The position numbers and the translations under genes are program-made. Below are positions 1 through 29,450 of a DNA stretch of 29,450 nucleotides, in pieces. The stretch is from Burkholderiales bacterium. Its GTDB lineage: Bacteria > Pseudomonadota > Gammaproteobacteria > Burkholderiales > SG8-39. Where the stretch lies: positions 1 to 29,450 of the forward strand of contig DASTHP010000188.1 in assembly GCA_035718125.1 (NCBI GenBank), read 5' to 3'. The notes below the pieces were generated by a model. That model did not search any database, had not been told where the DNA came from, and was given only the letters and a program-made list of their open reading frames with translations. How positions within the stretch are numbered: position 1 is the first letter of the stretch; the number at the start of each line of letters is the position of its first letter.

Positions 1-409
1 AGCCCAGGCGCGCGTGCAGCCTGATCGAGCCTGCGTTGGCGCTGTCGCCGATGACCGCGATCACTTGGCGATAGCCCAGGCCTTCGCAGATGCGCAGCAG
101 CTCGGTGAGGAGCCGCGTGCCGATGCCTTTGCCCACGTGCCCGTCCTTGATGTAGATGGAGTCCTCGAGCGCGAAGCGATACGCCGAGCGCGCGCGGTAG
201 GGCGCGCAGTAACCGTAGCCGAGCACCTCGCCGCGCTCCACGGCAGCCAGGTACGGCAGGCCGCGGGCGGTGACTTCGGCATGGCGGCGCCGCATCTCCT
301 CCACGTCGGGCGGCACCTCCTCGAAGGTGGCGAGCCCCTTCAGCACGTGGTGCGCGTAGATGGCCTGGATCGCAGGAAGCTCGCCCTGCGCGGCGGCGCG
401 GACTTCCAC
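1..409 (-). CDS. GNAT family N-acetyltransferase, phosphinothricin acetyltransferase (Pat/YncA)-like; runs off the left edge
   Basis: Not in the ORF track. Manual translation from GTG at 409 gives MEVRAAAQGELPAIQAIYAHHVLKGLATFEEVPPDVEEM...YRARSAYRFALEDSIYIKDGHVGKGIGTRLL...VIAVIGDSANAGSIRLHARLG, with the typical ATFE, Y-R...E-S-I-Y and GxGxG motifs. It starts 1 nt after the aldolase stop. Confidence 0.88.
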   Translation of the reverse strand, partial: MEVRAAAQGELPAIQAIYAHHVLKGLATFEEVPPDVEEMRRRHAEVTARGLPYLAAVERGEVLGYGYCAPYRARSAYRFALEDSIYIKDGHVGKGIGTRLLTELLRICEGLGYRQVIAVIGDSANAGSIRLHARLG

Positions 410-410
410 C

Positions 411-1166
411 TCAGCGGGCGTAGCCGGGATCCTCGCGGTCGAGGATGCGCTTCAACGCCGCGAAATGCGCGCCGGCGTATTTCGGCGTGTCGGCGAGGAT
501 CATGCGGTAGGTCTCGCGCACCACTTCCGGCCGCACCTTGCGGAACGGCAGCCCGGTGGCGCGCGCGAGCACCTGCAGCCGGCAGGCGCGCTCGAGGTAG
601 TAGAGCAGGTCGTAGGCCTCGGCCACCGTGGGGCCGACGGCGATCACGCCGTGGTTGGCGAGGAACAGCACGCGCTTTGAGCCGAGGACGCGCGCCAGGC
701 GGTCGCCCTCGGCGTCGTCCACCACCAGGCCGTTGTAGGTGTCGTCGTAGGCGATGTCGTCGGCGAAGCGCAGCGCGTTCTGCTCCACCATCTCCAGGCG
801 CCCCGGCTCGGTGAGCGTGAGCGCGGTCGCGTAGGGCATATGGGTGTGCAGCACGCAGGCCGCCTGCGGATTGGCGAGGTGGATGCGCGAATGGATGTAG
901 AACGCCGTCTTCTCCGCCTCGCCCTCGCCTTCAAGGATGCGGCCCTCGGCGTCGAGCGCCAGCAGGTTCGACGCGCTCACCTCGCTCCAGTGCAGGCCGT
1001 AGGGATTGAGGAGGAAGCGCTTGCCGTCGGGCAGCATCAGCGTGAAGTGGTTGCACACGCCTTCGTGCAGGTCCATGCGCACCGCGAGGCGGAACGCCGC
1101 TGCGAGATCGACGCGCGCCTGCCGGTCGGCGGCGGACAGGACTTCGGGCTTCTCCAGTTTTCCCAC
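411..1166 (-). CDS. Class II aldolase/adducin family protein
   Basis: Motifs CNHFT, IHSRIH, VLHTH and LANHG (metal-binding His). The start is placed at GTG 1166 because TATAAT lies 7 nt upstream; in-frame ATG 1190 is the alternative. The ORF-track start at 1388 is over-extended. Confidence 0.9.
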   Translation of the reverse strand: MGKLEKPEVLSAADRQARVDLAAAFRLAVRMDLHEGVCNHFTLMLPDGKRFLLNPYGLHWSEVSASNLLALDAEGRILEGEGEAEKTAFYIHSRIHLANPQAACVLHTHMPYATALTLTEPGRLEMVEQNALRFADDIAYDDTYNGLVVDDAEGDRLARVLGSKRVLFLANHGVIAVGPTVAEAYDLLYYLERACRLQVLARATGLPFRKVRPEVVRETYRMILADTPKYAGAHFAALKRILDREDPGYAR

Positions 1167-1173
1167 GGCGGCG

Positions 1174-1202
1174 ATTATAGGCGCATCCATTTGCGGGCCC
1201 AA
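1174..1202 (-). promoter_or_regulatory. Sigma70-type promoter (TTGGGC-N17-TATAAT) for the aldolase-GNAT operon, probably leaderless
   Basis: Minus strand: TTGGGC (1202-1197), 17-nt spacer, perfect TATAAT (1179-1174), then 7 nt to in-frame GTG 1166. No Shine-Dalgarno seen. Confidence 0.7.
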
Positions 1203-1272
1203 AGCGCAGCCCATCGCGCCCCGGCCCGGCCCGCGGGCGCCGTCCCGGGCCTGCATCGGGCCGTGACGGGTT

Positions 1273-1315
1273 GGTGCGATAGCGTACCGACCGGTTTCGG
1301 GCAACGACACAAGCT
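1273..1315 (+). promoter_or_regulatory. CRP-geometry dyad (GGTGC-GATAGC-GTACC) plus -10-like CAAGCT; promoter of the transglycosylase gene
   Basis: Dyad 1273-1288, 21-nt gap, CAAGCT 1310-1315, ATG 6 nt later. The same architecture recurs at 2034, 5203 and 7512. Confidence 0.65.
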
Positions 1316-1321
1316 GTTTGC

Positions 1322-2014
1322 ATGAGGATCGTGCTGCGCATTGCGACCAGGGAACTGCAGCGGCTGTTCTGCTTGGCGCGCGGCGCACTGGCCCTGTTCG
1401 GGCTTGCCGCAGTCCTCGCCGTCGCGCTGCCCCTGCCGGAGGAGACGCTGGAGGTGCAGGCAGCGGTCGCCACCCTGGTCAGGGGAGGGTCGGCGGTCGC
1501 CCCGTCGGCCAGTGGAACCATCATCGCCGCTGCGCCCAAGCCGGATCTGTCGGCACAGGAGCGCGAGGAGCGCGCCGTGGCGGACTACATCGCGAAACGC
1601 TACCGCGTGGCGGACTCGGCCAGCACCGCCTTCGTGTCGAACGCTTATCGCTCGGGCATGGAGCACTCCCTCGACCCGCTGCTGATCCTGGCGGTCATGG
1701 CGATCGAGTCGCGCTACAACCCGGTGGCCGAGAGCTCGATGGGCGCCATGGGACTGATGCAGATCATCCCCAAGTGGCACCAGGACAAGCTGCTGGAACA
1801 CGGCGGCGAGTACGCCCTGCTCGATCCCGAGGTCAACATCCAGGTCGGCGCACAGATCCTGCGCGAGTACCTGGGGCGCGCCGGCGAGATGGAAGCCGCT
1901 CTGCAGATGTACAACGGTGCACTGGATGAGCCCACCGCGCGCTACGCGGGCAAGGTGCTGGCAGAGAAGGCGCGCCTGCAGCAGTTTCTCGCGGCAGCGC
2001 TCGGCGCGATCTGA
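1322..2014 (+). CDS. Lytic transglycosylase (SLT domain) with N-terminal membrane anchor
   Basis: SLT motifs AVMAIESRYNP (catalytic Glu), GAMGLMQI and ALQMYNG; hydrophobic N-terminal segment. Confidence 0.9.
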   Translation: MRIVLRIATRELQRLFCLARGALALFGLAAVLAVALPLPEETLEVQAAVATLVRGGSAVAPSASGTIIAAAPKPDLSAQEREERAVADYIAKRYRVADSASTAFVSNAYRSGMEHSLDPLLILAVMAIESRYNPVAESSMGAMGLMQIIPKWHQDKLLEHGGEYALLDPEVNIQVGAQILREYLGRAGEMEAALQMYNGALDEPTARYAGKVLAEKARLQQFLAAALGAI

Positions 2015-2033
2015 GCAGGCGGCGGCAGGCGTT

Positions 2034-2076
2034 GGTTCTGCAGCGTACAGACCCTGCGCGGGCGAGAGCGCAAGCT
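2034..2076 (+). promoter_or_regulatory. CRP-geometry dyad (GGTTC-TGCAGC-GTACA) plus -10-like CAAGCT; promoter of the serine hydrolase gene
   Basis: Dyad 2034-2049, 21-nt gap, CAAGCT 2071-2076, ATG 7 nt later with no SD. Confidence 0.65.
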
Positions 2077-2083
2077 CCGCCCC

Positions 2084-3199
2084 ATGCAGGCTCTGATTCC
2101 GTGCGTCAGGCTCTCCCTGGCAGCGCTGCTGGTCGGGCTGGCAGCCGGCTGCGGCGGCGGCGGATCCGACGCGAGCGCCGTACCGGCCGAGTCGTGTTCG
2201 ATCGCCCAGCTCGAGTCGCAGATGGATACGACGCTTGCCCAGGCCGTGTCGGAGGTGGATTTTTCCTACGCGGTGCAACGGCAGGATGGCCGCCAGTACA
2301 GCTTCAACCGCGGAAGCTCCACCCTGCAGACGTCCTATCAGTCCGCGTCCACCTCGAAGCTGGTTTCGGCGGTGATCATCCTGCGCCTCGTGGAACAGGG
2401 CTACCTGAGCCTCGACGCGCGGCCGCACGACCACATCGCGGGCTGGCCGATCGGCAGCGGTGACTCGCTGTTCCCAATGACCCTGGCGCAGCTGCTCAGC
2501 TTCACCTCCGGCCTGGGCGTCCAGCCGGAAGTCGAGCCGGCCTGCCTGAACGACCCGGATTCCAACCTGAACACCTGCGTCATCACCATCGCCAATACCT
2601 ACGCCGGCAACGGCATCATCCCGGGGTCCCAGTTCCTCTACGCCAGCACGCACATGCACGTTGCAGGCCTGATGGCGGTCGCAGCGCGCGGCGCGGCGAG
2701 CTGGCAGGAAGTGTTCGCGGAGTTCCAGTCGCAAACCGGACTGTTCCCGGCCTCGAGCTTCGATCTGCCGTCAGTGGCCAATCCGCGCATCGCCGGCGGC
2801 ATGCGCCTCACCGGCGCGGACTACATGGCGTTCCTCAAGGCGCTCAGGGACGGCCTGCTCCTGAACGCCGCCTCAATGAGCCAGTTGCTGACCGACCACA
2901 CGGCGTCCGCCACCACCATCTACTCGCCGATGCTCTCGGGCATCGGGGGCGGCGCGGGCCTCGGCGAGGATTGGCATTACGGCTTCGGCCTGTGGCACGA
3001 ATGCCAGAGCGCAACGTTCAACTGCGTGCCGGGAACCAGGGTGTCGAGCCCCGGTGCCCTGGGCTCCTACCCGTTCTGGGACCGCAGCAAGGGCTACACG
3101 GGAATCGTCGTGCGCGAGGGTGTGTTCGGTACGCTGGTCAGCGGAATCGCGATCGAGCGATCGGTTCGCTCCAGCATGGAGTCCTGGGCGGCTTGCTGA
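2084..3199 (+). CDS. Serine hydrolase (beta-lactamase-related family) lipoprotein
   Basis: Lipobox LAAG-C, SxxK motif (STSK), LAQLLSFTSGL, FLYAS (Y-x-S), IAGGM and YGFGLW, all typical of the class C beta-lactamase-related/esterase fold. Confidence 0.85.
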   Translation: MQALIPCVRLSLAALLVGLAAGCGGGGSDASAVPAESCSIAQLESQMDTTLAQAVSEVDFSYAVQRQDGRQYSFNRGSSTLQTSYQSASTSKLVSAVIILRLVEQGYLSLDARPHDHIAGWPIGSGDSLFPMTLAQLLSFTSGLGVQPEVEPACLNDPDSNLNTCVITIANTYAGNGIIPGSQFLYASTHMHVAGLMAVAARGAASWQEVFAEFQSQTGLFPASSFDLPSVANPRIAGGMRLTGADYMAFLKALRDGLLLNAASMSQLLTDHTASATTIYSPMLSGIGGGAGLGEDWHYGFGLWHECQSATFNCVPGTRVSSPGALGSYPFWDRSKGYTGIVVREGVFGTLVSGIAIERSVRSSMESWAAC

Positions 3200-3304
3200 G
3201 GCGCATGCGCCTCGCGCGCGGCCAGGAAGGCCCGGGCCGGGGTGCCGTCTCCTGCTGCCGGACGGCGTAAAGCTCCCCGGACGGGCTGCGCTACGGACTG
3301 CGGG

Positions 3305-3568
3305 TCAGGACTTGCCGAACCGCGTGTTCGCCTCGGTCATGCAGCTGGCCTTGGCGTCGCCCGCGAAAGCATCGCACTTCTCCTTCGCCACCTTGTAGTC
3401 GGCATCGCGCTTCTGCGCGGCGGCTTCCTTGCTCGCGTCGGCCGGTGTTTCCTTCGTCATCGTCTTCGAGTCGGCCGGGGCCTGCTTCGGCTGCACCTGC
3501 GCCATCGAGCCGGCGCTGAACGCAAGGCCGATCGCCAGGGCGATCGCACTGATGCTGAGATTTTTCAT
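3305..3568 (-). CDS. Small secreted hypothetical protein (87 aa) with a C-terminal two-Cys helical motif
   Basis: SD AAGGAAAG before ATG 3568; signal peptide MKNLSISAIALAIGLAFSAGSMA; C-terminus DADYKVAKEKCDAFAGDAKASCMTEANTRFGK. Confidence 0.8.
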   Translation of the reverse strand: MKNLSISAIALAIGLAFSAGSMAQVQPKQAPADSKTMTKETPADASKEAAAQKRDADYKVAKEKCDAFAGDAKASCMTEANTRFGKS

Positions 3569-3681
3569 CGACTTTCCTTTAGTTGTAATGGTGGTTGTGG
3601 GTGTGCTGCTGGTGCATGCGGCAGCGATGCCTTGCCGGGGCCGGGCTGCGCCCTGGCGCGCCATCGCGGCGCGCGGTCCAT

Positions 3682-3882
3682 CTACTTTTGCCGGTCCTGC
3701 CAGGCGTCGAGCTGCTTATCCGCCTCGTCCTTCGAGACGCCATACGATTCCTGGATCTTGCCGGAGAGCTGCTCGCGCTTGCCGGCGATCACGTCGAGCT
3801 GATCGTCGGTGAGCTTGCCCCACTGCTGCTTGACGTTGCCCTTGAACTGCTTCCAGTTGCCTTCAATGCGATCCCAGTTCAT
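3682..3882 (-). CDS. csbD: CsbD family general stress protein (66 aa)
   Basis: MNWDRIEGNWKQFKGNVKQQWGKLTDDQLDVIAGKREQLSGKIQESYG is a typical CsbD/YjbJ sequence; SD GAGGA. Confidence 0.95.
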   Translation of the reverse strand: MNWDRIEGNWKQFKGNVKQQWGKLTDDQLDVIAGKREQLSGKIQESYGVSKDEADKQLDAWQDRQK

Positions 3883-3984
3883 TGCGGGTTCCTCATGTTG
3901 GATTGACTCGAAACCGGCCCGGGCAGGCACCGGCAGTGCGATACGGCGGCAGCGTCCGTGTCCGGCGTGCCCTTCGCATCGGCC

Positions 3985-4027
3985 ATGCTCGCCCGGGCGC
4001 GCCCTGCGGTCTGTGTGCTGGCGCGCA
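3985..4027 (-). promoter_or_regulatory. Degenerate CRP-geometry dyad (TGCGC-GCCAGC-ACACA) plus -10-like GAGCAT pointing at csbD
   Basis: Minus-strand dyad 4027-4012, 21-nt gap, GAGCAT 3990-3985. The spacing matches the four strong copies but there are more mismatches. Confidence 0.4.
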
Positions 4028-4040
4028 TGGCAGAACGAAC

Positions 4041-4049
4041 TGGTACGCT
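4041..4049 (+). promoter_or_regulatory. Extended -10 element (TGgTACGCT) of the kinase gene, leaderless architecture
   Basis: TG-n-TACGCT at 4041-4049, then 7 nt, then ATG 4057. No SD. Confidence 0.55.
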
Positions 4050-4056
4050 AGCCCGC

Positions 4057-5172
4057 ATGAGCGACTGGCAGGGCGAGATTCTCGTGGTGGACGACGACGC
4101 GGGGAATCTGCTTGCCCTGGAAGCGTTGCTGGAACCATTGGGGCAGGTCGTGCTGCGCGCGCGCTCGGGCGCGGCGGCGCTGCGCCTGCTGCTCGATCAC
4201 GACCCCGCGGTGATCGTGCTCGACGTGCGCATGCCGCGCATGGACGGCTTCGAAACCGCGCAGCGGATCCGCGCCCGCGCGCGCTCGCGGCACATCCCGA
4301 TCATCTTCCTCACCGGCGTGTCCACGGAGACGGCAGCGGCGTTTCGCGGCTACGAAGTCGGCGCGGTGGATTACCTGATGAAGCCCGCGGTGCCGGAGGT
4401 GCTGCGCTCCAAGGTGTCCGTGTTCGTCGAGCTGCAGCGCAAGAACGCGGCGCTCGCCCGCGAGATCGGCGAGCGGCGGCTCGCCGAGCAGCGGCTGCGG
4501 GAGTCGCAGGCGCAGCTGCGCGCGCTCGCGGCGCGCCTGATCTCCATCCGCGAGGAGGAGCGCGCGCGCATCGCGCGCGAGATCCACGATGAGCTGGGGC
4601 AGGTCCTGACCGGCCTGAAGATGGACGTCGCCTGGCTGCGCAAGCGCCTCGGCAGGGACCAGGCGCCGCTGCTCGACAAGACCGAGACCATGCGCCGCCT
4701 GATCGATGCCACGATGCAGGTGGTGCGCAGGATCGCCACCGGCATGCGGCCGGAGATTCTCGACGACCTGGGCCTGGTGGCGGCGATCGGCTGGCAGGCG
4801 AAGGAATTCCAGAAGCGCATGGGCATCCGTTGCCGGGTCGAGCTGCCGGCGTCGCGCCGCGATCTGGGCAGCGAGCTGTCGACGGCGGTGTTCCGCATCT
4901 TCCAGGAGATCCTCACCAACATCGCGCGCCACGCCAGGGCCAGCAGCGTCGGCGTGCGGCTGCACATCTCGGCGAAGCGCCTCACGCTGGAAGTCGTCGA
5001 CGACGGCAGCGGCATTGCCGAGGCCGCGGTGCACGCGCGCGAATCCCTCGGGCTGCTGGGCATGCAGGAACGGGCGCAGCAGCTCGGCGGCGAGGTCAGC
5101 ATCCTTGGCCGGCGCGGCCGCGGCACCAGCGTGGCGCTTTCCATTCCGCTGCCGGTTGCGCCGCCGCACTAG
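4057..5172 (+). CDS. Cytoplasmic hybrid histidine kinase: REC - coiled coil - HisKA_3 - HATPase
   Basis: Intact REC (ILVVDDD...IVLDVRMP...FLTG...YLMKP); H-box REEERARIAREIHDELGQ; N/G boxes FQEILTNIARHA, VVDDGSG and GLLGMQERA. No TM or sensor domain. Confidence 0.92.
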   Translation: MSDWQGEILVVDDDAGNLLALEALLEPLGQVVLRARSGAAALRLLLDHDPAVIVLDVRMPRMDGFETAQRIRARARSRHIPIIFLTGVSTETAAAFRGYEVGAVDYLMKPAVPEVLRSKVSVFVELQRKNAALAREIGERRLAEQRLRESQAQLRALAARLISIREEERARIAREIHDELGQVLTGLKMDVAWLRKRLGRDQAPLLDKTETMRRLIDATMQVVRRIATGMRPEILDDLGLVAAIGWQAKEFQKRMGIRCRVELPASRRDLGSELSTAVFRIFQEILTNIARHARASSVGVRLHISAKRLTLEVVDDGSGIAEAAVHARESLGLLGMQERAQQLGGEVSILGRRGRGTSVALSIPLPVAPPH

Positions 5173-5202
5173 GCAGGCGTTTCACCCGCGCCTGCCGCGC
5201 AC

Positions 5203-5245
5203 TGTTCGACAGCGTACAGATGGGCCGCGGCCTACAGTGCACTCT
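5203..5245 (+). promoter_or_regulatory. CRP-geometry dyad (TGTTC-GACAGC-GTACA) plus -10-like CACTCT; promoter of the PhoB-like gene
   Basis: Dyad 5203-5218, 21-nt gap, CACTCT 5240-5245; SD AAGGGG before ATG 5270. Confidence 0.62.
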
Positions 5246-5269
5246 GCAGCCTACTAAGGGGTAAGAGAC

Positions 5270-5962
5270 ATGGCGGGCTCGGTATTGGTGGTGGAGAACG
5301 AGGAACCGGTGAGGCAGCTGCTTGCCGGCAATCTGCAGAGCGCGGGTTACCAGGTGCATTGCGCGGGCGATGTCGCCCAGGCCGAAACGATGATGCGTAC
5401 GGTCCGCCCGGACCTGGTGGTGCTCAACTGGATCCTGCCGGGAATTCCCGGGTTGCCGTTCGCCCGGCACCTGCGCGGCGACCGGCGCACCAAGGACATC
5501 TCGATCGTGCTGATCAGCGACCGCGCAGCCGAACAGGACAAGGTCGCCGCGCTGGAGGGCGGGGCGGACGACTACGTCACCAAGCCGTATTCCTGCAGGG
5601 AGCTGCTGGCGCGCATCAAGGCGGTGATGCGCCGGCGCGCGCCCCAGCTCGCCGACAGCGTGATCGAGAGCGGCGGGCTGCAGCTGGATCCGGCGGCGCG
5701 GCGCGTCAGCGCCGGCAATCGCGAGATCGAGCTGTGGACCACCGAGTTCCGGCTGCTGCATTTCTTCATGACGCATCCGGGGCGCATCTTCAGCCGCGCC
5801 ACGCTGCTCGACGAGGTCTGGGGCCACGACGCCTGCGTCGAGGAGCGCACCGTCGACGTCCACATCCGCCGCCTGCGCCAGGGGCTGGCGCCCGCCGGCT
5901 GCGACGTGCCGATCGAGACTGTGCGCGGCCTCGGCTACCGCTTCCGGGCCGAGCCCTGCTGA
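5270..5962 (+). CDS. PhoB-like OmpR-family regulator with a degenerate (pseudo-)receiver domain
   Basis: The winged-helix domain is close to PhoB (TEFRLLHFFMTHP, RTVDVHIRRLR, TVRGLGYRF). The receiver has VVENE and DLVVLNWILPG, i.e. Asn in place of the conserved Asp residues. Confidence 0.9.
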   Translation: MAGSVLVVENEEPVRQLLAGNLQSAGYQVHCAGDVAQAETMMRTVRPDLVVLNWILPGIPGLPFARHLRGDRRTKDISIVLISDRAAEQDKVAALEGGADDYVTKPYSCRELLARIKAVMRRRAPQLADSVIESGGLQLDPAARRVSAGNREIELWTTEFRLLHFFMTHPGRIFSRATLLDEVWGHDACVEERTVDVHIRRLRQGLAPAGCDVPIETVRGLGYRFRAEPC

Positions 5963-7366
5963 TCAGTAGGCGTTCTGCTTTCGCAGCACCACGACCACGG
6001 TCATGAGCACGATCTTGAGGTCGAGCAGCGGCGACCAGTTGCGCAGGTAGGCCAGGTCGTACTCGACGCGCGCGCGCATCTTCTCGAGCGTATCCGTCTC
6101 GCCGCGCAGCCCGTTGACCTGCGCCAGGCCGGTGATGCCGGGCCGCACCTTGTGCCGCACCATGTAGCTGGGGATCAGCTTGCGGTACATCTCGTTGTGG
6201 GCGACGGCGTGCGGCCTGGGTCCGACCACGCTCATGCGGCCCTGCAGGACATTGACGAACTGCGGCAGCTCGTCGAGCGAGTACTTGCGCAGCACGGCGC
6301 CCAGCGGCGTCACGCGCGGGTCGCCGCGCGTGGCCTGCGTCACCACGCCGCCGTCCTCCAGCGCGGACATGGAGCGGAACTTGTAGACGAAGATCTCCCT
6401 GCCGTCCAGCCCGTAGCGGCGCTGCTTGAACAGCACCGGCCCGGGCGAACTGTGCTTCACCGCGAGCGCGATGGCCAGCATCAGCGGCGCGATCAGGACC
6501 AGGATCGCCGAGGCGAGGACGATGTCGATCGCGCGCTTGAGCAGCCCGTCCATCCCGTAGAAGGGCGACTCGCACACCGCGAGCACCGGCAAGCCGCCGA
6601 TGGTCTGCACGCGCGCCTGGATCAGGTCGCACAGGAAGATGTCCGGCGCGAAGTAGATGGAGGCCGTGGTGTCGTGCAGCGCCTCCAGCAGCGCAAGGAT
6701 GCGCGGCTGCGCGGTCATGGGCAGGGTGATGTAGATCATGTCGATGTGCTGCGCACGCACGTATTCCGCCAGCTGCCCGAGGTTGCCGAGGTTGCGCCGC
6801 GCGCCCGCATCGCCGTCCCGCGGCGTGGCGCGGTCATCGAAGTAGCCGGCAAAGCGGATGCCGGTCAATGGACGATCGCGCAGATGCGCGCCCAGATCGC
6901 GGCCCAGCCCGTTCGCGCCGACGATGACCGCGGTTCTCTGCAGGCCTTCGGCAGCCAGCAGTCTGGGCAGCAGCACGGGCACCAGCCGGTGGGCGGCGAA
7001 CAGGGCGAGCGGCGTCGCGACCACCCAGGCGAGGATGGCGCGGGCATCGAAGTTCGCCAGCGTTCCCGAGGCCCAGCCGAGCAGGAGCAGCAGCGCGACC
7101 ATCGCCAGCCATTCGCTGGCGATGCCCAGGGCCAGCTCGAGGGCTTTCTCCGTATCGCGCGCGAGATTGCCCGGGAAGGTTATCGAGAACACGAGCAGCG
7201 CAAGGATCAGATGGGACCCGCCGAAGCGCCCGTCGAACCACAGGGCGCAGGCCACCAGCGAGACGACCGCCACTGCCGGGTCGACCGCGGCCCGCAGCAA
7301 TGCCGCCGGACTGGGCTGACTCGGCAGCAAGCGCGGATGCGTGTGTGGGTACGGGAGCAAGGTCAT
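5963..7366 (-). CDS. wcaJ: Undecaprenyl-phosphate glucose phosphotransferase (WcaJ/EpsB-type priming transferase)
   Basis: Four N-terminal TM segments, IVGAN linker domain, and a Bac_transf domain (KRAIDIV, FKQRRYG, YKFRSM, DPRVT, SLDELPQFVNVLQGRMSVVGPRPH, VRPGITGLAQVNG). Confidence 0.93.
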   Translation of the reverse strand: MTLLPYPHTHPRLLPSQPSPAALLRAAVDPAVAVVSLVACALWFDGRFGGSHLILALLVFSITFPGNLARDTEKALELALGIASEWLAMVALLLLLGWASGTLANFDARAILAWVVATPLALFAAHRLVPVLLPRLLAAEGLQRTAVIVGANGLGRDLGAHLRDRPLTGIRFAGYFDDRATPRDGDAGARRNLGNLGQLAEYVRAQHIDMIYITLPMTAQPRILALLEALHDTTASIYFAPDIFLCDLIQARVQTIGGLPVLAVCESPFYGMDGLLKRAIDIVLASAILVLIAPLMLAIALAVKHSSPGPVLFKQRRYGLDGREIFVYKFRSMSALEDGGVVTQATRGDPRVTPLGAVLRKYSLDELPQFVNVLQGRMSVVGPRPHAVAHNEMYRKLIPSYMVRHKVRPGITGLAQVNGLRGETDTLEKMRARVEYDLAYLRNWSPLLDLKIVLMTVVVVLRKQNAY

Positions 7367-7452
7367 GAATGCAGTGCGCGAGCGCTGGATTGCCGGAGCC
7401 CAGACTAGCGCAGGCCGGGCACGGCGATGACGCGGGCTCGTGCACCTGGCGA

Positions 7453-7468
7453 TAGCTCCATCGGACTA
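7453..7468. promoter_or_regulatory. Putative EPS-locus operator (TAGCTC-CATC-GGACTA) in the divergent wcaJ/epsA region
   Basis: Imperfect copy of the TAGTCC-N4-GGACYA dyad seen at 8986, 16374 and 22540. Confidence 0.4.
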
Positions 7469-7511
7469 GCGCCGCGACGCGCCATGCCGCCTCGCGGGCC
7501 GACGGCCTTTT

Positions 7512-7554
7512 GGTGCGACAGCGTACATACCGCCGCCGGCGCACAGGCTACGCT
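7512..7554 (+). promoter_or_regulatory. CRP-geometry dyad (GGTGC-GACAGC-GTACA) plus -10 TACGCT; promoter of epsA
   Basis: Dyad 7512-7527, 21-nt gap, TACGCT 7549-7554, which puts the dyad centre at about -41.5. SD AGGA before GTG 7616. Confidence 0.68.
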
Positions 7555-7615
7555 GCGTTCCAGGGTGTCAGGCCGCTTGTTGGTTTCGTGACTGCCTACC
7601 ATTGACAGGATCGCC

Positions 7616-8494
7616 GTGCTACTCAGCCAAGCGCAGACGCCGCATCGCCAGAAGCTCCTGCCGCCCGCATTCGCGGATGGGGTCGTGGACTACGCGAGCC
7701 CCGCCGGGGAGACCATCGCCGCCAACGGCAATCCGCAAGCGCTGAGCGACCTCGACGTCGAAATCCTGATGCTCAATCTGGACGCCTCCCTCAGGGTGTA
7801 CGAGCGCGAGCATTTCTTCAGCTGGACACAGGGCGTGCTGCAGAGCCTGATCAAGCATGAAGTCCTGGTCTGCGCCTTGCACAGCGGCGAACCGCCGACG
7901 CTGCGCGCCGACAGCTTCTCGATGGTTGCGGCGGAGCAGGCGCACTTCGGCGAGCTGTTCGTGCGCGACGCGTCGGTCGCGCTGGGCCTGATCAAGAGCT
8001 GGGAAGACCGCGGGTTCCGGCCGCTGATCTGCGATGCCACCGACGCGCCGTTCTCGCGCGGCCTGTTCGCGCAGGAACTCGGGCGCGTGAGCGCCACGCA
8101 GATCCTGGCGCACGGCACGCACGACGCGCAGGGACGCACGCGCGGCTTCTACGCGTTCGTCTGCGCTCCGGGAACGCTCGGCCCGCGGCACGCCTACCTG
8201 GCGCGCCTGGTGACGCCTTCCCTGCACGCCGCCTGGGTGCGCACCGAGGTCAACGGCCGCGCCAAGGGCAACGACCCGGTGCCACGCGAGCAAGCCGGAA
8301 GGATCACCACGCGCGAGGAAGAGATCCTGCGCTGGGTCGCGCTCGGCAAGAGCAACTTCGAGATCGGCGCCATCCTCGGCATCAGCCCTCTGACCGTGAA
8401 GAACCATGTGCAGAAGATTCTGCGCAAGCTGAATGTCGTCAACCGCGCCCAGGCCGTCGGCAAGGCCTCGGAACTGCGCATGCTCAGGAACTGA
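7616..8494 (+). CDS. epsA: LuxR-family transcriptional regulator, EpsA type
   Basis: C-terminal LuxR HTH (TTREEEILRWVALGKSNFEIGAILGISPLTVKNHVQKILRKLNVVNRAQAV); N-terminal REHFFSWTQGVLQSLIKHE region without REC; position next to the priming transferase and epsEFG. Confidence 0.85.
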   Translation: MLLSQAQTPHRQKLLPPAFADGVVDYASPAGETIAANGNPQALSDLDVEILMLNLDASLRVYEREHFFSWTQGVLQSLIKHEVLVCALHSGEPPTLRADSFSMVAAEQAHFGELFVRDASVALGLIKSWEDRGFRPLICDATDAPFSRGLFAQELGRVSATQILAHGTHDAQGRTRGFYAFVCAPGTLGPRHAYLARLVTPSLHAAWVRTEVNGRAKGNDPVPREQAGRITTREEEILRWVALGKSNFEIGAILGISPLTVKNHVQKILRKLNVVNRAQAVGKASELRMLRN

Positions 8495-8517
8495 CCGCGG
8501 ATGCGCGGCGCCCAACC

Positions 8518-8889
8518 GTGAACCGGATCGCTGCCTGCAGTTTGTCACTGCTGCTCGCCGCGTCGCTGCACGCCCTGCCGGCCCAGGCCGCGACGCTCGG
8601 CGGCGGCATTGCGGGCGGCTCCTGCGGACCCGGCATCGACCTGGTCAAGGCCGGCGCCACGACCGACCTCAAGGCGACCGATTTCAATCCTGTGCTGGCC
8701 TCTGCCAACGGTACGGCCGCGGGGCCGGAGGGCGCAGAGCGCCGCGACCCGCCGGGCGCCGTGGTACAGCAAGCACAATGGATACGGCGTACCGACAATG
8801 CGGTCGCCGAACCCGGCATCGGGGTACTGCTGGTCGCGGGGCTTCTCGGCATGTGGGCCGTGGCCAGGCGACGCAATCTTTCGTCCTGA
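8518..8889 (+). CDS. Small secreted protein with a degenerate PEP-CTERM-like sorting signal (VAEPG-TM-RRR)
   Basis: Signal peptide ending AQA; C-terminus VAEPGIGVLLVAGLLGMWAVARRRNLSS; GTG start. Confidence 0.7.
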   Translation: MNRIAACSLSLLLAASLHALPAQAATLGGGIAGGSCGPGIDLVKAGATTDLKATDFNPVLASANGTAAGPEGAERRDPPGAVVQQAQWIRRTDNAVAEPGIGVLLVAGLLGMWAVARRRNLSS

Positions 8890-8985
8890 GCGTTTCCCGT
8901 TCCGCGGCATTGATCCGGTCCTCGGCGCTCCGGCGCACACGCCGGCGCCCGCTTGGCGTTCCGGGCGGAGCAGGCTCGGCCCCCG

Positions 8986-9039
8986 TAGTCCGACCGGACC
9001 AACGCCGACGTTTCCTGCACAACGTTGCGCGCCTAAGCT
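8986..9039 (+). promoter_or_regulatory. Putative EPS operator (TAGTCC-GACC-GGACCA) plus -10 TAAGCT; promoter of the epsEFG operon
   Basis: Dyad 8986-9001, 32-nt gap, TAAGCT 9034-9039, SD GAGG, ATG 9060. Confidence 0.6.
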
Positions 9040-9059
9040 GCAAGGCAGCGAGGTCCGCC

Positions 9060-9908
9060 ATGCAGAACATGCCGAAAGTCCGCTTCACGCCACTCCACGC
9101 AGCGCGCCAGCTGCTGTGGATCCTGTTTGCCGCGCTGCTCACCGCGACGCCGGCGCTTTCCCAGACGCGCGATCCCGCCCGCTCGAACGAAGCGCTCGGC
9201 GCGGGCGACGGCGTGCGCGTCACGGTGTTCCAGAATCCGGACCTGACGACCGACGCCCGCATCTCCCCCAGGGGCACCATCGTGTTCCCGCTGGTCGGCG
9301 AGATCGAGCTGGGTGGATTGACGCCGGCGCAGGCGGGCAACCGCATCGCCGAGCAGCTGCGCCGTGGCGGCTTCATGGTCAGGCCGCAGGTCGCCGTCTC
9401 CATCCTCCAAGTGCGCAGCAGGCAGGTGCACGTGCTCGGGCAGCTGCAGCGTCCCGGCAGCTACGTGCTGGAGGACACGGGCGCACGCCTCACCGACATC
9501 CTGACGCTGGCGGGCGGCATCAATGCCACCGGCGCCGACACGGTGACGGTGCTGACGCACCGCGAGGGCAAGGCGCAAACCTGGGCCATCAACCTGCCGG
9601 CGATCTTCCGCGGCGGCAGCGGCGCGAACAACATCCAGATCGAGAACGGCGACACCATCTTCGTCGAGCGTGCGCCGGTGTTCTACATCTACGGCGAGGT
9701 GCAGCGCGCCGGCGCCTATCGGCTGGAGCCGAACATGGTCGTGATGCAGGCGCTCGCCCTTGGCGGCGGGCTCACGCAGCGCGCCACCGAACGCGGCATC
9801 GGCATTCACCGGCGCTTGCCCGACGGCAAGTTCACGAAACACGAGGCGAGGCTCACGGATCCGGTTCAGGCGGAGGACATCGTCTTCGTCCGCGAGAGCC
9901 TGTTCTAG
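9060..9908 (+). CDS. epsE: Polysaccharide export (OPX) protein, EpsE type
   Basis: Poly_export motif LGAGDGVRVTVFQNPDL...GTIVFPLVGEIELGGLT plus two SLBB domains; ends DIVFVRESLF; SPI-type signal; SD GAGG. The ORF-track start at 8433 is over-extended. Confidence 0.9.
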   Translation: MQNMPKVRFTPLHAARQLLWILFAALLTATPALSQTRDPARSNEALGAGDGVRVTVFQNPDLTTDARISPRGTIVFPLVGEIELGGLTPAQAGNRIAEQLRRGGFMVRPQVAVSILQVRSRQVHVLGQLQRPGSYVLEDTGARLTDILTLAGGINATGADTVTVLTHREGKAQTWAINLPAIFRGGSGANNIQIENGDTIFVERAPVFYIYGEVQRAGAYRLEPNMVVMQALALGGGLTQRATERGIGIHRRLPDGKFTKHEARLTDPVQAEDIVFVRESLF

Positions 9909-9920
9909 CCGGCGCCCATC

Positions 9921-11351
9921 GTGAACCTGCAGCAGTTCCTGCGCGCGCTGCGCGCACGCTTCGGAGTGTTCATGCTGGTCCTGGGCGCCACCATGCTCGC
10001 CGCCGCGGTCGCGAGCCTGATGCTGGCCAAGACCTACAAGGCGACGGTGACGCTGCTGATGGACGCCCGCAACGAGCAATCGCTGAGCGGCGCGCAGCGC
10101 CCGCTCATCCTCCCCCTGGAGAGGCTGGCTTTCCTCGAGACGCAGAAGGACATCCTCACCAGCAAGAAGGTGGCGCGCAAGGTGGTGCAGGACCTGAAGC
10201 TGGCCGAGGAGCCGGCGGTGCGCATGATCCTGGGAGACGAGCCGGCCGGCGCGGCGCCGATCGAGGATCGCGCGGTCGACGCGGTGCTGAAGAAGCTGAA
10301 GGTCGAGACCTCGCAGAGCAACGTCATCCGGGTGAGCTACGCGTCGCCCGATGCGGCGGCCGCGGCGCAGATTGCCAATGCCTTCGCCGGCGCCTATATC
10401 GACACGCTGCTGCAGCTGCACGTGGAGCCGGCCCGCGAAGCGACGGCGTGGTTCGAGGAGCAGCTCAAGCGCCTGCGCGCCAGCCTCGAGGAGGCGCAGG
10501 CGCGGCTCACCGAGAACTACCAGCAGCGCGAGATCGTCGCGGCCGACGAGCGCCTGGATGTCGAGAACAGCCGGCTGCAGGCGCTGTCGGACGAAACGGT
10601 CAGGGCGCAGGAGCGCAGCTTCCAGTGGGACAGCCGCGAGCAGCAGGCGCGCAACGCGGTGCGCCGGGGCGCGTCGCCCGAGCGGCTGCCGGACGTGCTC
10701 GACAACTCGTTCATCCAGCGGCTCAAGGGCGACCTGCTGCTCGGCGAGGCGCGGCTGAAGCAGCTGGCGACCCAGTACGGGCAGAATCACCCGCATTACC
10801 AGCGGCAGGTGTCCGAGAACCAGAGCCTGCGCGAGAAGCTCGACGCCGAGATGGCGAAAGTGGTGGCCAGCGTCGGCAGCTCGGCGCGCCAGAGCCGCGA
10901 CCGCGAGGCGGCGCTGGCGCAGGCGACGGAGGCGCAGAGGAAGCGCATGCTCGGCCTCAAGCAGGGCCGCAACGAGCTCACGGTGCTCAGGCGCAACGTG
11001 GAATCGGCGGAACGCGCCTACGACACTGCCTTGCAGCGCTCGGTCGCGAGCCAGGTGGACAGCCGCGTCAACCAGACCAGCGTCACGGTGCTCAGCCCTG
11101 CCGTCGTGCCGGGCAGGCCCGCCAGCCCGCGCATGGACCTGAACCTTGCCTTGGCCGCCGCGGTCGGCGTCATGCTCGGCATCGGCATCGTCCTGCTGCT
11201 GGAGATGACGGACCGGCGCGTGCGTTCGCAGGACGACCTCGAGAACGCCTGGGATGTGCCGTTGCTCGGTGAGCTCAAGCCCTGGAAGCCCGCCCGCCGG
11301 CTCCTCGGCCAGTCGACGAAGGAACCCCGTGCATTGCCCAATCCAGGCTGA
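9921..11351 (+). CDS. epsF: Chain-length determinant / polysaccharide co-polymerase, EpsF type
   Basis: Two TM segments flanking a long periplasmic coiled coil; VLSPAVVP...SPR motif before TM2; no fused kinase. Confidence 0.9.
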   Translation: MNLQQFLRALRARFGVFMLVLGATMLAAAVASLMLAKTYKATVTLLMDARNEQSLSGAQRPLILPLERLAFLETQKDILTSKKVARKVVQDLKLAEEPAVRMILGDEPAGAAPIEDRAVDAVLKKLKVETSQSNVIRVSYASPDAAAAAQIANAFAGAYIDTLLQLHVEPAREATAWFEEQLKRLRASLEEAQARLTENYQQREIVAADERLDVENSRLQALSDETVRAQERSFQWDSREQQARNAVRRGASPERLPDVLDNSFIQRLKGDLLLGEARLKQLATQYGQNHPHYQRQVSENQSLREKLDAEMAKVVASVGSSARQSRDREAALAQATEAQRKRMLGLKQGRNELTVLRRNVESAERAYDTALQRSVASQVDSRVNQTSVTVLSPAVVPGRPASPRMDLNLALAAAVGVMLGIGIVLLLEMTDRRVRSQDDLENAWDVPLLGELKPWKPARRLLGQSTKEPRALPNPG

Positions 11352-11360
11352 AGGCGACCG

Positions 11361-12251
11361 ATGAGCAACTCCGACAACGTCCTGCCCATCGAGGGCTTCG
11401 GCCGCCTGGTGGCGCGCCAGGACGGCAGGCTCGGCAACATCCTGCTCGCGGACGGCAAGATCAGCGCACGCGACATCGAGCCGATACTCGAGATCCAGCG
11501 TGCCCGCGGCATCCGCTTCGGCGAGGCGGCGCTGCGCCTGCGGCTCATCACCCGGGACGATCTGCGCGACGCCATTGCCAGGCAGTACGGGCTGCTGCAC
11601 CTGCTGCCGGGCAGCGGCAGCATCAGCCGCGAGCTGGTCGCCGCCTACGAGCCGTTTCATCCGCGCGCCGAGGAATTGCGCGCCCTGCGCACGCAGCTGC
11701 TGATCCGCTGGGCCAACGCCAGGGTGCGGCACCGCATGCTGGCCATCGTCAGCCCGGGCGCCGGCGAAGGGCGCAGCTATGTCGCCGCCAATCTCGCCGT
11801 CGTGTTCTCCCAGCTCGGCCAGCGCACGATCCTGATCGACGCCGACCTGCGCAACCCGCGGCAGCACCGCATCTTCGACGTTCCCGACCGCGTCGGCCTG
11901 TCGTCGGTCCTTTCGGGCCGCGCCGACCGCAGCGCGGTGGTGCCGCTGCCCCAGTTCGGCACGCTGTCGCTGCTGCCGGCGGGCGCCTGTCCGCCCAACC
12001 CGCAGGAACTGCTGCTGCGGCCGGTGCTGACCACGCTGCTGGACGAGCTGCGCGAGGAGTTCGACGTCGTGCTGTTCGACACGCCGCCGGCCAGCCTTTA
12101 CGCCGACGCGCAGAGCCTGGCGTTCCGCGCCGGCAGCGCCATCGTGCTGGCGCGCAAGGACCACACCGGCATCGCCGCGACCGCCAGCACCATCCGCGTG
12201 CTGAGCGATACCGGTACCAGCGTGGTCGGCACGGTGTTCAACTCCATCTGA
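11361..12251 (+). CDS. epsG: BY-kinase-like protein, EpsG type, with N-terminal MshEN-type motif
   Basis: Walker A variant SPGAGEGRS, Walker A' ILIDADLRNP, Walker B VVLFDTPP. Residues 23-75 hold two 24-aa RLG/RFG...Q motifs. Confidence 0.9.
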   Translation: MSNSDNVLPIEGFGRLVARQDGRLGNILLADGKISARDIEPILEIQRARGIRFGEAALRLRLITRDDLRDAIARQYGLLHLLPGSGSISRELVAAYEPFHPRAEELRALRTQLLIRWANARVRHRMLAIVSPGAGEGRSYVAANLAVVFSQLGQRTILIDADLRNPRQHRIFDVPDRVGLSSVLSGRADRSAVVPLPQFGTLSLLPAGACPPNPQELLLRPVLTTLLDELREEFDVVLFDTPPASLYADAQSLAFRAGSAIVLARKDHTGIAATASTIRVLSDTGTSVVGTVFNSI

Positions 12252-12270
12252 CCGGATCCGGCTGAGCGCA

Positions 12271-13692
12271 ATGGCCGCCGCCCAGGCGCGACAGGCATTC
12301 ACCGGGCTGGCGGGCATCGCCCTGCTTGGCGTGCTCTGGGGCGTGGTCGTCGCGGTGGCGGGCGTGAACGCCCTGATCCTGTGCGTGTCGCTGATCGGCT
12401 GCGCGTTCATCCTGTACGACTTCCGCATCGGCGTCATGTTGCTGATCCTGATGATGCCGCTCGCGACCAGCCCGCTGATGCCGCGCGCCATGCTCGGCAT
12501 CACGGGCCTCAATCCGCTGAACCTGCTGCTCCTCGGCACGCTCGGCGCCTGCCTGCTGCACGGGCTGTCCGACGGCAGCCTGCGCGGCTTCCTGCCGCGG
12601 CCGCTGCTCTGGCTGTATGTCGCGCCGATCCTGGCGGCCGGGGCGCTCGGCGCGCAGCACGTCGGCGAGATCGTGCCCGCGTTCCATGCCTACGGCCTGC
12701 TCGAGTTCCAGGACGTTGCCGGCTACGCGCGCGACCTGGTGGCGAAGCCCCTGTCGATGGTGGTCTTCGCGCTGCTGGTCGGCGCGGCCGTGGCGAAATC
12801 GGCGCAGCCGGAGAAGCTCCTGCTGCCGATGGTGGTCTCGATCTGGGTGGCCGGCCTGAGCGTTCTCGCATTCGTCGCGCAGTCGGGGCTCGGCCTGCAC
12901 CAGCTCGCGAGCAGCGATGCGCGCGAGTTCCTGTCGACGCTGGGCATGCACGCCAACGATCAGGGCCGGCTGTATGCGTTCGCCTACGCCTTGCTGCTGT
13001 TCACCTGGGCCGAAGCGAAGGAGCCCGGATTGCGGGTCGCGCTCCTGGCTACGATGGCGCTGGTCGCCACGGCGCTGTTGCTGACCTTCTCGCGCGGCGC
13101 ATTCGCCGCCTTCATCCTGGTCAACGTGCTGTTCCTGCTCTGGCGCCGCAGCGTGAAGACCCTGGTGCTGTTCGGGCTCGCGGCCTCGCTCGCGCTGTTC
13201 GCGCTTCCCGCCGCGGTCTACGAGCGCCTGTCCAGCGGCGAGGGCGCAGGATTCGACGCCATCAGCGCCGGCCGCATCGACTGGCTCTGGCTGCCGCTGC
13301 TGCCCGAGGTCCTGCGCAGCCCGGTCTACGGCAGCGGCCTGGGCTCGATCCTGTGGTCGGAGCCGATGCGCGTGGGCGGCGGGGCGAACGTGCTGCTCAC
13401 CACGCACCCGCACAACGCCTACCTGCAGGCGCTTCTGGACATGGGTGCGCTCGGCCTGCTCCTGCTGTGCGCCTATTTCGCGCACGTCTGCAGGCAATTC
13501 TGGAAGCTGGGCGCCGATCCTGCCGTGGACCCCGCCCTGCGCGGGTTCTTCCAGGGCGCGGCGGCCGGATTGCTCGGCTTCCTCGCCTCCAGCATCACCG
13601 ACGGCAGCCTGCTGCCGCGTCCCGAGCAGGCTTTGCTGTGGCTGGCGATCGGCATGATGTACGGTCAACGCAGCAAGCGGTTGGTGCCGTGA
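12271..13692 (+). CDS. O-antigen ligase/Wzy-like polymerase (Wzy_C family)
   Basis: About 12 hydrophobic segments; motifs TFSRG, SAGRIDWLW and THPHNAYLQALLDMGALGL. Confidence 0.85.
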   Translation: MAAAQARQAFTGLAGIALLGVLWGVVVAVAGVNALILCVSLIGCAFILYDFRIGVMLLILMMPLATSPLMPRAMLGITGLNPLNLLLLGTLGACLLHGLSDGSLRGFLPRPLLWLYVAPILAAGALGAQHVGEIVPAFHAYGLLEFQDVAGYARDLVAKPLSMVVFALLVGAAVAKSAQPEKLLLPMVVSIWVAGLSVLAFVAQSGLGLHQLASSDAREFLSTLGMHANDQGRLYAFAYALLLFTWAEAKEPGLRVALLATMALVATALLLTFSRGAFAAFILVNVLFLLWRRSVKTLVLFGLAASLALFALPAAVYERLSSGEGAGFDAISAGRIDWLWLPLLPEVLRSPVYGSGLGSILWSEPMRVGGGANVLLTTHPHNAYLQALLDMGALGLLLLCAYFAHVCRQFWKLGADPAVDPALRGFFQGAAAGLLGFLASSITDGSLLPRPEQALLWLAIGMMYGQRSKRLVP

Positions 13693-15212
13693 CGCTTGCG
13701 GGCGCCGCATGGGTGGCGGATGACGGCGCCGGCCCCGAGCACGCGGTGCCCGCTGCGCCGCGGCTCGGTCAGCGCGCCCTGCTGCTCGGCGCCGCCAACG
13801 CATTCGACGTGGCCTTGCAGTTCCTGCTGCCGGTGGTGCTGGTGCGATGCCTGGACGCCGAGGCCTTCGGCGAGTACCGGCTGCTGTGGCTGGTGGCGGG
13901 GACGGTCCTCGGCGTCGCCACGCTGGCGATGCCGCAAAGCCTGTATTACTACCTGCCGCGCTCGGACGCCACCGCCAAGCGCCTGTATGTCAACCAGACG
14001 CTCGCCTTCCTCGCCATCGCCGGGCTGGCGGCGGCATGGGCGGTCAGTTCCTGGAACCCGCTGCTGCCCGAGAAGCTGCGTCTCCTGGCGCGGCACGAGC
14101 TCATCCTGCCGGCGTTCATCGTGCTCTGGGTCGTGGCCTCGCTGCTGGACATGCTGCCCACGGCGGAGGAGCGCGTGCGCTGGCAGGCGCAGGCGACCGT
14201 CGGCCTCGCCGTGCTGCGTGCCGTATCGCTGTCCCTGGCTGCCGTGCTGACGCGCGAGCTGGGCCCCGTGCTCGTGGTGCTGCTCGCCTTCGTGGCAATC
14301 AAGGTGTTGCTGCTGCTGGTGTACGTGGCCCGCCACCACGGCCTGCGCGGACCGGTCCTGCGCCCGGGGGCGTTCGCGGATCAGCTGCGCTACGCGGCGC
14401 CGTTCGGGGCGGCGGGGGCCCTCTATATCCTGCGCACCCAGTCGGATCAATGGGTGGCCGCAGCGCTGTTTCCGCTGGGCTTGTTCGCAGCGTTCTCCAT
14501 TGCCGCGGTGCTCGGGCCGCTGATGAACCTGTTTCGCCAGTCGGTCAACTACGCCTTCCTGCCCGTGATGAGCCGCCGGCATGCCGTCGGCGACATCGCC
14601 GGCATGCTCGCGCTCAACAGCCGCGGCAACATCATGGTCGGCGCGCTCGTGTTCCCGCTGTTCGCCCTCGCCTTCGTGCTGGCGGAGGACCTGGTCACGC
14701 TGGTCTACACCGCCGCCTACCTGGATGCCGCCCCCGTGATCCGCGTCTGCATCGTCGGCATCGCCGCCCTCGCCATCGAGCTCTCGAGCGTGACGCTGCT
14801 GCTGCGGCAGTCGGTGTTCGTGATGCTGGTCAACATCATGGCGCTGGTCCTCGCCGTATCGCTCAACTGGTATGCGGCGCTGAACATCGGACTTGCGGGA
14901 GCGGCGCTGGGCACCGTGGCGGTGATCTACCTCGATCGCCTCGTCACCCTGTGGCGCATCGCGCGCATCGCCGGAATCCCGATCCGGCGGCTGCAGGACT
15001 GGACCACCCTCGCCCTGCTGCTCGCGTTCGCCATGCTGTCTGCGCTGCTCGCGTGGGCCACGATCGCCGGCGTGTTCGCCGCCAGCGGGCCGCTGGTGCG
15101 CTTGCTCGTCGGCGCGGCGGTCATGGCGGCGGCCTACGCCGCGCTCGTCGCGGGTTCGCATACGGGCCGGGACACGCTCGCCGCCCTGCGCGGCCGGCCG
15201 CACGGGACCTGA
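13689..15212 (+). CDS. wzx: Wzx-type polysaccharide flippase
   Basis: GTG start overlapping the upstream TGA; multi-TM protein with LPVVLVRCLDAEAFGEY, QLRYAAPFG and IGLAGAALGT patterns typical of MOP flippases. Confidence 0.82.
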   Translation: MTLAGAAWVADDGAGPEHAVPAAPRLGQRALLLGAANAFDVALQFLLPVVLVRCLDAEAFGEYRLLWLVAGTVLGVATLAMPQSLYYYLPRSDATAKRLYVNQTLAFLAIAGLAAAWAVSSWNPLLPEKLRLLARHELILPAFIVLWVVASLLDMLPTAEERVRWQAQATVGLAVLRAVSLSLAAVLTRELGPVLVVLLAFVAIKVLLLLVYVARHHGLRGPVLRPGAFADQLRYAAPFGAAGALYILRTQSDQWVAAALFPLGLFAAFSIAAVLGPLMNLFRQSVNYAFLPVMSRRHAVGDIAGMLALNSRGNIMVGALVFPLFALAFVLAEDLVTLVYTAAYLDAAPVIRVCIVGIAALAIELSSVTLLLRQSVFVMLVNIMALVLAVSLNWYAALNIGLAGAALGTVAVIYLDRLVTLWRIARIAGIPIRRLQDWTTLALLLAFAMLSALLAWATIAGVFAASGPLVRLLVGAAVMAAAYAALVAGSHTGRDTLAALRGRPHGT

Positions 15213-15221
15213 GGCGACGCC

Positions 15222-16373
15222 ATGGCGCGCCTGCTGTTCGTCACCGGCTCGCTGTGCCACGGCGGCGCCGAGCGCCACGCCGTCACGCTCATGAACCGCC
15301 TGGCGGAGCGCCGGCACGAGTGCCACGCGGTCTATGTCAAGAGCGGGGCGGACCAGCTGCCGCGCATCCGCCTGCGCGGCAGCGGCACCGTGCTCTGCCT
15401 CGAGGCGGCGCGCTACCTGGATTGGGCGGCATTGCGGCGCTTTGCCGCCCACCTCGAGCGCATCGAGCCTGCCGTGATCGTGGCGGCGAATCCCTACGCG
15501 CTGATGTATGCCACGCTGGCAATGCGCCTGGCGCACCGGCGCGTGCCCACGATCGTCACTTTCCATTCGACCCGGCTGCTCGGGTGGAAGGAGCAGCTGC
15601 AGATGGCCGCGTACCGCCTGCTGTTCTGGGCCGCGGACTGCACGGTCTTCGTCTGCCAGCGCCAACTGGGGTACTGGCGGCATCGCGGCGTGCTCTCCCG
15701 GCGCAGCGAGGTAATCCACAACGGCGTGGACACGGATGCGTTCAGCAGCGCGCGCGATGCCGGTGCGGGCGGCCGGATGCGCGCCGCGCTCGGCTTTCGC
15801 GACGTCGACTACGTGATCGGCCTGGCAGCGGTGCTGCGCCCGGAGAAGAATCCCCTGCAGCTGGTGGATGCAATCGCGCTGCTGCGCGCCCGTGGGATTC
15901 CCGCCAAGGCGCTGATCGTGGGCGACGGCCCCCTGCGTGCCGCGGTACTGGACCGCGCCTGCGAGCGCATGGTCGCAAGCGACATCGTCATCTCGGGTTT
16001 CCAGCAGGACGTCCGGCCGCACATCGCCGCCTGCGACGTCATGGCCCTGTGCAGCCTCACCGAGGCCTTTTCCCTGGCGGCGCTCGAAGCGATGGCGATG
16101 GGCAAGCCGGTGGTGCACGCCAACGTCGGCGGCGCCGCCGAGATGATCTCGGAAGGCCACAACGGCGCCCTGTTTCCGGTCGGCGATACCGGGGCCTTCG
16201 CCGCCGCCCTCGCGACGCTTGCGGACCGCAGCGCCTGCAGGCGCATGGGCGGGAACGCCCGCCGGGTGGTGCAAGCGCTGTTTTCGGAGGGCGCCATGGT
16301 GGACCGCTACGAACGGCTGCTCCTGGAGCTCGCCGGCAAGCGGCTGCGGCCGAAAGAGGAACTGGCGCACTGA
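15222..16373 (+). CDS. Glycosyltransferase family 4 (GT-B)
   Basis: SLCHGGAERH, IHNGVD, LRPEKN and EAFSLAALEAMAMGKPVV (EX7E). Confidence 0.92.
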   Translation: MARLLFVTGSLCHGGAERHAVTLMNRLAERRHECHAVYVKSGADQLPRIRLRGSGTVLCLEAARYLDWAALRRFAAHLERIEPAVIVAANPYALMYATLAMRLAHRRVPTIVTFHSTRLLGWKEQLQMAAYRLLFWAADCTVFVCQRQLGYWRHRGVLSRRSEVIHNGVDTDAFSSARDAGAGGRMRAALGFRDVDYVIGLAAVLRPEKNPLQLVDAIALLRARGIPAKALIVGDGPLRAAVLDRACERMVASDIVISGFQQDVRPHIAACDVMALCSLTEAFSLAALEAMAMGKPVVHANVGGAAEMISEGHNGALFPVGDTGAFAAALATLADRSACRRMGGNARRVVQALFSEGAMVDRYERLLLELAGKRLRPKEELAH

Positions 16374-16428
16374 GGGTCCATACGGACCATGAGGCGCTGG
16401 CAAGGGCTACACGGCGCTGCCGCAGCAT
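16374..16428 (+). promoter_or_regulatory. Putative EPS operator (GGGTCC-ATAC-GGACCA) plus -10-like CAGCAT; internal, possibly leaderless promoter of the epimerase
   Basis: Perfect GGTCC-N4-GGACC inverted repeat, 33-nt gap, CAGCAT 16423-16428, ATG 6 nt later. Confidence 0.55.
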
Positions 16429-16434
16429 GCGTGC

Positions 16435-17489
<1,055 letters not shown>

Positions 17490-17493
<4 letters not shown>

Positions 17494-18605
17494 CGCCGCC
17501 CGCGGTTCTCGTCCTCGGGCCGCAGCGCGCGGCGGTCAGCGGCGTCAGCACGCACGTGAACACCCTGCTCGCCTCGGATCTCGCGGACGATTTCTCGCTG
17601 ATCCACTTCCAGGTGGGTGGCGAAGGCCTCAAGGAGAGCCGGGCCGGTCAGCTCGCGCGGCAGGCGTCGAGTCCGTTTCGCCTGGCGGTGGCAATCCTCA
17701 GGCGCGGCGCCGCGATCGTGCATATCAACAGTTCGCTCAACGCACGCGCCTACTGGCGCGATCTCGTGCACATGCTCGTCGCCAAGGCCTGCGGGGCGCG
17801 GGTCCTGTTCCAGGTGCACGGCGGCAAGCTGCCGGCGGATTTCTGCGGCAACAACCGGCTGCTGGCGGCCCTGTTGCGTCGCACGCTGCGGCTTCCGGAC
17901 GCCATCGTGGTGCTCGGCAGCATCGAGCTCGACGCATACCAGCGGTTCGTCCACCGGGAGCAGGTGGTGGCGCTGCCCAACGGCATCGACTGCCGGCCCT
18001 ATGCGAGCCTCCTGCGCGAGCGGACCGATCCGGCTGCTGCGCTTCGCCTGGCATACGTGGGCCGGCTGGCGAAAGAGAAGGGGCTCTACGAGCTGCTGAC
18101 GGGCTTGCAGCTCGCCCATGCCGCGGGCGTACGCGCCCGGCTCGTCATTGCCGGCGCCGGCCCGGAAGAGGACAAGCTGCGCCGCTTCGCGGCTGCGGCC
18201 GGCATCGGACACGCGGTCTCGCTTGCCGGCCCGGTGTGCGGCGCGGGCAAGTCGGCGCTGTTCGCGCAGTCCGACCTGTTCGTACTGCCCAGCCACGCTG
18301 AAGGCCTGCCGTACGCGCTGCTGGAAAGCATGGCGGCAGGCGTCCCGGCCATCGTCACCAGGGTCGGCGCCATTCCCGACGTCGTCCTCGACGGCATTCA
18401 CGGCCTGTTCGTTCCCCTGCACGACCCGCAGGCGATCGCGCACGCCATTGCCAGGCTGGACGCGGACCGGGAGCTGCTGGCGCAGATGGGCATCGCCTGC
18501 CGCGCGAGGATCGCCGCGAGCTACAGCGTGCAGCGGCTGGCGGGCGACGTGCGCCGACTGTATGCGGACATGTTCGCCGGCAAGCATGCCGACGCGCTGC
18601 ACTGA
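17490..18605 (+). CDS. Glycosyltransferase family 4 (GT-B)
   Basis: GTG overlapping the upstream TGA; LPNGID, YVGRLAKEKG and EGLPYALLESMAAGVPAI. Confidence 0.92.
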
Positions 18606-18632
18606 CCGCTGCCAACTTCGGGAAGACAAAGC

Positions 18633-20507
18633 ATGTGCGGCATTGCTGGATGGATCGCAGGACCGGAGGGCCCGCTCAACCGGGGCACGCTCGAGTCCAT
18701 GCTGCTCGCCATCGCCCATCGAGGGCCGGACGATTCGGGCATCGCGCAGTTCCGCAGCCATGGCACGGGCCACGACGTGTTTCTCGGGCACCGGCGCCTG
18801 GCGATCATCGACCCCGATGGCGCGCGCCAGCCGATGTGCGACGCCGCCGCCGGCCTGGCAGTGACCTTCAACGGGGAGATCTACAACTTTCGCCAGTTGC
18901 GCGAGGAGCTGAGCGGGCTCGGCTACCGCTTCACGCGCGACTCCGACACCGAAGTGCTGCTGCGCGCCTACCAGCACTGGCAATGCGCCGTGGTGGATCA
19001 CCTGCGCGGCATGTTCGCGTTCGCGATCTGGGACGCCGGCAAGGAGCGCCTGCTGCTGGCGCGCGACCGCTTTGGCGAAAAGCCCCTGTTCCTGCACGAG
19101 AGCGCGAACGGTCTGTGCTTCGCCTCGGAGATCAAGGCGCTGCTGCGCGTTCCCGGCGTGAAGTGCGCCGTGGATCCGGCGGCGGTCTGGGACTACCTCG
19201 CCTATCGCTACGTGCCGGGACCGCAGACCCTGTTCAACGGCATCCGCAAGCTGCAGCCCGGGACGATAGCCGTCTGGGAGCGCGGCAAGCTCACGGAGTC
19301 GCGCTACTGGTCGCCGCCGGATCGCGCCATGGGCGGCTGCGCGAACCCGCCGGCCGACGTCGCCGGCACGTTCCTGTCGCGGCTGGACGAGGCGGTCAGT
19401 CTGCAGATGGTGAGCGACGTGCCCTTCGGCGCGTTCCTGTCGGGCGGCCTGGACTCCTCGATGATCGTTGCGCTCATGAGCCGCCACAATGCGAAGGTCA
19501 ACACCTTCTCCGTCGGCTTCGGCGAAGCGGGCTACAGCGAGCTGGGCTACGCCGCGCAAGTGGCGCGGCACTTCGGCACGACGCACCACGAGATCACGGT
19601 CACCGATCGCGACCTCATCGACCGGCTGCCGGCGCTGGTCGCCTTTCGCGATGCGCCGGTGTCGGAGCCGTCCGACATTCCGATCTACCTGCTGGCCCGC
19701 GAGGCCGCGCGCAGCGTGAAGATGGTGCTGACCGGCGAAGGCAGCGACGAAGTGCTCGGCGGCTATCCGAAGCACGTCGTCGAGCGTTACGCCCGGCCCT
19801 ACCAGTGGCTGCCGGCAAGCTTGCGCCAACGGCTGGTCGAGCCGCTCGCGCAAGCGCTGCCCTACGGCTTTCGCCGCGTCAAGACCGCCGTGGCCAACCT
19901 GGGCATCGCGGATTGGCGCGAGCGTTACGTGCGCTGGTTCGGCGCGCTGAGCGTCGCCGAGCGCGGCCGGCTGGCAGTGCGGCCCATCGAGCGCGCTGCG
20001 CCGGCCGCTGCGGCGCCCTTCGACGCGCATCCGCGCAACAGCTCGCTGCGGCGCATGCTGTACTTCGATCAGGCGAGCTGGCTGCCCGACAACCTGCTCG
20101 AGCGTGCGGACCGCATGACCATGGCGGCCTCGCTCGAGTCGCGCGTGCCGTTCCTGGACCACGAACTGGCCGCGTTCGTTTCGTCCCTCCCGGACCGCTT
20201 CCGCGTACGCGGCCGCACCACCAAGTGGATACTGCGGGCCGCGGCAAGCAACCTGCTGCCCGAGCGCATCCTGACGCGGCCGAAAGTGGGCTTTCGCGTG
20301 CCGGTGGGCGACTGGTTTCGCGGTCCGATGCGCGACTTCCTGGCGGGCCACCTGCAAGGCGCCAGCTCGATGACCCGTGCTTACTACGATGCCCGGGTGC
20401 TGGACGGGATCCTCGCCGGGCACTGGAGCGGCAGGCAGAACAGCGAAAAGCTCCTGTGGGCGCTTCTCAATCTCGAACTGTGGCACCGGCACTATGTCCA
20501 GGCATGA
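18633..20507 (+). CDS. asnB: Asparagine synthase (glutamine-hydrolysing)-like amidotransferase
   Basis: N-terminal MCGIAG (Ntn Cys), HRGPD, FNGEIYN, SDTEV, RDRFGEKPL, LSGGLDSS, LTGEGSDE and SLESRVPFLD. Confidence 0.93.
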   Translation: MCGIAGWIAGPEGPLNRGTLESMLLAIAHRGPDDSGIAQFRSHGTGHDVFLGHRRLAIIDPDGARQPMCDAAAGLAVTFNGEIYNFRQLREELSGLGYRFTRDSDTEVLLRAYQHWQCAVVDHLRGMFAFAIWDAGKERLLLARDRFGEKPLFLHESANGLCFASEIKALLRVPGVKCAVDPAAVWDYLAYRYVPGPQTLFNGIRKLQPGTIAVWERGKLTESRYWSPPDRAMGGCANPPADVAGTFLSRLDEAVSLQMVSDVPFGAFLSGGLDSSMIVALMSRHNAKVNTFSVGFGEAGYSELGYAAQVARHFGTTHHEITVTDRDLIDRLPALVAFRDAPVSEPSDIPIYLLAREAARSVKMVLTGEGSDEVLGGYPKHVVERYARPYQWLPASLRQRLVEPLAQALPYGFRRVKTAVANLGIADWRERYVRWFGALSVAERGRLAVRPIERAAPAAAAPFDAHPRNSSLRRMLYFDQASWLPDNLLERADRMTMAASLESRVPFLDHELAAFVSSLPDRFRVRGRTTKWILRAAASNLLPERILTRPKVGFRVPVGDWFRGPMRDFLAGHLQGASSMTRAYYDARVLDGILAGHWSGRQNSEKLLWALLNLELWHRHYVQA

Positions 20508-20529
20508 ACTCGTGGATACCGGCGGCGGC

Positions 20530-22542
20530 ATGGAGACCGCCGTCGTGCGCACGGGCGCCAGGGAATGGCTCAGGTGGCGCATCAATCGCCTGCGCTGCAT
20601 GTCGCCGGCGGAGATCCCGCACCGCCTGATGCGCGCCGTGTCCGGCGTCGCGGAGAGCGCCGCGCTGCTGTTCGGGCCGCCGCGCGTGCCGGCCCCCGAC
20701 CTCGGCGCGGCTTCCAAGCCATGGATCCGCCGCAGCGCCAGCGTGGAGGTTGCCCCGTACACGGCGGCCGCACAGCGCGTTGCCGCCGGCCTGCTCGACG
20801 TGTTCGCGCTGCGCAACGCCGACCTCGGCTCGCCGCCGCGCTGGAACCAGGACCCGAAATCGAGAATCGTGTCGCCGAGCAGCTTCGGCAAGCATCTCGA
20901 CTATCGCGATGCGCGGCTGGTGGGCGACATCAAGTATCTCTGGGAACCCAACCGGCACCTGCATCTCGTGACCCTGGCGCAAGCCTACGCGCTCAGCGGC
21001 GACACCGCGCACCTGGAGGTGATGCGGCTGCACCTGGAATCCTGGTTCGCCGCCTGCCCCTGCCGCATGGGCCCGAACTGGTCGAGCGCGCTCGAGGCGG
21101 CGATCCGTCTCGTCAACTGGTCGGCCGCCTGGCAACTCGCCGGCGGCGTGCGCTCGCCGCTGTTCGACGGCGAGCGCGGCGAGCGCCTGCGCCGGCAGTG
21201 GCTCGAGTCGGTGTACCAGCATGCGCGCTTCGTGCGCGGCTACTTCTCGCGCCACTCCTCGGCCAACAACCATCTCATCGGCGAGGCGGCCGGGCTGTTC
21301 ATCGCCGCCCTCACCTGGCCGCATTGGCCGGCATCCGCGCGCTGGCTCGCGGCGGCCAAGGGCATCCTCGAGGCCGAGGCGCAGCGCCAGATCGCCCCCG
21401 ACGGCGTGAACCGGGAGCAGGCGATGTCCTACCAGCAGTTCGTGCTCGACTTCCTGCTGATCTGCCTGCTGGCCGGCAGGGAGAACGGCGTATGGTTCTC
21501 CGCCGTCTACGAATCGCGGGTCGAGGCGATGCTCGAGTACCTCGCCTCGGTCATGGACGCAGGCGGCCATGTGCCGATGTTCGGCGATGCCGACGACGGC
21601 CGCGTGGTGGGACTGGCGCCGGCCGCGGACTTCTCGTACTACCGGTCCCTGCTCGCGACGGGGGCCATCGTGTTCGGCAACGCCGAGTTCAAGCGCAAGG
21701 CCGGGCCGCTCGACGACAAGACGCGCTGGCTGTTGGGCGAACAAGCCGACGCGCGGTTCGATGCGCTGGGCGCGCCCGCCGCCCTTTCGCTGCCGCGCCA
21801 GAGCTTCCCCGCCGGCGGCTACCACGTCCTCGGCTGCGACTTCGACACGGACCGCGAGATCCGCCTGGTCGTCGACGCCGGGCCACTGGGGTACAGCGCC
21901 ATCGCCGCCCACGGGCATGCGGACGCCCTGTCGTTCACGCTGTCGGTCGGCGGGCTGGAGTTCCTGGTCGACCCCGGCACCTATGCGTACCACACGCAAG
22001 GCGAGTGGCGCCGGTACTTCCGCGGCACCGGCGCGCACAACACCGTGCGGGTGGATTCGCGCGACCAGTCGGAGTCCGGCGGCAATTTCATGTGGCTGCG
22101 CAAGGCGCGCGCGGGCTGCAGCCTGTGGGAGAGCACGCCCGATCACGATCGGTTCGAAGGCTGGCAGGACGGTTACCGGCGGCTGCAGGACCCGGTCCTG
22201 CATCGCCGGCGGATCGTGCTGCACAAGGCCTCGAGGCGCGTGTTCATCGAGGACTGGCTGCACATGACGGGCCAGCACGACATCGAGCTGCTGTTCCATT
22301 GCAGCGAGCAATGCGTGGCCGAGGCAACCCCGGGCGGCTACGCCCTGCGCCAGGGCGGCAGGACGCTTCACCTCGCCCTGCCGCAGATCGAGGCGGCAAG
22401 CTCCCGCATCCACGTCGGCAGCGTCGCGCCCATCTTCGGCTGGGTGTCGCGGCGGTTCGACGACAAGCAGCCGGCACCGAGCATCGTCTGGCGGTGCCGG
22501 CTCCAGGGCGATGCCGTCCTGCGAACCGAGATCGCCTGCTGA
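20530..22542 (+). CDS. Heparinase II/III-like protein (alternative start ATG 20494)
   Basis: DIKYLWEPNRH, ANNHLIGE, GVNREQ, MFGDADDG, AHGHADALSF, DPGTYAY and GAHNTV motifs. No signal peptide apparent. Confidence 0.85.
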   Translation: METAVVRTGAREWLRWRINRLRCMSPAEIPHRLMRAVSGVAESAALLFGPPRVPAPDLGAASKPWIRRSASVEVAPYTAAAQRVAAGLLDVFALRNADLGSPPRWNQDPKSRIVSPSSFGKHLDYRDARLVGDIKYLWEPNRHLHLVTLAQAYALSGDTAHLEVMRLHLESWFAACPCRMGPNWSSALEAAIRLVNWSAAWQLAGGVRSPLFDGERGERLRRQWLESVYQHARFVRGYFSRHSSANNHLIGEAAGLFIAALTWPHWPASARWLAAAKGILEAEAQRQIAPDGVNREQAMSYQQFVLDFLLICLLAGRENGVWFSAVYESRVEAMLEYLASVMDAGGHVPMFGDADDGRVVGLAPAADFSYYRSLLATGAIVFGNAEFKRKAGPLDDKTRWLLGEQADARFDALGAPAALSLPRQSFPAGGYHVLGCDFDTDREIRLVVDAGPLGYSAIAAHGHADALSFTLSVGGLEFLVDPGTYAYHTQGEWRRYFRGTGAHNTVRVDSRDQSESGGNFMWLRKARAGCSLWESTPDHDRFEGWQDGYRRLQDPVLHRRRIVLHKASRRVFIEDWLHMTGQHDIELLFHCSEQCVAEATPGGYALRQGGRTLHLALPQIEAASSRIHVGSVAPIFGWVSRRFDDKQPAPSIVWRCRLQGDAVLRTEIAC

Positions 22543-22594
22543 GCCGACCGGACTAGTCGCGCTCGTCCGGGGCGTCAAACGCCTCCCCCAAACT
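22540..22594 (+). promoter_or_regulatory. Putative EPS operator (TGAGCC-GACC-GGACTA) plus -10-like CAAACT; internal promoter of the dehydrogenase
   Basis: Strong right half-site GGACTAG and GACC spacer identical to the 8986 copy; 33-nt gap; CAAACT 22589-22594; SD AAGGAG at 22621. Confidence 0.5.
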
Positions 22595-22637
22595 GCAGTT
22601 CTTCCACCGATTGCGCAATCAAGGAGATTCATCGGTC

Positions 22638-23951
22638 ATGCGGATCAGCGTCCTGGGTCTGGGGTACGTCGGCACCGTGACAGCGGGCTGCCTCGCGCAG
22701 CAGGGCCACGATGTGATCGGCGTCGACCCGGAGCCGCGCAAGGTGGACCTGATCAACGCCGGCCGCTCGCCCATCATCGAGAAGGACATCGGCAAGATCA
22801 TCGAGCAGCAGGTGGCGGCGGGCAGGCTCGCCGCCAGCATCGAGGCCATCGACGCGGTGCAGCGCACCGATCTGGTCATGGTGTGCGTGGGCACGCCGAG
22901 CCGCGCCAACGGCGACATCGACCTCAAGTACATACGGCGGGTCGCCGAGCAGATCGGCGAAGCCATGCGCTGCCACCACGGCGCGCCGGCGGTGGTGATC
23001 CGCAGCACGATGCTGCCCGGCACCATGCGCAACGTGGTGATCCCGGCGCTCGAAGCCGCATCGGGGCGCAAGGCGGGCGCGGAGTTCGGCGTGTGCATCA
23101 ACCCGGAGTTCCTGCGCGAAGGCAGCGCGGTGCACGACTACTTCAACCCGCCCAAGACGGTGATCGGCGAACTCAACGAAGCCAGCGGCAAGCTGCTGGC
23201 GGGTCTCTACGCCCACCTCGATAAGCCCCTGGTGCGCACCGACATCGAGACGGCCGAGATGGTGAAGTACGCCGACAACGCCTGGCACGCATTGAAGGTG
23301 GGATTCGCCAACGAGATCGGCAACGTGTGCAAGGGACTTGATGTCGACGGCCACAAAGTGATGGACATCTTCTGCAAGGACACCAAGCTCAACCTGTCGC
23401 CCTACTACCTCAAGCCCGGCTTCGCCTTTGGCGGCTCCTGCCTGCCCAAGGACCTGCGCGCGCTGCTGTACAAGGCGAAGATGCTGGACGTCTCCGTGCC
23501 CATCCTGGCGGCGATCCTGCCCAGCAACGAGCAGCAGATCGAACGTGGGGTACGTGCGGTGGTCGAGCGCGGCAGCAAGAAAGTCGGCGTGCTCGGCTTT
23601 TCCTTCAAGGCCGGCACCGACGACCTGCGCGAGAGCCCGGTGGTCGAGCTGACCGAGCGGCTGCTCGGCAAGGGGTTCGACCTCAGGATCTACGACAGCA
23701 ACGTCAGCATGGCGCGCATCCACGGGGCGAACCGCGACTACATCCTGAACCGCGTACCGCACATCTCGCGCCTGATGGTGTCGAGCATCGGCGAGGTGAT
23801 GAGCCACGCCGACACGATCGTGATCGGCAACGCCGCGCCCGAGTTCGTCGATGTGCCTGGGCGCCTGCGCGGCAGCCAGGGCATCGTCGACCTGGTGCGC
23901 ATCAACGGCGCGCGCAGCGTCGCCGGCGTCTACGAGGGGCTGTGCTGGTGA
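22638..23951 (+). CDS. algD: GDP-mannose 6-dehydrogenase-like (AlgD-type nucleotide-sugar dehydrogenase)
   Basis: MRISVLGLGYVG, CVGTPS, NPEFLREG, KLNLSPYYLKPGFAFGGSCLPKD (catalytic Cys), FKAGTDDLRESP, IHGANRDYI and terminal EGLCW, all collinear with Pseudomonas AlgD as I recall it. Confidence 0.85.
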   Translation: MRISVLGLGYVGTVTAGCLAQQGHDVIGVDPEPRKVDLINAGRSPIIEKDIGKIIEQQVAAGRLAASIEAIDAVQRTDLVMVCVGTPSRANGDIDLKYIRRVAEQIGEAMRCHHGAPAVVIRSTMLPGTMRNVVIPALEAASGRKAGAEFGVCINPEFLREGSAVHDYFNPPKTVIGELNEASGKLLAGLYAHLDKPLVRTDIETAEMVKYADNAWHALKVGFANEIGNVCKGLDVDGHKVMDIFCKDTKLNLSPYYLKPGFAFGGSCLPKDLRALLYKAKMLDVSVPILAAILPSNEQQIERGVRAVVERGSKKVGVLGFSFKAGTDDLRESPVVELTERLLGKGFDLRIYDSNVSMARIHGANRDYILNRVPHISRLMVSSIGEVMSHADTIVIGNAAPEFVDVPGRLRGSQGIVDLVRINGARSVAGVYEGLCW

Positions 23952-25195
23952 TGCCTCCCGCGCGACGCGTCCTGATGCTGGTGGAGAACCTGCCCAGCCC
24001 GTTCGACCGCCGCGTCTGGCAGGAGGCGACGACGCTGCGCGACGCCGGCTACGTCGTCTCGATCATCTGCCCGACCGGCAAGGGCTATGAGAAGAAGCGC
24101 GAGACGATCGAGGGCATCGCCATCTGGCGCTACCGCCTGCCCGTCGAAGCCCGGGGCGCGGCCGGCTACGCGATCGAGTACTCCGCCGCCCTGGTGCAGA
24201 CCTTCCTGCTGTGCTGGCGCGTGCTGCTGACGCGCGGCTTCGACGTCATCCACGCCTGCAATCCGCCCGACCTGTTTTTCCTCATCGGGCGGCTCTTCAA
24301 GCTGCTCGGCAAGAAGTTCGTGTTCGATCACCACGACCTCGGTCCGGAGCTGTACGAGGCCAAGTTCGGGCGGCGGGATTTCTTCTACCGACTGATGCTC
24401 AGGCTGGAGCGCTGGAGCTTCCGCGCCGCCGACATCTCGATCGCCACCAACGAGTCCTACCGGCGCATCGCGATGGCGCGCGGCGGCATGGCGCCGGATC
24501 GCGTGCTCGTGGTGCGCAGCGGACCCAGCCTGGAGCGCATGACGATCCGGCCGCCGGACGAGCGCCTGAAGCGGGGACGCCGCCACCTGGTCGGCTATGT
24601 CGGCGTGATGGGCAAGCAGGAAGGCATCGACCTCCTGCTGCACGCGGTGCGCCACCTGGTGTTCTCGATGGGCCGCACTGACATCCACTTCGGGCTGGTG
24701 GGCGGCGGCACGTCGCTCGCGGCGATGCAGGCGCTGGCCGCCGAACTGGGCGTGGCCGATTTCGTGACCTTTACCGGGCGCGTGCCCGACGACGAGATGC
24801 TGGCAATGCTCAACACGGCCGATGTCTGCGTGAATCCCGACGCCGCCAACGAGATGAACGACAAGTCGACCATGAACAAGATCATGGAGTACATGGCGCT
24901 CGCCAAGCCCATCGTCCAGTTCGACCTCGCAGAAGGGCGCCATTCGGCACTGGCGGCATCGTTGTACGCGAAACCGAACGACAGCGCCGACCTGGCGGCA
25001 AGGATCGTCGAGCTCATCGACGATCCGCAGCGGCGCGCCGATATGGGCAGGTACGGACGCCTACGCGTGGAGAACGAGCTGGAATGGCGCCACGAGGCGC
25101 CCAAGCTGCTGTCGGCCTACGACAGCCTGTGGAGCGGCAGCACGTCGGGTCGGCAGGCAGAGCATCGCCGCGGCCTGCCGTCGCTGCGGCTGTAA
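23951..25195 (+). CDS. Glycosyltransferase family 4 (GT-B)
   Basis: ATG overlaps the upstream TGA; FDRRVWQE, HACNPPD, FDHHDLGPELY, YVGVMGKQEGID and MNKIMEYMALAKPIV. Confidence 0.9.
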   Translation: MPPARRVLMLVENLPSPFDRRVWQEATTLRDAGYVVSIICPTGKGYEKKRETIEGIAIWRYRLPVEARGAAGYAIEYSAALVQTFLLCWRVLLTRGFDVIHACNPPDLFFLIGRLFKLLGKKFVFDHHDLGPELYEAKFGRRDFFYRLMLRLERWSFRAADISIATNESYRRIAMARGGMAPDRVLVVRSGPSLERMTIRPPDERLKRGRRHLVGYVGVMGKQEGIDLLLHAVRHLVFSMGRTDIHFGLVGGGTSLAAMQALAAELGVADFVTFTGRVPDDEMLAMLNTADVCVNPDAANEMNDKSTMNKIMEYMALAKPIVQFDLAEGRHSALAASLYAKPNDSADLAARIVELIDDPQRRADMGRYGRLRVENELEWRHEAPKLLSAYDSLWSGSTSGRQAEHRRGLPSLRL

Positions 25196-25199
25196 TCCG

Positions 25200-26876
25200 T
25201 TGCGCATCCTTGCGGCGTGCATTGCCCTGTCGCTCCTGGCTGGATGCGGCGCGGCTGGCGAGGACGAGGGCGGCGTTGGCGCAAACCCTGCGCCAACGCA
25301 GACGATCGCCGCCAGCCGGATCATCGATGAGAGCGGCGGCACCATCGCGGTGACCGGGTCCTCGCCGATCGCCGGCACGCAAGCCGTGTTCCCGGCGGGT
25401 GCCCTGCCAGGGGCGACCACGATCACCATCAGCCACATCACCAGCGCAGCCGGCGTTCCCGACGACGTCCTGGTGGTCGAGCTGGGCCCGGCGGGCACGG
25501 CGTTCTCGCAACCCGTGACCATGACCGTCAAGTACTTGCCGCAGTACCTCACCAACCGCGGCATCGGCGACCCGGCGACCTTGAAAGTCGTCGCGCTGAG
25601 CGCGGGCGCGGCCGGCGATACGCTGCGCACGGTGTCGCAGAACACGTCGCAGGGCACGGTGAGCGCGCAGGCCGCGCGCGCCGGCCGCTTCGCCGTGCTG
25701 GGCTACTCGAATGCCACCCTGTCGGGGAGTTACGGCTTCAACTTCACCATCATGGACGCCCGCTTCGGGTCGCCGGGCGTGATCGACGTCGACGTCCCCA
25801 GGACGCCATTCGCGGGCACGGTCACCGTGCCGTTCCCCGGCTATGCGTTCGCCTCCGAACTGGGGACGATCACCTTCGACGGCGCAGGAAACTATTCCTG
25901 GTCCGGAATCCGCAACAATGGCGGCACGCCGACCGCGGTCTCGGGCAGCGGAACCTACAGCGTCGACGCCGACGGCAGGCTGGCGCTGGACATCGGCCCG
26001 TCCGGCAACGTGCTCGCCGGCGGCAGCACCTTCGTGCTTACGTCGACCAGCGGGGACGTAGTGGAGATGGGCGTAGGCGTGAAGCTCGCCGGCGCGTACG
26101 GCAACGCCAGCCTCAGCGGCAGCTACGGCATCGCGCACCATTATTCCGATGCCAACGCCGGGCCGCTGAGCACGATTGCGCTCGATATTCCCAGAACGCC
26201 CTACAGCACCACCGTCAACGTGCCCTTCCCCGCGTACGCATTCAATACCGAACTGCGCGCGGCGACATTTGACGGTGCGGGCGGTTACAGCTGGTCGGGA
26301 ACGCGCAATCGGGGCGGCGTCGTCAGCGCGGTGTCGGGCAGCGGCACCTACGCCGTCGCCGCGGATGGAACCCTGACGCTGGACAGCGGGCTGAACGGAC
26401 ACCTCCTCGCCGGCGGCGGCACCTTCGTCCTGGCGGCGACGAGCGGACAGCCGATGGAGATCGGCGTAGGCCTGAGAAGGGGAGGGAATTTCAGTGCCGC
26501 CAGCCTCGGAGGCACCTATGCTGTCACGTTCTACTACTCCGACCCGGGAGCCGCGCCGGCCGGCACGATCAACATCAGCATTCCGCGCACGCCGTTCAGC
26601 GGCACTTTCGCAGTGCCGTTCCCGCTCGCCGCATTCAGCACCGAATTGCGCACCGTGACCTTCAACGGCACGGGCAGCTACAGCTGGTCCGGAATCCGCA
26701 ACCGTGGCGGCGTATCGAGCCCGGTGTCGGGGAACGGCACCTACGCCGTCGCCGCGGACGGGACGCTGACGACCGACGGCGGTCTTGCCGGGAACGTACT
26801 CGCCGGCGGCAGCACGTTCGTCCTCACATCGACCAGCGGCCAGGCCATGAGGATCGGCGTCGGCTTGCTCAGGTAG
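25200..26876 (+). CDS. Lipoprotein with a ZU5-like domain and three tandem ~131-aa beta-rich repeats
   Basis: TTG start; lipobox LLAG-C; ZU5-like GGTI...FPAGAL...ELGPAGTAFSQPVTMT; three clear internal repeats. Confidence 0.82.
   Translation: MRILAACIALSLLAGCGAAGEDEGGVGANPAPTQTIAASRIIDESGGTIAVTGSSPIAGTQAVFPAGALPGATTITISHITSAAGVPDDVLVVELGPAGTAFSQPVTMTVKYLPQYLTNRGIGDPATLKVVALSAGAAGDTLRTVSQNTSQGTVSAQAARAGRFAVLGYSNATLSGSYGFNFTIMDARFGSPGVIDVDVPRTPFAGTVTVPFPGYAFASELGTITFDGAGNYSWSGIRNNGGTPTAVSGSGTYSVDADGRLALDIGPSGNVLAGGSTFVLTSTSGDVVEMGVGVKLAGAYGNASLSGSYGIAHHYSDANAGPLSTIALDIPRTPYSTTVNVPFPAYAFNTELRAATFDGAGGYSWSGTRNRGGVVSAVSGSGTYAVAADGTLTLDSGLNGHLLAGGGTFVLAATSGQPMEIGVGLRRGGNFSAASLGGTYAVTFYYSDPGAAPAGTINISIPRTPFSGTFAVPFPLAAFSTELRTVTFNGTGSYSWSGIRNRGGVSSPVSGNGTYAVAADGTLTTDGGLAGNVLAGGSTFVLTSTSGQAMRIGVGLLR
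25704..26873 (+). repeat. Three intragenic tandem repeats, period 393 bp (131 aa)
   Basis: Units start at 25704 (YSNATLSGSY), 26097 (YGNASLSGSY) and 26490 (FSAASLGGTY). Shared PRTP[FY], VPFP, YSWSG.RN.GG, SG.GTY.V.ADG and LAGG.TFVL motifs. Confidence 0.92.
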
Positions 26877-26895
26877 CGCGAGGATCACCGGCACC

Positions 26896-27780
26896 ATGAG
26901 CGACTCCACGTTGGCCCAGGAGCGCGTGCGCGAGTACTGGGACGGCAGTCCGTGCGATTCGGACCAGAGCGACCGGACCCGGTTGTCGCGCGAGTACTTC
27001 CTGGATATCGAGCGCCAGCGCTACGCGCTGCAACCGCACATCCTCGATGTCCTTGCGAAGATCGATTGGCGCGGCAAGCGCGTCCTCGAAATCGGCTCCG
27101 GGCTGGGCACTGATGCACGCTTCATCATCGGCAAGGGCGGTGACTACACCGGCATCAACGTCGATCGAGCGTCGACCGAGGCGACTGCGCAGGCCTTGCG
27201 GGCCTTCTCGCTCCCCGGCCGCGTGCTGCAACGCGACGCGACCTGCCTTGATTTCCCGGACGGTGCTTTCGACGTGGTGTACTCATTCGGCGTGCTGCAC
27301 CATATCCCCGCGGCCGACAGGGCCGTTGCCGAGATCCATCGCGTGCTCAAGCCCGGGGGCGAGCTGCTGGTGATGCTGTACAACCGCACCTCGGTCAACT
27401 ACGCAGTCGAGATCCTGTTCCTGCGCAAGCTGGCCTTGCGTGTCCTGTGCCTGCCGGGCGCGATCGCCTTGCTCGCGCAGTTGGGATTCCCGCGCGGCAA
27501 GCTGGAACGTCACCGGGCGCTGGCGCGGCAGCTCGGCCGCATGCGGGCGGACGAGTGGCTGAGCCGGAACACCGACGGGCCGGACAACCCGCACTCCACG
27601 GTCTACGACGCGGCGCAGGCTTCAGCGCTGCTGTCTGCGTTCCGCGTCAAGGCAAGCGAGATTCGCTTCTTCGATCATCGGCACTGGGGCGTGTTGGGCC
27701 GCCTGCTGCCGGGCCGCGTCACGCGCGCGCTGGGCAGGCGCTGGGGCTGGCATCGCATCGTGCATGCGGTGAAAGACTGA
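26896..27780 (+). CDS. Class I SAM-dependent methyltransferase
   Basis: Motif I VLEIGSGLG; FPDGAFDVVYSFGVLHH and RVLKPGG; SD AGGA. Confidence 0.9.
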   Translation: MSDSTLAQERVREYWDGSPCDSDQSDRTRLSREYFLDIERQRYALQPHILDVLAKIDWRGKRVLEIGSGLGTDARFIIGKGGDYTGINVDRASTEATAQALRAFSLPGRVLQRDATCLDFPDGAFDVVYSFGVLHHIPAADRAVAEIHRVLKPGGELLVMLYNRTSVNYAVEILFLRKLALRVLCLPGAIALLAQLGFPRGKLERHRALARQLGRMRADEWLSRNTDGPDNPHSTVYDAAQASALLSAFRVKASEIRFFDHRHWGVLGRLLPGRVTRALGRRWGWHRIVHAVKD

Positions 27781-27797
27781 GGCAGCGGACCCCCATC

Positions 27798-28649
27798 GTG
27801 CGCCGTCTCCTGCGCGCAGCCCTATTGCTCAGCCTCACCCTGGCCGTGACGCCATCCGGCGCGCAACGGGGATTCAGCGATGCGGCTGGCGCCACATTTG
27901 CCTGCCTGTTCGAAAGCTTGCCGGAAACCTGCGGCTTCACCGAGCAATCCGGGGGAGCGGGACGCGTCTCGCTGGTGCGCGTCGCCGGCATGAACGGCGT
28001 GCGCCTGCACACCAGGCCCGGCGACAGCCACGTCCATGGCAGCCGCACGGCCGAGCGCGCCGACTTGCAGCTATCGCAGCAGGCGAGCGATTGCTTCGAG
28101 GGCCGCGAGCACTGGTGGGCGCATTCGGTCCTGTTTCCCGACGACTACGTCGCGCCGCCCGAAAGCACGGCGACGCATTGGCACTTCGGCGTGGTCGCCG
28201 ATTTCCACAACACCGCACGCGGTGCCGGTCAGGCCAACTTCCAGGTGAACGCGATGCCGGCGACCGCGAGTGCGCCGGACCGGGCCACCGGCCTGGGCTT
28301 CCAGATCGCCCACGGCGACCAGCAGCACCCGAGCATTTACTACGCGCCCATCGGTCCGGTGGTGAAGAACGTGTGGTACCACTTCGTCTACCACGTGCAG
28401 TGGTCCTCTGCCGCCGACGGCTACTTCGACGCATGGGTGAACGGCGTGCAGAAGATGGCCTATCGCGGACCCACGCTGTACCCGGGGCAAGGCTGCTACT
28501 TCAAGCTCGCCAACTATCACAGCGCCTTCGGCAAGCCCTCCTCGGTGATGCATGGGCGCGTGGTCCGCGGCGCCACGCCGGGCGCCGTGTCCCCCGGTCC
28601 GCTGGAAGGCCTCTTCCACTTGCGCCAGGCGTCGCGCAGCGGCAGGTAG
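27798..28649 (+). CDS. Secreted polysaccharide lyase-like protein (heparin lyase I / Polysacc_lyase-like jelly roll)
   Basis: GTG start; signal peptide MRRLLRAALLLSLTLAVTPSGA; ERADL, WWAHSVLFPDDY, WYHFVYHVQWSSAADGYFDAWVNG and YFKLANYH. Confidence 0.72.
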   Translation: MRRLLRAALLLSLTLAVTPSGAQRGFSDAAGATFACLFESLPETCGFTEQSGGAGRVSLVRVAGMNGVRLHTRPGDSHVHGSRTAERADLQLSQQASDCFEGREHWWAHSVLFPDDYVAPPESTATHWHFGVVADFHNTARGAGQANFQVNAMPATASAPDRATGLGFQIAHGDQQHPSIYYAPIGPVVKNVWYHFVYHVQWSSAADGYFDAWVNGVQKMAYRGPTLYPGQGCYFKLANYHSAFGKPSSVMHGRVVRGATPGAVSPGPLEGLFHLRQASRSGR

Positions 28650-29359
28650 ATCCGGCCCCTGAGCGTGACCGGGACGGTGCAATCGTAGGTCCGCTCGACG
28701 CGGCCGCCGAAGCTCCTCTTGAAATTGTTGATGCCGGCGTGCTCGGTGGCGGCTTCGTCCTCGAACAGCCCGCCCCAGTCATAGCGCGCGAGGCCCAGCT
28801 GCCTGAACTGCAGCATGTCCTTCCAGTGCAGCCAGCGATTGGCGCGGCCGACGAGTGCGCGATAGTCGTTCTCCCGGTCGCGGAAGCAGGAGCCCGAGTA
28901 CTGCAGCCACGCGGCGTTGCCGGCGGACCCGTAGGCGTGCCAGACCAGCGTCTCGCCCTGCCGGGAAGCCCTCGTGAGAACGAGCTGGCCCGCGTCGCAG
29001 GCGGCGCGCAGCCATTGCCCGTCGCACGTTTCGTGCGCCTTCTGCCGGGCGAATGTGTCGAAGAACGCGCGGAATTCCTCCAAGCGGCTTTCCGGATCAG
29101 CGATGAACTCCCACGACAATTCGTCCTTCGCATCGGCCCGCCTCACCTGGTACCGGCAGACCTTGCCGAACTCGCCGATGAGCGCGACTTCGGCGGCGGC
29201 AAGGTCCGTCACCAGGGACAGAAACGGCGTGCAGCGCGCACCCGCGACCGGAGCCTGCCGGCAGCGGTAGCGCAGAATGTCCACGCCGGGATCCCGGGGC
29301 GGTGCCTCGCCGAACCACAGCTCGCCGTAGGTTGCTGCCGAGCCCCTGATGCGGATCAT
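28517..29359 (-). CDS. FemAB-like GNAT-fold protein
   Basis: ATG 29359 overlaps the upstream stop (ATGA). RYQVRRA, RANRWLHWKDM, RYDWGG and GINNFKRSFGG match the FemABX-type C-terminal GNAT pattern. Confidence 0.72.
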   Translation of the reverse strand: MIRIRGSAATYGELWFGEAPPRDPGVDILRYRCRQAPVAGARCTPFLSLVTDLAAAEVALIGEFGKVCRYQVRRADAKDELSWEFIADPESRLEEFRAFFDTFARQKAHETCDGQWLRAACDAGQLVLTRASRQGETLVWHAYGSAGNAAWLQYSGSCFRDRENDYRALVGRANRWLHWKDMLQFRQLGLARYDWGGLFEDEAATEHAGINNFKRSFGGRVERTYDCTVPVTLRGRIYLPLRDAWRKWKRPSSGPGDTAPGVAPRTTRPCITEEGLPKAL

Positions 29360-29450
29360 GCGTGCGCCAGCCGTGCCATGCTCGGTGCCGCGCGCGGCGA
29401 ACGCAGCCAATGCTCCCGGAACTCGCCGAGCGTCATGCCGCGGCACCAGG
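29356..29450 (-). CDS. 3' end of an upstream gene cut by the window edge; product unknown
   Basis: Open frame WCRGMTLGEFREHWLRSPRAAPSMARLAHA* whose TGA overlaps the ATG of the FemAB-like gene. Confidence 0.55.
   Translation of the reverse strand, partial: WCRGMTLGEFREHWLRSPRAAPSMARLAHA

Follow-up and report, generated by a model that had tools for sequence, protein, structure and literature searches.

The window, i.e., the whole stretch of DNA that was analysed (29,450 nucleotides from a Burkholderiales bacterium), carries the following genes around the sites considered here:

1322 to 2014, plus strand: lytic transglycosylase gene (SLT domain; Pfam PF01464, E 1e-17)
2084 to 3199, plus strand: beta-lactamase-fold (serine hydrolase) gene (Pfam PF00144, E 2e-18; lipoprotein signal peptide LAAGC read from the sequence)
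3305 to 3882, minus strand: csbD (3682 to 3882; Pfam CsbD, E 5e-21) and the gene for an 87-aa secreted protein (3305 to 3568), a possible target operon
4057 to 5172, plus strand: REC-HisKA_3-HATPase hybrid kinase gene (Pfam), without a box of its own
5270 to 5962, plus strand: OmpR/PhoB-type regulator gene, receiver without the phospho-acceptor Asp (TIGR02154 and translation)
7616 to 8494, plus strand: epsA, gene for a LuxR-type XrtB/PEP-CTERM-associated regulator (TIGR03020), at the head of an EPS locus

The product of the gene at 5270 to 5962 scores 295.7 bits with TIGR02154 (PhoB), just under the cut-off of 296.2, and is referred to here as PhoB-like. Its receiver reads VLNWILPG, with Asn at the position aligned to Asp53 of PhoB, and VVENE in place of the VVEDE of PhoB. 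EpsA is assigned to its family with 191.5 bits (TIGR03020, cut-off 170). Downstream of epsA, EpsE (309 bits, cut-off 263) and EpsG (342, cut-off 314) pass, while EpsF stays just under its threshold (418.4, cut-off 422.75). Judged by its family name only, EpsA may be the "master regulator" of this locus. No RNA family of Rfam matches the window.

Four intergenic dyads (boxes), each 5' of a plus-strand gene, are the subject of this analysis:

1273 to 1288, plus strand: box 1, GGTGCG-ATAG-CGTACC, 5' of the SLT transglycosylase gene; 16.0 bits, genome rank 6
2034 to 2049, plus strand: box 2, GGTTCT-GCAG-CGTACA, 5' of the beta-lactamase-fold lipoprotein gene; 16.3 bits, genome rank 5
5203 to 5218, plus strand: box 3, TGTTCG-ACAG-CGTACA, 5' of the PhoB-like regulator gene; 23.4 bits, genome rank 2
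7512 to 7527, plus strand: box 4, GGTGCG-ACAG-CGTACA, 5' of epsA; 20.9 bits, genome rank 3

The four 16-mers, with 10 of 16 positions invariant, are present as the earlier note had described them. The strict pattern KGTKCNNNAGCGTACM has four matches in the window, compared to 0.18 expected, and four or more were obtained in none of 100 shuffles. It has no match outside these four in the 2.59-Mb assembly of 361 contigs. Their promoter-distal half-sites are degenerate (GGTGCG, GGTTCT). The scores listed above are from a position weight matrix (PWM) that was trained on foreign sites alone and then applied to this genome, where the four boxes occupy ranks 2, 3, 5 and 6. Two more strong boxes are found on other contigs of this assembly, and the genes behind them encode an OMP beta-barrel protein and a small lipoprotein.

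Exactly 21 nt past each dyad, the same note had placed a hexamer, and this spacing was confirmed:

1310 to 1315, plus strand: -10-like hexamer CAAGCT (box 1)
2071 to 2076, plus strand: -10-like hexamer CAAGCT (box 2)
5240 to 5245, plus strand: -10-like hexamer CACTCT (box 3; identical in the relatives G019 and G017)
7549 to 7554, plus strand: -10-like hexamer TACGCT (box 4)

When the dyads are read in the opposite orientation, none of the four has a YAnnnT hexamer 21 nt away. The foreign sites show the same arrangement: 18 of 50 sites have TAnnnT at offset 21, every other offset from 10 to 34 has it at most twice, and the count at offset 21 in the reverse direction is three. No sigma-70-like promoter (-35/-10 pair) was found between 1100 and 7700, and the -35 positions at the boxes match TTGACA at only 2-3 of 6 bases. 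According to PMC10187061, a spacing of 22 bp between the site and the second -10 base is seen exclusively at class II CRP promoters. All four boxes have this layout, with a site predicted near -41.5 that overlaps a missing -35 element, and the proposed class II placement is supported by the spacing, which is also the peak in foreign sites. The SLT gene has its ATG (1322) only 7 nt beyond the hexamer, and therefore a leaderless mRNA is predicted. In the lipoprotein gene, the ATG (2084) follows after 8 nt, an arrangement that is repeated in G019, so that its mRNA is predicted to be leaderless or near-leaderless.

The fixed distance from a -10-like element could also be read as a sign that the block belongs to the promoter of an alternative sigma factor (as an extended -35-like element), or the similarity may have arisen by chance and been kept among close relatives. 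Within the genus, genomes share 80-97% identity over this region, which makes their conservation weakly informative. However, the 21 nt between the 3' end of the motif and the -10 are more than a -35/-10 spacer allows, chance is excluded by the shuffle test, and the palindrome recurs at unrelated genes of distant families and also of a further order-level group. We consider this explanation extremely improbable.

Boxes are found at syntenic places in the relatives G019, G017 and G003. Box 1 is retained in G017, box 2 in G019, and box 3 in all three of these genomes and in two further species. All 12 EpsA orthologs whose identity is 68% or higher have the epsA box, and the 68 that are more distant all lack it. 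At the same offset, the orthologous epsA promoters have TACTCT, TATTCT, TAGTTT, TATTGT, TACTTT or TAGGCT.

An additional weak site faces csbD:

4012 to 4027, minus strand: weak box TGCGCG-CCAG-CACACA, 21 nt 5' of GAGCAT (3990 to 3985), directed towards csbD; 11.2 bits, genome rank 28

This minus-strand copy had also been pointed out previously, as evidence for co-activation of csbD. The site is the top PWM match within its intergenic segment, and its 21-nt position is preserved in G019 and G017. A 24-nt insertion in G003 brings another box-like 16-mer to exactly 21 nt. A strong box precedes a pair of csbD and an sp87-like gene in locus L063, and csbD of the genome G039 is faced by a box with N21-TAGTCT behind it. 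With its low score, csbD may be a weak member of the regulon, and its membership is uncertain.

In other genomes, the box is associated with genes of a Crp/Fnr-type regulator subfamily. A total of 77 foreign loci were gathered with the regulator alignment A1, and the 260 bp upstream of the gene were taken as the interval for the box. The earlier note had suggested looking for the motif 5' of a crp/fnr-family gene, and TGTNC-N6-GNACA is in fact present in this interval in 44 of the 77 loci. In box-bearing regulator loci, 36 of 72 sites fall into a single 100-bp bin, and the box at the regulator's own promoter shows the same 21-nt geometry. In G039, where the regulator is single-copy, three boxes are found within 2 kb of it, one of them directly 5' of the regulator gene. 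Sixteen further families of the order were compared, and exactly the eight with the regulator gene have the box. In a 120-family sample of the class, every genome with at least two perfect sites has the regulator gene, while single perfect-pattern matches also occur in about 12% of the genomes without it, which is the rate of the control pattern. The genes behind boxes in other genomes include stress-type genes (coding for CsbD, SOD, DUF3096 and GGDEF proteins).

The full consensus of the box is T-N-TGTNCG-NTAN-CGNACA-N-A, a palindrome that reaches 20 bp. Once this palindrome had become clear, four other assignments were dropped: a sigma-54 promoter (GG/GC spaced by 9 rather than 12), an ECF promoter (the 21-nt gap exceeds a -35/-10 spacer), a LexA box (N10 rather than N8 between TGT and ACA) and a Pho-box-like direct repeat.

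The subfamily is marked by the recognition helix GVRREGVT, an invariant Cys-His-Cys-Cys set (C148, H152, C225, C227) and a C-terminal CECY motif. The orthologs from G019 (L124, 2744 to 3481, minus strand) and G039 match HTH_Crp_2 (PF13545, E 1.3e-13, 51 bits, cut-off 27), while the Pfam cNMP_binding match is under its cut-off (20.4 bits, cut-off 27.5). The AF2 model (pLDDT 89.4) has a beta-barrel and a helix (126-151) in the position of a dimerisation helix, and superposes on Mtb CRP, GlxR, FNR and NtcA with TM 0.75-0.81 over 200-225 residues. An Arg at a position like that of CRP R82 is nearly invariant (R100), and the identity to reviewed CRPs is at most 21%. No entry in PDB or Swiss-Prot exceeds 22% identity to the regulator, and NCBIfam has no model for it, TIGR03697 being the only curated hit. 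A literature search did not turn up any publication on this box or regulator subfamily, which is no proof of absence.

The family is widespread in Beta- and Gammaproteobacteria. It is very common (at least 600 pattern-matching stretches), with up to 15 paralogs per genome, and its cultured carriers include Variovorax and Polaromonas. The regulator gene is not in the window, consistent with the previous proposal that the factor is encoded outside. The assembly, a 78%-complete MAG, has no intact copy of the GVRREGVT type. One divergent paralog, of the RRVGVT type and not preceded by a box, is present, as is a remnant of the family, apparently truncated by a deletion, on contig C278.

From the box at its own gene and the phyletic co-occurrence, we infer that the regulator would bind the box as a 16-22 bp palindrome built on the core GT-N10-AC. 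Alternatively, a regulator encoded in the window, EpsA or the PhoB-like pseudo-response regulator, could bind the dyad and control its own gene and neighboring genes. Boxes 3 and 4 precede exactly these two genes, and the strict motif is restricted to this locus in the assembly. GTAC is self-complementary, so that reading GTNC-N6-GTAC as a 10-bp direct repeat is formally possible. Against this, the consensus is a clear palindrome to 20 bp, the matrix from foreign sites recovers the window boxes, and the two further strong boxes of this genome (G000) are on other contigs. Many genomes have the box beside a Crp-like gene and neither EpsA nor a full-length homolog of the PhoB-like protein within 3 kb, and EpsA homologs with less than 65% identity lack the box. 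A regulator from the window is thus very unlikely to be the binding protein.

The reading that we prefer, and hold to be highly probable, is that the four dyads are operators of an uncharacterized activator subfamily of Crp/Fnr type, at class II promoters. Comparative genomics supports the Crp/Fnr-family factor with altered specificity that had been postulated earlier, and the factor can now be placed in a subfamily. A regulator dimer would bind TGTNCG-N4-CGNACA with the center 29 bp 5' of the first base of the weak -10 hexamer (about -41.5). The bound dimer would replace the -35 element and recruit RNA polymerase in the manner of CRP at a class II promoter. In this soil lineage, the predicted regulon includes the lytic transglycosylase, the beta-lactamase-fold lipoprotein, the unphosphorylatable PhoB-like regulator and epsA. 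Further candidate targets on other contigs of the assembly are the OMP beta-barrel gene and the small lipoprotein gene. The regulator itself is probably encoded elsewhere and, in other genomes, would activate its own gene. A stress-type regulon of a soil Burkholderiales lineage would be coupled in this way to exopolysaccharide control, with EpsA, encoded at an XrtB/PEP-CTERM-type locus, as the link. Promoters that would otherwise go unrecognized gain a concrete candidate regulator family and operator. As the family is multi-copy and was found to have no characterized member, one binding result would annotate many genomes.

Some Crp/Fnr proteins repress from sites overlapping the -35 region. 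The box overlaps the -35 position, and the same Crp/Fnr-type protein might act from it as a repressor by occlusion. However, these promoters offer little to repress, having no usable -35 and only weak -10s. A 21-nt phasing kept rigidly at dozens of unrelated promoters suits an activator that contacts the polymerase, while occlusion needs no such phasing, and the regulator's own promoter bears the box in the same geometry. Repression is thus unlikely, and activation remains our preferred reading.

It is tempting to speculate further, although we consider this more doubtful than likely, that the subfamily is a redox- or metal-sensing, self-activating stress switch (via Cys-His-Cys-Cys) of Beta- and Gammaproteobacteria, which acts via a box absent from the literature. 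In this soil lineage, the switch would have taken over biofilm control via epsA and the unphosphorylatable PhoB-like regulator, and would express the two envelope enzymes from leaderless mRNAs.

Among known systems, the FNR/FixK/Anr group (TTGAT-N4-ATCAA) has the same fold as the regulator model (TM 0.74-0.76), and FNR provides a case of cysteine-dependent sensing. However, the regulator has no N-terminal Cys cluster, its invariant Cys/His residues being at the hinge and after the HTH, and the boxes differ at every specific position. Paralog families under positive autoregulation are also reported from Betaproteobacteria (PMC5934665).

Cyanobacterial NtcA (GTA-N8-TAC, center -41.5) is among the regulator's best sequence matches to solved structures, and the box fits an NtcA-type GTN-N8-NAC. 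NtcA replaces the -35 element at activator-dependent promoters. The match to TIGR03697 has 39.7 bits compared to a cut-off of 245, so the regulator is not NtcA. The identity is 21-22%, the central bases of the box differ, and no connection to nitrogen genes was observed.

The box of E. coli CRP (CAP; TGTGA-N6-TCACA at -41.5) is likewise a 16-22 bp palindrome in a TGT...ACA frame. At its class II promoters, the site overlaps the -35 and lies at 22 bp from the second -10 base, as here (PMC10187061). CAP chains have the same fold as the regulator model (TM 0.63-0.77), and both recognition helices have the Arg-Glu pair (RRE here, RE in CRP). However, the identity is 17-18%, the helix is RETVGR in CRP and RREGVTE here, and CRP fixes G4/A5, whereas position 4 is free and C5/G6 are fixed in the regulator's box. 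CRP also lacks the invariant Cys/His residues and is set apart from a family with as many as 15 copies per genome.

Clr from Sinorhizobium meliloti is not among the regulator's sequence matches to solved structures. Its recognition helix is RPKVNR rather than RREGVT, and the flanking bases are C6/G11 rather than C5-G6/C11-G12. The Clr site (HGTYHC-N4-GRWACA) has an unconserved fourth position and a four-base spacer between conserved palindromic bases (PMC10187061). The box described here shares both of these traits, and the class II-type activation and small regulon of Clr resemble those predicted for the regulator.

The 16-bp palindrome (box) claimed in the earlier note was read from the sequence at four sites, with the coordinates, the 10 of 16 invariant positions and the hexamer spacing all as described there:

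1273, + strand: start of the 16-mer before the SLT transglycosylase gene
2034, + strand: start of the 16-mer before the beta-lactamase-fold lipoprotein gene
5203, + strand: start of the 16-mer before the PhoB-like gene
7512, + strand: start of the 16-mer before epsA

Exactly 21 nt past each site is a hexamer (CAAGCT, CAAGCT, CACTCT and TACGCT, respectively). On the opposite strand, no such hexamer was found at any of the four sites, so all four boxes are oriented to the downstream + strand gene. The promoter-proximal arm has the consensus sequence (CGTACA), while the distal arm is weaker. Domain and family matches gave the same gene identities as before: SLT transglycosylase, beta-lactamase-fold protein, CsbD, REC-HisKA_3 kinase, OmpR/PhoB-type regulator, WcaJ-type priming transferase, and EpsA followed by EpsE/F/G. 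A degenerate pattern covering the four dyads has 4 matches in the window (0.18 expected), a number reached by 0 of 100 shuffles, and no further match in the assembly (2.59 Mb in 361 contigs, 69% G+C, 78.5% complete).

The strict pattern recurs in relatives; a reversed control pattern does not. At the syntenic locus, the box before the PhoB-like gene is kept in all three same-genus genomes (G019, G017 and G003). The epsA box matches the strict pattern in G019 and G003 and was recovered by PWM scan in G017; the box of the SLT or hydrolase gene is likewise retained where present. More distant genomes yield the consensus TGTNCG-NTAN-CGNACA, which is extended to about 20 bp by a flanking T at -2 and A at +2.

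The box was linked to a Crp/Fnr-type regulator through G039, a 100% complete genome from another family of the order, which has three boxes within about 2 kb. One is directly upstream of the only copy of the Crp/Fnr-type gene in this genome (HTH_Crp_2, E 1e-13), the second precedes the gene for a His-rich 80-aa protein, and the third faces csbD, with N21-TAGTCT. The 80-aa protein, also rich in Ala and Lys, has no Pfam match; its gene (L031, a stretch of G039, 11124-11366, - strand) lies directly behind the box. One box (L031 9232-9408) has a -10-like hexamer 21 nt off on both sides. Its + direction leads to csbD, its - direction, convergent with the gene next to it, into a stretch devoid of a convincing ORF that may encode a small or antisense RNA.

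Regulator homologues adjoin the motif in eight loci (one of them a duplicate pair), spread over six genomes. A scan with the regulator alignment A1, using one genome per species, gave at least 600 matching stretches. Of the 80 best loci, 77 have 260 bp or more of upstream sequence, and TGTNC-N6-GNACA occurs within that distance of the regulator gene in 44 of the 77, mostly in one 100-bp bin. This supports the proposal that the factor is of Crp/Fnr type. The perfect palindrome was looked for in 16 further families of the order and occurs in exactly the eight with a regulator gene; in two or three of the eight, the single match is not above control. Of 11 motif-bearing genomes within the genus, 10 have the gene. 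In a sample of 120 families of the class, 10 genomes carry it, including all three with at least two perfect sites, many of which adjoin regulator genes. Single matches in 13 of the 110 genomes without the gene are close to the control rate (the 13 include the unpublished genome G077, on which no claim rests).

The matrix scan suggested in the earlier note was run with a symmetric PWM trained only on 50 foreign autoregulatory sites, which makes the test independent of the window. The window sites score 23.4, 20.9, 16.3 and 16.0 bits and rank 2nd, 3rd, 5th and 6th assembly-wide. It is unlikely that the box is recognised by a locally encoded protein such as EpsA or the PhoB-like regulator, given this recovery by a foreign-trained matrix and the wide occurrence of the same box where neither protein is encoded.

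Among the 50 foreign sites, TAnnnT starts 21 nt after the dyad, toward the regulator gene, in 18; each other offset from 10 to 34 accounts for at most 2, and offset 21 in the opposite direction for 3. This offset puts the dyad centre 29 bp upstream of where the -10 hexamer starts, which corresponds to -41.5 if the hexamer occupies -12 to -7. A review gives 22 bp between the CAP site and the second base of the -10 element as a spacing confined to class II promoters (PMC10187061). No sigma-70-like -35/-10 pair was found in window 1100-7700, and hexamers at the -35 position agree with TTGACA at only 2-3 of 6 positions. We infer that the boxed promoters are weak and need an activator. That the factor represses instead is unlikely, as the -35 element is absent and the phasing rigid. 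Palindromy, spacing and the shuffle test rule out an alternative sigma factor promoter as well as chance similarity.

The start codons of the SLT gene and the lipoprotein hydrolase gene lie 7 and 8 nt past their -10-like hexamers (window 1310-1324 and 2071-2086, both + strand), leaving no room for a Shine-Dalgarno sequence; the arrangement is the same in G019 and G017. Both mRNAs are predicted to be leaderless.

In the source assembly (G000), PWM ranks 1 and 4 are intergenic boxes on other contigs, one followed by N21-TACAAT ahead of an OMP beta-barrel gene, the other by N21-CAGCAT ahead of a gene for a 59-aa lipoprotein. In other genomes, the products encoded downstream of boxes include CsbD, DUF3096, Fe/Mn superoxide dismutase, GGDEF cyclase, PAS hybrid kinase, SDR enzyme and further regulator paralogues, which together form a set for stress and signalling. 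All 12 EpsA orthologues with 68% identity or more have the epsA box together with a correctly spaced TAnnnT-type hexamer; none of 68 more distant homologues has it. Thus, the proposed EPS wiring is a conserved lineage-specific addition.

For csbD, also a claimed target, the evidence is divided: the site is weak (11.2 bits), yet no other PWM match in the intergenic segment scores higher, and its distance of exactly 21 nt from GAGCAT is preserved in three species. An insertion of 24 nt in G003 brings another box-like 16-mer to this distance. Whether csbD belongs to the regulon is evenly balanced. The epsA and csbD promoters of G003 (956-995 and ~4430-4480 of its stretch L035) each contain a pair of box-like 16-mers with an offset of exactly 24 nt, a pattern that resembles duplication of a 24-nt unit at both of these promoters.

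The PhoB-like regulator (window 5270-5962, + strand), encoded directly 3' of the REC-HisKA_3 kinase gene, has Asn in place of the phospho-acceptor Asp of PhoB (VLNWILPG) and VVENE for VVEDE. It is thus a pseudo-receiver and probably acts without phosphorylation. The EpsG tyrosine kinase (window 11361-12251, + strand) has an N-terminal MshE-related c-di-GMP-binding motif (residues 23-75; NF053729, 41.2 bits, cut-off 38), which suggests c-di-GMP input into chain-length control.

No regulator homologue was found in the window, in keeping with the earlier statement that the factor is not encoded there. Contig C278 (L121) of the same assembly holds two copies:

C278 174-854, - strand: intact divergent paralogue (recognition helix RRVGVT; 41% identical to the G039 protein)
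C278 2044-2427, + strand: C-terminal remnant of the syntenic GVRREGVT-type gene (by comparison with G019:C5)

The PWM found no box of at least 8 bits anywhere on C278. Compared to G019, about 860 bp are gone from the remnant (promoter, box and N-terminal half), and an invariant Gly of its recognition helix is replaced by Arg, giving RRERVT. The remnant may be a real pseudogene, or it may have arisen as a MAG artefact. Because close relatives carry 12-15 regulator paralogues and about one-fifth of the genome is absent from the assembly, the cognate copy is probably unassembled.

Alignment A2 comprises 45 regulator sequences, with paralogues of 40% identity among them, and 33 of its columns are invariant. 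Four of these are C148, H152, C225 and C227 (G019 numbering): C148/H152 lie at the hinge that follows the dimer helix, C225/C227 in the CECY motif downstream of the HTH. The only curated family match is NtcA, far below cut-off. No model for the subfamily and no close reviewed protein were found among curated family models and reviewed proteins, and a literature search found no paper on subfamily or box; both appear to be undescribed. Novel here are the connections of the box with epsA, with a PhoB-like regulator that has a pseudo-receiver and with two genes for envelope enzymes whose mRNAs are probably leaderless. The proposed mechanism itself corresponds to textbook class II activation by Crp. 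The AF2 model of the regulator (pLDDT 89.4, pTM 0.85) superimposes on Mtb CRP, GlxR, FNR and NtcA with TM scores of 0.75-0.81, at a sequence identity of at most 22%.

Follow-up and report, generated by a model that had tools for sequence, protein, structure and literature searches.

How is exopolysaccharide production controlled in an uncultured soil Burkholderiales bacterium, and which proteins read the two palindromic motifs found in the gaps of its locus? The original prediction, made on the 29,450-nucleotide stretch of DNA that we analysed as a whole (the window), was that a global CRP-like regulator, triggered by stress, licenses epsA, that EpsA turns on three EPS sub-operons, and that c-di-GMP gates export. 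The argument involves the following genes; all those from epsA onward lie on the same strand and are separated by short gaps.

1322-2014: SLT lytic transglycosylase gene
2084-3199: secreted serine-hydrolase-like gene
3682-3884, minus strand: csbD
5270..5962, plus strand: OmpR/PhoB-type response regulator, with Asn at the position of the phospho-acceptor Asp
5963..7366, minus strand: wcaJ-type undecaprenyl-phosphate glucose phosphotransferase (TIGR03023)
7616..8494, plus strand: epsA, LuxR/GerE-type regulator (TIGR03020) with an N-terminal domain of AHL-receptor fold
8518..8889, plus strand: small secreted protein with a PEP-CTERM-like C-terminal anchor, recognised by eye, no model match
9061..16373, plus strand: unit 1, comprising epsE (Wza-like), epsF (PCP), epsG, a Wzy_C polymerase-like gene, a flippase and a GT4
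16435..22542, plus strand: unit 2, comprising a TviC-like epimerase, a GT4, an AsnB-like amidotransferase and a heparinase II/III-like protein
22611..23951, plus strand: NDP-sugar dehydrogenase, first gene of unit 3, which runs to about 28649

Domain and family matches in the window make up a complete Wzx/Wzy-dependent pathway set (wcaJ, Polysacc_synt, Wzy_C, Wzz/GNVR and Poly_export/SLBB), filling the roles of priming transferase, flippase, polymerase, PCP and OPX exporter. The explanation that we favour for the whole, with a confidence somewhat above even, is that of an EpsA-family (TIGR03020) Wzx/Wzy exopolysaccharide cluster under three layers of control. Its closest counterparts are the XrtB/PEP-CTERM-associated EPS loci (TIGR03020; Methylobacillus-type; Curvibacter eps operon, PMC13751637), with which it shares the wcaJ, epsE, epsF and epsG neighbours, a PEP-CTERM-like small gene adjoining epsA, and a family score above the cut-off. 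It differs from them by the added PhoB-like regulator and dyad-1 promoter and by the exosortase, for which neither the window nor the 2.59-Mb, 78.5%-complete assembly gave a PF09721 match. Much of the locus is matched, at 90-99% identity, by RNA-library contigs of four sediment runs; these contigs come from relatives, transcript starts, strand and operon structure are not readable from them, and they were left out of the evidence.

The two motifs partition cleanly, as first noticed: dyad 1 precedes cell-wall and regulator genes, the second motif precedes EPS genes, and the wcaJ/epsA gap is the only one with both. A listing of perfect recurrent dyads in the window gave nothing useful, because the motifs are imperfect. 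Dyad 1 is the palindrome TGTKCG-N4-CGWACA, of the form TGT-N10-ACA, and the 16-mers at 1273, 2034, 5203 and 7512 have 10 invariant positions in common.

1273..1288, plus strand: dyad 1 site before the SLT lytic transglycosylase gene, -10-like CAAGCT at 1310-1315, conserved in G017
2034..2049, plus strand: dyad 1 site before the serine-hydrolase-like gene, -10-like CAAGCT at 2071-2076, conserved in G019 and G017
5203..5218, plus strand: dyad 1 site before the PhoB-like response regulator, -10-like CACTCT at 5240-5245
7512..7527, plus strand: dyad 1 site before epsA, -10-like TACGCT at 7549-7554
4012..4027, minus strand: weak dyad-1-like site toward csbD, GAGCAT 21 nt downstream

In the syntenic loci of the genomes G019, G017 and G007, dyad 1 sites are kept upstream of the same genes, and the response-regulator site is present in all nine locus-bearing genomes of the genus. 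Across the host assembly, matches to the derived pattern with at most one mismatch occur on this contig only. Among 46 distinct dyad 1 sites from relatives, 30 are followed by an nAnnnT hexamer at exactly 21 nt, other offsets giving 0-7. Judged from this -10-like hexamer, the spacing would put the centre of dyad 1 at -41.5. In class II activation by NtcA or CRP, the site is centred at -41.5 and no -35 element is present; the NtcA site itself is GTA-N8-TAC at -41.5. Here, too, we found a palindrome of CRP geometry near -41.5, a -10 element keeping A2 and T6, and no -35 element, whereas the inner half-site bases (TGTKCG) are different. This comparative evidence supports dyad 1 as a putative class II site with CRP/NtcA geometry.

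The site directed toward csbD does not share this standing. It departs from the derived pattern at 3 positions, and with that many mismatches allowed the window count is at chance level (9 matches for 6.55 expected); it is also identical in G019 and G017, with the 21-nt spacing to GAGCAT kept, and is a plausible candidate copy. The predicted stress trigger has this weak site as its sole basis and is not supported.

Which protein reads dyad 1? As far as motif distribution can indicate, it is most likely one of the Crp/Fnr (NtcA-like) proteins of an expanded, lineage-specific clade, with its gene located elsewhere in the genome. Among solved structures, NtcA proteins are closest to this candidate clade, at weak homology (E 7.7e-5); unlike NtcA and CRP, the clade has up to 12 paralogues per genome. 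Clade copy number and dyad 1 count per genome are correlated (rho 0.82), with rho falling to a non-significant 0.43 among EpsA-negative genomes; such correlations are confounded because EpsA presence, response-regulator presence and Crp-like copy number all mark one sub-clade of the genus. Gene adjacency points the same way: 5 of the 23 dyads outside EPS loci are within 2.5 kb of a Crp-like paralogue (0.13-0.41 expected), and orthologous Crp-like genes of G017 and G019 each have a dyad 1 located 105-116 nt upstream. G022 has EpsA and response-regulator paralogues, yet zero members of the Crp-like clade and zero dyads. In the host assembly (78.5% complete), we found no clear orthologue of the putatively auto-regulated Crp-like gene, the best matches showing 42% identity, or 71% over a truncated frame. 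Host contig C278 is uninformative: of its two Crp-like frames one seems truncated, and neither has a dyad nearby.

A locus-encoded reader would be the alternative. Dyad 1 could be the operator of the non-phosphorylatable PhoB-like response regulator or of EpsA, acting by autoregulation and on the neighbouring cell-wall genes with no involvement of a Crp-like protein. Autoregulation predicts equally well that the response-regulator gene and epsA are both preceded by dyad 1 in every locus-bearing genome of the genus; moreover, 36 of 42 dyad 1 motif matches fall in genomes having the locus, activation from about -42 is also a habit of LuxR-type activators, and the phospho-acceptor of the response regulator is lost exactly in the dyad-1 clade. 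However, in 64 distant loci without dyad 1, the helices with which EpsA and the response regulator read DNA show 90% conservation or more, and neither protein is therefore favoured as the binder. Dyad-positive genomes also contain paralogous EpsA/regulator loci without a dyad, dyads adjoin Crp-like genes where the EpsA or regulator gene is absent (including G009, which lacks orthologues of both), and the usual OmpR/PhoB target consists of direct repeats, not palindromes. We thus consider an operator of this kind unlikely, and retain a Crp-like factor as the candidate reader of dyad 1. Its regulon would be a genus-level accessory set of surface and secreted proteins and not a genome-wide CRP regulon, and the notion of a global regulator is not supported. 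Besides the EPS regulators, members of the set would include cell-wall hydrolases, ice-binding-like lipoproteins that are secreted, and a pseudopilin of type II secretion.

The second motif had been defined as GTCC-N4-GGAC, which proved too short. The window contains it in perfect form 3 times, once within the coding sequence of the response regulator (5402), and 18 times with at most one mismatch for 16.5 expected; the pattern, at chance level and fitting only 2 of the 4 gap copies, was rejected as a definition and kept as the core of a longer 16-bp box, TAGTCC-N4-GGACTA. The four gap elements themselves stand, being versions of this box that are conserved in syntenic loci and placed at fixed offsets.

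7453..7468: EpsA-type box TAGCTC-CATC-GGACTA, 61 nt from the minus-strand -10-like TAGTCT (7407-7402) of wcaJ
8986..9001: EpsA-type box TAGTCC-GACC-GGACCA, 48 nt before the -10-like TAAGCT (9034-9039), with the epsE ATG at 9061
16374..16389: EpsA-type box GGGTCC-ATAC-GGACCA, 49 nt before CAGCAT (16423-16428), epimerase unit
22540..22555: EpsA-type box TGAGCC-GACC-GGACTA, 49 nt before CAAACT (22589-22594), dehydrogenase unit

Counting wcaJ, the box-controlled units are four in number, not three. Two of the four boxes have 3 mismatches to the palindrome, and raw counts are modest: 6 matches in the window for 2.66 expected, a marginal excess, and 19 host-genome matches with at most one mismatch for about 14 expected, with no further convincing box outside the window in that scan. 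The box-to--10 offsets, by comparison, are restricted to 48-49 or 60-61 nt (48, 49, 49 and 61 in the window). In distant loci, GGACTAG is found upstream of epsA in 44 of 64 cases, in 40 of 42 the distance from TAGTCC to the -10 of the gene after epsA is exactly 60 nt, and a third conserved element, CGTAAYA, is located 44 nt on from the box. By eye, we also tried to read the box and CGTAAYA as ECF-sigma, sigma-54 or PhoB-box sequences, and discarded these readings because the spacings misfit. What is observed, then, comprises the motifs with their constant geometry, their conservation and the lineages with which they are associated.

The box accompanies EpsA-family genes across Burkholderiales and other families, including loci without a response regulator, and EpsA is for this reason the most likely reader of TAGTCC-N4-GGACTA. 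EpsA scores 191.5 bits against TIGR03020 (curated cut-off 170) and carries a C-terminal GerE/LuxR HTH domain at residues 231-281. Its structure model (pLDDT 81) displays an N-terminal alpha/beta/alpha ligand-binding domain followed by the HTH, and Foldseek retrieved QscR, CviR, RhlR, SdiA and TraR with E values down to 2e-11; the TM score with the CepR2 ligand-binding domain is 0.68. The Pfam autoinducer-binding model gave no match at E <= 0.001. Of these fold matches, QscR, CviR, RhlR and TraR act as dimers on palindromic DNA. The literature that we searched describes neither an operator nor a regulon for EpsA. No box was found within 1.5 kb in G030 and G037, whose EpsA homologues are at 32-37% identity.

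The conserved PhoB-like response regulator, or another factor, might instead read the box, EpsA acting elsewhere or indirectly. Nearly every Burkholderiales locus has this regulator linked to epsA, the regulator's identity (71-95%) is higher than that of EpsA (about 55%), and the promoters have a second fixed element, CGTAAYA, whose reverse complement we take to resemble a PhoB half-site. Yet boxes with 0-1 mismatch lie beside EpsA genes of two other families in which an OmpR-type gene is absent within 14-16 kb, the 6-4-6 palindrome suits an HTH dimer, and the HTH of EpsA, with its recognition helix, is invariant in every family where the box is found. We judge this possibility to be quite improbable. 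Least probable is that the boxes are chance matches or intercistronic RNA features (short hairpins, processing sites) within one long operon read from the epsA promoter: GTCC-N4-GGAC is unenriched in the window, the genes from epsA on are co-oriented with short gaps, RNA-library contigs of relatives, a weak pointer, bridge the gaps upstream of epsE and of the dehydrogenase gene, and the latter gap has an inverted repeat, CCGGAC..GTCCGG, but the 60-nt offset is kept in those 40 loci while the intervening sequence varies, a rho-independent terminator divides epsA from the box in distant loci, conservation concerns sequence and not pairing (G007 retains CCGGACTAG and has lost the second arm of the repeat), and no Rfam family was matched over the conserved elements when the window and five loci were scanned.

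With EpsA as the probable reader of the box, the remaining layer concerns EpsG, in which an MshEN-type motif had been proposed.

11427..11585, plus strand: MshEN-type double motif of EpsG (residues 23-75)

The motif is confirmed by NCBIfam NF053729 (41.2 bits, cut-off 38) and is kept in all 46 EpsG homologues examined. The MshEN pattern, RLGxx(h)(h)xxG(h)(h)xxxxLxxxLxxQ in two copies joined by 5 residues, is represented by residues 23-46 and 52-75, 24 residues each, with the linker RARGI; the deviations are a Lys at position 11 of motif 1 and an Arg at position 10 of motif 2. EpsG also scores 342.4 bits against the BY-kinase family TIGR03029 (cut-off 313.8) and has a P-loop ATPase core. The C-terminal tyrosine cluster is absent, the last 50 residues having one Tyr and ending in ...TVFNSI, and EpsG may be a regulatory ATPase instead of an autokinase. 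The double motif, its linker and the NF053729 score liken EpsG to the MshEN receptor domain (PMC5013675) and to NfrB, from which it differs by fusion to a BY-kinase-like P-loop protein. Such a fusion is not listed in the main text on MshEN (Wang et al. 2016, PMC5013675), and literature searches combining MshEN and 'BY-kinase' gave no relevant mention. Through this predicted receptor motif, c-di-GMP probably tunes assembly or export.

Taken together, these results partly support a cascade from a Crp-like factor to epsA and from EpsA to four box-controlled units, with a c-di-GMP input at EpsG, which we hold to be slightly better than an even proposition; the binder of each site, the sign of regulation and c-di-GMP binding by EpsG are what we infer. 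In the first layer, dyad 1 would stand in for the -35 element at the transglycosylase, serine hydrolase, response-regulator and epsA promoters, with the Crp-like factor as class II activator. In the second, the boxes of wcaJ, epsE, the epimerase gene and the sugar-dehydrogenase gene would each be occupied by an EpsA dimer, lying one or two turns of the helix upstream of where a -35 element would sit, and the four units would be activated from there. In the third, EpsG, as P-loop partner of the chain-length protein EpsF, would provide the c-di-GMP input. The hierarchy is coherent because epsA in this clade has a dyad 1 and no canonical-phase box; the predicted tiers survive in motif distribution and Crp/Fnr-clade association, shorn of their stress and global-regulator links.

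Known systems offer partial parallels. Colanic-acid synthesis in E. coli is controlled by RcsA/RcsB, a LuxR-type regulator without receiver domain acting there through a box upstream of the first export gene. The present locus would be analogous, with a receiver-less LuxR-type regulator over a Wza/Wzc/WcaJ-type locus and a box upstream of its first export gene, but its box has another sequence and spacing, EpsA includes an AHL-receptor-fold ligand-binding domain, and the partner regulator is of OmpR/PhoB type here and of NarL type there. Bcam1349/BerA of Burkholderia cenocepacia and Clp of Xanthomonas are CRP/FNR-type c-di-GMP effectors controlling EPS clusters; the likeness is one of role, a Crp/Fnr-family protein above an EPS cluster in a beta- or gammaproteobacterium.

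A bolder reading, possible though doubtful, is that the EpsA-box promoter is a new rigid three-part module and that one soil genus moved epsA and the regulator to Crp-like control. The module, common to EpsA-family loci of several proteobacterial families, would consist of the 16-bp palindrome, CGTAAYA exactly 44 nt and the -10 exactly 60 nt from the box start, with an ATG 10-15 nt past the -10 that would make the transcript nearly leaderless. The newly expanded Crp-like clade would have taken over as the response regulator lost its phospho-acceptor Asp, shifting control of the latter from phosphorylation to transcription.

EpsA-family loci occur widely among Betaproteobacteria of soils, sediments and hosts and drive their flocculation, biofilm formation and colonisation of the host. 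A defined 16-bp box with a fixed promoter geometry provides a handle for regulon prediction in metagenomes. The dyad-1 regulon would tie EPS regulators to surface and secreted proteins under an expanded, uncharacterised Crp-like clade. Finally, the MshEN motif of EpsG predicts a c-di-GMP input at the chain-length/export step of the Wzx/Wzy pathway, which would, if confirmed, represent a new class of receptor at that step.

Genes were called from third-position G+C bias together with Pfam and NCBIfam matches. The window, at 70% G+C, is an entire contig of a 2.59-Mb MAG that is 78.5% complete, and related records are Burkholderiales MAGs from soil, rhizosphere and sediment. The genes are ordered as follows.

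First gene, minus strand: aldolase
1322-2014: SLT lytic transglycosylase
2084-3199: secreted serine-hydrolase-like protein
After the serine-hydrolase-like gene, both minus strand: small secreted protein, csbD
Between csbD and the PhoB-like regulator gene: hybrid REC-HisKA_3 kinase
5270-5962: PhoB-like response regulator
5963-7366, minus strand: wcaJ
7616-8494: epsA (TIGR03020; 191.5 bits, cut-off 170)
8518-8889: 123-residue protein with a signal peptide and a PEP-CTERM-like tail
From the true start, ATG at 9061: epsE, then epsF and epsG
After epsG: Wzy_C protein, flippase, glycosyltransferases, TviC-like epimerase, AsnB-like amidotransferase
Last part: heparinase II/III-like protein, NDP-sugar dehydrogenase, further modification genes

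Across the 80 EpsA-family loci used for comparison, the order regulator, wcaJ, epsA, epsF, epsG and Wzy-like gene is near-universal. The original prediction had placed a dyad, GTCC-N4-GGAC, before the EPS biosynthesis genes. This motif is not enriched by count, but the four elements located in intergenic gaps (7453, 8986, 16374 and 22540) align to a longer palindrome, TAGTCC-N4-GGACTA, hereafter the EpsA box. The gap elements are kept in syntenic loci of two genomes of the same genus, G019 and G017, and two of them in a third, G007. In distant loci, GTAGCCTCAnCGGACTAGCG is found upstream of epsA in 44 of 64 cases, its start 60-63 nt before an extended -10 element (GACTATAgT) that is itself followed by the ATG after 8-12 nt. 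Downstream of epsA, these loci carry a rho-independent terminator and then TAGTCCGTACGG, after which CGTAAYA lies exactly +44 from the box start in 40/42 loci and a -10 hexamer (TAGCAT, TAGGAT or TACGAT) exactly +60, again in 40/42, the series ending at the ATG of a gene for a PEP-CTERM-like protein of ~100 residues. Since the intervening sequence is variable, the constraint acts on the positions of the elements and not on the sequence between them. In the window, the distance from box start to a -10-like hexamer is 48 nt for epsE, 49 nt for both the epimerase and the dehydrogenase, and 61 nt for wcaJ on the minus strand; these offsets are one helical turn apart, placing the box on the same DNA face. 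The CGTAAYA element (+44 to +50) falls at ~-28 to -22 from the inferred transcript start, and the corresponding window segment (~9021-9027) reads CACAACG. To our knowledge, CGTAAYA matches no known promoter element.

In most family loci, the first gene behind the EpsA-box promoter is the one for the PEP-CTERM-like protein. Small secreted proteins of ~100-123 residues with the tail ..P.P..W.LLLAGLA..GWVAHRRL form a conserved family (window 8518-8889; other examples are L071:6435-6758 and L064:7016-7327). No curated model recognised the window's member, and the exosortase model (PF09721) had no match in the 78.5%-complete assembly.

Which protein reads the box? Members of other families of the class also have it next to their TIGR03020 genes: in a 54%-G+C locus, two boxes (0 and 1 mismatch) lie in the interval from epsA to a PEP-CTERM gene, with CGTAACA again at +44 from the box start, and in a 38%-G+C locus a single box lies upstream of epsA. 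No OmpR-type regulator was found within 14-16 kb in either locus. Across box-bearing loci, those of other families included, the EpsA recognition helix does not vary. Both domains of the EpsA AlphaFold model (pLDDT 81) match QscR, CviR, RhlR, SdiA and TraR, and while Pfam returned no match for the N-terminal domain (window 7616-8290), the model indicates that EpsA is a LuxR-type protein in which this domain has the AHL-receptor ligand-binding fold (QscR, CviR, RhlR, CepR2), implying a small-molecule input. LuxR-type proteins with such a domain form dimers that bind palindromes. EpsA is thus the best candidate for the putative reader of TAGTCC-N4-GGACTA. The PhoB-like regulator, which might read the box instead, remains a rival. 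The epsA orthologue of G017 (C4:246627-247497; L009, L032) is split into two overlapping frames, by a frameshift or an assembly error.

The other predicted dyad, dyad 1, is real: the 16-mers at 1273, 2034, 5203 and 7512 have 10 invariant positions in common, and a search of the whole assembly with the derived pattern (at most 1 mismatch) gave matches on this contig only. It is also conserved in syntenic loci, G017 having all four window sites at matching genes and G019 three of four; G007 retains those at the regulator gene and epsA. Eight genomes of the genus have dyad 1 upstream of their epsA orthologues (65-88% identity), some of them as two or three tandem copies. Pooling the sites of relatives yields the palindromic consensus TGTKCG-N4-CGWACA, usually followed by GA. 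A hexamer with A2 and T6 lies exactly 21 nt downstream in 30 of 46 distinct sites and 22 nt downstream in seven more, the remaining offsets being represented 0-6 times. Such a fixed spacing is the mark of promoters that lack a -35 element and have an activator site centred at -41.5, in agreement with the activator role first proposed for the dyad. In many genes of both regulons, the -10 hexamer is only 6-15 nt from the start codon (window 1310-1322, 2071-2084 and 16423-16435; family loci), predicting leaderless or nearly leaderless transcripts.

The suggestion that dyad 1 serves a global regulator was not supported, as a pattern search across the genus showed that its regulon is not genome-wide: 36 matches occur in the ten genomes with an EpsA homologue versus 6 in the fifteen without, for a chance expectation of ~0.3 per genome. 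Targets beyond the EPS locus comprise four ice-binding-like lipoproteins, an SLT transglycosylase, a type II secretion pseudopilin, a HisKA_3 kinase, a DUF6600/FecR protein and a Crp/Fnr-family gene. The commonest in relatives are secreted Ice_binding-like (PF11999) lipoproteins, some with DUF7933 (L110, L113, L115, L120).

EpsA and the regulator are poor candidates for reading dyad 1, since 64 distant family loci lack the dyad and yet show at least 90% conservation of both the HTH of EpsA and the recognition helix of the regulator. By contrast, several lines connect dyad 1 with an expanded Crp/Fnr clade of the genus, which reaches up to 12 paralogues per 4-Mb genome (G017, G019 and other genus genomes). 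The dyad count per genome follows clade copy number (rho 0.82), although the Crp-like expansion, EpsA and the regulator are all markers of one sub-clade within the genus, a confounding factor, and no significant correlation was seen among EpsA-negative genomes. Five of 23 non-EPS dyads lie within 2.5 kb of a Crp-like paralogue, against 0.13-0.41 expected, and dyad 1 lies 105-116 nt upstream of a pair of orthologous Crp-like genes, one in G017 and one in G019. In G009, a dyad adjoins a Crp-like gene though the genome has no EpsA or regulator orthologues; G022 has neither dyads nor a clade member, yet contains paralogues of EpsA and the regulator. A member of this clade is therefore the predicted reader; no cognate gene was found in this incomplete (78.5%) assembly. 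The closest solved relatives of the clade are NtcA proteins (weak E-value, 7.7e-5). Its paralogues are often clustered, near HisKA_3 kinases (G017, G019 and others of the genus).

The MshEN-type motif proposed for EpsG was confirmed, residues 23-46 and 52-75 with the linker RARGI fitting the double motif. EpsG reaches 41.2 bits with NF053729 (cut-off 38) and weakly matches NfrB, a c-di-GMP-activated transferase. All 46 homologues compared retain the key Gly, Arg and Gln residues, indicating a trait of the EpsG family that is not peculiar to the window. A C-terminal tyrosine cluster is typical of BY-kinases, and none is present in the EpsG sequence; the protein may act as a regulatory ATPase and not phosphorylate itself. 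EpsG (window 11361-12251) scores as 'tyrosine kinase' family EpsG despite the missing cluster. Within the literature searched, no paper pairs MshEN with 'BY-kinase', and the MshEN paper (PMC5013675) does not list a fusion of the EpsG type in its main text.

How the two sites are combined differs between lineages. In distant loci, epsA is preceded by its own box, through which it would be auto-activated. In the window's clade, dyad 1, at -41.5 in the epsA promoter, replaces this box, and the box in the wcaJ/epsA gap is in canonical phase toward wcaJ only. The regulator gene likewise gained dyad 1 in this clade, and the regulator's phospho-acceptor Asp is changed to Asn or Ser in 9/10 dyad-1 loci, whereas each of the remaining 49 family loci retains the Asp (L019-L098). 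The DNA-reading helix of the regulator shows at least 90% conservation across all of these loci. Gain of the dyad with loss of the phospho-acceptor fits a move from phosphorylation to transcriptional control of the regulator. The proposed stress-responsive trigger fared less well: the weak csbD site (4012-4027, minus strand) alone points there, and although correctly spaced and kept among close relatives, the number of mismatches in it puts it within chance expectation. The cascade order, in which a Crp-like factor would control epsA and EpsA the eps units, is coherent for the window's lineage. Taken together, the observation behind the original prediction is confirmed in part and its interpretation partly supported, and the most useful outcome is a testable EpsA box with a fixed promoter geometry.

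Follow-up and report, generated by a model that had tools for sequence, protein, structure and literature searches.

Aspartate-less regulators in the OmpR/PhoB family

Among the OmpR-type response regulators, about 2% have an aspartate-less receiver, and Asn ranks second and Ser third among the residues that replace the Asp (PMC4395418). Alterations of such receivers fall most often on the phospho-Asp and on the second Asp of the acidic pair (PMC12548384). The archetype is RitR of Streptococcus pneumoniae, an orphan Gram-positive repressor of iron transport that is of the OmpR/PhoB type and has Asn53 and an altered acidic pocket, as has the PhoB-like protein described here (PMC4395418). Compared with RitR, the PhoB-like protein has an adjacent kinase gene and a much closer kinship to true PhoB.

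CmrT of Clostridioides difficile (cmrRST) is another OmpR-family regulator, with the same residues altered and with Thr/Ser and Lys kept; it is a constitutively dimeric aspartate-less receiver protein that is encoded together with a kinase, and its output is reported to be set by expression of the operon (PMC12548384). CmrT has Glu at the acceptor site and a phosphorylatable partner, CmrR, whereas the PhoB-like protein has Asn, and its lineage and targets are unrelated to those of CmrT; no second OmpR-type regulator is encoded in the module of the PhoB-like gene. HP1043 (HsrA) of Helicobacter pylori and ChxR of Chlamydia are phosphorylation-independent regulators that belong to the OmpR/PhoB family (PMC8345958, PMC3960148), and HP1043 has been modelled as binding head-to-head (PMC8345958), an arrangement that the PhoB-like protein would need if it reads an inverted dyad (dyad 1) in its own promoter. 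In contrast to the PhoB-like protein, HP1043 and ChxR have highly degenerate receivers, are orphans, act as essential or global regulators and have no close relationship to PhoB.

The receiver chain of E. coli PhoB in PDB entry 2JB9 carries D10A/D53E, as read from the chain sequence, and we take it to be one of two constitutively active PhoB receiver mutants. In this laboratory mutant of true PhoB the same two positions are altered as in the PhoB-like protein, and two proteins of a related type with Glu53 (L045 and L046, see below) closely reproduce it. The mutant has Glu53, whereas the PhoB-like protein has Asn53; Asn is not a phosphomimic, and constitutive activity of the PhoB-like protein therefore cannot be assumed. 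A paper cited in PMC4395418 reports, by its title, two constitutively active PhoB receiver mutants.

Judged by its sequence, the PhoB-like gene is an aspartate-less PhoB paralogue, and its product joins the regulators of the RitR, CmrT and ChxR type that are already known.

The PhoB-like protein and its EPS-linked gene module

The window, i.e. the whole stretch of DNA analysed (29,450 nt; contig DASTHP010000188.1, positions 1 to 29,450, assembly GCA_035718125.1), originates from the metagenome-assembled genome of an uncultured Burkholderiales bacterium (2.59 Mb in 361 contigs, 78.5% complete). The genes around the PhoB-like gene, and the codons of interest within it, are:

3682..3930, minus strand: gene for a CsbD-like stress protein, divergent from the kinase gene, a conserved neighbour in the module
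4057..5172, plus strand: gene for a cytoplasmic hybrid kinase (REC-HisKA_3-HATPase_c); its ATG at 4057 is common to relatives
5270..5962, plus strand: the PhoB-like gene, for a predicted PhoB-derived aspartate-less response regulator (REC and winged helix) of 230 aa, ATG start
5297-5299, plus strand: codon AAC of Asn10, in the motif VVENE
5426-5428, plus strand: codon AAC of Asn53, in the motif DLVVLNWILPG
5582-5584, plus strand: codon of Lys105, in the motif YVTKP
5846-5878, plus strand: PhoB-like recognition helix RTVDVHIRRLR, residues 193-203
5963..7366, minus strand: gene for an undecaprenyl-phosphate glucose phosphotransferase of the WcaJ type (TIGR03023), convergent with the PhoB-like gene
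7616..8494, plus strand: gene for an EpsA-family LuxR/GerE regulator (TIGR03020; score 191.5 bits, cut-off 170)

The PhoB-like ORF (5270-5962) follows an intergenic gap of 97 nt and has a good Shine-Dalgarno sequence (AAGGGG) before its ATG. Its product comprises the two domains of the OmpR/PhoB family, a receiver (Response_reg, PF00072; residues 5-117, E = 1.2e-21) and a C-terminal winged helix (Trans_reg_C, PF00486; residues 151-225, E = 2.1e-26). The E. coli PhoB chains 1B00 (residues 1-126) and 1GXP (125-226) align with it without a gap, so that PhoB numbering can be used directly. In this alignment the receiver is recognisable and carries Asn53, hence an aspartate-less receiver, and Ser83, Tyr102 and Lys105 are all kept. 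The canonical site of the protein is predicted to be one that cannot accept a phosphoryl group; the missing canonical Asp is the sole basis on which phosphorylation-independence is proposed.

A preliminary description of this DNA had read Asn both at the acceptor position (DLVVLNWILPG) and in the acidic pocket (VVENE), a kept Lys (YVTKP) and a PhoB-like helix, and had called the gene a PhoB paralogue without a phoR or pst neighbour. The two AAC codons were recovered at positions 53 and 10, the Lys is Lys105 and the helix corresponds to residues 193-203. The neighbours are the REC-HisKA_3-HATPase_c protein upstream and the convergent WcaJ-type glycosyltransferase downstream, and a canonical phoB-phoR pair is present elsewhere in the genome: a second PhoB-family gene on contig C61 (356.9 bits against TIGR02154) encodes a protein with the canonical EDE and D-W-M-L-P-G motifs, has a PAS-HisKA PhoR gene immediately downstream, and its product is 55% identical to the PhoB-like protein. 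Thus, the PhoB-like protein is not the only PhoB relative in the genome, which had been named beforehand as an observation that would speak against the preliminary description.

RitR is controlled through a cysteine in its linker. A RitR-like redox cysteine was considered for the PhoB-like protein at Cys109 and rejected, as this residue is not conserved (of 60 Asp-less relatives, 6 have Cys and 47 have Gly); a conserved cysteine, Cys31, sits in the core region of the receiver and is not of the RitR receiver-linker type.

With the PhoB equivalog model TIGR02154 the PhoB-like protein scored 295.7 bits, half a bit short of the cut-off of 296.2, and with a second PhoB model (NF007546) it scored 251 and did not reach the cut-off of 471. 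It has the two-domain fold, the contacts of the recognition helix and wing, and the dimer face in common with PhoB of E. coli (TIGR02154). Unlike PhoB, it has neither Asp10 nor Asp53 and neither PhoR nor pho/pst genes as neighbours, and it falls outside the PhoR-linked clade, in a clade of its own at an EPS locus. In a reference set of 90 PhoR-linked PhoB proteins of Betaproteobacteria and relatives, Glu9, Asp10, Glu11, Asp53, Met55, Thr83 and Ala84 are each present in 90/90; since Glu9-Asp10-Glu11 and Asp53 are found in 100% of these proteins, the Asn10/Asn53 state is not attributable to chance. A search for pstS in the 78.5%-complete assembly found none, which has little meaning for an incomplete genome.

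Residues R193, T194, V197, H198, R200, R201, R203, T217 and R219, which we take from PhoB structures to be those in contact with DNA, do not differ between canonical PhoB, the Asp53 members and the Asp-less members of the clade. The same holds for Trp184 and Gly185, presumably the transactivation loop of PhoB, and for E88, K91, E96, D100, D101, E111, R115, K117, A118, R121 and R122, which we assume to form the alpha4-beta5-alpha5 dimer face. Specific to the clade are Cys31 (123/136), Arg46, Ser83, an acidic residue (Asp or Glu) at position 84 after the conserved Thr/Ser, Tyr107, Trp156-Thr157, His186 and Ala188.

The longest ORF of the kinase gene begins at GTG 3958, and relatives share the ATG at 4057. 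The receiver Asp, the H-box His, and the N and G boxes of the kinase are intact, in its orthologues as well. Kinase orthologues of at least 74% identity were found only in genomes with the PhoB-like paralogue; judged by this distribution, the two genes are co-inherited. The adjoining, fully intact and co-inherited REC-HisKA_3 kinase had received no mention in the preliminary description.

The gene order in the window is csbD (minus), kinase (plus), PhoB-like (plus), priming glycosyltransferase (minus) and epsA (plus); the stop codons of the PhoB-like gene and of the WcaJ-type priming glycosyltransferase gene abut, and genes for export, Wzz, an EpsG-like protein, Wzy and more follow downstream of epsA. 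As far as the contigs reach, the order kinase, PhoB-like, convergent glycosyltransferase and epsA is found in 24/24 loci with Asn53, comprising seven loci of the genus and 17 metagenome contigs that were fetched by a codon pattern for the Asn/Ser53 motif. Where the metagenome contigs extend far enough, the kinase gene is upstream (14/14) and the glycosyltransferase gene downstream (12/12). The module order is the same in all six relatives of the genus with an orthologue, and in two genomes (L134 and L135) from a different family within the order.

An orthologue is present in 8 of 24 other species genomes of the genus and a clade member in 5 of a sample of 400 other genomes from the whole order, compared with EpsA in 74 of the 401 genomes of the order sample; the module is hence an accessory that some EpsA loci have in addition. 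The genus tallies include one unpublished genome (G022), as does the EpsA tally for the order (G229), and neither genome carries any individual claim made here. Furthermore, four genomes of the genus contain a second type of PhoB-like gene (60-67% identical) beside a second pair of priming-transferase and epsA genes, with a gene for a MauG-type peroxidase upstream; Glu53 occurs in two of these (L045, Asn10/Glu53; L046, Asp10/Glu53). A paper that links a PhoB-like regulator to EpsA-type loci was not found in the literature searched.

Loss of the acceptor Asp in a clade under purifying selection

The 120 nearest database proteins are 73-94% identical to the PhoB-like protein and are mostly labelled 'PhoB' at their source. 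Asn or Ser occupies position 53 in every homologue among them that is 81% or more identical, almost all of those with 73-80% identity have kept Asp53, and the residue at position 10 varies throughout between D, N, H, E, G and Q. A search against representatives at 50% identity was uninformative, for the PhoB-like clade collapses into the general PhoB cluster; a search of genome contigs for related loci returned almost only canonical PhoBs, which were used as outgroup.

A maximum-likelihood tree was built, with columns 10 and 53 removed, from 30 PhoR-linked sequences, the EPS-linked sequences and the 120 nearest database homologues; neither the alignments nor the tree included the locus of G022 (L019). 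A branch with an SH-aLRT support of 99 separates the 30 PhoR-linked sequences from the EPS-linked sequences and the 120 homologues. Taken together, the tree and the loci place the origin of the gene in a clade of PhoB paralogues attached to EpsA-type Wzx/Wzy loci, and not to phoR. Within the tree, position 53 is either Asn or Ser, and never Asp, in a clade that comprises 56 rows (support 99), the lineages with Ser53 are nested inside the Asn53 clade, and the pair with Glu53 is separate from the Asn/Ser53 clade. The tree requires a minimum of three Asp/non-Asp changes at position 53, and for position 10 the minimum is 20 changes. As reconstructed from this tree, Asp53 was lost at least twice in the EPS-linked clade, to Asn/Ser and independently to Glu, and the Mg-binding Asp10 was freely replaced within it.

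The nearest relatives of the window protein (L039, P0001-P0004 and metagenome contigs; 92-97% identity) have Asp10 together with Asn53, and Asn10 is thus recent in the window lineage; among near relatives it is private to this lineage, yet it recurs elsewhere in the clade. The 'two separate Asp-to-Asn changes' of the preliminary description are both present, but their pairing was overstated, as only Asn53 is common to the orthologues. Likewise, conservation of the pair under selection was borne out for Asn53 (Asn or Ser throughout the 56-row clade; dN/dS 0.09-0.30 among seven orthologues), and not for the recent Asn10, private among near relatives. Retention of the Asp in orthologues, the other observation that would have spoken against the description, was not encountered, as Asn/Ser53 is conserved.

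Pairwise dN/dS values (Nei-Gojobori, seven orthologues) of the paralogue are 0.09-0.30, with 0.10-0.25 for the receiver and 0.04-0.38 for the DNA-binding domain; those of canonical phoB in the same genome pairs are 0.07-0.15. The paralogue is hence under purifying selection, with a constraint that is somewhat relaxed relative to phoB, as its dN/dS is about 1.5-3 times that of canonical phoB in most genome pairs. The reading frame is open in every orthologue. Strain-specific decay, i.e. a PhoB duplicate drifting to a pseudogene, could be read from the dN/dS somewhat above that of canonical phoB and from an Asn10 private to the window lineage among near relatives, but it is contradicted by the open frames and conserved synteny of the orthologues, by the fixation of Asn/Ser53 over the 56-row clade at 80-97% identity and by a dN/dS well below 1 in both domains; these conservation data already refute it, and we regard decay as extremely improbable. 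The 56-row Asn/Ser53 clade, the dN/dS of 0.09-0.30 and the synteny indicate that the loss of Asp is fixed and selected, and is no lesion. The comparisons show an Asn/Ser53 lineage that diversified under purifying selection while it kept the Ser, Lys and Tyr switch residues and the predicted contact and dimer residues. By the same evidence, the PhoB-like gene is a conserved and selected part of a putative EPS control module, and not a decayed gene.

HisKA_3 kinases normally pair with NarL-type and not with OmpR-type regulators. This weighs against a conventional partnership between the PhoB-like protein and the REC-HisKA_3 kinase next to it, with phosphorylation after deamidation of Asn53 to Asp, on Ser53, or on another residue, for which the intact, adjacent and strictly co-inherited kinase and the retained Lys105, Ser83 and Tyr102 would argue. 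Deamidation of Asn at the phospho-acceptor position has been reported for another receiver (cited in PMC4395418); however, Ser cannot deamidate to Asp, and the occurrence of lineages with Ser53 inside the Asn53 clade argues that the Asp is not needed. Asp10, the main Mg ligand, is moreover gone in many members including the window protein. We consider a conventional phosphorylation partnership very improbable.

The co-inheritance of the gene pair after loss of the Asp would also suit a protein that acts mainly through protein contacts, either as a decoy on the DHp domain of the kinase or held and released by the kinase without phosphotransfer; allosteric effects of a kinase on its regulator beyond phosphorylation have a precedent (PMC4251995). 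This is countered by the DNA-binding domain, which is no less constrained than the receiver (dN/dS 0.04-0.38) and has invariant contact residues, so that DNA binding has evidently been kept, as far as conservation can tell. Protein contacts as the main function appear improbable to us. This possibility overlaps with the explanation that we prefer, a phosphorylation-independent regulator of the local EPS locus, and the two are not mutually exclusive.

Dyad 1 and the proposed role at the EPS locus

The preliminary description had proposed transcriptional control of the PhoB-like gene through dyad 1, and a conserved copy of this dyad was indeed located in its promoter. The copies of dyad 1 in the window, each followed after 21 nt by a hexamer, are:

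5203..5218, plus strand: dyad 1, TGTTCGACAGCGTACA, in the promoter of the PhoB-like gene; 21 nt, then CACTCT at 5240-5245, a -10-like hexamer
7512..7527, plus strand: dyad 1 upstream of epsA; 21 nt, then TACGCT at 7549-7554
1273..1288, plus strand: dyad 1 upstream of an SLT transglycosylase gene; 21 nt, then CAAGCT at 1310-1315
2034..2049, plus strand: weaker dyad 1 copy upstream of a gene for a beta-lactamase-fold protein (hydrolase); 21 nt, then CAAGCT at 2071-2076

The sites are conserved in the orthologous loci. Of the 12-mer core of the dyad, CGACAGCGTACA, the 2.59-Mb assembly has exactly two copies, at positions 5207 and 7516 of the window. For a 14-mer with a central pyrimidine, the count is about three per genome where the module is present (nine genomes), compared with about 0.3 where it is absent (sixteen genomes); dyad 1 is hence the mark of a local regulon that moves together with the module. 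In twenty EpsA loci of other families, divergence was too great (EpsA 28-40% identical) to tell whether dyad 1 goes with the PhoB-like gene or with EpsA. Another conserved element, TAGCTCCATCGGACTAG, is situated between epsA and the transferase gene, and is also found in distant loci that lack dyad 1.

A dyad-1 factor common to the whole genus had been considered from recurrent hits of GTGCGAAAGCGCAC in genomes without the module, and this argument was dropped. At the two loci with a forward-strand copy of GTGCGAAAGCGCAC, one copy is inside a gltX-like coding sequence and the other overlaps a gene start; the hits in genomes without the module are probably not regulatory sites.

The half-sites of dyad 1 are two TGT, inverted and 11 bp apart. 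One candidate for the protein that reads dyad 1 is the PhoB-like protein, and a factor of the CRP/FNR type would match the geometry of the dyad equally well.

In a scan of the window for the Pho box TGTCA-N6-TGTCA, no match was found with up to one mismatch, and three matches, compared with 11.5 expected, with up to two mismatches. A search by hand of the intergenic regions for TGTCA-like repeats spaced by 11 bp yielded none that was conserved across the orthologous loci. The window is thus devoid of a canonical Pho-box-like direct repeat, although the DNA-contact residues of the PhoB-like protein are those of PhoB.

EPS II of Sinorhizobium meliloti is under the control of PhoB, and a link between phosphate and EPS hence has a precedent. 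In the preliminary description, the PhoB-like protein had been coupled to the phosphate regulon, where it would compete with PhoB~P for Pho boxes or form mixed dimers and so connect stress and EPS with phosphate; such a role would agree with the match to canonical PhoB in the DNA-contact and alpha4-beta5-alpha5 residues, and with the presence of both proteins in one genome. Nothing that we found points there: at all the loci analysed the gene is linked strictly to the EPS module and at none of them to pho/pst genes, a Pho box is absent from the window, the split from PhoR-linked PhoB is old (about 55% identity, support 99), and clade-specific changes are many and occur in both domains (e.g. 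W156/T157 and H186/A188 beside the DNA-binding helices). We regard action on the phosphate regulon as unlikely; a local EPS role with an activity set by expression fits better than competition with PhoB.

The overall best explanation, and in our view a probable one, is an aspartate-less, PhoB-derived regulator of the local EPS locus that acts independently of phosphorylation. As a dimer, the PhoB-like protein would activate or repress the local genes for EPS and envelope stress, its output would be set mainly by the level of expression from its dyad-1 promoter, and protein contact with the neighbouring kinase may modulate this output without phosphotransfer; phosphate would be handled separately by the true PhoB-PhoR pair. 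It is odd, however, that a regulator with no need of a kinase should have kept an intact one as its neighbour, and this counts against the explanation.

A more specific version, in which the PhoB-like protein itself reads dyad 1 head-to-head and its activity is gated by binding of the kinase and not by phosphotransfer, is a rather doubtful proposition as a whole. Two PhoB-type winged helices would then sit on TGT-N10-ACA, 11 bp apart, at -41.5, and the targets would be its own promoter and those of epsA and of the SLT and hydrolase genes. If true, this would be a two-component pair that has abandoned His-to-Asp transfer to the regulator while keeping both proteins, and the Asp53 and Asn53 members (about 80% identical) would be a natural series on the switching of pseudo-receivers.

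How pseudo-receivers are switched on and off is still unknown according to a review of 2025 (PMC12632262). In the clade described here, the pairs of residues at positions 10 and 53 comprise DD, ND/HD/ED, DN/NN and NS/DS in one orthologous context, with DE/NE in a sister group, and the Asp53 and Asn53 members, which are about 80% identical and have the same kinase as neighbour, are a good substrate for swap experiments. The clade is named 'PhoB' by annotation pipelines and is without the acceptor Asp or a PhoR/pst context; this mislabelling could mislead readings of phosphate regulation in Burkholderiales of soil and sediment. The predicted regulator is also an addition to the poorly understood control of EPS loci of the EpsA type.

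Inverted-repeat elements of the EPS neighbourhood

The promoter element dyad 1 follows the pattern TGTNCG-N4-CGNACA, then 21 nt and YAnnCT, and four copies are found in the window, together with a second conserved element of a different motif:

1273-1288, dyad 1 copy
2034-2049, dyad 1 copy
5203-5218, dyad 1 copy
7512-7527, dyad 1 copy
7443-7465, a further conserved element (TAGCTCCATCGGACTAG-like) in the interval that separates epsA from the priming transferase gene

The 14-mer GTKCGANAGCGNAC has three matches in the whole 2.59-Mb assembly, all three of them inside the window; dyad 1 is restricted to this region. Within the genus, its distribution follows the genomes that hold the kinase/PhoB-like module. 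The element may be read by the PhoB-like protein, or alternatively by a factor of the CRP/FNR type.

A dyad-1-like site (TGTGCGATACCGAACA) was also observed in a genome from another genus of the same family (locus L173, position 1394; G041:C4), where it precedes a distantly related homologue of epsA by approx. 215 nt. Approx. 2 kb from this site lies a gene for a regulator of the OmpR family with 39% identity to the PhoB-like protein of the window. The site is one instance with one mismatch, and may be a chance occurrence.

The TAGCTCCATCGGACTAG-like element is also present in the same transferase-epsA interval of L045-L047, L053 and L134-L136 (L134 and L135 being loci from another family of the order), and is kept even in distant EPS-linked loci that have no dyad 1. 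This conservation fits the reading of the element as an EpsA box.

Convergent gene ends and module genes of relatives

The PhoB-like gene ends in TGA (5960-5962), directly against the stop codon (5963-5965) of the priming glycosyltransferase gene that converges on it; relatives have approx. 6-40 nt, in most cases 6-27 nt, at this junction. The sole hairpin present there (5955-5970) is weak. Read-through would give RNA antisense to the transferase, and transcriptional interference is therefore possible.

The match to the epsA orthologue of G017 (L040, 12022-12898; C4) changes reading frame at approx. residues 118-120 and so falls into two pieces; the cause is a frameshift or an error of assembly. 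In the REC-HisKA_3 kinase of L042 (G003:C251), the coiled linker that joins the receiver to the H-box region is shorter by 14 residues; the kinase is otherwise intact.

Canonical phoB and the host genome

Upstream of the true phoB on contig C61 (L001, 2182-2214), two Pho-box-like half-sites (CCGTCAT and TCGTCAC; 22 bp start to start) immediately precede the start codon, and may represent an autoregulatory Pho box. No match for PstS (TIGR00975) or exosortase (PF09721) was found in the whole 78%-complete MAG; the 'XrtB/PEP-CTERM-associated' part of the EpsA family name is therefore tentative for the locus of the window.

Residues of the PhoB-like proteins and a second gene in the genus

In the alignment, Cys31 (codon 5360-5362) is present in 123 of the 136 members of the EPS-linked clade, whereas canonical PhoB has Arg, Glu or Leu at this position. 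The conserved Ser83 is followed by an acidic residue (Asp or Glu) in the crown clade, but by Ala in all canonical PhoBs.

A second PhoB-like gene (60-67% identical) is present in part of the genus, adjoining another priming-transferase/epsA pair (L045, G007:C84; L046, G005:C280; L047, G003:C415; L048, G010:C241). Upstream of it, L046 encodes a di-haem cytochrome c peroxidase (MauG-type), and L047 a C-terminal peptide similar to this peroxidase. Position 53 is Glu in L045 and L046, and L045 also has Asn at position 10. A near-copy (Asn10/Glu53) of the laboratory PhoB mutant D10A/D53E occurs naturally.

Follow-up and report, generated by a model that had tools for sequence, protein, structure and literature searches.

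Regulators with a GerE-type helix-turn-helix (HTH), such as NarL, bind as dimers to inverted heptamers in a 7-2-7 arrangement, and the NarL heptamer is TACYYMT; proteins of the PhoB family bind direct, not inverted, repeats. A regulator related to these systems by its HTH is EpsA of the Methylobacillus type (TIGR03020), associated with XrtB and PEP-CTERM proteins, and the papers searched yielded no operator for it. The window analyzed here, a stretch of 29,450 nt from a Burkholderiales bacterium, encodes a protein that passed the cut-off of this family and adjoins both an epsE, epsF and epsG operon and a PEP-CTERM open reading frame (ORF), the context typical of the EpsA family. The genes relevant to the analysis were as follows.

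5963..7366, minus strand: wcaJ-type priming glycosyltransferase gene (TIGR03023, 503 bits), divergent from epsA
7616..8494, plus strand: epsA, LuxR/GerE-type regulator (TIGR03020, 191.5 bits against a cut-off of 170)
8518..8889, plus strand: small PEP-CTERM protein gene, 23 nt past epsA, without a dyad of its own
9060..12251, plus strand: epsE-epsF-epsG, encoding export protein, chain-length determinant and tyrosine kinase (TIGR03028, TIGR03017, TIGR03029), after dyad copy 1
16435..17493, plus strand: TviC/WbpP-like epimerase gene (NF011728, 415 bits, below the cut-off of 760), after dyad copy 2
22638..23951, plus strand: nucleotide-sugar dehydrogenase gene (TIGR03026, 415 bits), after dyad copy 3

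In a six-frame search, EpsA scored 191.8 bits against TIGR03020, and the small PEP-CTERM gene scored 17.1 bits against TIGR02595 (cut-off 16), or 14.4 bits on the ORF alone. No match to the exosortase domain PF09721 was obtained in G000 (78.5% complete), G019 or G017; G003, G005 and G007 had one, in G003 and G007 beside a second EpsF gene.

A sequence-only reading of this DNA had proposed that a GTCC-N4-GGAC dyad marks internal promoters of the locus and is bound by the adjacent EpsA. All four 16-mers on which it was based were re-located in the window.

7453..7468, no strand assigned: dyad copy 4, TAGCTCCATCGGACTA, in the wcaJ/epsA divergent region, strong half CGGACTA
8986..9001, plus strand: dyad copy 1, TAGTCCGACCGGACCA, with the epsE start codon 58 nt further on
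16374..16389, plus strand: dyad copy 2, GGGTCCATACGGACCA, beginning 1 nt past the stop codon of a GT4 gene
22540..22555, plus strand: dyad copy 3, TGAGCCGACCGGACTA, overlapping the TGA stop codon of a heparinase-like gene

They occupied, as had been claimed, the largest gaps of the locus, namely the four largest counted from wcaJ onward (249, 170, 61 and 95 nt). The inverted repeat itself was upheld, its geometry being 7-2-7 rather than 4-4-4: the consensus was a 16-base palindrome, TRGTCCG-NN-CGGACYA, in which one half was nearly invariant and the other often degenerate. Inverted-repeat symmetry over 16-20 bp, as in operators of dimeric GerE/LuxR-type regulators, extended to perfect palindromes such as TGGTCCGACCGGACTA. 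Within the window, only sites 1 and 2 were true dyads; sites 3 and 4 had chiefly the right half CGGACTA in common, with one half degenerate, and their poor palindromy was counted against an EpsA operator.

Window statistics alone made a weak case for the dyad. The exact GTCC-N4-GGAC core occurred three times against 0.64 expected, 2 of 100 shuffles reached this number, and the copy at 5402 was intragenic; with one mismatch allowed there was no excess in the window (18 against 16.5 expected), and the 16-mer consensus with up to three mismatches was found six times against 2.66 expected. These figures, together with the non-independence of related genomes as samples, would favor a reading in which the dyad reflects chance and the shared ancestry of close genomes and has no function. 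It was because of the comparative data that the dyad stood far beyond chance.

In syntenic loci of the same genus, whose proteins were 62-97% identical, all four dyads formed conserved islands at matching positions between diverged flanks and, in gaps that had otherwise diverged, were the best-conserved blocks. Copy 4 was identical or near-identical in seven loci; its 16 nt held 12 of the 33 invariant columns of the 254-nt divergent region, where mean column identity was 47%. Copy 1 was kept in six loci and contained 10 of the 34 invariant columns of its gap. At the position of copy 2, GGTCCATACGGACCA was identical in G019 and G017, and copy 3 was conserved in four genomes, its position in G005 and G003 being occupied by the perfect palindrome given above.

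The sites were also specific genome-wide. With a matrix built without the window's sites, these ranked 1, 2, 3 and 9 across the 2.59-Mb genome, copy 4 being the top genome-wide match of a matrix trained on other genomes, and the eps cluster region accounted for all three exact IUPAC matches in G019 (4.0 Mb) and G017 (3.9 Mb). Within the genus, exact places averaged 3.1 per genome in the 10 genomes with a window-type EpsA and 0.6 in the other 15, and genome-wide the motif was rarer than its reversed control. Among 80 EpsA loci from other species of several orders (EpsA 37-87% identical), 69 held a total of 113 places above 12 bits, whereas the reversed matrix found 12 and column-shuffled matrices a mean of 13 (maximum 29), a nine-fold excess. 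Of 90 places above 14 bits, 48 lay within 460 nt around the epsA start; places in these species were mostly between wcaJ and epsA, an arrangement of wcaJ (minus), site and epsA (plus) that was kept in most of the 80 loci, or preceded PEP-CTERM protein genes, the candidate targets being eps genes and PEP-CTERM protein genes as well. Paralogous EpsA loci on separate contigs had their own copies. Such restriction to a regulon and conservation beside the regulator gene across species are what an operator would display. Given the nine-fold excess in several orders, the confinement of exact matches of two 4-Mb genomes to one cluster and the conservation of the dyads within diverged gaps, chance and shared ancestry were strongly disfavored. 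The motif, its conservation, its restriction to the cluster and its co-occurrence with epsA were all directly observed, as was the fixed hexamer spacing described below.

The expectation that orthologous EpsA loci would carry the motif held at the four same-genus positions and in those 69 of 80 loci, and failed in more distant TIGR03020 loci: around high-scoring EpsA proteins only 28-37% identical to that of the window, there was no motif in the 1.5-kb flanks and no genome-wide excess. All loci in which the dyad was seen belonged to the clade whose EpsA shares at least about 37% identity with that of the window.

The dyads might instead act as RNA, as a short hairpin with an effect on the processing, stability or termination of a polycistronic transcript. 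Read-through of the operon would place sites 2 and 3 in such a transcript, and site 2 with its flanks folded to -19.7 kcal/mol (z-score -4.4), but the other three copies folded no better than shuffles (z-scores -0.3 to -1.6), so that only one of the four copies folded significantly. The half-sites were conserved in sequence, variation lay in the central bases and no compensatory changes were seen; moreover, divergent genes flanked copy 4 as well as the majority of copies in other species. As there was no Rfam match and no T-tract terminator at the sites, and the features of a structured RNA, terminator or REP element were lacking, a role in RNA was judged very improbable.

At a fixed distance from each dyad, a hexamer resembling a -10 element was found.

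7402..7407, minus strand: -10-like TAGTCT, 45 nt from dyad copy 4 towards wcaJ, putative wcaJ promoter
9034..9039, plus strand: -10-like TAAGCT, 32 nt past dyad copy 1
16423..16428, plus strand: -10-like CAGCAT, 33 nt past dyad copy 2 and 6 nt before the epimerase ATG
22574..22594, plus strand: GTCAA-N10-CAAACT promoter-like module, 18 nt past dyad copy 3, conserved in four genomes

The spacings of 32, 33 and 33 nt that had been reported for TAAGCT (9034), CAGCAT (16423) and CAAACT (22589) were confirmed. Before epsE, CTAnnCTG was invariant and the 32-nt spacing was kept in six of six genomes; the 33-nt spacing was found before the epimerase gene in three of three, with the hexamers CAACAT and CAGACT in the other two, and before the dehydrogenase gene in four of four. 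The position of CAGCAT suggested a possible leaderless start of the TviC-like epimerase gene. In other species, 33 of 48 divergent-region sites had a TAnnnT hexamer 44-45 nt away towards wcaJ, and the same peak recurred in 16 of 42 other sites. The distances thereby fell into two classes, of 32-33 and 44-45 nt, that differ by one helical turn. In one clade, the divergent-region dyad additionally stood 46-47 nt from a TATATT hexamer immediately before epsA; the divergent-region dyad thus appeared placed to serve wcaJ and not epsA in the window's genus, and both genes in that clade. In the L054-L075 clade, the block spanning the wcaJ-hexamer spacing could be partly coding in some genomes, a point counted against an EpsA-dependent promoter.

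The only conserved promoter elements at the dyads were these -10-like hexamers of the form YAnnnT. No consensus match to a canonical sigma-70 promoter (-35 and -10 elements spaced by 16-18 nt) was present in 7300-24000, consistent with activator dependence, and the fixed dyad-hexamer distances likewise fit activator-dependent promoters. The proposed internal promoters, with their predicted start positions, were supported by a 32/33-nt spacing conserved in every orthologue. Contigs from RNA libraries began at 9058 and 22614 and one ended at 22563, although contigs cannot show starts and the runs may contain DNA.

The same architecture bears on whether EpsA could bind the dyad as a repressor or roadblock, with the sites modulating read-through from one upstream promoter. 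In favor of this, sites 2 and 3 stood directly at stop codons in a same-strand run, in gaps of just 61 and 95 nt, and no terminator-like structure preceded them. However, the dyads lay upstream of the -10-like hexamers at conserved fixed spacing without overlapping them, the spacing classes were one helical turn apart, as expected for contact with RNA polymerase on one face of the helix, and good -35 elements were not present. Repression was consequently considered quite unlikely.

The identification of EpsA as the binder of the dyad is a strong inference from its sequence and position. Its C-terminal HTH matched GerE (PF00196, residues 231-281, 63.6 bits), and a homodimer was predicted with a score of 0.68 against 0.02 for the best control, a mark that 21 of 30 proteins solved as pairs, and none of 23 solved as single chains, had reached. 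The recognition helix, SPLTVKNHVQKILRKL, was nearly invariant across loci, a parallel to the near-invariance of one half-site, although the search pattern included part of the helix. Within the genus, EpsA presence equaled cluster presence (judged by EpsF), so a phylogenetic profile cannot single out EpsA. This inseparability also leaves room for a real operator with another linked binder, either a REC-GerE (NarL-type) response regulator or a factor working with a PhoB-like paralogue, with EpsA acting elsewhere. A fifth class of dyad site adjoined such a REC-GerE regulator: in G019, G017 and G005, at about 29-31 kb downstream of epsA, the regulator and its histidine kinase were divergent from a perfect dyad. 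The PhoB paralogue adjoined wcaJ or epsA in 25 of 80 loci. Against this, the response regulator was absent from the 3-kb flanks of the 80 loci while epsA adjoined the site in most, a PhoB-family protein would be expected at direct repeats, and EpsA paralogues encoded on separate contigs have dyads at their own loci. Another binder therefore seemed unlikely.

Our preferred explanation, which we regard as probable, is that the dyad is a 16-bp operator to which an EpsA dimer binds and activates weak promoters without a recognizable -35 element; binding, activation and the transcription-start positions are what we infer within it. A dimer of the adjacent LuxR/GerE-type EpsA would occupy the 7-2-7 operator and, once bound, would switch on these promoters. 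If transcription starts 7 nt past the hexamer, the operator centre would be about 53 bp upstream of the start in the 32-33-nt class and about 64 bp upstream in the 44-45-nt class, and centres at -53 and -64 would be separated by one helical turn and lie on one face of the DNA. Four EpsA-dependent promoters would result: that of wcaJ on the minus strand, that of epsE-epsF-epsG and the genes after it, that of the TviC-like epimerase block and that of the sugar dehydrogenase block. A centre of about -53 is classical for neither class I nor class II activation, which counts against this explanation.

A broader version, spanning many Betaproteobacteria and Steroidobacteraceae, would be a composite promoter logic in which an EpsA dimer on the 7-2-7 site acts with a second factor on a TGTCAY pentamer, the factor being the linked PhoB paralogue that the sequence-only reading called non-phosphorylatable. 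We consider this extension doubtful; if true, it would jointly gate polysaccharide genes, PEP-CTERM protein genes and epsA itself. As in a pho box, exactly 10 nt separate the pentamer from the -10 hexamer downstream of it, and the two sites are adjacent or one helical turn apart.

Among described systems, the Pho box resembles the locus in having a TGTCAY-like pentamer spaced exactly 10 nt from a downstream -10-like hexamer, as in the GT[CA]A[TC]-N10-TAnnnT module found at 26 sites overall, including the window's third, and in the PhoB paralogue linked to many EpsA loci. It differs in that a pair of CTGTCAT-like direct repeats 11 bp apart, ending 10 bp before the -10 hexamer, was not found, the proximal pentamer being present and the distal repeat not conserved, and in that the window's epsE and epimerase promoters have no pentamer. 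PrsK/PrsR-RpoN of the floc-formers Zoogloea and Aquincola similarly controls PEP-CTERM (pepA) and linked polysaccharide genes, and some dyad-preceded genes resemble PepA; unlike that system, the dyad combines palindromic symmetry with a downstream -10-like hexamer, and no sigma-54 -24/-12 element was seen by eye. The lux box is centred at -42.5, whereas the estimated centres of the dyad are near -53 and -64, and EpsA, in contrast to NarL/LuxR-type regulators, has no receiver or autoinducer domain, its N-terminal domain of roughly 220 residues being uncharacterized. The dyad is apparently an undescribed DNA site for EpsA-type loci. Its half-site, TAGTCCG, distinguishes it from NarL-type, GerE and LuxR operators, although the NarL heptamer and the dyad half-site both start with TA and contain a pyrimidine-rich core. 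Like those operators, it has a candidate binder with a GerE-type HTH, predicted to form a dimer, and like NarL-type 7-2-7 sites, the lux box and the tra box it is an inverted repeat, here of 16 bp with two heptamers around a 2-bp spacer.

The window is an entire contig of 29,450 bp, belonging to a genome represented by a metagenome assembly of 2.59 Mb (69% G+C, 78.5% complete), and a Wzx/Wzy-type polysaccharide cluster occupied it from 5963 onward. A gene for a PhoB-like response regulator at 5270-5962 (295.7 bits against the TIGR02154 cut-off of 296.2) was located tail to tail with wcaJ, and the cluster comprised the following features:

5963-7366, minus strand: wcaJ
7616-8494: epsA, encoding the LuxR/GerE-type regulator EpsA (TIGR03020, 191.5 bits against a cut-off of 170; GerE HTH)
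8518-8889: small PEP-CTERM ORF
Cluster genes after the PEP-CTERM ORF: epsE, epsF, and epsG
Cluster genes: a Wzy_C protein and a Wzx-like protein
Cluster genes: GT4 glycosyltransferases
Cluster gene: a TviC-like epimerase
Cluster gene: an asparagine-synthase-like amidotransferase
20500-22542: heparinase II/III-like protein
Nucleotide-sugar dehydrogenase, with further cluster genes after it

The heparinase II/III-like protein is one of two putative polysaccharide-cleaving enzymes in the cluster, the other being a PF14099 Polysacc_lyase protein (27801-28649). EpsG (11361-12251) matched the MshE-related c-di-GMP-binding motif model NF053729 over residues 23-75 (41.2 bits, cut-off 38). Exosortase (PF09721) was found in the related genomes G003, G005, and G007, adjoining a second EpsF gene in G003 and G007, and was not found in the whole genomes of G019, G017, or the window's own organism (78.5% complete), which carries the PEP-CTERM ORF after epsA despite this.

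The sequence-only reading had proposed that GTCC-N4-GGAC dyads form a candidate EpsA box marking internal promoters of this locus. The four 16-mers (7453-7468, 8986-9001, 16374-16389, and 22540-22555) and three -10-like hexamers (TAAGCT at 9034, CAGCAT at 16423, and CAAACT at 22589) were found exactly where that reading had placed them. Counting from wcaJ, the four widest gene gaps (249, 170, 95, and 61 nt) each hold one dyad. The dyad observation was confirmed and made much stronger. Shuffle statistics from the window alone, for the loose core and the 16-mer, were too weak to support the claim: the core occurred three times against 0.64 expected, with one copy intragenic, and 18 times against 16.5 expected at one mismatch, while the 16-mer consensus occurred six times against 2.66 expected at up to three mismatches. 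Good dyads made up only two of the four window copies.

Nine other genomes of the genus encode EpsA orthologues with 50-88% identity, and the six of these nine loci that were fetched were all syntenic up to their contig ends. All four sites recurred at the same positions in the same-genus loci: TAGCYCCATCGGACTA between wcaJ and epsA (7/7), TAGTCC-N4-GGAYCA before epsE (5/6, the sixth having the degenerate copy TGGTCCGATCGGCTCA), GGTCCATACGGACCA after the GT4 stop codon (3/3), and TGAKCCGWCCGGACTA at the stop codon of the heparinase-like gene (4/4). In MAFFT alignments, the dyads were the most conserved blocks, holding 10 of the 34 invariant columns of the epsE gap (mean column identity 55%) and 12 of the 33 in the wcaJ/epsA divergent region (mean 47%). 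In two long-contig assemblies, some genes aligned in at least two frames: epsA in L033 (G017:C4), and the genes for the Wzy-like protein, the Wzx-like protein, the dehydrogenase, and GT4 in L031 (G019:C2). Indels introduced by long-read assembly are the probable cause, not real pseudogenes.

When a 16-column matrix trained solely on other genomes' sites was applied to both strands of the window's genome, the window's copies ranked 1, 2, 3, and 9. The IUPAC pattern TRGYYCNNNCGGACYA, rarer genome-wide than its reversed control, matched exactly at only three places in each of G019 (4.0 Mb) and G017 (3.9 Mb), and all six were within the region of the eps cluster. G005 and G003 had additional exact copies, located on other contigs at the corresponding gene junctions of further cluster fragments; examples are one before epsE and one, the perfect palindrome TGGTCCGACCGGACTA, after the heparinase-like gene. 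Exact places averaged 3.1 per genome in the ten genomes of the genus with a window-type EpsA versus 0.6 in the other 15, a profile that cannot single out EpsA, since EpsA and the cluster always co-occur in the genus. Across 61 relatives, the exact pattern was too rare and clade-specific to inform outside the genus.

A fifth, perfect dyad class, TAGTCCGTTCGGACCA, was located 29-31 kb downstream of epsA, past the end of the window's contig, at G019:C2:67841, G017:C4:277474, G005:C285:9770, and G007:C2:16405; in G019 and G017 it accounts for one of the three exact places. In the three contexts examined (G019, G017, and G005), it was flanked by an acyl-CoA dehydrogenase gene on one side and, on the other, by a divergent REC-GerE response regulator gene accompanied by its histidine kinase gene; G017 has an NRPS-like gene next. 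In a less likely rival explanation, the REC-GerE response regulator binds the dyad. The regulator most consistently adjoining the dyad is EpsA.

Alignment of EpsA homologues retrieved 80 loci of other species, with EpsA 37-87% identical to that of the window, including soil Burkholderiales, Usitatibacter, Steroidobacteraceae, Rhodocyclaceae, Methylophilaceae, Nitrosospira, Uliginosibacterium, and Denitromonas. Above 12 bits, the matrix matched 113 places in 69 of the 80 loci, against 12 places in 11 loci for the reversed matrix and a mean of 13.1 (maximum 29) places for 20 column-shuffled matrices. The dominant layout was wcaJ(-)-site-epsA(+), and 48 of the 90 places above 14 bits fell within 460 nt around the epsA start. 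Loci without a match mostly had degenerate copies or a lone GAACGGACTA directly after epsA; a subgroup with the recognition-helix variant SPPTVKNH/MRKL (L120, L127, and L128) kept only GAACGGACTA. One half-site was near-invariant (T 99%, A 90%, G 99%, T 97%, C 94%, C 97%, G 78%) and the second was looser, within a 7-2-7 palindrome of consensus TRGTCCG-NN-CGGACYA. Several sites directly preceded genes for small secreted PEP-CTERM proteins, and five of seven tested passed TIGR02595. Automatic ORF predictions in wrong frames downstream of several distant sites, such as L057, L067, and L088, were left out of account.

The dyad-hexamer spacings that had been read from the window were kept in every orthologue, at 32 nt to TAnnCT before epsE (6/6 genomes), 33 nt to CAnnMT before the epimerase gene (3/3), and 33 nt to CAnnCT before the dehydrogenase gene (4/4). 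In the 80 loci, TAnnnT peaked 44-45 nt from the site, both on the wcaJ side (33/48 sites) and on the operon side (16/42 non-divergent sites), with a smaller class at 32-33 nt; the two classes are ca. 11 nt apart, or one helical turn. The window's divergent-region copy had TAGTCT 45 nt away on the wcaJ side. With an assumed transcription start 7 nt past the hexamer, the dyad centre would lie near -53 or -64. In the clade of loci L057-L075, the dyad was also 46-47 nt from a TATATT located ca. 10 nt ahead of the start codon of epsA, suggesting autoregulation of epsA there.

No canonical -35/-10 pair was found in 7300-24000 by a promoter consensus scan, and a terminator consensus scan gave nothing at the dyad sites. 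Sigma-54 and ECF promoter readings were rejected in a by-eye check, as the spacings misfit. The epimerase ATG follows its hexamer by 6 nt (16423-16437) with no Shine-Dalgarno sequence present, and this gene may have a leaderless start. Upstream of epsA, a second conserved box, GTGCGAYAGCGTACATAC (7509-7529), was found ca. 15 nt before the -10-like TACGCT (in GCTACGCT); it was kept in five of seven same-genus loci, altered in G005 to three tandem variants, GCGTGCGCCAGCGAACA, and absent in G022.

Copy 2 as RNA gave a significant hairpin (-19.7 kcal/mol, z = -4.4); an RNA hairpin reading was rejected for the other three copies, which had no significant fold, and an Rfam scan of the window gave no match. 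Contigs from sediment metatranscriptomes were 90-99% alike across the locus, indicating presence and suggestive contig ends only; the runs may contain DNA. Contig starts at 9058 and 22614 and an end at 22563 were close to the predicted starts, and contig ends cannot prove transcript ends.

The best-supported explanation, in which we place moderate confidence, is that the dyad is an EpsA box; this reading covers one EpsA clade. Six genomes with TIGR03020 EpsA proteins only 28-37% identical to that of the window (G012, G024, G027, G029, G035, and G055) had no motif in the 1.5-kb flanks and no genome-wide excess, and G049 had one palindromic copy, TAGGCCGATCAGACTA, ca. 370 nt before epsA, also with no genome-wide excess. 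The EpsA recognition helix SPLTVKNHVQKILRKL was almost unchanged across loci, having partly served as the search pattern. A symmetric EpsA homodimer formed via the N-terminal domain was predicted at 0.68 (best control 0.02); of proteins with solved structures, 21 of 30 pairs and none of 23 single chains attained this mark. Binding by the PhoB-like paralogue is a further rival; in 25 of the 80 other-species loci, a homologue adjoined wcaJ or lay immediately upstream of epsA. PhoB-family proteins bind direct repeats, and the paralogue therefore fits the palindrome less well than it fits a GT[CA]A[TC] pentamer, which precedes the hexamer by exactly 10 nt at 26 sites, the window's third among them (22574-22594; L057-L131).

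In many Betaproteobacteria of soil, sediment, and wastewater, EpsA-type regulators adjoin loci for polysaccharides and PEP-CTERM proteins, and the formation of flocs and biofilms has its basis in such loci. An operator defined by a clear consensus and by fixed promoter geometry would make the EpsA regulon predictable from sequence alone in uncultured lineages, and would explain how a 20-kb same-strand gene run is driven from several points. It would also supply concrete fragments and point mutations for binding and reporter assays in culturable motif carriers such as Uliginosibacterium silvisoli, Denitromonas ohlonensis, and Nitrosospira sp. NpAV. The literature searched yielded no published operator for the EpsA family and nothing relevant on the half-site sequence. 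The pentamer matches the proximal-repeat geometry of the pho box, whose conserved distal repeat is missing here, and the pho-box reading of TGTCAY was dropped. As a candidate, the dyad would be the operator of a LuxR-type regulator, a kind already known, and GerE-type dimers such as NarL bind 7-2-7 inverted heptamers.
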